A stretch of DNA of 22,795 nucleotides, from IMG/VR virus record IMGVR_UViG_3300010348_001053. One strand, given 5' to 3'. Under the pieces are notes generated by a model. That model was not told the origin of the DNA and searched no databases. It was given only the letters and a program-made list of their open reading frames with translations. Below, piece after piece: positions 1-22,795 of the stretch (position 1 is its first letter; every line of letters starts with the position of its first letter). The translations under genes were made by a program, and so were the position numbers. The DNA is from a virus.

Positions 1-2166
1 CTGTGCTTTTATCTGGTCTTCGGATGTGAATCCGTTCAGAATTGAACCGGGATTGAACTCTCCCAGGTTCTCTTTCATCGCATCGTAATTATACCCTTCA
101 AATGTCTCTGCGAGTTCTATCCATTTCTTAATGGCAAGATCTACATTCTCTTCAGCGTTCTTACCGAATCGGGTATAGAAATCAATTGCTTCATTCCCTG
201 CATCAATCCACCCGTTCCCTTTCTCTAATCCGGAATTCAGGGTATTAATTCTGCCTTCACTCCATTCAGACAGTCCCTTAAACTGATCCCCGATAAATGG
301 AATGTTTTTGCCACCATCCCCTAATATCTTGAAAAATTCAAGTGCTTTTATTGCACCTCTGGTAAATGCATCGTGGACTGCATCTGCGAAGCTTCCTATC
401 GTCTTAATCTCCATTCCAAAAATTACTCCGATAGATGCAACCCCTTCCATTAAAAAGGCAATAGGGCCTTTGAGGATACCGGTGACAACCGCCAGAATCC
501 GGGCACCAAACGCGACAAAGTAATTAGCAGTCATCTTCAGAGCAGTATTCATATGTTCCGGGATCTTGTCAAACTGCCCGGATGTCATATCGTTGATGAT
601 AACTCCTAACAATGCCAGGGGGGCTAACAGGACCGCTATAGCATCGACGATAAGCGGGTTCTGTTCCATCAGGGATTGACCAAATAATGAAACCGCGTGA
701 AGTGCTCCGGACTGCATCAGAAGATAGACTGCAGCAAACCCAATGGCAAGTCCGGCCAGGATCCCTAATGCATACCCGGTCCCGGTTAATGTCCCGGCTG
801 CAGTTGCTCCTCCTGCCAACGCCCACATCCATTCTAATATCGATTTTAAAAATCCGACAATACCTAATGCTTTGAGTAGGGCAAATGCACCTATCAACAT
901 AAATATCCCGGTCACTATGGCTTTAATCGGATCAGGTAATGCATTGAACCAATCAGCCAATCCTATGATCCATTCAGCAAGATCTATTATTGCAGGTAAT
1001 AGAGGGAATAAAATCACATCAGCCAGGTATCCAACCGCCTGACCGATGACATCAAGAGCGGTCCCGAACGTAGTGGAATATCGCATCATTCCCATTATTC
1101 CGGCAAGTGCCCCGCCGACAAGCGCCAGAGAGTATTTGTATCGGTCAAGGAACTGCGTGATCTTCGTTCCTCCTTCGTTGGATGTCTTTTCAGACTCCTC
1201 GTTCAACTGCCGGATGAGATCCAGATACTCCCTGAGCTGGGTAACAGTCCCTTCCTTTATCGCTTCATCGATATTCAGGTGCTGAATCCGGTCCGCAGCC
1301 TGGTCAAGATAATCATACAACTGCCGGAGTTCATTCTCTGACAGGTTTGAGATAGATTCCCGGAGATCATCAATCCCGCTGAAATCAAAGATATTCCCCA
1401 TATCTAACTGGAAGTTCTGACCGAGATCATTCATCACCTGTTGAATCTGCATTACTGCATCCTCAGTAGGATCAAAGTTTACCTGATTAATAGCCTCCTG
1501 AAACTCCTTGAGCCGGGCTATGGTTTCTTCTTTCACGATATCATCAATGTTCATGTTCCCTACACGGGCCGCTAACTCATCCAGGGTCCGGTTGACATAG
1601 TTCAGGTTGATGTCATTGAGTCCGGCTATAGCATTAGAGAACTCCTCCACGGACTGAATATCAAAAAGGTTGCCAAGTCCTATAGTATCCATCCCTGAGA
1701 AGAGTGAAAGAAGATCCCGGAGTTGTTGCTGTGTATCAGTGAAATCAATATCCGGAGGATCAATCTCAATACCCCCTAATGCATCCCGGAGTTGTGATTC
1801 AAAGTCCTGAACAAACTGGTCAATATATTGTGAATCTATTCCGGATGCAAGCATCGCCTGTAATATTGAATCCCACCAGTCAGAAACATATATCTCACCG
1901 GCTGAATCTGTGAACGCATCCTGCATTTCTGCAAAGAGAGAAGACCAGTCTACCCCCTCCACCTGAAACCCCTGTGATATTGCATCTTTCACCTGGTTGA
2001 TATCATTCACGATATTATCAAATGCGTCAATAGGGTCCGGGTATGCATCTTCAATCAGCCGGAACGCATCCTGCCACGTTTTTACCGTTTTCCGCGCAGA
2101 CTCCTCAAGATCTTCCTGCCCGGACGATTGTAATAATATTTCGACTATTTCCTCTTCGGTTGCCAT
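1..2166 (-). CDS. Tail tape measure protein, N-terminal 722 codons (runs off the window edge; not in ORF track)
   Basis: I read the frame from ATG at 2166 (MATEEEIVEILLQSSGQEDLEE...) to position 1 with no stop. Helical acidic N-terminal half, then a long Ala/Gly/Ile/Leu-rich hydrophobic stretch (about 420-1140). Lies directly downstream of the tail chaperone with a viral promoter motif 31 nt upstream. Confidence 0.85.
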   Translation of the reverse strand, partial: MATEEEIVEILLQSSGQEDLEESARKTVKTWQDAFRLIEDAYPDPIDAFDNIVNDINQVKDAISQGFQVEGVDWSSLFAEMQDAFTDSAGEIYVSDWWDSILQAMLASGIDSQYIDQFVQDFESQLRDALGGIEIDPPDIDFTDTQQQLRDLLSLFSGMDTIGLGNLFDIQSVEEFSNAIAGLNDINLNYVNRTLDELAARVGNMNIDDIVKEETIARLKEFQEAINQVNFDPTEDAVMQIQQVMNDLGQNFQLDMGNIFDFSGIDDLRESISNLSENELRQLYDYLDQAADRIQHLNIDEAIKEGTVTQLREYLDLIRQLNEESEKTSNEGGTKITQFLDRYKYSLALVGGALAGIMGMMRYSTTFGTALDVIGQAVGYLADVILFPLLPAIIDLAEWIIGLADWFNALPDPIKAIVTGIFMLIGAFALLKALGIVGFLKSILEWMWALAGGATAAGTLTGTGYALGILAGLAIGFAAVYLLMQSGALHAVSLFGQSLMEQNPLIVDAIAVLLAPLALLGVIINDMTSGQFDKIPEHMNTALKMTANYFVAFGARILAVVTGILKGPIAFLMEGVASIGVIFGMEIKTIGSFADAVHDAFTRGAIKALEFFKILGDGGKNIPFIGDQFKGLSEWSEGRINTLNSGLEKGNGWIDAGNEAIDFYTRFGKNAEENVDLAIKKWIELAETFEGYNYDAMKENLGEFNPGSILNGFTSEDQIKAQ

Positions 2167-2191
2167 TGCACAAGAATAGAGTTTATAGTAG

Positions 2192-2204
2192 ATAAACGGG
2201 AAAA
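2192..2204 (-). promoter_or_regulatory. Viral promoter motif upstream of tape measure
   Basis: TTTTCCCGTTTAT; 31 nt from the motif G to ATG 2166. Confidence 0.7.
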
Positions 2205-2208
2205 GAGA

Positions 2209-2377
2209 TTAGCGGTTCTTACTCCGCTCCTTCTCCTGCCTCGTTGCCCGCTCGTCAAGTCCGGCAGAGACAAATATCCAGTCTTCATCAGTCAGCCCGG
2301 AGAGTTCGGACGGGGCACGCCCGCCCAGGAATTCACATACCGCTAAAAGCCACTGACCTTTATCTGTTTTTGCGAAA
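2209..2377 (-). CDS. Frameshift extension of the tail assembly chaperone (gpGT-like, predicted 202-aa fusion)
   Basis: The +1 frame is open from the TTT-CGC site (2377-2372) for 54 codons (AKTDKGQWLLAVCEFLGGRAPSELSGLTDEDW...KNR) to TAA at 2209. The ORF-track ATG at 2505 lies inside the chaperone gene and is unlikely to be real. Confidence 0.7.
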
Positions 2378-2818
2378 CCTGCGGACCTTCTCCTTATTCT
2401 TCTGAATCGCTTCCACCAGGTCTTCAAAGAAGACTGATGCCTTCCCGTCAGACTGCTTATCATACTTCTCCCAGAGCGACGGCTTGTTGTAGGGAGATTC
2501 TGCACACAGACCGGCTATGATGGCAAACAGTGGAGCCTTATCCTCATCCAGGGTGTCAGAAACATATTCGGGACCGTAATCCGCCCGTTCTTTCCGGTAC
2601 TCATGAATCTTCTCTTCAACGTGCCGGGGAATGGTCTTGAATACTTTGAACGAAAGACCCGCTATTGAAACCTGTATTGTGTTTTCCTGTTTTGCATGAG
2701 AGTTCAGGAGCATTCCGAGCACTTCATCTTCGTTCATCTCATGCTCTGCTTTGAACTTCTCAATCGTTTCAAAACCCTTATTGATGTCCCATTCTTTCTG
2801 GGGCGCCTCGTCGGTCAT
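2360..2818 (-). CDS. Tail assembly chaperone, short form (gpG-like, 152 aa)
   Basis: Position between tail tube genes and tape measure; helical acidic protein; overlapping downstream frame; promoter motif 33 nt upstream. Confidence 0.75.
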   Translation of the reverse strand: MTDEAPQKEWDINKGFETIEKFKAEHEMNEDEVLGMLLNSHAKQENTIQVSIAGLSFKVFKTIPRHVEEKIHEYRKERADYGPEYVSDTLDEDKAPLFAIIAGLCAESPYNKPSLWEKYDKQSDGKASVFFEDLVEAIQKNKEKVRRFRKNR

Positions 2819-2842
2819 ACGATAACCCGATTAGCGCAAAAA

Positions 2843-2859
2843 GAGATATACGGGAATTA
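2843..2859 (-). promoter_or_regulatory. Viral promoter motif upstream of tail chaperone
   Basis: TAATTCCCGTATATCTC; 33 nt to ATG 2818. Confidence 0.7.
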
Positions 2860-3165
2860 AGATTCGTCCGAAATCGGTTCTTCTTTCCCGGACACTTTGA
2901 CCGGATAACATTTCCCGGTACATCTGTACCGGTCCTCATCCCAGACATATTTCAGGAGAACTGGTTCATCCAGAGCCTTTACCGGCAGTTCTCCTTTCCG
3001 GTTCGTCCATTTCACTGATACGATACCATTCTTCTCTTCACGCCGTTCAAAGTTACAGTTCTTCGCCGGATAGAATTCTTTTTCGACTTTCTCACCGTCT
3101 TTAGGACCGGGGAGGGTGAACATACTCATGTCAAATTGAGACATGAACTCATACATGGATTTCAT
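2857..3165 (-). CDS. Hypothetical protein (102 aa), tail module
   Basis: GAGGT SD upstream of ATG; fills the gap between tail tube and chaperone; its stop codon is part of the next promoter motif. Confidence 0.7.
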   Translation of the reverse strand: MKSMYEFMSQFDMSMFTLPGPKDGEKVEKEFYPAKNCNFERREEKNGIVSVKWTNRKGELPVKALDEPVLLKYVWDEDRYRCTGKCYPVKVSGKEEPISDES

Positions 3166-3176
3166 AGAGATACCTC

Positions 3177-3182
3177 AAAAAA
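3177..3182 (-). terminator. Oligo-T (T6) terminator candidate after the second tail tube gene
   Basis: Minus strand reads TAA CCCC TTTTTT; archaeal intrinsic terminators are oligo-T tracts. Confidence 0.45.
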
Positions 3183-3186
3183 GGGG

Positions 3187-3699
3187 TTATACTGGGTTTG
3201 TAAACACGATATCCGCCGCGTGTGCGGTTGCATCGACAAACATCCATTCGTTTTCACGAACCTCGAACGGAAACCCGTCTAAATAACAATCTTCCGCTGT
3301 AGCGGTGATCTTTGCATAGGTTGTGGTTCCGGAGGTGTTAAACGGCTGGACGGTCCCGGCAATGTCAAAGAACGTCAGCTTACTGGTATCTGCGATAGAA
3401 CCGATATCTACAGCGGTACCGTTCTTATCCTCTCCATCGTCTCCACCGCCCCGGAGGGACTTGAACGCCCACCAGGTTCCGCCTGATACGGTTGGGTCAA
3501 TTGCTGCGTACTTCAGCTTGACCTCTACCTTCTGCCGGTATTTGGCTGTCGCCCGCATGAAGATAGAGTCAGATGAATACTTGTCATTTCGTTCCCATGA
3601 GATGTTAAAGTTCCAGCCTGAAACAGCGCCAATCTCAACTCCATCCGCTTGGATGGTTGCATCGGCACCTGCAAAGTATAATGATGATCCTGCTGCCAT
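3187..3699 (-). CDS. Tail tube (major tail) protein, paralog 2 (170 aa)
   Basis: Size and position; beta-rich pattern (EIGAVSGWNFNISW...PFEVRENEWMFVDAT); SD GAGGTG; clear paralog of 3711-4235. Confidence 0.75.
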   Translation of the reverse strand: MAAGSSLYFAGADATIQADGVEIGAVSGWNFNISWERNDKYSSDSIFMRATAKYRQKVEVKLKYAAIDPTVSGGTWWAFKSLRGGGDDGEDKNGTAVDIGSIADTSKLTFFDIAGTVQPFNTSGTTTYAKITATAEDCYLDGFPFEVRENEWMFVDATAHAADIVFTNPV

Positions 3700-3710
3700 T
3701 TTTTACCACC

Positions 3711-4235
3711 TCAAAACGTCGGCTCCGCGTTCACCGCGTCAAAGTGAGTAGCCACAAATCCGAGATCAACCGCGACCCATTCGTGCTCGCTTGCGCCGAA
3801 CGGCATTTGGTTAAACGAAGCGTTGTAAATCTTCGCTCCAAATATCGCGTTTGCATCGTCCTGAGGTGCGATAGATCCCCAGAGCATGAAGAACGTGAAC
3901 TTGCTGGTATCCGAGGTAGTACCTCCACCGGCAGAGTTCAGGATCTTCATCGCCCACCAGGTTCCGACGGTCGGATCAAACTTGGCAAAATTGAGTTTTC
4001 CTTCCGTCCGTGCTTTACATCGGGCCACCGCCAACCGCTTGATAGAGTCCATTGCATAGAGTTCTTTGTAATCGAACGTAGCTTTGAAACTCCATCCCGA
4101 AACGGCTGCGATCTTCGTGCCCGAAGCCCATGCCGGAGCGGTCTCGTTAGCGTCAGGATCCGGGTCGTAAAACCCGGTTTGAACCATGACGCCGACTTTG
4201 CTATCCGCCCCGGCAAAATAATAATCTACTGCCAT
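3711..4235 (-). CDS. Tail tube (major tail) protein, paralog 1 (174 aa)
   Basis: Shares YFAGAD, AVSGW, DSI, DPTV..TWWA, DTSK.TFF and PF...E.EW..VD with 3187-3699; promoter motif 32 nt upstream. Confidence 0.75.
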   Translation of the reverse strand: MAVDYYFAGADSKVGVMVQTGFYDPDPDANETAPAWASGTKIAAVSGWSFKATFDYKELYAMDSIKRLAVARCKARTEGKLNFAKFDPTVGTWWAMKILNSAGGGTTSDTSKFTFFMLWGSIAPQDDANAIFGAKIYNASFNQMPFGASEHEWVAVDLGFVATHFDAVNAEPTF

Positions 4236-4261
4236 TTACGGTTAAATGACAGTTGGAATAG

Positions 4262-4280
4262 ATAAACGGGAAATAAAAAA
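4262..4280 (-). promoter_or_regulatory. Viral promoter motif (with oligo-T) upstream of tail tube 1
   Basis: TTTTTTATTTCCCGTTTAT; 32 nt to ATG 4235. Confidence 0.75.
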
Positions 4281-4292
4281 GAAGAAATGATG

Positions 4293-4367
4293 TAACCTTA
4301 CCTTACCCAACCCCGCCATATCCAACCTCACCTGACCCCTCCTGTCCACACCCCTCCAAACCGGACC
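4293..4367 (-). ncRNA. GG(Y)-NN pentamer array, 15 units (candidate VIPR-type guide RNA)
   Basis: Minus strand: GGTCC GGTTT GGAGG GGTGT GGACA GGAGG GGTCA GGTGA GGTTG GATAT GGCGG GGTTG GGTAA GGTAA GGTTA. 14 of 15 units start GG and 11 of 15 start GGY, with the last two bases variable. Begins 15 nt after the stop of 4383-4767 and ends before a T-rich tract. The repeat is directly seen; the RNA function is inferred. Confidence 0.7.
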
Positions 4368-4382
4368 AGAACCCCGGCCGAT

Positions 4383-4767
4383 TCACATCAGACCGGTTTC
4401 ATGCAGTTTATTGAGTACTTCTTTAGCAGTAAATTTTTCTCCGAATCGGATAACCATCCATCCTTCTTTCCGGAGAATCATATCTCTGAATTGGTCACGT
4501 TTTTTTTGCTTTGGATGATGAATGCCAGTTGGTCCCATCGGTTTCAATGGCAATCTTGTTTGTGTGAGTGGTATCAAGATATATCGCGAAATCAATCACG
4601 AATCCTGACCGGGTAGATACCTGTTCCTGGAAATCGATATTGAGAGATGAGAGTATCTTACTCATCGCCTCTTCAAGACATGTCTTTGTTGATGTCTGAC
4701 CAATAGAGTTTGCCGCGTGCATCAAAAGTGGTTTGATCCCTTTCAGATGCACCGTCACAGGTTGCAG
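4383..4767 (-). pseudogene. RAMP/Vipr-like N-terminus fused to a DUF559/Vsr-like PD-(D/E)xK endonuclease, split by a frameshift in an A8 tract
   Basis: The 4495-4758 frame gives VTVHLKGIKPLLMH...EEAMSKIL...FQEQ...GFVIDFAI...KIAIETDGTNWH; the 4383-4595 frame continues KKRDQFRDMILRKEGWMVIRF. Removing one A from 4500-4507 joins them into about 124-127 aa. In-frame CTG at 4767 may be a mutated or alternative start (MQPVTVHLKG...). Confidence 0.75.
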
Positions 4768-4793
4768 TTATTCTGAAAGAATCTTTAGAATAA
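4768..4793. repeat. 26-bp imperfect palindrome
   Basis: TTATTCT-G-AAAG-AAT-CTTT-AGAATAA fills the entire gap between the tail terminator stop (4794) and the CTG at 4767. Confidence 0.7.
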
Positions 4794-5288
4794 TTACATG
4801 GTATGCATCGTAACCTGGAATCGAACCGACCAGACATGAAGGATATAATCTCTAACCTGATGATATCCGACCTCTAAAACCGGATTCACGCAGTATGCTT
4901 TAATAGATCGGGTTGTATCTACTTTCCCATCCTCATCAAAATAAATTCCAGATACGGCCTGATTTGAAACGGAAAACAAATCCACTACTGCATATCCGTA
5001 ATTCCGAGTTGTTCTGAGTAAATCAGGGACATTTGCACCTTTATACACTCCCGAAACAATTACACTAAACTCATGTTTTCGAGGAGTATTTGACATGTGT
5101 GTCGTTATTTTGTCTCCTCCTTCTAAAAGAGGAGTGATATAGAAACTTGGAAAAACCCGGATTCCTGCGGGCTGTTCGTCGCCTTCAATCATCCTCATCC
5201 CTGTAGTTCCTCCTAATAATGTGATATTAGTTTCAATCCGGCTTTTCATAGCATCTATGATTGAATTTACGTCTTCAGATGTTGGCAT
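4794..5288 (-). CDS. Probable tail terminator / tail completion protein (164 aa)
   Basis: Position after the neck genes; lambda gpU / SPP1 gp17-like pattern (N-terminal helix, P.F.I strand, C-terminal HVWSVRFQV strand); SD GGAGG. Confidence 0.55.
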   Translation of the reverse strand: MPTSEDVNSIIDAMKSRIETNITLLGGTTGMRMIEGDEQPAGIRVFPSFYITPLLEGGDKITTHMSNTPRKHEFSVIVSGVYKGANVPDLLRTTRNYGYAVVDLFSVSNQAVSGIYFDEDGKVDTTRSIKAYCVNPVLEVGYHQVRDYILHVWSVRFQVTMHTM

Positions 5289-5658
5289 GAACCCTCCGGA
5301 TACCTTTCTCTACGGCAGACGAGATGAAAGGATTCGGTTGCATCCCGCGTGATTTGACTACAAACACCCGTTCGCCTGCATCGTTCACCCAGGACAGTGC
5401 CTTTGCTTTCTTTGGCACGATCATTGTATGATAGGGACCATAGAGGCCGGTCCCCCGGATGATGAAAGGTAAGTAATTTGACTTGTTGGATATCAGCATC
5501 CCTTGAGGGACTTCCTCATCTATCCAGAGCGCCTTTGCTCTTCCGGGTGTAGCCTGCCGGAGTTCGTCTTTAATCTCATCCGCATATTTCTTGAGGATTC
5601 GTTTCTCAAACGATTTCAGGTCATGTGCCGGGAGTTTAAATGAGAGTTTTAATGCCAT
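5275..5658 (-). CDS. HK97 gp10-like neck/tail component (127 aa)
   Basis: YLPFIIRGTG...IVPKKAKAL...V.SRGMQPNPFISSAV pattern typical of this family; overlaps neighbours. Confidence 0.65.
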   Translation of the reverse strand: MALKLSFKLPAHDLKSFEKRILKKYADEIKDELRQATPGRAKALWIDEEVPQGMLISNKSNYLPFIIRGTGLYGPYHTMIVPKKAKALSWVNDAGERVFVVKSRGMQPNPFISSAVEKGIRRVHANI

Positions 5659-6350
5659 GCTTTTCCTCTCACCGTCCGCCGGTATGGTGCTAACCGTAAC
5701 TTCAGATCTTCGGTCATGATCTCTGGATGGAGCATGCTGATCATCTGTGCTATCGTCTGCGTTCCTGAATCAAACGAGGCAACAACGCCTTCCTGTTCGC
5801 GCTTTTTCTTCGCCAGAAAATTTGAGATGAGATCTAGACAAATAAACTTGATATCCGCCAGGACTGGTGAACCGGATGAATACCCAGCTGAGTACAGTAT
5901 CTTGACGTTCCCTTTCCCTGCCTGGGGAATAGTGTTGTGAAACACGATCCGGGTCACAAACCCGTCAGAGATGACCGCATAGTTCCCGGCCACACCAGTA
6001 TCCCGCATGGTCAGAGTAGTCCATAACGGAGCGGATGTCATAGAGGTATCGACTGATACCGATGTGATAGAAATGACCGGCTGTTCTCTCGGAATGAACG
6101 TCCGGTCAATCTCCCGGTAATACCTGCCTCGATCTCCAGTCGGTCCTCTTCCATCGTGATACTCGGTATAATTCGCTGCTTCAAACGACTGCCGGTTGCA
6201 GTACCGATTGATCATCTCCGTTGCTCCGGCAATAACCATCGTGATGTAGGTCGCCCACTGGTTTGATGTCATAAACGCATCAGCCTGTCTGAAATCGTTG
6301 TATGAGTATCCGGTATGAGCTTCTACTTCCTGCTGTGAACAGTATGCCAT
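5649..6350 (-). CDS. Head-tail adaptor/connector (HK97 gp6 / SPP1 gp15-like, 233 aa)
   Basis: YCSQQEV...IAGATEMINRYCNRQSF...EYHDG...PVISITSV...VKILYSAGY...DIKFICLDLI pattern; promoter motif 31 nt upstream. Confidence 0.75.
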   Translation of the reverse strand: MAYCSQQEVEAHTGYSYNDFRQADAFMTSNQWATYITMVIAGATEMINRYCNRQSFEAANYTEYHDGRGPTGDRGRYYREIDRTFIPREQPVISITSVSVDTSMTSAPLWTTLTMRDTGVAGNYAVISDGFVTRIVFHNTIPQAGKGNVKILYSAGYSSGSPVLADIKFICLDLISNFLAKKKREQEGVVASFDSGTQTIAQMISMLHPEIMTEDLKLRLAPYRRTVRGKAWH

Positions 6351-6375
6351 TCAGCACGGATTAGTTTCTGAATGA

Positions 6376-6394
6376 ATAAACGGGAAATAAAAAA
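6376..6394 (-). promoter_or_regulatory. Viral promoter motif upstream of head-tail adaptor
   Basis: TTTTTTATTTCCCGTTTAT; 31 nt to ATG 6350. Confidence 0.75.
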
Positions 6395-6401
6395 GTGAGA
6401 T

Positions 6402-6761
6402 TTAAGCTGCCTGGGTCACAAGTTTCCAGCCAGTGTTCTGAGTTGCGGTCCCTGCAAACACGTAAAGAGCACCGTTGGTGTAATCCACACAGAGATCTCC
6501 TTTCCGGTTGCCGGTAACGGCCGCCTCAGGAGTTCCTGCATTCGCTGACAGGGTTATTCCCTTCAGCGTGATTGCCCCGGTGGCAGTCAGGGCTGCCACG
6601 GTAGTCGCTCCGGTGACTCCCAGATTACCGCCGACGGTAGCGTTCCGGGTAATAGCAATGTCATCCGCCAGGGTGATCAGGTCTGAAAGAAACGTAATCT
6701 CCCGTGTAGCGGTTGCCGACCCGTCCGCGTTCTTCCGAAAAAGGTTATAGAAGAAGCTCAT
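6402..6761 (-). CDS. Probable head fibre / capsid decoration protein (119 aa)
   Basis: G/A/T-rich fibrous middle (ATVGGNLGVTGATTV) and C-terminal AGTP...GDLCVDYTNGALYV...GW motif seen in virion fibres; SD AGGTGA; follows MCP. Confidence 0.55.
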   Translation of the reverse strand: MSFFYNLFRKNADGSATATREITFLSDLITLADDIAITRNATVGGNLGVTGATTVAALTATGAITLKGITLSANAGTPEAAVTGNRKGDLCVDYTNGALYVFAGTATQNTGWKLVTQAA

Positions 6762-6767
6762 CTTCTA

Positions 6768-7280
6768 TCACCTGAAGAGTTGAACGCCAGCATCGAAGGG
6801 GAGTTCGTAGTACAGAATCTCTACCGGATCGGTCTGGTTATCGCCGAGCTTGATATTGTTCAGGACATACAGAGTGTTGTCATCTGCTATTCCGGTTGCT
6901 GATGCAGTCGTGCCGAAACACCCACGCCGGATAACGGTCAGGGTACCGGATGCGCCGGTCGGAGCGGAGTCCTTGACTTCGAGGATCTCACCGCTTGCTG
7001 ATTTCACATAGAACGAGTCAGAGGACCGGGAAAGAACTCCGCCGTCGTAGGCAATGCTCATAGTGGTCGCGGTATACGGGGTCCCCTTGTTGTTGACTAC
7101 AACGACACCACGGGTAACGGTTGCGCCTGCTCCGGTGAGTAACCGGGCAGACAGAGCAAACGCACCCTTACAGGGCAGAACAATCCAGTCGTTCTGAGTT
7201 ACCTGATCCACCACGGCAAACTTCGGAGCAAAACCGTGGAGAAGGAAACTGTTGAATTCGGTTAAGTTAGCTGCTGCCAT
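6768..7280 (-). CDS. Probable capsid decoration/structural protein (170 aa)
   Basis: Directly downstream of MCP; GEILEV...LTVIRRGCFGTTA motif common in virion structural proteins; SD GAGGT. Confidence 0.55.
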   Translation of the reverse strand: MAAANLTEFNSFLLHGFAPKFAVVDQVTQNDWIVLPCKGAFALSARLLTGAGATVTRGVVVVNNKGTPYTATTMSIAYDGGVLSRSSDSFYVKSASGEILEVKDSAPTGASGTLTVIRRGCFGTTASATGIADDNTLYVLNNIKLGDNQTDPVEILYYELPFDAGVQLFR

Positions 7281-7291
7281 TTTTTCTTACC

Positions 7292-8584
7292 TCACACAGT
7301 GATACCGAACACGCCACCCTGGAGAGAACTGGTTCCGTCAACATCAGACTTGTCGATCAAAGTCTCAGCGAATGAGATAGTAAACCGCTTGGTCGGGTTG
7401 GTGCTTGGTGCAAGTTCAGTGAATACCTCAGGATAGAGGACACGGTACTTGAGATAGTTCAGGTCCAGAAGGAAGAAAGACCCATTTGCTCCGGTCGTGG
7501 TCGGAAGGTAGATAGATGGAACTACCGGCACCTTACCGGATCCGGGGAGATTGATGGTGATGTTCTCAATACCGTAATCCTGGTCAGACTTCTGCTGATA
7601 CCGGATGTATTCCTCCATACCAATCGTGATGATATTGTAGGTGGAATAGTCACAGATTGCGACGTTTGGCACAAGACCGTCCTGCATCATCTTCCGGTTT
7701 GAGTCCTTGATGAGCGGCTTGAGTTCGTCCCAGGTATCGACACCTGCATCTGCGGTCTCGTAGTTAGGGTCGTCAGTGTTGTTGTGGATGAGCTCGTAGA
7801 GACCGGGGTACTCATACTGACCGGCCGGAGTGAATGCCGGGTCTGCGGTATATGTAGAGGTGACACCGAGGGTTCTTCGTTCCCTGAGCTGCTTGAGCAT
7901 TTCAGTGTGAGCGAGAAGCTCGATAGACATCAGGTCACGGGCCGGCACCTGGGCCATGCCTGCGTACTGTGCAAACTGAGTTACCGCTGCGGTGGTCCAT
8001 GCGATCTTGATATCTGCGGTTCGCCGCTTTGGATCCATGTCGGATTCGACAAGGTTCGGTGATTCAGGACCGAATGAAGCGCTACCTGCTCCACCCGCCG
8101 GGATAGCATCCCAGAGAGCGACTGCACCGGGATTTGGTTCTTTGCCGATGAGAGCCTGGACCGGGAGCGGACGCATGAACAGACTGGTGATCTGCTGGTC
8201 GTAGATGGAATGCATCAGGTTTGAGCTGGAGTCTGCTGCCTTCTTGATCTCGTCTTCAGATACTCCTACCTTTGAGAGTGATGCTTTCCGAATCTCGTTC
8301 AGACCGTCAACATACTTCACCTTGGCGGCTTCGATGTCGTTGGTAAACCCGCTCATAGAGTATCCCGGATTCAGGATAGCCTTCTTGATAAGGTTCGGAT
8401 CAATTGCATCTACCACAACGCCTGATACAGCGGTCTGAAGTCCGTTTGCCTGTGCCTGTGCAATGGACTGAGCCATTGACTTCTTGATCTCGTAGAGATT
8501 GACGTCAGTCTGTGCATTGCCAAGGTTACCCCAGAATGCCTGACCGAGAGCCACATCTTCTTTAGTTGCGTGTCTTCCTGCCAT
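7292..8584 (-). CDS. Major capsid protein precursor (HK97 fold expected; 430 aa from the preferred start)
   Basis: Follows the prohead protease; size; GLYELI and GKVPVVPSIYLP-type motifs; GGAGG SD favours ATG at 8584 over 8596; N-terminal ~116 aa helical with four IxK[AS] motifs (probable propeptide). Confidence 0.85.
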   Translation of the reverse strand: MAGRHATKEDVALGQAFWGNLGNAQTDVNLYEIKKSMAQSIAQAQANGLQTAVSGVVVDAIDPNLIKKAILNPGYSMSGFTNDIEAAKVKYVDGLNEIRKASLSKVGVSEDEIKKAADSSSNLMHSIYDQQITSLFMRPLPVQALIGKEPNPGAVALWDAIPAGGAGSASFGPESPNLVESDMDPKRRTADIKIAWTTAAVTQFAQYAGMAQVPARDLMSIELLAHTEMLKQLRERRTLGVTSTYTADPAFTPAGQYEYPGLYELIHNNTDDPNYETADAGVDTWDELKPLIKDSNRKMMQDGLVPNVAICDYSTYNIITIGMEEYIRYQQKSDQDYGIENITINLPGSGKVPVVPSIYLPTTTGANGSFFLLDLNYLKYRVLYPEVFTELAPSTNPTKRFTISFAETLIDKSDVDGTSSLQGGVFGITV

Positions 8585-8595
8585 AGTTTCCTCCA

Positions 8596-9828
8596 TCAGA
8601 ACTGACCGGCCATGAGTAGTGCCGGGTTCGTGTCACCGGACGGAGATTCCGGAGTTTTTGCCTTCTGTACAATATCTTCAGACTTGACAAGGGTCTGATC
8701 CACGATGACCTTCCGGTCCCTGGGTTTCGTCTCTTCAAGTTCCAGAACCGCTTTCCGGAGAATGTCGTTATCTTCCCGGAGCTGCTGGATGGTATCATTG
8801 AGTTCTGGAATTGAGGCTATTGCTTTGCGGATCTCTTCAGGGAGGTCTGGGAACGCTTTCTTGATTGCACATCCCTTTTCTACCTCTTCCTCTTCAGGAT
8901 CCTCATCATCCTCATATCCGTCATCAGGATACTCTTCTTCCTCATCCTCAAGCTCTGCTTTCTGGACTTCATCGCCGCCGCCCATCTGGTCCTTAAGCTC
9001 CTGGAGCTCCTGGAGGACCATTGTCAGCCCTTCGGCAATTGTGGATACCTGATCCTGGATATCGGGACCATTATCCTCATATTCCGCATCGCCGTAATCC
9101 TCATCGGCCTTCTCGATATCATCCGGCTCGACGCTGGTCATTTCCTCAACAGCCTGTTCGAGTGCGGACAATCTCTCTGATAGAGAGGTAAGGGCACCTA
9201 CAACCTGCTGTTCAAAGTCATTTCCAGTAGGAGCGGATTCGGCTGGTGCGTCTGTAGTATCAACCATGTCGATTTTCTCCATACTACCGTCTGCCGTTTC
9301 ATGAACGGGGGCAGAATCGGAATTCATAGATTTTACAACGATGCCCTTCACGATTTCAACAAAAGTGGACGGATTTATGGCATTACCCGCCGGACACACG
9401 GATATTGAGTCTAAATGCAATTTTAATGTCTTACATGGCTCATTCCGTCTATCCGGATGAATTTTGCAGGACTTTGATCCTTCGACTCGTCGCCCATAGA
9501 TACTGTACTGAGCCAGTTCACCGGACTTGATCCGGGACCAGACATCATCACAATCATCTGTATTTTTGATAGTTCCCTGAATCATCAGGGCACCATCCGG
9601 GTTCATAGTCGCGGACGTGACAAGACCGATGGGTCGTTCTGTGTGGTCCAAATGCAATACCGGTAATGCCATGAAGTTATCAAGTGCGTCTGCTACTGCA
9701 GATGACAAGACCAGTTCATTTTCCCGGTCCACCTGCGGGATAGAGGCACAACCTCTGATTACCCGCTGGTCTCCTTCCTCCGCCCAGGATAAATCCATTG
9801 TGAGGATAGGAGTCTCGAAATCAGACAT
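8596..9828 (-). CDS. Prohead (maturation) protease, HK97/S78-like, with acidic scaffold-like C-terminal extension (410 aa)
   Basis: RVIRGCAS...DRENE...LHLDH...PIG...YSIYG...ISVCP..AINP with candidate catalytic His and Ser; D/E-rich C-terminal half; promoter motif 33 nt upstream. Confidence 0.9.
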   Translation of the reverse strand: MSDFETPILTMDLSWAEEGDQRVIRGCASIPQVDRENELVLSSAVADALDNFMALPVLHLDHTERPIGLVTSATMNPDGALMIQGTIKNTDDCDDVWSRIKSGELAQYSIYGRRVEGSKSCKIHPDRRNEPCKTLKLHLDSISVCPAGNAINPSTFVEIVKGIVVKSMNSDSAPVHETADGSMEKIDMVDTTDAPAESAPTGNDFEQQVVGALTSLSERLSALEQAVEEMTSVEPDDIEKADEDYGDAEYEDNGPDIQDQVSTIAEGLTMVLQELQELKDQMGGGDEVQKAELEDEEEEYPDDGYEDDEDPEEEEVEKGCAIKKAFPDLPEEIRKAIASIPELNDTIQQLREDNDILRKAVLELEETKPRDRKVIVDQTLVKSEDIVQKAKTPESPSGDTNPALLMAGQF

Positions 9829-9855
9829 CTGCCAACGAGATTCGAGTCAGAGTAA

Positions 9856-9872
9856 ATAAACGGGAAATAAAA
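9856..9872 (-). promoter_or_regulatory. Viral promoter motif upstream of the protease-capsid operon
   Basis: TTTTATTTCCCGTTTAT; 33 nt to ATG 9828. Confidence 0.75.
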
Positions 9873-9879
9873 TAACTAC

Positions 9880-9887
9880 AAAAAAAA
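9880..9887 (-). terminator. Oligo-T (T8) terminator candidate
   Basis: Minus strand TAA TTTTTTTT immediately upstream of the protease promoter. Confidence 0.5.
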
Positions 9888-9985
9888 TTAGATTTTGCGA
9901 GTGAACAGATACTTCAGCCGGGTTTTAAAATCAGCCTTCCGTGCCCGGATACCAGTCTCATACATCCGCAAGGAGACCTCCGGTT

Positions 9986-10393
9986 TCAACCGGGGGAGAA
10001 ATTGCGGTCTTGTTCCTGAATATATCGTTGAATTGTGTCAGATGACACGTTGCCTGCTGTACCCACATAATAACTTGGATTCCAAATAGATCCTTTCCTA
10101 AACATCGTTCTTAATTCAGGATATACAGAATACAGTCGTTTAGCAGAAACACCTTTTAAAATCTTGATAACTCCTGTAGGACTTTCGTATGGAGGAGTTG
10201 AAAGAAACAGATGGATATGGTCTGGCATAATCTTGAGTTCGAGAATATCCCAGTTTTTAGTTAGACATATTGTTCTAATAGTTTTCTCCAGTTCTTCTGC
10301 TATATGTTGAATTAAAATCTGTTTCCGGTATTTCGGACACCATACAAAATGATAATTGATCAGATATACAGCAGACGAGATTTTCTTTTCCAT
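9986..10393 (-). CDS. tnpA: IS200-type Y1 HUH transposase (135 aa)
   Basis: YHFVWCPKYR, HUH motif DHIHL, catalytic Tyr in IQRYIQEQ. Confidence 0.95.
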   Translation of the reverse strand: MEKKISSAVYLINYHFVWCPKYRKQILIQHIAEELEKTIRTICLTKNWDILELKIMPDHIHLFLSTPPYESPTGVIKILKGVSAKRLYSVYPELRTMFRKGSIWNPSYYVGTAGNVSSDTIQRYIQEQDRNFSPG

Positions 10394-10432
10394 ACCATAA
10401 GGTATTTGTTTTTGTAGAACATATGATTATGC

Positions 10433-11509
10433 ATGCAGAGATCAGTAACGATCTGGATCCCGAAATCAGACGATTTAGTGGATACTATCGTTCAGTATAA
10501 CTCTGCATGTAACGATTGTTTGAAATGGGGATTTGGAAATAAGACTTATAACAAGTCGAAAATTCACAAAGCAACATACGAAGATATTAGAACCAGATAT
10601 CCAGATCTCCAATCTTCTTTAGTATGTGCTGCAAGAGATCAAGCAGCAGATATGCTAAAGCGGGAAAAACTCAAACGGTTTCCGAAAAAGAAGACATTTT
10701 CAGGCATTCGATATAACGCTCGTACAATATCTGTATCTGCAGATGGATCAAAAGTATCTCTCTCAACTATTGCAGGAAGATACAGATTTGATCTGAATAT
10801 CCCCAAATATTTTCAGAAGTATGGAACAGGAAAACTCTGTGCAGCAACCATGTCTTGTCAGAACGATAAGATTAAACTGGTCCTGAATTTCGAGTTTAAT
10901 CCGATTCAGAAATGTGAAAATTCAAAAGTATTGGGGATAGATAGAGGAATCATTAATCCGGTTGTTACTTCCGATAACGGTTTTTTTAACTCGAAAAAAC
11001 TTCGATCAGTGAAAGGAAGATATCAGTACCAGAGAAGGAAACTTCAACAGAAAGGCACTCGATCTGCAAAACGAAGATTAAAACAGATCTCGCAGAAAGA
11101 GACTCGGTTTGTAACTGATATGAATCACTGTATAAGCAAACAGATCGCAGATTCCGATTTTGGAATATTTGTTCTTGAGAAACTGGAAATAAAACGATCC
11201 AAGAAAGTGGGGAAGAAGTTCAATCGCAAACTGGGTAACTGGTCGTTTGCTCAATTCTCAAAATTGCTTGAGTATAAAGCAGAAGATAGGGGTAAGATCG
11301 TAATCTATATAGATCCAAGATACACTTCTCAAAAATGTTCAGTTTGTGGAAACACTGAAAAATCTAACCGAAAAGGATCAAAATTTATCTGTAAAAAATG
11401 TCAGTTTTCTCTTAATGCCGATCTGAATGCTGCTAGAAACATTGCTCAATTGGGTATATCTCAAATGAGTAGGCTGCTTGTCAACCAGCCAACCGTAGCG
11501 TCCTGTTAA
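10433..11509 (+). CDS. tnpB: RNA-guided endonuclease TnpB (358 aa)
   Basis: RuvC residues GIDRG / VLEKL / NADLNAARNI; zinc finger CSVC...CKKC. Confidence 0.95.
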   Translation: MQRSVTIWIPKSDDLVDTIVQYNSACNDCLKWGFGNKTYNKSKIHKATYEDIRTRYPDLQSSLVCAARDQAADMLKREKLKRFPKKKTFSGIRYNARTISVSADGSKVSLSTIAGRYRFDLNIPKYFQKYGTGKLCAATMSCQNDKIKLVLNFEFNPIQKCENSKVLGIDRGIINPVVTSDNGFFNSKKLRSVKGRYQYQRRKLQQKGTRSAKRRLKQISQKETRFVTDMNHCISKQIADSDFGIFVLEKLEIKRSKKVGKKFNRKLGNWSFAQFSKLLEYKAEDRGKIVIYIDPRYTSQKCSVCGNTEKSNRKGSKFICKKCQFSLNADLNAARNIAQLGISQMSRLLVNQPTVASC

Positions 11510-11566
11510 GGATAGTTACAAGCCACCGGTTTTAACCGGTGGTAGTTGACTCCTCATCCCCTTTCT
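11400..11566 (+). ncRNA. Predicted omegaRNA (reRNA) of the first TnpB; guide TCCTCATCCCCTTTCT from the right flank
   Basis: Established for IS200/IS605: scaffold overlaps the tnpB 3' end and right end, guide is the adjacent flank. The 5' boundary is approximate. Confidence 0.55.
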
Positions 11567-12425
11567 TCCGCCGGGATTTTTTCGTCTCAACCGGTTCTTC
11601 TTCGTTCGGTTCGTTCGCAGTCGTAAGATTCTCATCGCTTCCGTTCGCGGTCTCAACCGGTCCTTTCAGACACGGTACAATCCGACAGAAACATCGTTCC
11701 AGGTGCCGCCGGTCCGGGTTATCCGAGATATCACCGGGATAGAGCATGAGACATCCGGGTATCTTTTTCGTTAAGTTCTCCGGGTCTAACTGGTCAGGAA
11801 CTTTGAACGCTTCGTTTACCGGGACTACTACAGAGTTCATGTCATCATGATCAGACCCTGAAACCCATCTCTTGAACGGAGCGTATTCAATCAACCGGGT
11901 ATAGTATCCTGCGTTCCATGCATGGTTACATCCTATCCGGATATCCTCTTCGATCCGGGGGATCCATCGCCGGTTGATATCCGCTTCGACATCATCAATC
12001 AGCTTTGTTATCCCTTTGGACCTGCTCATGATGATCCGTTTGATCGCATCGTTCCGGATTTTAACCGTGGATGCAAGAAGAGTCATGAGATAATTGGTCT
12101 CGCTGACCGCTCCTTCTTCCCGGTCAGCTTTTGTGATGATCGCCGGGACCGATACCGGATGATAGTGATCAACGGTTGCGATATCGGTTATTGACCGTGC
12201 GACTGATTCAAGGTATATCGCTTCGATATGGCGGCTTGCAATAGACCGGAGTCTCGATAACGTTATCTCACCGGTTCCAAGTATCTGTACTTCGATATCC
12301 TCTTCTGAGTTCGCCGCGTCACATGCATACCGGATACGTGACCGGATGTTACTCCGTTCCGCCCGGAGTTCTACCAGCACGTCTTTTATGAACGCATTTG
12401 ACATTGAGATAACTGGATCGGTCAT
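11532..12425 (-). CDS. Head morphogenesis protein, SPP1 gp7 / Mu gpF-like (297 aa; C-terminus now supplied by the IS right end)
   Basis: KRWVSG.DH....VVVPVNEAFKVP...MLYPGD...CFCRIVP matches the gp7/MuF C-terminal motif; last residues (STTTG*) are read from the IS right-end sequence. Confidence 0.8.
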   Translation of the reverse strand: MTDPVISMSNAFIKDVLVELRAERSNIRSRIRYACDAANSEEDIEVQILGTGEITLSRLRSIASRHIEAIYLESVARSITDIATVDHYHPVSVPAIITKADREEGAVSETNYLMTLLASTVKIRNDAIKRIIMSRSKGITKLIDDVEADINRRWIPRIEEDIRIGCNHAWNAGYYTRLIEYAPFKRWVSGSDHDDMNSVVVPVNEAFKVPDQLDPENLTKKIPGCLMLYPGDISDNPDRRHLERCFCRIVPCLKGPVETANGSDENLTTANEPNEEEPVETKKSRRKKGDEESTTTG

Positions 12426-12562
12426 GAGTAATCAAACCCTCTTCCGGAGATATTCACGTTGATTTGAACGCATTCATCGCCGGGTATTACTGCGTTGATG
12501 CAATACGGCTGATAGATACACGCTGAACAATTCGGCTGAAAATAGGGGGGAAGATCAGACAT
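12422..12562 (-). CDS. Small Cys-rich protein (46 aa; below ORF-track cut-off)
   Basis: MSDLPPYFQPNCSACIYQPYCINAVIPGDECVQINVNISGRGFDYS; promoter motif 33 nt upstream; stop overlaps the gp7-like start (ATGA). Confidence 0.6.
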   Translation of the reverse strand: MSDLPPYFQPNCSACIYQPYCINAVIPGDECVQINVNISGRGFDYS

Positions 12563-12589
12563 CTACCGGAGTATTTGGTGTGAAATGAA

Positions 12590-12603
12590 ATAAACGGGAA
12601 TTA
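12590..12603 (-). promoter_or_regulatory. Viral promoter motif upstream of the Cys-rich peptide/gp7-like operon
   Basis: TAATTCCCGTTTAT; 33 nt to ATG 12562. Confidence 0.7.
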
Positions 12604-12906
12604 CGGTTTACTCATCTTCGCCTGAATGGCAACCAGTAATTCCTCAACCGTGCATTGTTCTACGAATTTGTTCCGGATGTTAGTCATATCAACGTCCGGC
12701 TGGTGCCATATGACTAATCCCTCATCATGAACGATAATCTCAAGGTTGACAATTGTACGAGTATGCATTATTACATTGGAATCGTAACTCTGCATTCTGT
12801 TCCATTCATGATTCATAGAACAACTGATAAGAGAACCATTCTCTATCTTGAGAAGGTTGTCTCCCATCATTCCCGCAAAGTTTACCGTCGAGTTTTGTGC
12901 AAACAT
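12601..12906 (-). CDS. Hypothetical protein (101 aa)
   Basis: Abuts 12906-13103; its TAA is part of the next promoter motif. Confidence 0.65.
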   Translation of the reverse strand: MFAQNSTVNFAGMMGDNLLKIENGSLISCSMNHEWNRMQSYDSNVIMHTRTIVNLEIIVHDEGLVIWHQPDVDMTNIRNKFVEQCTVEELLVAIQAKMSKP

Positions 12907-13103
12907 CAGTATCTGCAGGTACAGATATCCATGTCGGCTACGTCAGCATCCTTGAACGCTTCCAGGTCTGCTTTCATATCCGCCAGGATCTTTTCTGTTC
13001 GTTCGATGTCCATCATCTTTTGAATAAGGATATTCCGGGCTTTTTCTTCCTTTTTGTTCTGAATATCCGTCTGTGCTGCTTCGAGTAGTTCACCTACTTT
13101 CAT
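12906..13103 (-). CDS. Hypothetical coiled-coil protein (65 aa)
   Basis: Heptad-like K/E/L pattern; promoter motif 31 nt upstream. Confidence 0.65.
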   Translation of the reverse strand: MKVGELLEAAQTDIQNKKEEKARNILIQKMMDIERTEKILADMKADLEAFKDADVADMDICTCRY

Positions 13104-13124
13104 ACAAAAGAATAGGGGTTGTGT

Positions 13125-13142
13125 GATATTATACGGGAATTA
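13125..13142 (-). promoter_or_regulatory. Viral promoter motif upstream of the 65-aa ORF
   Basis: TAATTCCCGTATAATATC; 31 nt to ATG 13103. Confidence 0.7.
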
Positions 13143-13727
13143 CGAGTTGCCCCACTGAAAAGCCATTGCATCTGCAATTCCCTGATATGTCCTTGATCTC
13201 TCTTTCCACCGGTCAGGTGAAGGAGCCAGTTTATTCTGTCCTGATGCGGTTTGATTCTCCCACCTTCCGGATTCAGGTTTCTCAAGAATATTTGTTGGTT
13301 TAAGAAGAGGGAGATTCTTCAGCCATAAACAGGTGGATTTACTTTCCGGGTGTCCGAATTGCCACGGCTGAATAATCTGTTCTGGTTTTCTGATAACGGT
13401 TGATAAACATCCGATAGGATTTTCAATTGCAATCTTTTCTATCGGAGCATTCATCAATAATTTTACAAATTCTATTGCATCATCGGTCTGTTTCTGTCTC
13501 TCTGGTCTTCGCTTGTTCCAATGTAATCCGGACGAACATAGATAGGTACAGGGAGGATGAGCGATCATCAGATCCCACCCGTCGTTCAGAATATCCCGGA
13601 CATCTCCCTGGTAATGGTCTCCGGGTTTGTCGCTTGGAAGAATGTCCGAGCTGACAGCACGGTGTCCGAGCTGGGCGAAGGCATCTCGTACGGTTCCAGA
13701 AAATTCACATGCAACAAGAACCCGCAT
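13140..13727 (-). CDS. Phage-type DNA (cytosine-5) methyltransferase-like protein (195 aa)
   Basis: MRVLVACEFSG (SAM-binding motif I variant), HPPC (catalytic PC), IENP (motif VI), QPWQFG; promoter motif 31 nt upstream. Confidence 0.8.
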   Translation of the reverse strand: MRVLVACEFSGTVRDAFAQLGHRAVSSDILPSDKPGDHYQGDVRDILNDGWDLMIAHPPCTYLCSSGLHWNKRRPERQKQTDDAIEFVKLLMNAPIEKIAIENPIGCLSTVIRKPEQIIQPWQFGHPESKSTCLWLKNLPLLKPTNILEKPESGRWENQTASGQNKLAPSPDRWKERSRTYQGIADAMAFQWGNS

Positions 13728-13746
13728 CCATAATAATAATGGGTAT

Positions 13747-13766
13747 GAGATATTATACGGGAATTA
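13747..13766 (-). promoter_or_regulatory. Viral promoter motif upstream of the methyltransferase
   Basis: TAATTCCCGTATAATATCTC; 31 nt to ATG 13727. Confidence 0.7.
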
Positions 13767-13790
13767 CGCTGCCGCAGTTGCTGACGAATT

Positions 13791-16331
13791 CTAGTTTAAC
13801 TTATCCAGAACCTGTTTGATGATCTGGTCTGCCCGGTGCCACCGGTCATGCAGATACGGGTTCTGAACAAAGGCTTTAGCGCCTTTCTGACCTGCCCGCC
13901 GGATATTCTCTTCTGCGTCGTTGAACATCCGCTTCCCGTCATCAATCGCCCGGTCAGCTTCCAAGGGTCTTCCTGCCTTCTTGTATGCCTCCCGGATGGA
14001 ATTCGATATCCGGCCAAGAGACTCGCGGATCTGTTGCGGATGACCAAGACGGTTAAACCATTCCCGCTCATCCCTGGTGGCAACCTTCCCGCCGAAATCC
14101 TCGTTTAGTGAATCCTCTAACTCCTTATGGCTCATCTGGGTATCTATCCACCAATGTTTGCTCTCCGGGTTCCATCGTCCCTTATACTTCTGTTTGAGAA
14201 CGTCTGCCATCTGCGGAGAAGTGTTCCCGACATAGAACCGGTTGATGGGAGCACTTTTTATCTTCTGTGCTTCTCCTGCATCGGTGACGGTCTGGATCTT
14301 CTCGTCCTGTTTCTTCTTGCTCTCTTCCAGATGCTTCTCAAATTTTTCCCGCGGTATCTCCGGGGTGTATCGTTTGATAAACATCGCGTGCTCTCCTTCC
14401 GGTATGGTCGTGACCTTCCCATCCTTGACGTGAAACATCTTATGGGTATCTGAATTCTTTGAACCGGTTGCACCATGATATAACCCGTCTGGTAAGTCGA
14501 AATGCCGTTGCCCGTCTGATGATTCGGTTGGTTGCAACAACTCACCAATATTCTCATGAGTCGCTCCAGGAACATGACCGTCGATGCGTCGTACCCATGT
14601 CCGCCAAGTGTTGTGAGCCGGGAGAGAAACCCGTGCAGTTTTTGGTGTGTCTACCGGTGTATTCTTTGACCGATGCTGAACATCATAAACGGTATGTTTA
14701 CCGTGCTTCTTCTCAACAATTCTTACTTCCCGCCCCTTTGCCTCTAACTCTTCCTTTCTCTTCTGTGCGGCTTCCGGAGTGGTTGTCTGGTATTTTGTAA
14801 CAAACGGTTTTTCTTTCTTCTGGACCGGTTCTTTCTCAACAGGTGCTTTTTCAGGTTGTGGTGCCTGTTGTTCAACTGGTTTCTTCTCAACCGGTCCCTG
14901 GGGTTTCTTCCGGTATCTCACCCGGATGATATGACCCTTATCTGCCTGCCATTCGTTTTGTAAAACTTCTGCTTCATGCCCGGCCGACTGCATCGCTGCC
15001 ATTGCCGCACCGGCAACCCTGGGATCCTTGTAGGTTGTTTCAGTCCATTCGCCTGCATTCTGTTCAGGTTCTTTCACCGGTTCTTTCTCAACCTTCTTCG
15101 CCTGCACCGGGGGGAGTTTCGGACCTTCAAGCTTTACCGGTTGTTTCATCAGCCGGGTTAATTTGTGCATGGCGTAGCGGTACGAATCGGATAACCGCTG
15201 CCTGCCGTTCCCGTGAAAACTGGTCCCTGACCGGGCTGCATCCTGAATCATCTCATCCGGAGCGTCCGGGAAATGTTTCTTCAGATGACCAGATAAGAAA
15301 TCTTTCACCGGAGTGTCACCGCGTTTGTGTTGCATCGCGGTTTCTTCGTTCTCTATCTCTTCCACCTTTCCCGGCTGGTTCATCCGGGCATCAAGCATAC
15401 TCCGAAGAAACACGTTCGGATCCGGTTTGAACTCCGGTATGTCCAGGGTCTTCTTCTGACTCTTCCCCGCGTCGATAAGTTCCCGGAGAGTAGTATGGAT
15501 ATCCCAGAGCGGATTCTTTGCCAGAGGTTTTGGTTTCTTACCGGCTGCAACCTCTTCAGCCTTCTTCTGATCCCGGTCTTGCATCTGCTGAATGAGAAAG
15601 TTCCTGCGCCGGGGACCGGATGATCGGTATAAATCACCGACCAGATCCTTCAGGTTTCCAATGTTCTTTACCCGGCTCTTCTCATGGTCTATATCCTCCG
15701 CTGACTGGTCCCCCCACACTTTGTCATAGGAGTACGTGACCTTGTTTCTTGCGCCGTTCTTGTCAATGTGGTAAAGTTTCGCCCCGTGGGATCCGGACGG
15801 ATGGATCTCATACCGTCCATTCTCTACATATTTCCCTTTGACGTAATCATACGCCGGAGCGGAGTGGATACCGTCTTTCTCAGTAAACTCTGGTTTCTCT
15901 ATGTCGGTTGTTGGTATCCATTTGTTCCGGGCCGCGTATTTTGCCTTGTCCGCCGCCTGCTTGTCGGTTATCTTCTTCTGGGTCTTATCGCCGTAATTGA
16001 CGTAAATATTGTAGAGGTTCTTTCCAGCCTCGTTCTTCTCCAGGTTCGGTTTATGGACGAAATGAACCGATGCAGCGCCCTGGGCTTTGAACTTCTCTTC
16101 TATCTCTTTGAACTGGTCCTGTGTTACTCCACGCGACCTGACAAGTTCGTGGTGCTGACCGTTCTGTTTGACATGCTTATCCTCGACAAAATAGTATATT
16201 CCGCCGTTCGGTCCTTTATGGAGCTGAACACCTTTCGGTGGTGTCTGACCTCGTTTGACGTATTTCTTGCCCTTTTGGATGATGCTGAATCGAGCGTTGA
16301 TGATTGACCGGAGGGTATCCCAGATACTCAT
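13791..16331 (-). CDS. Large K/E/P-rich multidomain protein (846 aa), putative virion-internal/polyvalent protein
   Basis: Long ORF with promoter motif 31 nt upstream; shares its N-terminal motif with 20061-21695 and 21739-22473; late segment KQKYKGRWNPESKHWW resembles the DUF5710/HARP-like pattern. Confidence 0.75.
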   Translation of the reverse strand: MSIWDTLRSIINARFSIIQKGKKYVKRGQTPPKGVQLHKGPNGGIYYFVEDKHVKQNGQHHELVRSRGVTQDQFKEIEEKFKAQGAASVHFVHKPNLEKNEAGKNLYNIYVNYGDKTQKKITDKQAADKAKYAARNKWIPTTDIEKPEFTEKDGIHSAPAYDYVKGKYVENGRYEIHPSGSHGAKLYHIDKNGARNKVTYSYDKVWGDQSAEDIDHEKSRVKNIGNLKDLVGDLYRSSGPRRRNFLIQQMQDRDQKKAEEVAAGKKPKPLAKNPLWDIHTTLRELIDAGKSQKKTLDIPEFKPDPNVFLRSMLDARMNQPGKVEEIENEETAMQHKRGDTPVKDFLSGHLKKHFPDAPDEMIQDAARSGTSFHGNGRQRLSDSYRYAMHKLTRLMKQPVKLEGPKLPPVQAKKVEKEPVKEPEQNAGEWTETTYKDPRVAGAAMAAMQSAGHEAEVLQNEWQADKGHIIRVRYRKKPQGPVEKKPVEQQAPQPEKAPVEKEPVQKKEKPFVTKYQTTTPEAAQKRKEELEAKGREVRIVEKKHGKHTVYDVQHRSKNTPVDTPKTARVSLPAHNTWRTWVRRIDGHVPGATHENIGELLQPTESSDGQRHFDLPDGLYHGATGSKNSDTHKMFHVKDGKVTTIPEGEHAMFIKRYTPEIPREKFEKHLEESKKKQDEKIQTVTDAGEAQKIKSAPINRFYVGNTSPQMADVLKQKYKGRWNPESKHWWIDTQMSHKELEDSLNEDFGGKVATRDEREWFNRLGHPQQIRESLGRISNSIREAYKKAGRPLEADRAIDDGKRMFNDAEENIRRAGQKGAKAFVQNPYLHDRWHRADQIIKQVLDKLN

Positions 16332-16356
16332 ACCGGTGAAAGAGTGATGAAGTGAG

Positions 16357-16373
16357 ATAAACGGGAAATAAAA
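16357..16373 (-). promoter_or_regulatory. Viral promoter motif upstream of the 846-aa gene
   Basis: TTTTATTTCCCGTTTAT; 31 nt to ATG 16331. Confidence 0.75.
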
Positions 16374-16379
16374 GGAGGG

Positions 16380-16643
16380 TTACTGACGATTCTCACACGG
16401 GTTCGGCCATCCGTCCACAAAGACCGGCCAGGTCTGACAGACAACCGGTTTTATCTCGTGGATATCGCATTTCATCTCATCGGTCAGATGCGGGCACCGA
16501 TGCGGGATCCTGATGACCAGCTGACCTGGGATCTCAATGATCTCAACCTGCCGGGCCTCATAGAACTCTTTGATGAGCGGAAAGTTTGGGGCAGCGAATT
16601 CCAGGTATGTGCAGCAATTCCCACACTGTTTACATTCGGTCAT
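16380..16643 (-). CDS. YkgJ / CxxCxxCC family Zn- or Fe-S-binding protein (87 aa from MTECKQCGNCC)
   Basis: CKQCGNCC...CPHL...CDIHEIKPVVCQTWP; the ORF-track start at 16718 overlaps the upstream gene, and ATG at 16643 follows its stop by 5 nt. Confidence 0.85.
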   Translation of the reverse strand: MTECKQCGNCCTYLEFAAPNFPLIKEFYEARQVEIIEIPGQLVIRIPHRCPHLTDEMKCDIHEIKPVVCQTWPVFVDGWPNPCENRQ

Positions 16644-16648
16644 GAAAA

Positions 16649-17557
16649 TTAGTTTAAGGTCTTCTGACCTTTCACCGGGTTCTTCTTCTTGAGATATTCG
16701 ATAACGTCGGGTTTCCACCGGGGAGCATAATTTGTCCGTGAACCTTTGCCGGATGTGATAGTGATCGCTTCCATCTCACCATATTTCTCGCCAAGGACCG
16801 TGAGACCCCATTCCCTTCCTATCTTGATGAGTAATCCGTTTTCTGCCATGAACTGATTTGATACTTTGGAGTGCTTGCCAAACTTTTCAGCAATTGCAGT
16901 CGATGAGTAGAGGACACCTCTGGTCTTTGCTGGAAGTGCCGGGACACATTCCTTGTATGTTGACAGATCCTCTCCGGTCTTCTTCTCAGTCATCTCAATG
17001 GCTTTGAGTGTCGCGGTCCGCTTGTCAAGTCCGATACTCCTGCCTGCTGATAGGTAATCTTTCAGGACCGGTGATATCGGAGTGAATGATTTTACATCCA
17101 TGCTCTTCCGGGACCGTGGCTTCTTCCCTGCCGGAAGTGCCAGGGTGCCGTTCTTGTATTCGGTGAAGATATGGGCCATCTCATCTTTCCGCTTCTCAAT
17201 GGCTGCAGCGATCTTCCGGTCTTTCATTCCGGATGTATCAACCTCCATGATTGCACGGTTGAATCCTTTTTCAGAGAGTAAATAATACCCAGGTGCATTG
17301 TGCAATACCGGCATTGACAGACTGTCAAACCCAGAGAAAATCGAAGCGATCTCGCCACGAGTTACATAAAAATAATCCGATGCATTCAAGCGTTTTATCA
17401 CTCTGCTTGCGTGATCAGCTACCATCTCAAGATTCTGATATACATGGGTCCAGAGCATGTACGGTTTCCCATTAATCACGAAACCGAGACCCTTCGGTTC
17501 TCCTTTCACATCGAAAGAGAACACATCCAATGTTTTAATACGGGTTGTGTCAAACAT
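16649..17557 (-). CDS. Antirepressor-like DNA-binding protein (Bro-N-like N-terminus, KilA-C/ANT-like C-terminus, 302 aa)
   Basis: N-terminal FVINGKPY...YYLLSEKGFNRAI; C-terminal YSSTAIAEKFG...NQFMAENGLL...WGLTVLGEKYG...RW. Confidence 0.65.
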   Translation of the reverse strand: MFDTTRIKTLDVFSFDVKGEPKGLGFVINGKPYMLWTHVYQNLEMVADHASRVIKRLNASDYFYVTRGEIASIFSGFDSLSMPVLHNAPGYYLLSEKGFNRAIMEVDTSGMKDRKIAAAIEKRKDEMAHIFTEYKNGTLALPAGKKPRSRKSMDVKSFTPISPVLKDYLSAGRSIGLDKRTATLKAIEMTEKKTGEDLSTYKECVPALPAKTRGVLYSSTAIAEKFGKHSKVSNQFMAENGLLIKIGREWGLTVLGEKYGEMEAITITSGKGSRTNYAPRWKPDVIEYLKKKNPVKGQKTLN

Positions 17558-17564
17558 AGTATTG

Positions 17565-17735
17565 TTACTCCACTTGGGGAAGACTCTTCCCTGATTTTTT
17601 TACATCTTCAATCAGGTAATGCTCCAGCATCTCTGAAAGATTGATACTTTCATCCAATGCATATTGCCGGAGGTCACACCGGAGAAAAAGCGTAACTTTT
17701 TTTCGTGGACCTCCTCCTTTTACTGGTCTTCCCAC
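17565..17735 (-). CDS. Ribbon-helix-helix / CcdA-like small DNA-binding protein (56 aa, GTG start; below ORF-track cut-off)
   Basis: MGRPVKGGGPRKKVTLFLRCDLRQYALDESINLSEMLEHYLIEDVKKSGKSLPQVE; alternating strand KVTLFL then two helices with INLS; promoter motif 30 nt upstream; stop 7 nt before the antirepressor start. Confidence 0.75.
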   Translation of the reverse strand: MGRPVKGGGPRKKVTLFLRCDLRQYALDESINLSEMLEHYLIEDVKKSGKSLPQVE

Positions 17736-17753
17736 AATATTCAATTCGCGTGG

Positions 17754-17773
17754 GAGATATTATACAGGAATTA
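17754..17773 (-). promoter_or_regulatory. Viral promoter motif upstream of the RHH gene
   Basis: TAATTCCTGTATAATATCTC; 30 nt to GTG 17735. Confidence 0.7.
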
Positions 17774-18007
17774 CAACCGTACAAAATACGGTCTAAATTT
17801 TCCCTATGTGAAAACAATAGTTGGGTAAATCAGATCTCACATCAACTCCGGAACGAACCGGCCACCGGAGATCCTAGTCAGATAGCTAATGAGAAAACTA
17901 CTCTGAAAAGCCGGGTGGTGGAGCATAGGAGAAGAAGAGAGAATAGTTAACAACAATGCCTGAAAGAGAGGTCTCTGCTGGCATACAGGATGATGATTGT
18001 AATAGGT

Positions 18008-18020
18008 ATTAAACGGGAAT
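18008..18020 (-). promoter_or_regulatory. Viral promoter-like motif upstream of an apparently non-coding or micro-ORF segment
   Basis: ATTCCCGTTTAAT; 30 nt to an ATG at 17984 (28-aa ORF). Confidence 0.5.
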
Positions 18021-18043
18021 CCGGTCCCCGTCTCACGAAGAGA

Positions 18044-19247
18044 ATCAATAACCAACAACTAAACCGTTGGCTTGCACTTCAAATTCTCTTTCGAGCAGAG
18101 TGCTATAGGCTGATTGACAACAGCCCTTTGAGCAATGTTTTTAGCAGCATTAATGTCAGCATTTTCAGTATGTCCACATTCCAAACATACAAATTCAGAT
18201 TGGGATTTGCGGTTATTCTTATCGATATATCCACAAACGGAACACTGCCTAGACGTGTTTTGTGGATCAACCAGATGAACAAGAACTCCTGCTAATTTAG
18301 ACTTATACTGGATGAACTGACTTAACTCTCCAAATGCCCATTTTGAATGTTCTTCACGCTGCTCCTTTCTAACAGTTACTTTGTCCCTGATCCCTGAAAG
18401 GTCTTCTATAGCAATAGATGACAAAGTGCCTTTCGCAAGTTGAACAACATTCTTTGAGACACAATGATTCTGGTCTTTTTTGAATCTCCGTTCTCTTTTG
18501 GATAGTTTCTTGAGATGTTTCTTAGCATCCCAAGTTCCTACTGATTGAAGTTTCCCTTTGATCTTCTGATACTTTCTGCGAACCTTTTTACACAGATCTC
18601 CTGAAAATACCTGACCTTCAGAAGTTGTTGCAAGGTTCACAATTCCCAGATCAATTCCAATTACCTTGTCTGAATTAATTGGTTCATCTTCTGGAACATC
18701 GCAGACGATCAGAAGATAAAACTGTTTGTCACGATAAACTAAATCTACCTGACCTTTTACACGTTCAAGATCTAATTCTCTGTAATTACCACAGACGAAG
18801 TTAATCTTCTCCCGTTTCTCAAGAGTCAGGATAGATACGATATCCATTGATTTGAAGGTTAGGTTCCTCTGATCGTATTGAATTGCTCCATGAGGGTTGA
18901 ACTCATGTTGAACCTTTTTATCAACCTTATACGATTCAGAAACCTTCCCTATGGCTCTGACAACCATCTGGGCAGATAACCCAAACTTTTCCTTCACATC
19001 GTAATAAACAAGTTTATGTAATCCTATCTTACCAAATGTTCTGAACTCAAAAGCAACTTCTGAAATATAATTGCAAGATGCGTTGTATTGTTCCATCGTT
19101 TTAAGCAAAATCGCCCTTTGCTCATCATTAGGAACTAACTTCAACTGCAATGTCAGAAGCATATATTGATCTATGTATTCAATACAGATAATACTTATGC
19201 AGCATTCCTCCTACCCCTAAAAGAGTGGGCCTCCTGCTGCAATTATC
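18044..19247 (-). mobile_element. IS200/IS605-family element, tnpB-only (IS1341-like), non-autonomous
   Basis: Left end GCAGCAG-GAGG-CCCACTC-TTTTAG-GGGTAGG...TGCTGC; guide GAGG predicts target TCxC, matched by TCAC at 19251-19248. Right end CAAG-CCAACGGTTTAGTTGTTGG-TTA-TTGAT. Confidence 0.88.
18059..19162 (-). CDS. tnpB: RNA-guided endonuclease TnpB (367 aa)
   Basis: N-terminal HTH (LKLVPNDEQ...L), RuvC GIDLG / IAIEDL / NADINAAKNI, zinc finger CSVC...CLEC. Confidence 0.95.
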   Translation of the reverse strand: MLLTLQLKLVPNDEQRAILLKTMEQYNASCNYISEVAFEFRTFGKIGLHKLVYYDVKEKFGLSAQMVVRAIGKVSESYKVDKKVQHEFNPHGAIQYDQRNLTFKSMDIVSILTLEKREKINFVCGNYRELDLERVKGQVDLVYRDKQFYLLIVCDVPEDEPINSDKVIGIDLGIVNLATTSEGQVFSGDLCKKVRRKYQKIKGKLQSVGTWDAKKHLKKLSKRERRFKKDQNHCVSKNVVQLAKGTLSSIAIEDLSGIRDKVTVRKEQREEHSKWAFGELSQFIQYKSKLAGVLVHLVDPQNTSRQCSVCGYIDKNNRKSQSEFVCLECGHTENADINAAKNIAQRAVVNQPIALCSKENLKCKPTV

Positions 19248-19402
19248 GTGAACAAACCATAGGTCAAGGCTAAAGGAACAGATTGTGAGTCAGGGTGAAC
19301 AACTCCCTGACCCGGTGAACACATGAGCAATGAAATTTCCAGATGGGAGATAGGTAGGATCATCGTCTTACGACTCCCCTACCATCCTATAGGTTGACGT
19401 GT

Positions 19403-19422
19403 GAGATAATATACAGGAATTA
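19403..19422 (-). promoter_or_regulatory. Viral promoter motif upstream of a structured non-coding segment
   Basis: TAATTCCTGTATATTATCTC; nearest ATG (19385) gives only a 5-aa ORF. Confidence 0.6.
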
Positions 19423-20064
19423 CGTGTCGAGTTTTCCATAGATTTTGTGACATCCCATTGCCATGTATTCAAGGCATGCTTCATCATCTCCGCGGACTTC
19501 GCACCGTTCCTGCGCCTGGATACACTGATAATGATCGGCTCGTTGTTTTACTTCTTTCTTGTCCTTCTGCCGGTATGAATATCCTAACTGCTGTGCAACA
19601 TTCGCCCTATTCTCCCGGTAGTTCAGGGTCTTGTCTATCAGGGATGATACATCGTATGATTCCGGGTCAAGTCCGGCATTGACCATATCCTGTTTAATGC
19701 GTAACTCAGTGAGTGAATGGGCGGAAGTTTTGGTCTTTGCCCGCTGTTTCTTCACCGATGCTTCTTTCTTCTCCGGATAATACCACTCGTCACCGGCCTG
19801 GAGAATTGTATTCAGTGTCGATTCATACATCCCCTGGTTCTCCATGTCATATCCCGGTTGTTTCTGGATCTGGTTTCGTCTCCGGGTGATAGCACGTTTG
19901 AACGAATCGATTGATTTAGACCGGTTGAGCGTGCTTTCCATGTCATCAAGAGCTCTGGTAACGTCTGCTTTTTGTTCATCAGATAGTTTGCTGACGTTCG
20001 GATGGTTGATCGTGAAATCCCGGAGCCTGGATAAAGAGGGTTTATCCTGGTCCGGGGACTTCAG
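19420..20064 (-). CDS. 214-aa -1 frameshift extension of 20061-21695 (ORF track shows only 173 aa from an internal Met)
   Basis: The frame of 19420-19941 is open upstream through the slippery site: LKSPDQDKPSLSRLRDFTINHPNVSKLSDEQKADVTRALDDMESTL...; no SD or promoter motif before 19941. Confidence 0.75.
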   Translation of the reverse strand: MKSPDQDKPSLSRLRDFTINHPNVSKLSDEQKADVTRALDDMESTLNRSKSIDSFKRAITRRRNQIQKQPGYDMENQGMYESTLNTILQAGDEWYYPEKKEASVKKQRAKTKTSAHSLTELRIKQDMVNAGLDPESYDVSSLIDKTLNYRENRANVAQQLGYSYRQKDKKEVKQRADHYQCIQAQERCEVRGDDEACLEYMAMGCHKIYGKLDT

Positions 20065-20070
20065 TTTTTT
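20013..20070 (-). promoter_or_regulatory. -1 ribosomal frameshift signal: A_AAA_AAC heptamer plus 51-nt stem-loop
   Basis: Heptamer at 20070-20064 in the correct phase immediately before TGA; hairpin TGAAGTCCCCGGA-CC-A-GGATAAA-CCCTC-TTTATCC-A-GG-C-TCCGGGATTTCA at 20063-20013. Confidence 0.75.
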
Positions 20071-21695
20071 GTGTCTAACCGGTTCTGACTTAGTCGGTCC
20101 TGCCGGGTCTTCTTCTCGGCTATCTCTTTGATCTTCTGCCGGGTATCCACACCGAATTCAGCGACTGACTCTTTTGCTTTCTTCTTCTCGGTCTGACCTA
20201 ACCCGGTTGCAATCTTCTTCTGGTCCGGGTCGTGGCGTTTGTCGCCAGCTAATTCAGGATACTGTTTTGCTATCTCTTTTTGCTTCGTCTCTTCTTTCTC
20301 TGGAAGGTCATATGAAAGTTCATACCAGTAATCCGTTGAATTGCCACTATCAGGGTTTCCTCCCCGAATCTGTTTTTCAAGTTTAACATTCCGATAACCA
20401 TCAGCCTCTAATCTTTTTGCATAGATATGTGCTTCAAGTTGAGAGAAATTCTTCAACCGTTCTTTCTTCCGTTCCCCGGATGATGCTTGTTTGTCACCGG
20501 AGGAGAACGGTTTGTCTTCAGTCCCTGGTGTGCTGATTGTTCTGACATGCCCTAAATCACCTTGTTTATTCACCTGTTCCAGCACGTCTACATATTTTCC
20601 ATGCTCGATTGATAACCGGTTAACGTTCTGTTCTAATTTACTTGCAGGGACCGTTTCACCGGTACTGGTAAGGTATGAGTCTCCTGATCGTGCAAATACT
20701 AACCGGTCAATATTCTTCTCCTTGTTACTTGCAATGTGCTTATCTATTGCTTGCTGTGCTGCCGGGGATGAGGGTTTTGTTTTCTGCTCATTCATCTTGT
20801 CAGAGACACCCTGAATTATTGCATCGCTCCCTTTCTCCTTCCGCTCTGTGGCTAACCTGATTGCTTCTGCCTTTGCTTCAGTCTTATTGAATAATTGTTT
20901 TCCTCTTGAACCCCTTCTTATACCCTCTCTTATTTTTATATCATAGACTAAAGTCTCATTTGTATCCGGATCAGTGACCTCCACCCGCTGAAACTCATTA
21001 CCGCTCCATCCGATAGTATATCGTATCCCCAACTTTGCGGTTAATCCGGGCTGCTGTGTTTTCGTTTCCTTCTGTCTCCGGACCGTTGCTTTCTGGTCCT
21101 TTACCTGACTGACCGGTTTCTCTTCAGGGACTTTTATCCGTAGTTTCGTCTTGCGTTCTGGTTGATGCTCTGGATACTCTTCCGGATGAGTTACTTCTTT
21201 CCATGCCTGTATTGTGGATTTCTTTTCCGGGGTTGTAGAAGTCTTCTCTTTCTTCTCCCCGCCTTTGAATCCTGCCACCATCCGCTTCAGTTCTTTGATA
21301 TCCGTGTGCTTCCCCAGGAATTTTACATCGCCATCTTTCCCCTCAAAGGTCAGATGATGTTCTCCATCCTTTGACTCTATCCGATATGCACCGGGACCGT
21401 GTTCTCCCTCCTTCGTCCGATGCATGACTGAACCATCCTCCTGTTTCCGGAACGCCGGTAGTCGCTTCTTCTTCTCCCCACTCTCTTCTTCCTTCTTCGG
21501 AGCCTCTTTCTTCTTTGACTCCTTAACTGCCTTTAAATCTTCAGTGTTGTAATACATCCCCTTCCGTGGTCCGGTATGGATCTGAACTCCTGCCGGGGGT
21601 TTCTGACCTGGTTTCAGATACTTCTTTGCTTTGCTGATAACCGATGACCGTGCTGATATATCCCTGAGCTTGAGCAACATCAGATAGTGACTCAT
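20061..21695 (-). CDS. K/E-rich putative virion-internal protein (544 aa short form; 758 aa with frameshift)
   Basis: Preferred start MSHYLMLLKLR at 21695 (promoter motif 31 nt upstream; parallels MSYYLTLLKLR of the neighbour). The ORF-track start at 21857 lies inside the previous gene. Confidence 0.8.
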   Translation of the reverse strand: MSHYLMLLKLRDISARSSVISKAKKYLKPGQKPPAGVQIHTGPRKGMYYNTEDLKAVKESKKKEAPKKEEESGEKKKRLPAFRKQEDGSVMHRTKEGEHGPGAYRIESKDGEHHLTFEGKDGDVKFLGKHTDIKELKRMVAGFKGGEKKEKTSTTPEKKSTIQAWKEVTHPEEYPEHQPERKTKLRIKVPEEKPVSQVKDQKATVRRQKETKTQQPGLTAKLGIRYTIGWSGNEFQRVEVTDPDTNETLVYDIKIREGIRRGSRGKQLFNKTEAKAEAIRLATERKEKGSDAIIQGVSDKMNEQKTKPSSPAAQQAIDKHIASNKEKNIDRLVFARSGDSYLTSTGETVPASKLEQNVNRLSIEHGKYVDVLEQVNKQGDLGHVRTISTPGTEDKPFSSGDKQASSGERKKERLKNFSQLEAHIYAKRLEADGYRNVKLEKQIRGGNPDSGNSTDYWYELSYDLPEKEETKQKEIAKQYPELAGDKRHDPDQKKIATGLGQTEKKKAKESVAEFGVDTRQKIKEIAEKKTRQDRLSQNRLDTKN

Positions 21696-21720
21696 ACCAG
21701 AGAAAAAGAGATGCGATAAG

Positions 21721-21738
21721 ATAAACGGGAAATAAAAA
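21721..21738 (-). promoter_or_regulatory. Viral promoter motif upstream of the 544/758-aa gene
   Basis: TTTTTATTTCCCGTTTAT; 31 nt to ATG 21695. Confidence 0.75.
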
Positions 21739-22473
21739 CTAACTGGTATGGAAGTCTTCCCTCTTCCACCCTTTTCTCTTCCGTGGGGATCTATGTCCCT
21801 TGGTTGTTTTGGATGACATTGTGGTATACTTTGTCCCGCGTGAAAATTTATCCACATATCCTCGTTCTATTGCTCTGACAATACGTTCTCTGTATCGATT
21901 TTTGCCGGGAATATTTTTCTTATTTGGACCGTTCACAAGTTGTTTAAAAGCGTTTTTATGAGTTAAATCCCGTGGGTCTTTCAGGTGTTCGCGTCTTCCT
22001 CTAGGTTTTGAGAGTGACCCGATAACCATTGACGGGAACGTCCACCCATGCCCCATATCAGACTCATTCAAGTCTTTGAATACCTTATTGATATCTTGTC
22101 TGACCTGATGAACGGTCTTCCCTTCTGAATTTTCAAGGATCTTCTTTACTTTCGGTAAAGACCTCTCAATGTTCCGGATATGAGTATACGCTTCCTTTGT
22201 CTGCCCTATCTCATCCAGAATATACTGTTTTGCAAACGCTGCAATATTATCTAGTTCTGAATAGGTTTCTGCAATATCGATCTCATCATACGCATGTTTT
22301 GGAGAATGGGACCGGGTATCATAATACACTCCACCATTTGGTCCTCGTGATAGCACAATACCTTTTGGTGGTTTCTCACCCGGACAAAGATACACCCGAC
22401 TTTTCTGAACAATCTCAATCGGTTTATGCGAGATAATCTCACGTAACTTGAGTAACGTTAAATAATAACTCAT
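21739..22473 (-). CDS. Putative virion-internal protein (244 aa) with the shared N-terminal motif
   Basis: ATGA overlap with the upstream gene; VQKS-RVYLCPGEKPPKGIVLSRGPNGGVYY motif. Confidence 0.75.
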   Translation of the reverse strand: MSYYLTLLKLREIISHKPIEIVQKSRVYLCPGEKPPKGIVLSRGPNGGVYYDTRSHSPKHAYDEIDIAETYSELDNIAAFAKQYILDEIGQTKEAYTHIRNIERSLPKVKKILENSEGKTVHQVRQDINKVFKDLNESDMGHGWTFPSMVIGSLSKPRGRREHLKDPRDLTHKNAFKQLVNGPNKKNIPGKNRYRERIVRAIERGYVDKFSRGTKYTTMSSKTTKGHRSPRKRKGWKREDFHTS

Positions 22474-22795
22474 TCTGTCACCAGATGGATATACACATCT
22501 AATCGTTTATTCTGACCCGCTGACCGGTGAGACTTTCCTTTCCTCACAATCGCTTTCTGAACCGGAGCGGATGCCTGTTGCATTCCCTGAATGGTATCGG
22601 TCCCTGAATACGATTCTGCGTCTCCCTCCATACCCATACCGTTATCCGGTCCCTGATCCTGGTCCTGACCGCCCCCCATCATCCCGCCGAACATAGCTGA
22701 TAGAGAAGTCTGGTTCTCCAGTCCCTCTAACTCTTCGGTCTCGTTGGTCGATAAATCGTCACCGAGTTCTGATATCTTCGCGGCAAGTTTCGGCT
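22470..22795 (-). CDS. C-terminal end of a larger protein, probably the portal (partial)
   Basis: Frame stays open to the window edge (PKLAAKISELGDDLSTNETEELEG...MFGGMMGGGQDQDQG...VQKAIVRKG); a low-complexity acidic/Gly-Met tail at the head of the head module is typical of portal tails. Identity rests on position only. Confidence 0.45.
   Translation of the reverse strand, partial: PKLAAKISELGDDLSTNETEELEGLENQTSLSAMFGGMMGGGQDQDQGPDNGMGMEGDAESYSGTDTIQGMQQASAPVQKAIVRKGKSHRSAGQNKRLDVYIHLVTE

Follow-up and report, generated by a model that had tools for sequence, protein, structure and literature searches.

A virus-restricted TTCCYG element occupies the BRE position of TATA-type promoters in a tailed archaeal virus

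The window, which is an entire 22.8-kb metagenome contig and carries the late region of a tailed virus infecting archaea, contains 13 copies of an 11-mer, TTCCYGTWTAW, that joins a pyrimidine-rich hexamer directly to a TATA-like box. The arrangement is a new variant of archaeal promoter, in which the BRE is replaced throughout one virus by a sequence unused by host genes, and the element is confined to the viruses and proviruses of this group. On balance, we favour the reading that the 13 copies are core promoters of a methanogen tailed virus whose BRE-position element is read by a candidate early viral DNA-binding factor. TTCC(C/T)G standing in place of the host BRE points to a factor, probably of viral origin, that steers the host polymerase.

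Promoter copies, start codons and Shine-Dalgarno sequences

The 13 matches to TTCCYGTWTAW (Table 1) compared with 0.13 expected from shuffled sequences, where the largest value was 1, and all of them lay on the minus (gene) strand, which reproduced the count and orientation reported by a sequence-only reading of the same DNA. The bare hexamer TTCCYG occurred 55 times against 31 expected. In about 40 copies, TTCCYG abutted the TATA box with no spacer. The two subtypes proposed from the sequence were roughly right, TTTTAT-TTCCCG-TTTAT being found upstream of head, tail and large-protein genes and (C)GTAA-TTCCYG-TATAWTATC upstream of small or accessory units, but the copies at 12590–12600 and 2846–2856 were intermediates between them. 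A literature search for the motif strings returned nothing relevant.

Table 1 Copies of TTCCYGTWTAW in the window and the genes behind them (spacing in nt past the motif G)
Position	Strand	Form or context	Start codon	Spacing	Gene or unit	Orthologous copy in relatives
2192–2202	-	TTCCCG+TTTAT	ATG 2166	+30	tape-measure gene (1–2166)	
2846–2856	-	TAA-TTCCCG-TATAT	ATG 2818	+32	152-aa gene	
4262–4272	-	after T6 run	ATG 4235	+31	operon of two 170–174-aa genes	
6376–6386	-	after T6 run	ATG 6350	+30	head-tail adaptor operon	G001:53918
9856–9866	-		ATG 9828	+32	protease/scaffold and major capsid protein operon	G001:50376, L080, L082, L083, G238 provirus
12590–12600	-	hybrid subtype (CGTAA + TTTAT)	ATG 12562	+32	46-aa gene, then 297-aa gene	
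13129–13139	-	CGTAA-TTCCCG-TATAATATC	ATG 13103	+30	65-aa gene, then 101-aa gene	
13753–13763	-	CGTAA-TTCCCG-TATAATATCTC	ATG 13727	+30	195-aa gene	
16357–16367	-		ATG 16331	+30	846-aa protein	G001:44902 (identical promoter)
17760–17770	-	TGTAA-TTCCTG-TATAATATCTC	GTG 17735 (no ATG at usual spacing)	+29		
18009–18019	-	TTCCCG+TTTAA	ATG	+29	just 28 codons (remnant)	G001:43458 (leads 222-aa gene)
19409–19419	-	CGTAA-TTCCTG-TATATTATCTC			only a 5-codon ORF	
21721–21731	-		ATG 21695	+30	544-aa protein	

Ten of the 13 copies had an ATG 30–32 nt past the motif G, opening ORFs of 46–846 aa, and in these copies TWTAW began 30–32 nt before the ATG, in keeping with an archaeal TATA box about 25–30 nt upstream of a transcription start inferred at the start codon. 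Eleven credible starts had been claimed; ten were confirmed as ATG codons at this spacing, but the eleventh, the GTG at 17735, is doubtful. None of the ten ATG-start genes carried a Shine-Dalgarno (SD) match of at least 5 bases, whereas internal genes had GAGGT(G), AGGTGAT, GGAGG or GGTGA 4–10 nt upstream. Eight motif-less genes (including those starting at 3165, 3699, 5288, 5658, 6761, 7280 and 22473) showed an anti-SD match of at least 5 bases, and the two of them that follow the copy at 4262–4272, starting at 3699 and 3165, each had GAGGT(G). The absence of SD sequences from promoter-proximal genes and their presence on internal ones is the pattern of leaderless first cistrons, and together with the TATA-to-ATG distance it supported the earlier claims of SD-less motif-led genes and of archaeal-type TATA promoters at leaderless spacing. 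At each promoter a host-type TATA box, T(T/A)TA(T/A), begins 30–32 nt before the start codon, so that host RNA polymerase with TBP would initiate at or beside the AUG. This would leave the first cistron without a leader, whereas internal cistrons use their SD sequences.

The remaining copies differed in what they led. The copy at 17760–17770 may produce a leadered transcript for a 302-aa gene that starts at 17557 with GGAG upstream, and the one at 18009–18019 sits directly downstream of an inserted TnpB gene (18059–19162). The copy at 19409–19419 is a candidate promoter of a small non-coding RNA, whose unit is split by an IS in the window and intact in a relative (G001:43234–43457). At 21721–21731 the motif favours the start at 21695 over a longer ORF beginning at 21857; the orthologue in the same relative starts exactly 30 nt after its own motif, which backed the suggestion that the motif predicts missed starts.

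T-runs lie directly upstream of many copies, and termination therefore probably occurs there; in the structural-gene subtype the run probably ends the preceding transcript. These runs would also suit a repeat that is no promoter at all and serves instead as a terminator or as an RNA-processing, packaging or recombination site between genes. Such a role is highly improbable in view of the TATA-like half, the fixed 30–32 nt to start codons, the lack of SD sequences on exactly the motif-led genes, the match between the viral spacing and the host's own TATA-to-ATG peak, the copies that precede a non-coding unit, and the chance level of bacterial sigma-70-like sites.

Host promoters and the distribution of the element

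Comparisons of sequence placed the host of the window virus most likely in the order Methanomicrobiales. The viral MCM was nearest to Methanomicrobiales MCMs (40–44% vs 35–39% for other matches), and five proviruses with related capsid genes were located in this order. A haloarchaeal host was rejected on account of the many proteins with pI above 9. A bacterial host was rejected because sigma-70-like −35/−10 sites in the window were not enriched (32 vs 29.0 ± 5.7 in shuffles), the MCM of a relative was archaeal and the related proviruses resided in Methanomicrobiales. Methanothrix was not supported as host either, given that the MCM and the proviruses point to Methanomicrobiales.

As host control we used G238, a Methanolinea-like genome with a 42-kb provirus flanked by host genes; the control is limited in that the capsid protein of this provirus shares only 35% identity with that of the window virus. 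All five promoter-context copies of the motif in this genome lay inside the provirus. On the chromosome, 24 of 28 inspected matches fell within long open frames, and the other four, all intergenic, had no ATG at 29–33 nt; the chromosomal copies are chance matches, mostly within coding frames. Three copies spaced 240 nt apart on contig C15 were inside a 240-nt tandem repeat without promoter context and were discarded.

In host promoters a purine-rich BRE, the site for TFB, adjoins the TATA box on its 5′ side, and the BRE fixes TFB binding and promoter polarity. The promoters of the control genome had their TATA peak between −32 and −29 relative to the start codon, with the same TATA types and spacing as the viral promoters, and a canonical purine-rich BRE: position −6 was A or G in 76 of 109 host TATA sites, position −3 was A in 50, and TTCCYG was found at none of them. 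Every viral copy instead read T-T-C-C-Y-G from −6 to −1, with T at −6 and C at −3, and lacked a purine-rich BRE. The bases preferred by TFB are G at −6 and A at −3 (PMC11065993, citing Qureshi and Jackson 1998), and the invariant hexamer breaks this G/A(−6), A(−3) preference, in agreement with the claim that the BRE has been replaced. The viral promoters thus resemble canonical archaeal core promoters of methanogens, Sulfolobus and haloarchaea in the fixed distance of the TATA-like box, the start inferred at the AUG, the SD-less first genes and the SD sequences on internal genes, and differ from them in a BRE position that is not purine-rich and is filled by an invariant, virus-only element.

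Across 401 Halobacteriota genomes no enrichment of the motif was detected (at most about 21 per Mb vs 570 per Mb in the window), and leaderless use of it was found in none of 351 Methanomicrobiales genomes. About 11 small Methanomicrobiales genomes shared a conserved site, but this was rejected as a promoter and assigned to the coding N-terminus of an opposite-strand gene, which from its appearance we take to be aminotransferase-like. The virus-versus-host motif scan suggested by the sequence-only reading therefore found the element confined to viruses and absent as a promoter from the G238 chromosome and about 750 genomes.

Conservation among related viruses and alternative readers

A relative, G001 (75 kb), whose capsid protein is 75% identical to that of the window virus, carried 19 motif copies on a single strand and none on the other, 15 of them with an ATG at 29–32 nt. 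The promoter of the protease-capsid operon was kept in more distant relatives (capsid 45–49%), and the motif also preceded this operon in the provirus integrated in the Methanoregulaceae genome used as control (capsid 35%). Upstream of the operon in six lineages (capsid 35–75%), only TTTTAW-TTCCCG-TTTAW and its spacing were retained. Other related viruses had looser C-rich versions, for example GCCCC-TATATAA. Scans of the viral collection with two long forms of the motif returned only the one relative and single chance matches; the capsid protein found no match in a phage database and no close relative in a scan of GTDB contigs. Of the transposon proteins, TnpA had relatives scattered among DPANN archaea, Hadarchaeota, haloarchaea and bacteria, and TnpB was 88–90% identical only to metagenome proteins and 60–63% to methanogen proteins.

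The invariance of TTCCYG across this capsid divergence, down to 35% identity, argues for specific recognition and not merely for a weak BRE. It counts against a reading by host machinery alone, in which the element would be read by the single TFB, tolerating or preferring it under some condition, or by a host regulator that has yet to be characterised, and viruses would share it by descent or convergence because it gives strong or conditional expression. Archaeal viruses are not known to supply basal factors of their own (bioRxiv 10.64898/2026.09.13.751334), a search for a viral regulator shared by G001 and the G238 provirus found none, and the looser C-rich versions might be simply weak BREs, all of which would suit this reading. 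Nevertheless, we regard this reading as distinctly doubtful: a host factor without host targets is unlikely, and the element occurred at no chromosomal promoter of G238 and as a promoter in none of the 351 Methanomicrobiales genomes. G238 also has only one TFB gene, which excluded an alternative TFB paralogue in this host, and its own promoters carry the canonical purine BRE.

Integrases encoded in G001 and in the G238 provirus, the latter integrated and presumably silent, indicated that these viruses are temperate. TTCCYG could accordingly be the operator of a virus-encoded repressor that overlies the BRE position and excludes TFB from every lytic promoter in the lysogen, with host TBP and TFB firing from the strong TATA box alone upon induction. 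A model is offered by the mycobacteriophage L5 stoperators, 13-bp sites that block elongation and are scattered with no fixed position relative to promoter elements; like them, the present sites are many, short, asymmetric and in one orientation in a temperate genome, and unlike them they are fused to a TATA box. Restriction to viruses is equally compatible with a repressor, and archaeal viral repressor sites overlapping the BRE have been proposed (PMC11065993). We nonetheless consider an operator unlikely. Operators are expected to be palindromic or repeated and variable in position relative to core elements, whereas this site is a single asymmetric 6-mer, neither palindrome nor tandem repeat (palindromes do occur at the early switch region of G001), and its rigid position without a spacer is typical of a core promoter element. 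Moreover, the element is absent from early promoters, the usual place of immunity repressors, and T at −6 with C at −3 would give poor basal TFB binding without help.

Candidate viral factors and comparison with known systems

In the favoured reading, an early virus-encoded DNA-binding protein would read TTCC(C/T)G and, at these BRE-less promoters, recruit the TFB/TBP complex of the host or reprogramme it. The small winged-helix proteins described below are the candidates. It would switch on middle and late genes, which the lysogen would keep silent until the factor is made. That the methanogen virus lineage encodes a factor taking over BRE recognition, either by binding TTCCYG and docking TFB/TBP or by remodelling the single host TFB, is in our view a serious possibility somewhat short of probable; we infer both the existence and the origin of such a factor. 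An asymmetric 6-bp site is short for a specific DNA-binding protein, which counts against a viral factor.

The specific suggestion of a viral TFB-like protein was not supported: a Pfam search of 44 ORFs found no TFB or TBP domain, and PF00382 and PF00352 found nothing in the six frames of G001 while positive controls matched. G001 is about 75% complete, so the factor gene could lie in the missing part. The exact motif was absent from the early operons of both G001 and the G238 provirus, the former starting at an AT-rich divergent region with palindromes. This absence, together with use of the motif at middle and late genes in the two relatives, fits a redirection of the polymerase after early expression. 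The proposed redirection to late genes held in this respect but not as late-only, as the motif is predicted to drive nucleotide-metabolism genes and the non-coding unit too. Small winged-helix proteins encoded in both early operons (in G001 at L067:12886-13110) would be candidates for the reader, and no similarity between them was detectable. BLASTP and phmmer found no early regulator common to the two genomes besides DUF1064, the sole early protein shared by these fuller motif-bearing genomes; Pfam lists its family only as one of unknown function, which makes it no obvious transcription factor, and a search found no relative of known structure.

The middle promoters of phage T4, where the MotA box replaces the −35 element in the AsiA/MotA ‘sigma appropriation’, offer a parallel in design: the host proximal core element is kept and the upstream one is swapped for a viral box. 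The T4 box is read by an early viral protein that times middle/late transcription, a role that a viral reader of TTCCYG would share; T4, however, works on the bacterial sigma-70 system, and the remodelling of TFB is here only proposed. We know of no archaeal counterpart of sigma appropriation. Among archaea, activators at weak-BRE promoters include TFB-RF1 of Pyrococcus and Ptr2 of Methanocaldococcus. At the activator-dependent fla promoter of Methanococcus maripaludis, a weak BRE can be rescued by EarA (PMC5512572). The viral promoters likewise have a weak or non-consensus BRE and would depend on a sequence-specific protein helping to recruit TFB or TBP. EarA-type activators, however, are encoded by the host, and their sites lie upstream of a recognisable BRE in one or a few operons, whereas the TTCCYG element sits in the BRE position and does so at more than 20 viral promoters. 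In the Sulfolobales viruses SIRV2 and the SSVs, many promoters of one virus likewise have in common a long conserved early-gene regulatory sequence that surrounds the TATA box, but it keeps a strong canonical BRE, which highly expressed host genes have as well (PMC11065993), whereas in the present viruses the BRE is replaced and host genes lack the element.

Given that no archaeal virus encodes an RNA polymerase, these viruses are considered dependent on host-like promoters (bioRxiv 10.64898/2026.09.13.751334). If a viral protein does read the element, it would represent a new way to redirect the archaeal, eukaryote-like pre-initiation complex and an archaeal counterpart of sigma appropriation, and the element would be the first core promoter element specific to viruses to be known in archaea. 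Such a factor would also account for the silence of more than 20 promoters in a provirus without a repressor at each, and methanogen genetics would gain a promoter-and-factor pair that is compact and orthogonal. The motif itself corrects gene starts, such as 21695, marks transcription units and the candidate non-coding RNA, and can flag related viruses and proviruses in metagenomes.

Motif copies and gene starts in the window

The window comprises an entire metagenome contig of 22,795 bp. The fused sequence TTCCYGTWTAW occurred 13 times in it against 0.13 copies expected from shuffles, in which the maximum was one, giving a density of 570 per Mb, and all copies lay on the minus strand, which bears nearly all genes. 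The bare TTCCYG was found 55 times against 31 expected. On the gene strand two loosely defined forms could be told apart, TTTTAT-TTCCCG-TTTAT(C/T)T and (C)GTAA-TTCC(C/T)G-TATA(A/T)TATC. Ten of the 13 copies were followed by an ATG 30–32 nt past the last base of TTCCYG, opening frames of 46–846 codons. None of these ten ATG-start genes carried a Shine-Dalgarno match of at least 5 bases, whereas internal genes showed GAGGT(G), AGGTGAT, GGAGG or GGTGA 4–10 nt before the start. Bacterial σ70-like sites in the window stood at chance (32 versus 29 ± 5.7 expected). Judged by the counts, forms, spacing, Shine-Dalgarno pattern and chance-level σ70 sites, the sequence-only reading, which had proposed 13 same-strand copies in two subtypes and eleven starts at the motif spacing without Shine-Dalgarno sites, was an accurate description except for its eleventh start (17735, a GTG at +29), which is doubtful. 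We consider the motif observation in the window solid.

In about 40 copies, all in one orientation and at the BRE position, no spacer separates TTCCYG from the TATA box. Such rigid placement is expected of a core promoter element contacting the basal complex, and that the motif is a signal other than a promoter is hardly credible. Alternatively, TTCCYG could be a repressor operator that overlaps the BRE, an explanation that carries some weight and is nevertheless unlikely. The motif promoters matched the host's leaderless promoters in their TATA half, in their spacing and in their Shine-Dalgarno pattern. Host RNA polymerase and TBP would almost certainly act at them.

Positions of features in the window and in the relative G001
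Feature	Position	Remark
Tape-measure protein	window 1-2166	Pfam, PHROGs
Head-tail adaptor	window 5649-6350	Pfam, PHROGs
SU10-type HK97 major capsid protein	window 7292-8596	Pfam, PHROGs
Protease/scaffold	window 8596-9828	Pfam, PHROGs
IS200/IS605-type insertion 1	window 9986-10393 (TnpA), 10433-11509 (TnpB)	
IS200/IS605-type insertion 2	window 18059-19162	lone TnpB
Motif copy without ATG at usual spacing	window, start 17735	GTG at +29
Motif copy	window 18009-18019	28-codon remnant behind
Motif copy	window 19409-19419	only 5-codon ORF behind
T-runs (5-8 T)	window 2203-2227, 4273-4285, 6387-6400, 9867-9890, 21732-21740	directly upstream of structural-gene promoter subtype
Shared N-terminal segment	window starts 21695, 22473, 16331	
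Shared N-terminal segment	G001 starts 16989, 35511, 37751, 41638, 43499, 44517, 44938	at least 7 in G001
tRNA genes	G001:23120-23192, 23474-23539 (L068:3120-3192, 3474-3539)	one is tRNA-Ala(TGC)
AT-rich divergent control region	G001:7262-7760 (L067)	palindromes such as TGTTGTGTATACAACA

Relatives and the host chromosome

The motif recurred in G001, a 75-kb IMG/VR relative (~75% complete) whose capsid is 75% identical to that of the window: all 19 copies lay on the gene strand, the opposite strand had no copy, the reversed control pattern gave none, and 15 of the 19 had an ATG at 29–32 nt that opened at least 57 codons. This relative encodes an archaeal-type MCM helicase, an intein-bearing ribonucleotide reductase, thymidylate synthase and dCTP deaminase among its replication and nucleotide genes, together with an integrase, a reverse transcriptase, the large terminase and two tRNAs; the intein has a LAGLIDADG domain, and the reverse transcriptase adjoins the integrase. 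A capsid profile search retrieved 80 loci in metagenomes and 8 viral ones. The window virus also has capsid relatives of 82–96% identity, and contigs of this kind occur in digester and landfill samples. The exact motif was present in the closer capsid relatives, including three loci with 45–49% capsid identity (L080, L082 and L083) in which it was kept before the protease-capsid operon, and most relatives at ≤44% identity were without it. Before this operon in six lineages, only TTTTAW-TTCCCG-TTTAW and the 30–32-nt spacing were conserved, the rest having diverged. Looser C-rich versions (for example CACCCG-TATATAA, ATTCCCC-TATAAT and GCCCC-TATATAA), directly before the TATA box and at leaderless spacing, took the same place in some distant relatives (L089, L091, L092, L093 and L160) and in the provirus of another Methanomicrobiales genome, G658 (C1 ~2093400-2094700). 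Pyrimidine-rich sequence at the BRE position may extend more widely through this family of viruses.

The Methanolinea-like genome G238, whose MCM shares 86% identity with the Methanolinea mesophila protein, combines a related provirus with a host chromosome that served as a control. Its provirus, bordered by a thermosome gene and, at the other end, by ordinary metabolic genes, has a capsid of only 35% identity to that of the window and five good motif copies on the gene strand, one of them before the protease gene, with an ATG at ~30 nt. The rest of the genome (2.8 Mb) contained 32 plain motif matches versus 15 for the control pattern; 28 of the 32 were inspected, of which 24 fell within long open frames and four were intergenic, none of these four having an ATG at 29–33 nt. 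One intergenic copy (G238:C10:254443-254453, in L290), TTCCCG-TTTATGTAG, shares its first 15 bases with the provirus protease promoter, has an ATG at +28 and is perhaps left over from a second viral element.

In 400 kb of the G238 chromosome, 109 TATA-like boxes lay 26–50 nt before predicted starts, with A or G at −6 in 76, A at −3 in 50 and TTCCYG at none. These host sites show the canonical BRE signature (G at −6, A at −3; PMC11065993). C-rich and canonical-like promoters (R at −6, A at −3) were also counted at leaderless spacing.

Promoter types at leaderless spacing (gene strand / opposite strand unless stated)
Sequence	C-rich	Canonical-like
G238 host, 400 kb, both strands	14	54
Window	11 / 0	1 / 2
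G001	17 / 0	4 / 10
G238 provirus	5 / 0	2 / 1

Recognition of TTCCYG by host factors alone is decidedly unlikely.

The wider scans covered samples rather than whole clades. Among 401 Halobacteriota genomes drawn evenly from the phylum, the densest had ~21 motif copies per Mb, and in the five genomes with the top counts or motif-to-control ratios the ATG spacing accompanied 5–10% of copies, the chance level. None of 351 Methanomicrobiales genomes had more than 7 motif copies at the ATG spacing; the maximum was in G238, where 5 of the 7 came from the provirus. A recurrent site in ~11 small Methanomicrobiales genomes was rejected as a promoter, being the coding N-terminus of an opposite-strand gene, presumably an aminotransferase. 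The counter-finding named in the sequence-only reading, a motif equally frequent upstream of host genes, was seen in no genome searched.

Candidate readers of TTCCYG

With a single TFB gene and two TBP genes, G238 offers no alternative host TFB. Six-frame searches of the ~75% complete G001 detected neither TFIIB-like nor TBP-like sequence, the positive controls being matched, and Pfam found no TFIIB/TBP-type domain on 44 further ORFs of this relative. Because the host has a single TFB and canonical promoters, and the element is on none of its genes, a viral factor is the most economical reading, and we lean towards an early viral DNA-binding protein that reads TTCCYG. It would bring TFB/TBP to the BRE-less motif promoters or, alternatively, would reprogramme TFB, and promoters dependent on such a factor would keep a provirus silent without a repressor at each one.

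The exact motif was absent from the early operons of both G001 and the G238 provirus. The early region of G001 (7.7–15.9 kb) encodes small proteins, MCM and other genes; its operon starts at an AT-rich divergent region with palindromes, its first gene is Shine-Dalgarno-led, and its only degenerate copy, TTCCCC-TATAT, precedes the thymidylate synthase gene. The divergent region, bounded by the early operon and, on the opposite strand, by a 115-aa zinc-ribbon protein, looks like the lysis-lysogeny switch of this relative. In the G238 provirus the first motif copy comes after the early block. Small winged-helix-like proteins are encoded in the early blocks of both: in G001 one with weak MarR/TrmB matches (L067:12886-13110), behind which come two comparably sized ORFs (72 and 76 aa) without a Pfam match, the trio spanning L067:12886-13552, and in the G238 provirus one of 98 aa (L181:8024-8320, minus strand), with no detectable similarity between the two winged-helix-like proteins. 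The sole early protein common to both was DUF1064 (49% identity), a family without function in Pfam and without a relative of solved structure. The winged-helix-like proteins are candidates for the proposed factor.

The motif promoters share the layout of archaeal TATA promoters, with leaderless first cistrons, but lack their BRE. In bacteria, the T4 MotA box takes the place of the −35 element. An archaeal precedent for activator dependence is EarA, which rescues a weak BRE (PMC5512572). The prevailing view given in a current preprint is that archaeal viruses employ host-like promoter elements (bioRxiv 10.64898/2026.09.13.751334), and Sulfolobales viruses have shared promoter sequences that, unlike those described here, keep a canonical strong BRE and also occur on host genes (PMC11065993). 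Our literature search found no paper containing the motif, nor any archaeal virus described as having an element of its own at the BRE position.

Host assignment and accompanying features

A haloarchaeal host was ruled out since the proteins of the window virus are not acidic. The TnpB evidence pointed to methanogens, only broadly. The viral MCM was nearest, at 40–44% identity, to a cellular group that by exact look-ups includes Methanoregulaceae and Methanocalculus members, other matches in the phylum reaching 35–39%, and the capsid profile detected five proviruses among the 351 Methanomicrobiales genomes. We infer the host of the window virus to order level only, most likely Methanomicrobiales.

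Both insertions (9986-11509 and 18059-19162) have a GC content of 36–39%, that of the virus being 46–50%, and the lone TnpB is 88–90% identical to metagenome proteins and 60–63% to TnpB of Methanosarcina, Methanolobus, Methanoculleus and Methanocalculus. In the window (18009-19419) this TnpB-only element interrupts an ORF-less unit of ~220 nt between the promoter at 19409-19419 and the next promoter. The relative has conserved this unit without interruption (G001:43234-43468; L001:1591-1825), and it is a candidate for a small non-coding RNA transcribed from a promoter of its own. The T-runs upstream of the structural-gene promoter subtype, also present in the relative G001, are probably oligo-T terminators, making terminator-promoter cassettes. 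Finally, many otherwise unrelated large proteins, mostly encoded by first genes behind a motif promoter, have similar N-terminal segments of the form M-S/G-x-Y/W-L-x-L-L-K/R-L-R-D/E-I-S....

What the first reader, a model, noticed from the sequence alone, without database searches (positions are those of the whole stretch)
4293..4793. VIPR-like locus in the tail module: GG(Y)-NN guide array behind a RAMP-like leader fused to a DUF559/Vsr nuclease
Seen: a 75-nt array of 15 pentamers with a fixed GG(T/C/A) and a variable dinucleotide (CC TT GG GT CA GG CA GA TG AT GG TG AA AA TA), starting 15 nt after the stop of a gene beginning (L/M)QPVTVHLKGIKPLLMH. The cassette interrupts an otherwise standard terminator-tube junction. 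Known, recalled from memory and to be verified: the [VI]x[IL]xGxxPLLMH strand is the N-terminus of a widespread viral RAMP/Cas7-like family found next to such arrays, recently described as VIPR systems, in which the NN dinucleotides read a gapped DNA target. Unusual here: after about 25 residues the protein is not a ~200-aa RAMP but a ~100-aa DUF559/Vsr-type PD-(D/E)xK nuclease (DFAI...IAIETDG..WH...RD..L...GW.VIRF). Inference: either an undescribed nuclease-armed variant (guide plus nuclease, with the RAMP filament supplied in trans from elsewhere in the genome or by a co-infecting virus) or a VIPR locus whose core was displaced by a nuclease. In an archaeal virus either case is notable.
Basis: partly seen in the sequence, partly recalled or inferred. 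Interest (0 to 1): 0.92.

Follow-up and report, generated by a model that had tools for sequence, protein, structure and literature searches.

The report
Decayed viral VIPR locus, orphan guide
This is the remnant of a VIPR cassette (a CRISPR-like, RNA-guided DNA-binding system of viruses): a 584-base deletion removed the guide-binding protein, but one guide RNA gene survives, and it spells a conserved motif of the tail-tube gene of related viruses better than that of its own.

Summary
On the minus strand, 4367..4293 carries 15 pentamers, 14 starting with GG, far beyond chance.

The "RAMP leader fused to a nuclease" is real, but it is a deletion scar. A near-identical metagenome relative (L002) has, before the same tube gene, a full 184-aa Vipr, a 19-unit guide, an intact 106-aa DUF559 nuclease and a 13-unit guide. 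The window lacks L002 213-796. That joins Vipr codon 32 in frame to nuclease codon 8. An A8 tract (A7 in L002) also breaks the nuclease.

The 184-aa family matches the solved SUSP1 Vipr (E 5e-18). This Vipr subclade carries the nuclease just downstream in 19 loci.

Under the published 1-nt-skip rule:
- Both L002 guides hit the window's genes flanking the cassette, in codon register (27/32 and 19/20).
- The window's orphan guide hits the tube gene of a cassette-free relative at 20/24.
- It hits its own tube gene at only 16/24.

Best reading: a VIPR-null virus with a solo vrRNA, a state already published for SUSP1-like phages. New here are the viral nuclease-bearing subclade and the aiming of guides at the cassette's own flanks. 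Whether the guide is active is untested. This scan has noted VIPR loci on other DNA before.

The parts
4293..4367 (-). vrRNA-type repeat tract: 15 GGN-NN pentamers. Units 1-12 are the variable guide; units 13-15 are conserved terminal units.
   Evidence: The same position and flanks as array 2 of L002.
4368..4382 (-). 15-nt stretch between the nuclease stop and the array, holding a CCGGGG-type motif. Related arrays have CCGGGATT here.
   Evidence: Comparison of array flanks in 15 loci.
4275..4287 (-). T-rich run directly after the array. A likely transcript end, conserved in L002 and in the cassette-free relative L066.
4262..4272 (-). Virus-specific promoter motif of the tube gene. The next copy upstream on this strand is at 6376-6386, so the array would sit at the 3' end of the adaptor-neck-terminator transcript.
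   Evidence: 9 copies against 0.58 expected.
4383..4683 (-). DUF559/MTES_1575 nuclease gene remnant. It corresponds to codons 8-106 of the intact 106-aa family and is broken by a frameshift. A conserved internal Met codon lies at 4665..4663.
4500..4507 (-). A8 tract that shifts the nuclease frame. The intact L002 gene has A7. Other contigs of the deletion lineage read as A8 or A9.
4683..4759 (-). vipr remnant, codons 8-32 of the 184-aa Vipr of L002. Base 4683 is the deletion junction, with 1 nt of microhomology.
   Evidence: blastn at 97% over 77 nt; Vipr HMM E 2.4e-5.
4760..4793 (-). 34-nt spacer between the terminator-position gene's stop and the vipr remnant. It has no homology to L002 or L066 and its origin is unknown.
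3759..3803 (-). The orphan guide's cognate site in the window's own tube1 gene, from codon 145. The match is weak: 17/30 over all units, 16/24 over units 1-12.
3948..3986 (-). Site in tube1 (codons 84-96) matched by L002 guide 2: 19/20 over its first 10 units, in codon register.
5136..5192 (-). Site in the terminator-position gene (codons 33-51) matched by L002 guide 1: 27/32 over 16 units and 31/38 over 19, in codon register.
3711..4235 (-). Putative tail tube gene 1, the gene to the right of the cassette.
   Evidence: Gene order; homologues.
4794..5288 (-). Putative tail terminator/completion gene, the gene to the left of the cassette.
   Evidence: Gene order; homologue in L066.

Best explanation
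Shown:
- The locus is a deletion derivative of a four-part VIPR cassette: vipr, guide 1, a 106-aa DUF559/Vsr-like nuclease and guide 2.
- In this virus family the cassette is inserted between the stop codon of the terminator-position gene and the T-run and promoter of the tube gene.
- A 584-bp deletion with 1 nt of microhomology removed most of vipr, guide 1 and the start of the nuclease gene.
- An A8 tract then leaves the nuclease out of frame.
- What remains intact is one vrRNA-type gene, with its upstream flank, its conserved terminal units and a T-run.

Inferred:
- The virus is now VIPR-null with a solo vrRNA, transcribed as the 3' end of the neck/terminator operon.
- The RNA can act only if a co-infecting VIPR-positive relative supplies Vipr.
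- Vipr protomers would then coat the GGN triplets and present the NN pairs. Read with one skipped base, these spell the first two letters of each codon of a conserved C-terminal tube-protein motif.
- The match is good for relatives (79-83%) and poor for the virus's own gene (57-67%). The guide would therefore send a rival's silencing or cutting machinery to the rival's, or a third virus's, tube gene.

My odds: about 0.95 for the anatomy and history, and about 0.45 that the guide is still active.
For: VIPR is a published system, and its rules are set out in bioRxiv 10.64898/2026.04.26.720920.

The intact relative:
- L002 shows vipr, a 19-unit array, the nuclease and a 13-unit array before the same promoter and tube gene.
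- Window 4759..4683 equals L002 136-212, and window 4683..4134 equals L002 797-1335.

Identity of the protein:
- A profile of the 184-aa family hits PDB 36pp_D, 'SUSP1 Vipr protein', over its full length with E 5.3e-18.
- The AlphaFold model has pLDDT 87.8, and the top Foldseek hits are Csm3/Cas7.

The nuclease as a regular partner:
- It lies directly downstream of vipr in 12 metagenome loci and in 7 of 7 IMG/VR loci of the closest Vipr clade.
- It is absent from more distant Vipr loci, apart from a partial hit upstream in L047.

The deletion lineage is real:
- The fused, truncated ORF occurs as six sequence variants on at least 9 contigs from JGI and ENA.
- All six are out of frame, reading as A8 or A9.

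The empty site:
- L066 has the terminator stop followed at once by the same T-run and promoter.

Targets:
- The orphan guide matches 20/24 on real DNA of L066's tube gene at codon 145. The largest of 200 shuffled unit orders was 17.
- An 18-base gapped pattern taken from the guide has a single exact hit in all of IMG/VR, and it is that same site.
- The guide's match to the window's own tube gene is 16/24.

Precedent:
- VIPR-null phages that keep solo vrRNAs after a vipr-vap1 deletion, with self-match lower than non-self match, are described in bioRxiv 10.64898/2026.10.15.759431.
Against: - There are no expression data.
- There is no promoter motif between 6386 and the array, so a discrete RNA would need processing.
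- Unit 10 is GAT, and the upstream motif differs from that of L002.
- The three mismatched units on the best target are consecutive and central (units 4-6). That might block binding.
- No target reaches 100%.
- No Vipr is encoded in these 22.8 kb, and the rest of the genome, if any, is not held.
- The nuclease is dead in every sampled member of the lineage, which fits general decay of the cassette.
- The guide region shows no significant RNA fold (z 0.84).
Confidence: 0.6

Rival explanations
1. Pure relic. The cassette is decaying: vipr is deleted and the nuclease frameshifted. The surviving array is simply not yet eroded, has no function and is loaded by no Vipr.
For: - The nuclease is out of frame in all six variants of the lineage, with two different tract lengths.
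- The remnant lacks a start codon and ribosome-binding site.
- One unit is degenerate and the upstream motif is altered.
- The best target match is only 83%.
Against: - The array keeps 14 of 15 GG anchors, its terminal units and its T-run.
- GAT units also occur inside arrays of intact loci.
- The guide matches relatives better than self, as published for functional solo vrRNAs.
- The lineage is widespread and has diversified.
Confidence: 0.35
2. Self-directed regulation. The guides of this cassette family act on the carrier's own terminator and tube genes as programmable roadblocks that tune tail-gene transcription. They are not aimed at rivals.
For: - The tube motif read by L002 guide 2 is nearly invariant in all close tube homologues. 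These include two whose first 34 residues equal L002's, so L002 may match itself.
- All three guides hit within about 500 bp of the cassette.
- A distant locus (L065) has a 20/20 self-match beside its own vipr.
Against: - A nuclease partner makes self-targeting costly.
- The window's own guide matches its own gene worst.
- Other nuclease-clade loci show no significant self-matches.
- The published surveys found no self-targets at 80% or more.
Confidence: 0.1
3. One reading: a purpose-built protein with a RAMP leader joined to a DUF559 nuclease, a new nuclease-armed effector.
For: The fusion is in frame.
Against: - Intact homologues of the nuclease are 97-109 aa and lack the leader.
- The leader equals codons 8-32 of a separate 184-aa Vipr gene in L002.
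- There is no start codon or ribosome-binding site.
- The ORF is frameshifted in every copy.
Confidence: 0.02
4. A chance G-rich repeat, G-quadruplex DNA or an assembly artefact.
For: The tract is G-rich, and TRF does not call it.
Against: - Phase-locked score 12 against a largest of 5 in simulations.
- Homologous arrays lie beside homologous genes in more than 19 loci.
- The same fused ORF appears in independent assemblies.
Confidence: 0.02

Closest known systems
VIPR systems (Vipr plus vrRNA; reference type II system of Escherichia phage SUSP1; bioRxiv 10.64898/2026.04.26.720920 and .720927)
   Same: - GGY/NN pentamer guides of 9-16 units.
- A lone RAMP protein of about 185-200 aa. The family of the relative's Vipr matches the solved SUSP1 Vipr with E 5e-18.
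- A two-gene operon, vipr plus an accessory gene.
- Targets that obey the 1-nt-skip rule, with the skipped base on the codon wobble position.
- Aimed at related mobile elements.
   Different: - The window has no Vipr, only codons 8-32.
- The accessory gene is a DUF559/Vsr-like nuclease, not a DNA-binding Vap1.
- One guide lies between vipr and the nuclease and overlaps the nuclease start codon.
- There is no long structured 3' tail, only conserved terminal units and a T-run.
- GGA units are common.
VIPR-null phages with solo vrRNAs (SUSP1 family; bioRxiv 10.64898/2026.10.15.759431)
   Same: - vipr was lost by a defined deletion relative to VIPR-positive near-relatives.
- One guide is kept in place.
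- The guide's match to self is lower than its match to others.
- The lineage is inherited and widespread.
   Different: - A different virus family and Vipr subclade.
- The deletion spares the accessory gene, which then decays by a homopolymer frameshift.
- The guide's target is a tail-tube gene next to the cassette site, not vipr, vrRNAs or satellites.
Nuclease-encoding VIPR types III and V (same paper)
   Same: Vipr is paired with a predicted nuclease as its accessory gene.
   Different: - Those types are described as enriched in cellular defence islands, and the domain shown for them is HNH.
- Here the loci lie on viral contigs, beside tape-measure or replication genes, and the nuclease is PD-(D/E)xK, DUF559.
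- Whether this clade is among the paper's 667 systems could not be checked, because its tables are not held.
Free-standing homing endonucleases of phages: I-Bth0305I catalytic domain (PDB 3r3p); T4 seg/mob 'intronless homing' (the T4 case is from my own knowledge)
   Same: - The nuclease profile's best solved relative is 3r3p, 'Mobile intron protein' (E 3.7e-6).
- The cassette sits between two conserved genes.
- A cassette-free relative shows the empty site.
- The recognition sites lie in the flanking genes, within 310-500 bp of the insertion point.
   Different: - Recognition would be by RNA guides on a Vipr filament, not by a protein DNA-binding domain, which this 106-aa nuclease lacks.
- Neither cleavage nor copying of the cassette has been shown.
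Cas7/Csm3 backbone subunits of class 1 CRISPR effectors
   Same: The fold of the relative's Vipr: top Foldseek hits, probability 1.00.
   Different: There are no CRISPR repeats, no other cas genes, and the guides are gapped.

Membership tests
VIPR system | A Vipr protein (minimal RAMP with G-loop and thumb) encoded at the locus | tested here: not met
   Only codons 8-32 remain, at 4759..4683. The Vipr HMM finds nothing else in the window. The relative L002 has the full gene, and its family matches the solved SUSP1 Vipr.
VIPR system | A vrRNA gene: at least 4, typically 9-16, tandem YNNGG / GGY-NN units with fixed GG and variable NN | tested here: met
   15 units, 14 with GG. The NN pairs differ completely from the homologous array of L002, while the flanks are conserved.
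VIPR system | A conserved 3' tail after the repeat tract | tested here: inconclusive
   The terminal units and the T-run are shared with L002. No significant fold was found and there is no Rfam family.
VIPR system | An accessory (vap) gene next to vipr | tested here: met
   The DUF559 nuclease lies directly downstream of vipr in 19 related loci. In the window it is present but frameshifted.
VIPR system | A natural target obeying the 1-nt-skip rule at 80% NN match or more | tested here: met
   20/24 (83%) on the tube gene of L066, in codon register. The largest shuffled score was 17. It is the single exact hit in IMG/VR for the 18-base gapped pattern.
VIPR system | The vrRNA is transcribed and forms a complex with Vipr | not testable with these tools
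   No RNA data are available.
VIPR-null solo-vrRNA virus | vipr lost by deletion relative to a VIPR-positive near-relative, with the guide kept in place | tested here: met
   L002 213-796 is missing, with the junction at window 4683. The lineage is seen on at least 9 contigs.
VIPR-null solo-vrRNA virus | The guide matches non-self better than self | tested here: met
   Self 16/24, close relatives 19/24, L066 type 20/24.
DUF559 / MTES_1575 (Vsr-like PD-(D/E)xK nuclease) | A profile match above the curated cut-off, with the conserved acidic and His motifs | tested here: met
   The intact homologue P0002 scores 53.7 bits for MTES_1575 (cut-off 38.2) and 31.2 bits for DUF559 (cut-off 20.6). The window copy keeps the motifs in two frames.
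DUF559 / MTES_1575 (Vsr-like PD-(D/E)xK nuclease) | An uninterrupted reading frame | tested here: not met
   The A8 tract at 4507..4500 shifts the frame; L002 has A7.

The most novel reading that the evidence does not exclude
The intact form of this cassette is an RNA-guided homing, or sibling-exclusion, element. Its two guides read conserved codon motifs in the two genes that flank its own insertion site. The bare Vsr/homing-endonuclease-type catalytic domain docks on the Vipr filament and cuts cassette-free or dead-cassette relatives on both sides of the site. Repair from the carrier genome then copies the cassette in. On this reading the window virus is both a decayed carrier and a current target, and its orphan guide is a counter-measure.
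Probability: 0.25. Interest if true: 0.9.

Novelty: new variant of a known kind. Interest (0 to 1): 0.66.

Why it matters
VIPR was first described in 2026, and almost all that is known about it comes from type II systems of enterobacterial and Pseudomonas phages, which silence their targets.

This locus and its relatives add three things:
- Vipr loss with a retained orphan guide has happened independently in an unrelated, uncultivated virus family. That makes 'guides for hire' look general.
- There is a virus-borne Vipr subclade whose constant partner is a minimal nuclease domain, and the nuclease is predicted to dock on Vipr. The discovery paper ties nucleases to host-domesticated types.
- The guides point at the two genes beside the cassette's own insertion site, and an empty-site relative is in hand. 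This turns the idea of RNA-guided homing or sibling exclusion among viruses into a simple plasmid experiment.

Tried and rejected
- Tandem Repeats Finder does not report the array.
- No whole genome is held for the window.
The 20,180-bp contig that holds the intact Vipr and nuclease therefore could not be read.
- Pattern scans with the terminator-position protein found no relative in viral contigs or metagenome contigs.
- Exact 10-unit versions of the orphan guide have no hit in IMG/VR.
- The full 15-unit guide finds nothing above chance in the window or in the 600 kb of loci then held: 20/30 against a shuffled mean of 20.1.
- There are no close relatives in GenBank phage records.
- There is no Rfam family and no significant RNA fold.
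- Neither Pfam nor PADLOC has a family for the Vipr.
- Guides of other loci show no general self-targeting of their own flanks. An all-against-all test gave only chance-level 18/20 hits, apart from L002 onto the window and the L065 self-match.
- The AlphaFold model of the tube protein was unusable (pLDDT 44), so no fold search was run on it.
- No held paper mentions vrRNA together with DUF559 or Vsr.
- The discovery paper's supplementary tables are not held, so the VIPR type of this clade could not be assigned.

Full report
**The observation**

On the minus strand, 4367..4293 reads as 15 head-to-tail pentamers, and 14 of them start with GG. Unit 10 is GAT-AT, and three units are GGA rather than GGY. 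A phase-locked scan scores the tract 12 and finds no other such tract in the window. In 200 Markov simulations the largest score was 5. Tandem Repeats Finder misses it.

The tract starts 15 nt after the stop codon of an ORF. The two frames of that ORF carry the two halves of an MTES_1575/DUF559 nuclease, split at an A8 run (4507..4500). Its first 25 residues are not nuclease-like. The neighbours are head-tail adaptor, Neck1-type and tape-measure genes. Two IS200/IS605 elements lie elsewhere in the window.

**VIPR is a published system**

The discovery preprint (10.64898/2026.04.26.720920) describes the following:
- a lone RAMP protein, Vipr;
- vrRNAs of 9-16 GGY/NN units followed by a tail;
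- recognition of double-stranded DNA in which one base is skipped between NN pairs, usually the codon wobble position;
- seven types, with accessory vap genes.

A later preprint (10.64898/2026.10.15.759431) describes 346 VIPR-null phages that lost vipr and vap1 by deletion. They keep one or two solo vrRNAs, and those match other elements better than self.

**The leader is not part of the nuclease**

Thirteen homologues of the nuclease ORF were found. One (P0001) is the window's own truncated, fused form. The other twelve are 97-109 aa, up to 92% identical, and start about 21 residues into the window ORF. None of the twelve has the leader.

**An intact relative**

A scan of metagenome contigs with the nuclease alignment returned 32 loci. 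L002 (1,335 bp) is nearly identical to the window at this junction. On one strand it has:
- a 184-aa ORF whose residues 8-32 equal the window's leader;
- a 19-unit array;
- an intact 106-aa nuclease with A7, whose ATG lies inside the last array units;
- a 13-unit array;
- the same T-run, promoter motif and tube-gene start as the window.

By blastn, window 4759..4683 equals L002 136-212 (97%), and window 4683..4134 equals L002 797-1335 (88%). The window therefore lacks L002 213-796, which is 584 bp. The junction has one base of microhomology. It falls on the first position of Vipr codon 33 and of nuclease codon 8, so the fusion is in frame by accident. The window also lacks the vipr start codon, its first seven codons and its GGTGA ribosome-binding site.

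**The 184-aa protein is a Vipr**

- It has 35 homologues of about 183 aa and no Pfam family.
- A profile of the family hits PDB 36pp_D, 'SUSP1 Vipr protein', over its full length with E 5.3e-18.
- The AlphaFold model (pLDDT 87.8) finds Csm3/Cas7 subunits first.
- A Vipr HMM hits the window only at 4758..4681 (E 2.4e-5).

**The nuclease is this subclade's regular partner**

In 12 metagenome loci vipr lies directly upstream of the nuclease on the same strand. Loci without vipr mostly have the nuclease at a contig edge. Distant nuclease homologues have neither vipr nor arrays. In IMG/VR, all 7 Vipr loci at 40% identity or more to L002 carry the nuclease. The 25 more distant loci do not, apart from one partial hit upstream of the arrays in L047.

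The contexts are viral: tape-measure genes lie nearby in L035 and L039, and a DNA polymerase gene in L037. The nuclease's best solved relative is 3r3p, 'Mobile intron protein', a bare catalytic domain of the same length.

A complex prediction of Vipr with the nuclease supports binding but does not show it:
- The median score was 0.70 and the best control 0.00.
- That mark was reached by 58 of 80 solved complexes and by 2 of 110 mismatched pairs. These counts hold only roughly here, because my own alignments were used.
- The three runs scored 0.70, 0.00 and 0.71, and they agree in at least 0% of contacts.
- The partner's pLDDT was at least 72.

The predicted interface uses the nuclease's invariant STRSGFVIDF segment.

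**The deletion lineage is real**

The fused, truncated ORF exists as six sequence variants on at least 9 contigs from JGI and ENA, up to 22,795 bp long. Their C-termini correspond to A8 or A9 tracts, and none is in frame. The deletion is therefore inherited. The nuclease is off in every sampled member.

**The insertion site**

L066, a 75-kb IMG/VR virus whose tube protein is 70% identical, has the same order of adaptor, neck, terminator, tube1 and tube2. It has no cassette. The terminator stop is followed at once by the same T-run and promoter. The cassette is thus an insertion at that exact point.

The promoter motif occurs at 4272..4262, and the next copy upstream is at 6386..6376. The array would therefore lie at the 3' end of the neck/terminator transcript.

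**Targets under the 1-nt-skip rule**

| Guide | Target | Match | Control or note |
|---|---|---|---|
| L002 guide 1 | window terminator-position gene, codons 33-51 | 27/32 (31/38 over all units) | z 11.4 against shuffled unit order |
| L002 guide 2 | window tube1, codons 84-93 | 19/20 | z 8.1 against shuffled unit order |
| L002 guide 1 | L066, homologous site | 25/32 | largest shuffled score 23 |
| L002 guide 2 | L066, homologous site | 17/20 | largest shuffled score 15 |
| window orphan guide | tube protein from residue 145 (144 in a few), own gene | 16/24 (17/30 on DNA) | same site in every tube homologue |
| window orphan guide | close relatives' tube, same site | 19/24 | scored at protein level |
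| window orphan guide | L066 tube gene, real DNA, in frame | 20/24 | largest shuffled score 17 |

Both L002 matches on the window are on the sense strand, with the skipped base on the wobble position. An 18-base gapped pattern taken from the orphan guide has one exact hit in all of IMG/VR, and it is this L066 site. All three guides therefore point within about 310-500 bp of the cassette's own insertion site.

**Open point**

The motif read by L002 guide 2 is nearly invariant in close tube homologues. These include two whose N-termini equal L002's. L002 may therefore match itself. One variant (P0071) changes two residues inside the footprint. The genome of an L002-type virus is needed to settle this.

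**Verdict**

The 'fusion' is a deletion scar in a VIPR-null virus that keeps one orphan guide, a state already published for SUSP1-like phages.

New here are the virus-borne, nuclease-bearing Vipr subclade and the aiming of guides at the cassette's own flanking genes. That leaves room for an RNA-guided homing or sibling-exclusion mechanism. Whether the orphan guide is active is not known. The claim that this is an archaeal virus was not tested here. One tube homologue is filed in NCBI under a Bacteroidia MAG, on a 2-kb contig.

Noticed in passing
L065:6598-6662 and L065:5759-5790: In a Candidatus Nanoarchaeia MAG, a 10-unit stretch of the first guide after vipr matches 20/20 a site about 220 bp upstream of its own vipr start, under the 1-nt-skip rule (20/22 with one more unit). 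This may be self-regulation of the locus.
   Followed up: no
L067:88-171 and L067:461-1794 (IMG/VR contig of L066, about 5-7 kb from its start): The cassette-free relative carries, elsewhere in its genome, a divergent Vipr-like ORF in a 223-aa open frame (E 5e-5 to the Vipr profile). With it are a 234-aa partner ORF and short GGA-NN arrays. This looks like a second, different VIPR type in the same virus family.
   Followed up: partly
L002:776-787: The nuclease start codon and its first four codons lie inside the last units of guide array 1. The same bases would therefore serve as vrRNA terminal units and as coding sequence.
   Followed up: no
window 4368-4382; L002:680-692 and 1099-1111; L015, L016: Arrays of this subclade are preceded by a short conserved CCGGG(G)ATT-like motif. 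It may be a 5' handle or a processing site.
   Followed up: partly
window 9986-11509 and 18059-19162: There are two IS200/IS605-type insertions in the virus: a TnpA plus TnpB pair, and a lone TnpB.
   Followed up: no
P0071 (tube homologue, 92% identical): This variant changes two residues (T to V, G to S) exactly inside the 10-codon footprint of L002 guide 2. The match drops from 19/20 to 16/20, so it may be an escape or immunity allele.
   Followed up: partly
L047:7469-7621: A distant Vipr locus has a partial DUF559 nuclease hit upstream of its arrays. The nuclease association may therefore reach beyond the close subclade.
   Followed up: no
L002:1-115: The sequence upstream of vipr in L002 has no similarity to the window or to L066. 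It opens a divergent ORF that runs off the contig, so the intact cassette may hold a further gene.
   Followed up: no

Follow-up and report, generated by a model that had tools for sequence, protein, structure and literature searches.

In an uncultivated tailed virus of anaerobic digesters, a gene encoded directly after that for the portal very probably uses a programmed -1 ribosomal frameshift to join two reading frames, so that both a 544-aa and a 758-aa protein would be made, as judged from comparison with its relatives. The sequence-only reading had proposed a shift at A_AAA_AAC with a 3' hairpin and these same two isoforms, and the relatives give this strong support: the heptamer is kept, the stop codon beside it varies, the frame under selection switches, and the first 41 codons of the -1 frame are free of start codons. 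In the window, i.e. the whole analysed stretch of 22,795 nucleotides, the elements of the gene and its signal are the following.

21695 to 20061 (20061..21695), minus strand: 0-frame ORF, the putative short isoform of 544 aa, with its ATG at 21695
20064..20070, minus strand: slippery heptamer A_AAA_AAC, in phase with the 0 frame
20061..20063, minus strand: 0-frame stop TGA, adjoining the heptamer
20019..20056, minus strand: conserved core stem-loop, in the RNAalifold consensus a stem of 15 bp (6+2+7) capped by a loop of 5 nt, which begins 7 nt 3' of the heptamer
20013..20063, minus strand: extended hairpin of 21 bp, specific to the window, the lower 5-6 pairs not being conserved in relatives
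19420..20064, minus strand: -1 frame ORF, 214 codons plus TAA, which we read as translatable solely by extension of the upstream ORF
19765..20064, minus strand: first predicted helical domain, residues 1-100 of the extension, AF2 pLDDT about 90
19423..19731, minus strand: second predicted helical domain, residues 112-214 of the extension, whose four invariant Cys are encoded from 19524 to 19450

The minus strand reads ...GAC ACA AAA AAC TGA, i.e. the 544-aa ORF does carry an in-phase A_AAA_AAC right before its stop, as had been noticed in the window alone. Six distinct split sequences were compared, all from independent assemblies: the window (with L008, which is identical at the junction), L003, L004, L005, L006 and L009. 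The upstream proteins of these relatives are 63-91% identical to that of the window. The heptamer is unchanged in every one of them, L008 included, and the A run is A6 in every split locus. Nucleotides -11 to +7 around the heptamer are invariant, whereas the stop and the spacer vary; the 0-frame stop is TAG in L005, TAA in L006, and TGG followed by TAA in L003, L004 and L009. As a chance control, we considered all window ORFs of at least 100 codons with an alternative frame that continues for at least 100 codons, and among these an in-phase X_XXY_YYZ beside a stop occurs at this junction only. One other heptamer appeared, AAATTTG, located 85 nt before the stop at 14260, in a stop-to-stop frame nested in an 846-aa ORF. 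No upstream SD-like stimulator is evident at the heptamer.

The structure that follows was originally described as a 51-nt hairpin of 21 bp at 20063-20013. It folds as described, with -25.9 kcal/mol and z = -5.07, and none of 200 shuffled sequences folds as well, but conservation extends over the upper 15 bp only. The single-sequence folds across the split loci range from -14.3 to -25.9 kcal/mol (z -2.3 to -5.1). The 7-nt spacing of the core stem falls inside the 5-9 nt between heptamer and structure quoted for -1 signals (PMC8211752). Only four nucleotides of the core stem vary among seven sequences. One pair changes from G-C to G-U, and two are broken by single changes. L005 has a broken G-C pair, and its fold is weakened to -14.3 kcal/mol. 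Compensatory double changes occur at none of the 15 stem pairs, as the sequences, 92% identical here, are too close. The stem also codes for the conserved peptide PDQDKPSLSRLR, therefore its conservation could partly stem from the protein. In the distant in-frame homologue L007, no significant structure is found from about 16 nt after the A run onward (5030-5110; z = 0.41). Rfam has no family at the site, and a complement to the loop CCCUC, which would allow a pseudoknot, was not seen by eye in the 80 nt downstream. We also considered the hairpin as a terminator and rejected this, since it lacks a following T-run and no minus-strand terminator was called at this place by the scan.

An A-rich site could also act during transcription, with the polymerase adding an A in the A6 run so that some A7 mRNAs encode the fusion and the ribosome reads on unshifted. 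In favour of this, the site is a homopolymer. Polymerase slippage usually needs runs of 7-9 or more, and A6 is shorter than that; the conserved phase of the heptamer, the adjoining stop and the hairpin at 7 nt suit a ribosomal signal instead. Also in favour of slippage, the homologous position in L007 holds an A9 tract that keeps this homologue in frame, and A9 is a slippage-prone length, for example in Thermus dnaX (reviewed in PMC5009743). In a metatranscriptome library, one contig crosses the A6 run without an insertion or deletion, which argues weakly against slippage as contigs drop rare variants; the contigs of the RNA-labelled runs X15 and X17 span only short parts of the stretch. Taken together we regard transcriptional slippage as very unlikely.

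The codon differences between the split loci show which frame is coding on either side of the heptamer. Upstream (-74 to +7) there are 59 synonymous and 5 non-synonymous differences in the 0 frame, compared with 0 and 58 in the -1 frame. Downstream (+6 to +132) the -1 frame has 208 synonymous and 142 non-synonymous differences, and the other two frames have 35/306 and 12/326. By these counts, the frame under selection switches at the heptamer. Synonymous variation is also suppressed across the heptamer and the stem in these alignments: of the codons with an invariant amino acid, 3 of 13 vary synonymously there, whereas farther downstream 41 of 55 do so (Fisher p = 0.0009). L005 narrows down the place of the shift: its -1 frame opens no earlier than -24, so that only 31 nt, with the heptamer among them, are left for it.

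The -1 frame is indeed open without a stop for 214 residues, from the CTG at 20064 to the TAA at 19422-19420. If the frames are joined, the junction reads ...LDTKN/LKSPDQDK and the long product has 758 aa. In all six split loci, 129 nt follow the heptamer before this frame reaches an ATG, GTG or TTG.

This bears on the possibility of two separate genes, where translation of the downstream ORF would begin by itself, at its first AUG (19941) or some non-canonical codon, without any fusion being made. Gene callers do annotate the downstream part as ORFs of 141-274 aa started at internal ATGs, and elsewhere the domain with four Cys is found as a small stand-alone protein of about 150 aa with its own start. 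Nevertheless, two genes are very unlikely: purifying selection acts in the -1 frame on the 41 codons that lead from the heptamer to the first AUG, these codons hold no ATG, GTG or TTG in any split locus, the CTG at +6 is replaced by CTA in two loci, and the homologous residues sit inside the continuous proteins P0012 and P0015. With a ribosomal shift as the preferred reading, the annotation would be misleading, as gene callers split one gene and start its downstream part wrongly at internal ATGs.

That the split is a frameshift mutation, a pseudogene or a homopolymer assembly error in a gene whose true or ancestral form is one ORF is extremely unlikely: relatives with a continuous ORF exist, but the identical split recurs in all six distinct sequences and their independent assemblies, contigs from two more DNA studies continue over the junction and its A6 run without gaps, the stretch or part of it is present in 20 of the 24 listed public runs (from 14 studies), both ORFs are under purifying selection, the stop codon has been replaced several times, and what sets the fused relative apart is a net 4-nt deletion upstream rather than a base in the A run.

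The relatives with a continuous long product are P0012 (in L001, L002 and L010) and P0015 (in L007). In the P0012 lineage the deletion that fused the frames lies about 40 nt upstream of the junction, and the old 0-frame peptide and its stop persist in another frame. The sequence-only reading had named continuous homologues with an extra base in 20064-20157, the mark of a simple indel, as evidence against a shift; of the continuous homologues found, none has an extra base at the site, and the fusions are either the upstream deletion or the distant in-frame form. The existence of both in-frame forms, the one with the 4-nt deletion and the one with A9, means that the long product is a real protein. 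L001, a hard-wired fusion, retains the heptamer and the stem, so that, judging by this sequence, both can persist without a need for frameshifting; its fusion may be recent, hence the retention. No fused form above 609 aa was found. Divergent split loci were not found when viral and genome contigs were searched with the single protein, an alignment-based search returned only near-identical or already known loci, and a DNA pattern scan of viral contigs gave only the known UViG. The contig of one divergent relative, L011 (P0058), ends 65 nt before the ATG, which places the junction outside the contig.

The surroundings of the gene give some indication of its role. The gene order is portal, a 244-aa ORF, and then the split gene, which consists of the 544-aa ORF and the -1 ORF. 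The relevant features are:

22473..22793, minus strand: C-terminus of the portal protein, which shares 84% identity with the end of the PF04860 portal in L004
21546..21695, minus strand: N-terminal module of about 50 aa, which also opens two other ORFs of the window, one of 846 aa at 16331 and one of 244 aa at 22473
7292-8596: MCP gene, separate from the split gene
1-2166: tape measure gene, about 17 kb from the shift site

When the N-terminal module is aligned to its paralogues and homologues, 16 columns are invariant, including K-Y...G..P.G....GP...YY, and this backs the start at 21695. According to the AF2 model, the 544-aa protein would be modular, with small folded domains and long charged disordered linkers between them. 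The mean pLDDT is 55 and most of the model has low confidence, with folded islands at about residues 21-60, 90-145, 215-290 and 410-478; the last 64 residues are predicted to be disordered. Pfam and PHROG contain no family for the 544-aa ORF, and a feature search of the ESM Atlas with this part gave nothing usable. Its structure matches in PDB and BFVD have TM-scores of at most 0.11 and were discarded as meaningless.

The extension is modelled with confidence by AF2 as two helical domains. The first is duplicated in tandem in L004 and L005, according to the alignment. The second contains the pattern C-x6-C-x8-C-x7-C that had been pointed out before, at residues 181, 188, 197 and 205 of the -1 part, and the four Cys are invariant in 13 aligned homologues. 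This domain is also part of a 675-aa protein that another virus contig encodes in the region behind its portal gene. Neither Pfam nor PHROG has a family for the -1 ORF, none was found at E <= 0.01 for P0001, P0002, P0004, P0012 and P0015, and a PDB sequence search with the extension profile found nothing. The AF2 model of the extension has no match above noise in PDB (Foldseek) or the ESM Atlas. The 4-Cys helical domain is possibly previously undescribed, and possibly metal-binding. A MuF or SPP1 gp7-like minor head protein (PF04233) was considered and rejected, since there is neither a profile nor a fold match and the genomic position alone is similar.

The host of the virus is probably a methanogen, an archaeal host being indicated solely by homologues binned into a Methanobacteriota MAG. 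A tblastn search with the MCP against isolated phages and archaeal viruses gave no match.

From these observations we infer that the slippage is ribosomal and what the two isoforms might do. Most ribosomes on the post-portal gene would read ...ACA AAA AAC and terminate at the adjoining stop, giving the 544-aa product. A fraction would pause with AAA in the P site and AAC in the A site, when the 15-bp hairpin, 7 nt downstream, is at the mRNA entrance. The Lys and Asn tRNAs would then slip one base back onto AAA AAA, and decoding would resume at CUG in the -1 frame. The resulting 758-aa protein would gain the two helical domains, the second with its four conserved Cys. Most likely it is a head-associated, possibly packaged protein that carries a C-terminal payload at sub-stoichiometric amounts. 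The head-associated role is proposed only because of the position directly after the portal gene and the N-terminal module common to two neighbour genes. Both isoforms are probably used.

A further step, which is possible but rather doubtful, would be to see the site as a toggle that sets the ratio of short to long forms of a head-associated protein. Three states would then exist, i.e. the frameshift, the long form made by the 4-nt deletion and the A9 in-frame form, and the extension would deliver the 4-Cys domain sub-stoichiometrically, perhaps into the capsid. By analogy with dnaX, a -1 slip in the A9 state may yield the short form. To our knowledge, the class of gene to which the split gene belongs is not known for recoding, and the toggle, if true, would have no precedent known to us among post-portal or packaged proteins as a case of recoding. 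It would also offer a ready-made canonical cassette for -1 frameshifting on methanogen ribosomes. This cassette is compact, 60 nt, and bears on whether archaeal ribosomes obey bacterial and eukaryotic stimulators.

Among known systems, the virus gene resembles fucA1, the alpha-L-fucosidase gene of Sulfolobus (Saccharolobus) solfataricus, in having an archaeal poly-A -1 site, two ORFs that are joined, and in-frame relatives. The fucA1 heptamer is reportedly A_AAA_AAT and thus nearly that of the virus gene, in which the Z base is C and the stop adjoins the heptamer. fucA1 is, moreover, a crenarchaeal cellular enzyme of which the fused product alone is known to be functional. In the part of PMC8211752 drawn on here, fucA1 is described as an archaeal -1 frameshift with a poly-A slippery heptamer and a putative downstream stem-loop, where two ORFs are joined into one functional protein and relatives have full-length in-frame homologues.

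The tail assembly chaperones G/GT of tailed viruses, including those of the haloarchaeal viruses HCTV-1, HCTV-2, HCTV-5 and HVTV-1, likewise use a -1 shift in a gene of the structural module to make a short and a C-terminally extended isoform. Their site is flanked by the genes for tail tube and tape measure, unlike the site here directly after the portal gene. We rejected a G/GT gene as the identity of the split gene, as the position does not fit and the proteins are unrelated by Pfam and PHROG. In phage T7, gene 10A/10B uses a -1 frameshift in a head gene to make a minor, C-terminally extended isoform. T7 gene 10 encodes the major capsid protein and its extension is short, whereas here the MCP is separate and the extension has 214 aa with two folded domains.

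The heptamer itself is that of IS1, where A_AAA_AAC fuses the upstream insA ORF to the -1 ORF insB'. IS1 differs in encoding a bacterial IS transposase; no transposase domain was found in the split gene, and the TnpB genes of the window are separate insertions of the IS200/605 type. E. coli dnaX (tau/gamma) combines a heptamer with a 3' hairpin and makes two products with a common N-terminus. In dnaX the shifted product is the short one, the heptamer is A_AAA_AAG, helped by an SD-like stimulator upstream of it, and the protein belongs to an unrelated family. The relatives of dnaX differ in their use of a ribosomal shift, of transcriptional slippage at an A-run or of neither, which resembles the split, fused and A9 states found here (PMC5009743, which also cites the frameshifting use in IS1).

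In a 2021 review (PMC8211752), experimentally demonstrated -1 frameshifting in archaea amounts to one case, fucA1, plus predicted tail chaperones of haloarchaeal viruses. The sequence-only reading, which had stressed the rarity of such signals in archaea, somewhat overstated the novelty: a shift at A_AAA_AAC had already been put forward for the tail chaperone of HCTV-2, and one at A_AAA_AAR for the Methanococcus Mg chelatase (PMC5009743). To these the present locus adds a comparatively well-supported canonical signal of heptamer and hairpin in a virus of anaerobic-digester archaea. The signal is of the textbook type; what is unusual is the gene that carries it and a domain of life with few documented cases.

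The 0-frame ORF on the minus strand (ATG at 21695, 544 aa) ends with the codons GAC ACA AAA AAC TGA. Sequence and translation agree with the sequence-only reading, which had described an in-phase A_AAA_AAC heptamer before the stop and an open -1 frame of 214 codons. The junction consists of:

20070-20064, minus strand: slippery heptamer A_AAA_AAC, in phase with the 0-frame ORF
20063-20061, minus strand: 0-frame stop TGA, directly after the heptamer
20064 to the TAA at 19422-19420, minus strand: -1 frame ORF, 214 residues, stop-free

Tandem slippage would join the frames at ...LDTKN/LKSPDQDK and give a 758-aa product alongside the 544-aa product. The chance control took in every window ORF of at least 100 codons with an alternative frame continuing for at least 100 codons. 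Among these, an in-phase X_XXY_YYZ heptamer beside the stop is unique to the junction of the 544-aa ORF; the sole other heptamer belongs to a frame nested in the 846-aa ORF, 85 nt ahead of that frame's stop.

Used as a protein query, the 544-aa product identified 15 relatives. Four of these, P0004 to P0007, are 63-91% identical over the matched parts and all terminate at the same ...RLDTKN. Two more, P0012 and P0015, are continuous proteins that span the C-terminal end of the upstream ORF and the entire downstream ORF. For the junction comparison we used the DNA of all these relatives and of two further near-identical copies from other metagenomes. The sequence ACAAAAAAC is identical in the window and in the related contigs L003, L004, L005, L006, L008 and L009. 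The stop that ends the 0 frame varies: the window and L008 have TGA, L005 has TAG, L006 has TAA, and L003, L004 and L009 have TGG followed by TAA. In all split loci the -1 frame is open for at least 214 codons (in L005 up to the end of its short contig), with no ATG, GTG or TTG before 129 nt after the heptamer. In L005 it is open only from 24 nt before the heptamer, and the frame change therefore lies within about 31 nt including the heptamer.

The database entries P0003, P0004 and P0005 finish in ...TKNW. In L003 and L004 the terminal W is a genuine TGG codon ahead of TAA; in the entry that matches the window exactly, the source pipeline appears to have rendered the terminal TGA as Trp.

Of 24 listed public runs, 20 contain all or part of the stretch; they come from 14 digester and wastewater studies. 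The A6 run is crossed gap-free by contigs from two DNA studies, both carrying the TGG-TAA variant, and by a 159-nt contig from a metatranscriptome library. Rare A7 transcripts could escape such contigs, and transcriptional slippage at the A6 run therefore stays a minor rival. Six adenines are short for such a mechanism, and a ribosomal signal better fits the phase, the stop next to the heptamer and the hairpin 3' of it. A genuine ribosomal -1 frameshift at A_AAA_AAC is, in our judgement, highly probable.

The frame under selection was followed by counting codon differences, summed over sequence pairs. In the 81 nt ending with the heptamer, the 0 frame has 59 differences that are synonymous and 5 that are not, and the -1 frame 0 and 58. 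In the 126 nt from +6 (relative to the heptamer), the -1 frame has 208 synonymous and 142 non-synonymous differences, and the other two frames 35/306 and 12/326. Synonymous changes in the 0 frame end at codon -11 and those in the -1 frame begin at +6, so the selected frame switches exactly across the heptamer. Judged by this selection, the 41 codons preceding any possible start codon of the -1 ORF are in all likelihood translated, which makes independent initiation of the downstream ORF, and also decay, very unlikely.

The hairpin of 21 bp proposed from the sequence is present at 20063-20013 and folds (51 nt, 21 pairs, -25.9 kcal/mol, z = -5.07, none of 200 shuffles as stable), but its lower 5-6 pairs are specific to the window. 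RNAalifold gives a consensus stem of 15 bp (6+2+7 pairs, 5-nt loop) at window 20056-20019, which starts 7 nt after the heptamer in every sequence. This falls inside the 5-9 nt quoted for -1 signals in PMC8211752.

The aligned sequences have no variable nucleotides from -11 to +7, the stop and spacer (+8 to +13) vary freely, and from +14 to +52 there are just four variable sites across seven sequences, beyond which variation resumes. Among codons with an invariant amino acid, synonymous variation is seen in 3 of 13 in the heptamer and stem versus 41 of 55 further downstream (Fisher p = 0.0009). Compensatory double changes are absent from the stem pairs, which differ by one G-C to G-U replacement and two single-pair breaks; the fold in L005 reaches only -14.3 kcal/mol, and the stem sequence doubles as code for a conserved peptide. 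The case for the predicted stem therefore rests on its position and on suppressed synonymous variation, not on covariation. In L007, which carries a distant in-frame homologue, no significant fold was found at 5030-5110, starting about 16 nt past the A-run (z = 0.41). No Rfam family matches the frameshift site, and there is no T-run 3' of the hairpin.

A 21-nt purine-rich patch at 20116-20136 (-66 to -46), CAGAAGATCAAAGAGATAGCC, is invariant in six of six split sequences; it is coding, with synonymous variation on its flanks. It lies too far upstream of the heptamer to be an SD-like stimulator.

The continuous protein P0012 is found on three contigs, L001, L002 and the 75-kb UViG L010. Relative to the split form, these have lost a net 4 nt some 40 nt upstream of the heptamer (L001:6890-6900, L002, L010), and the protein follows the window's -1 frame for 17 codons ahead of the site. 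The former 0-frame peptide ...RQDRLSQNRLDTKNW and its stop are still readable in another frame, and the stem and heptamer are kept, the latter now out of phase. The long form appears to have been hard-wired here recently. P0015, encoded on L007, is more distant (44% identity over the downstream part). Its sequence corresponds to the 0-frame peptide as far as the homologous point and stays in frame through an A9 tract:

L007:5003-5017: ACG AAA AAA AAA GAT, homologue of window ~20064-20075

A -1 slip here would hit a stop within a few codons, so the long form would be the default and slippage could yield a short isoform, opposite to the arrangement in the window. By sequence comparison, the continuous forms P0012 and P0015 establish the long product as a genuine protein. 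The sequence-only reading would have taken a continuous homologue with an extra base at the site as a sign of a simple indel or assembly error; what was found instead is an upstream 4-nt deletion in P0012 and an in-frame A9 tract in P0015.

Searches of Pfam, PHROGs and PDB sequences gave no match for the 544-aa part or the extension. An N-terminal module of about 50 residues (motif K-Y..G..P.G....GP.GG.YY) opens three window ORFs:

21546-21695: 544-aa ORF
16182-16331: 846-aa ORF
22324-22473: 244-aa ORF

Since the module is shared, 21695 is confirmed as the start of the 544-aa ORF; the module is a candidate for a common targeting or assembly signal. In L006 the module heads a second gene too, for a 401-aa DUF3560-containing protein upstream of the portal. 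According to the AF2 model, the 544-aa part consists of small folded domains with long, charged, disordered linkers between them, its last 64 residues, shift site included, are disordered, and a structural search with it gave no credible match. In two DNA studies, contigs skip 252 nt (84 codons, in frame) at window 20236-20489 of the upstream ORF, and P0005 and P0006 are also without an internal block in this region. The linker-domain units appear to be gained and lost as cassettes.

The 214-aa extension is modelled confidently by AF2 (pLDDT 82) as two helical domains, and its model has no match in PDB or Atlas. The first domain is tandemly duplicated in L004 (5551-5950), where the extension reaches 347 aa, and in L005 (1803-1910), where it is cut by the contig end. 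The second domain carries the expected C-x6-C-x8-C-x7-C pattern (residues 181, 188, 197 and 205 of the -1 part). Among 1.84 billion representatives, a profile search detected this four-cysteine domain in 41 proteins, mostly stand-alone, about 150 aa long and with the domain at the start; one, of 675 aa, is in the post-portal region of another virus contig. Two features, position and the shared N-terminal module, suggest that the gene product may be a head-internal protein.

The genes of the window make up the structural module of a tailed virus or provirus:

1-2166: tape measure protein
7292-8596: SU10-type major capsid protein
8596-9828: head maturation protease
10433-11509, plus strand: TnpB (IS200/605)
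18059-19162, minus strand: TnpB (IS200/605), about 250 nt downstream of the stop of the -1 ORF
22473-22793: portal C-terminus, with 84% identity to the final part of a PF04860 portal on a related contig

The portal end gives the gene order portal, 244-aa ORF, gene studied, also seen in related contigs. In L007 an ADP-ribosyltransferase-like protein (PF03496, 1529-2401) directly follows the portal, in the same post-portal region as the frameshifted gene. Both TnpB genes are inserted within the structural module, and L001 and L007 have TnpB elsewhere. The homologues come from anaerobic-digester and wastewater metagenomes. Two of these homologues belong to the bin "Euryarchaeota archaeon ADurb.Bin294" (Methanobacteriota), which makes an archaeal host likely.

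The signal is a textbook cassette for programmed -1 ribosomal frameshifting. IS1 has the same A_AAA_AAC shift site, and the heptamers of the archaeal precedents are almost the same, with A_AAA_AAT in fucA1 of S. solfataricus. PMC8211752 gives fucA1 as the only archaeal -1 frameshift shown experimentally. For the tail chaperone of HCTV-2 the proposed site is A_AAA_AAC, and for the Methanococcus Mg chelatase it is A_AAA_AAR (PMC5009743); several retroviruses use A_AAA_AAC (retroviral cases are mentioned in PMC5009743). We found no frameshift in a post-portal gene in the literature searched, though one may have been described before. The gene described here is post-portal and unrelated to tail chaperones; the new elements are this gene, the host group and the occurrence of three alternative states at a single site.
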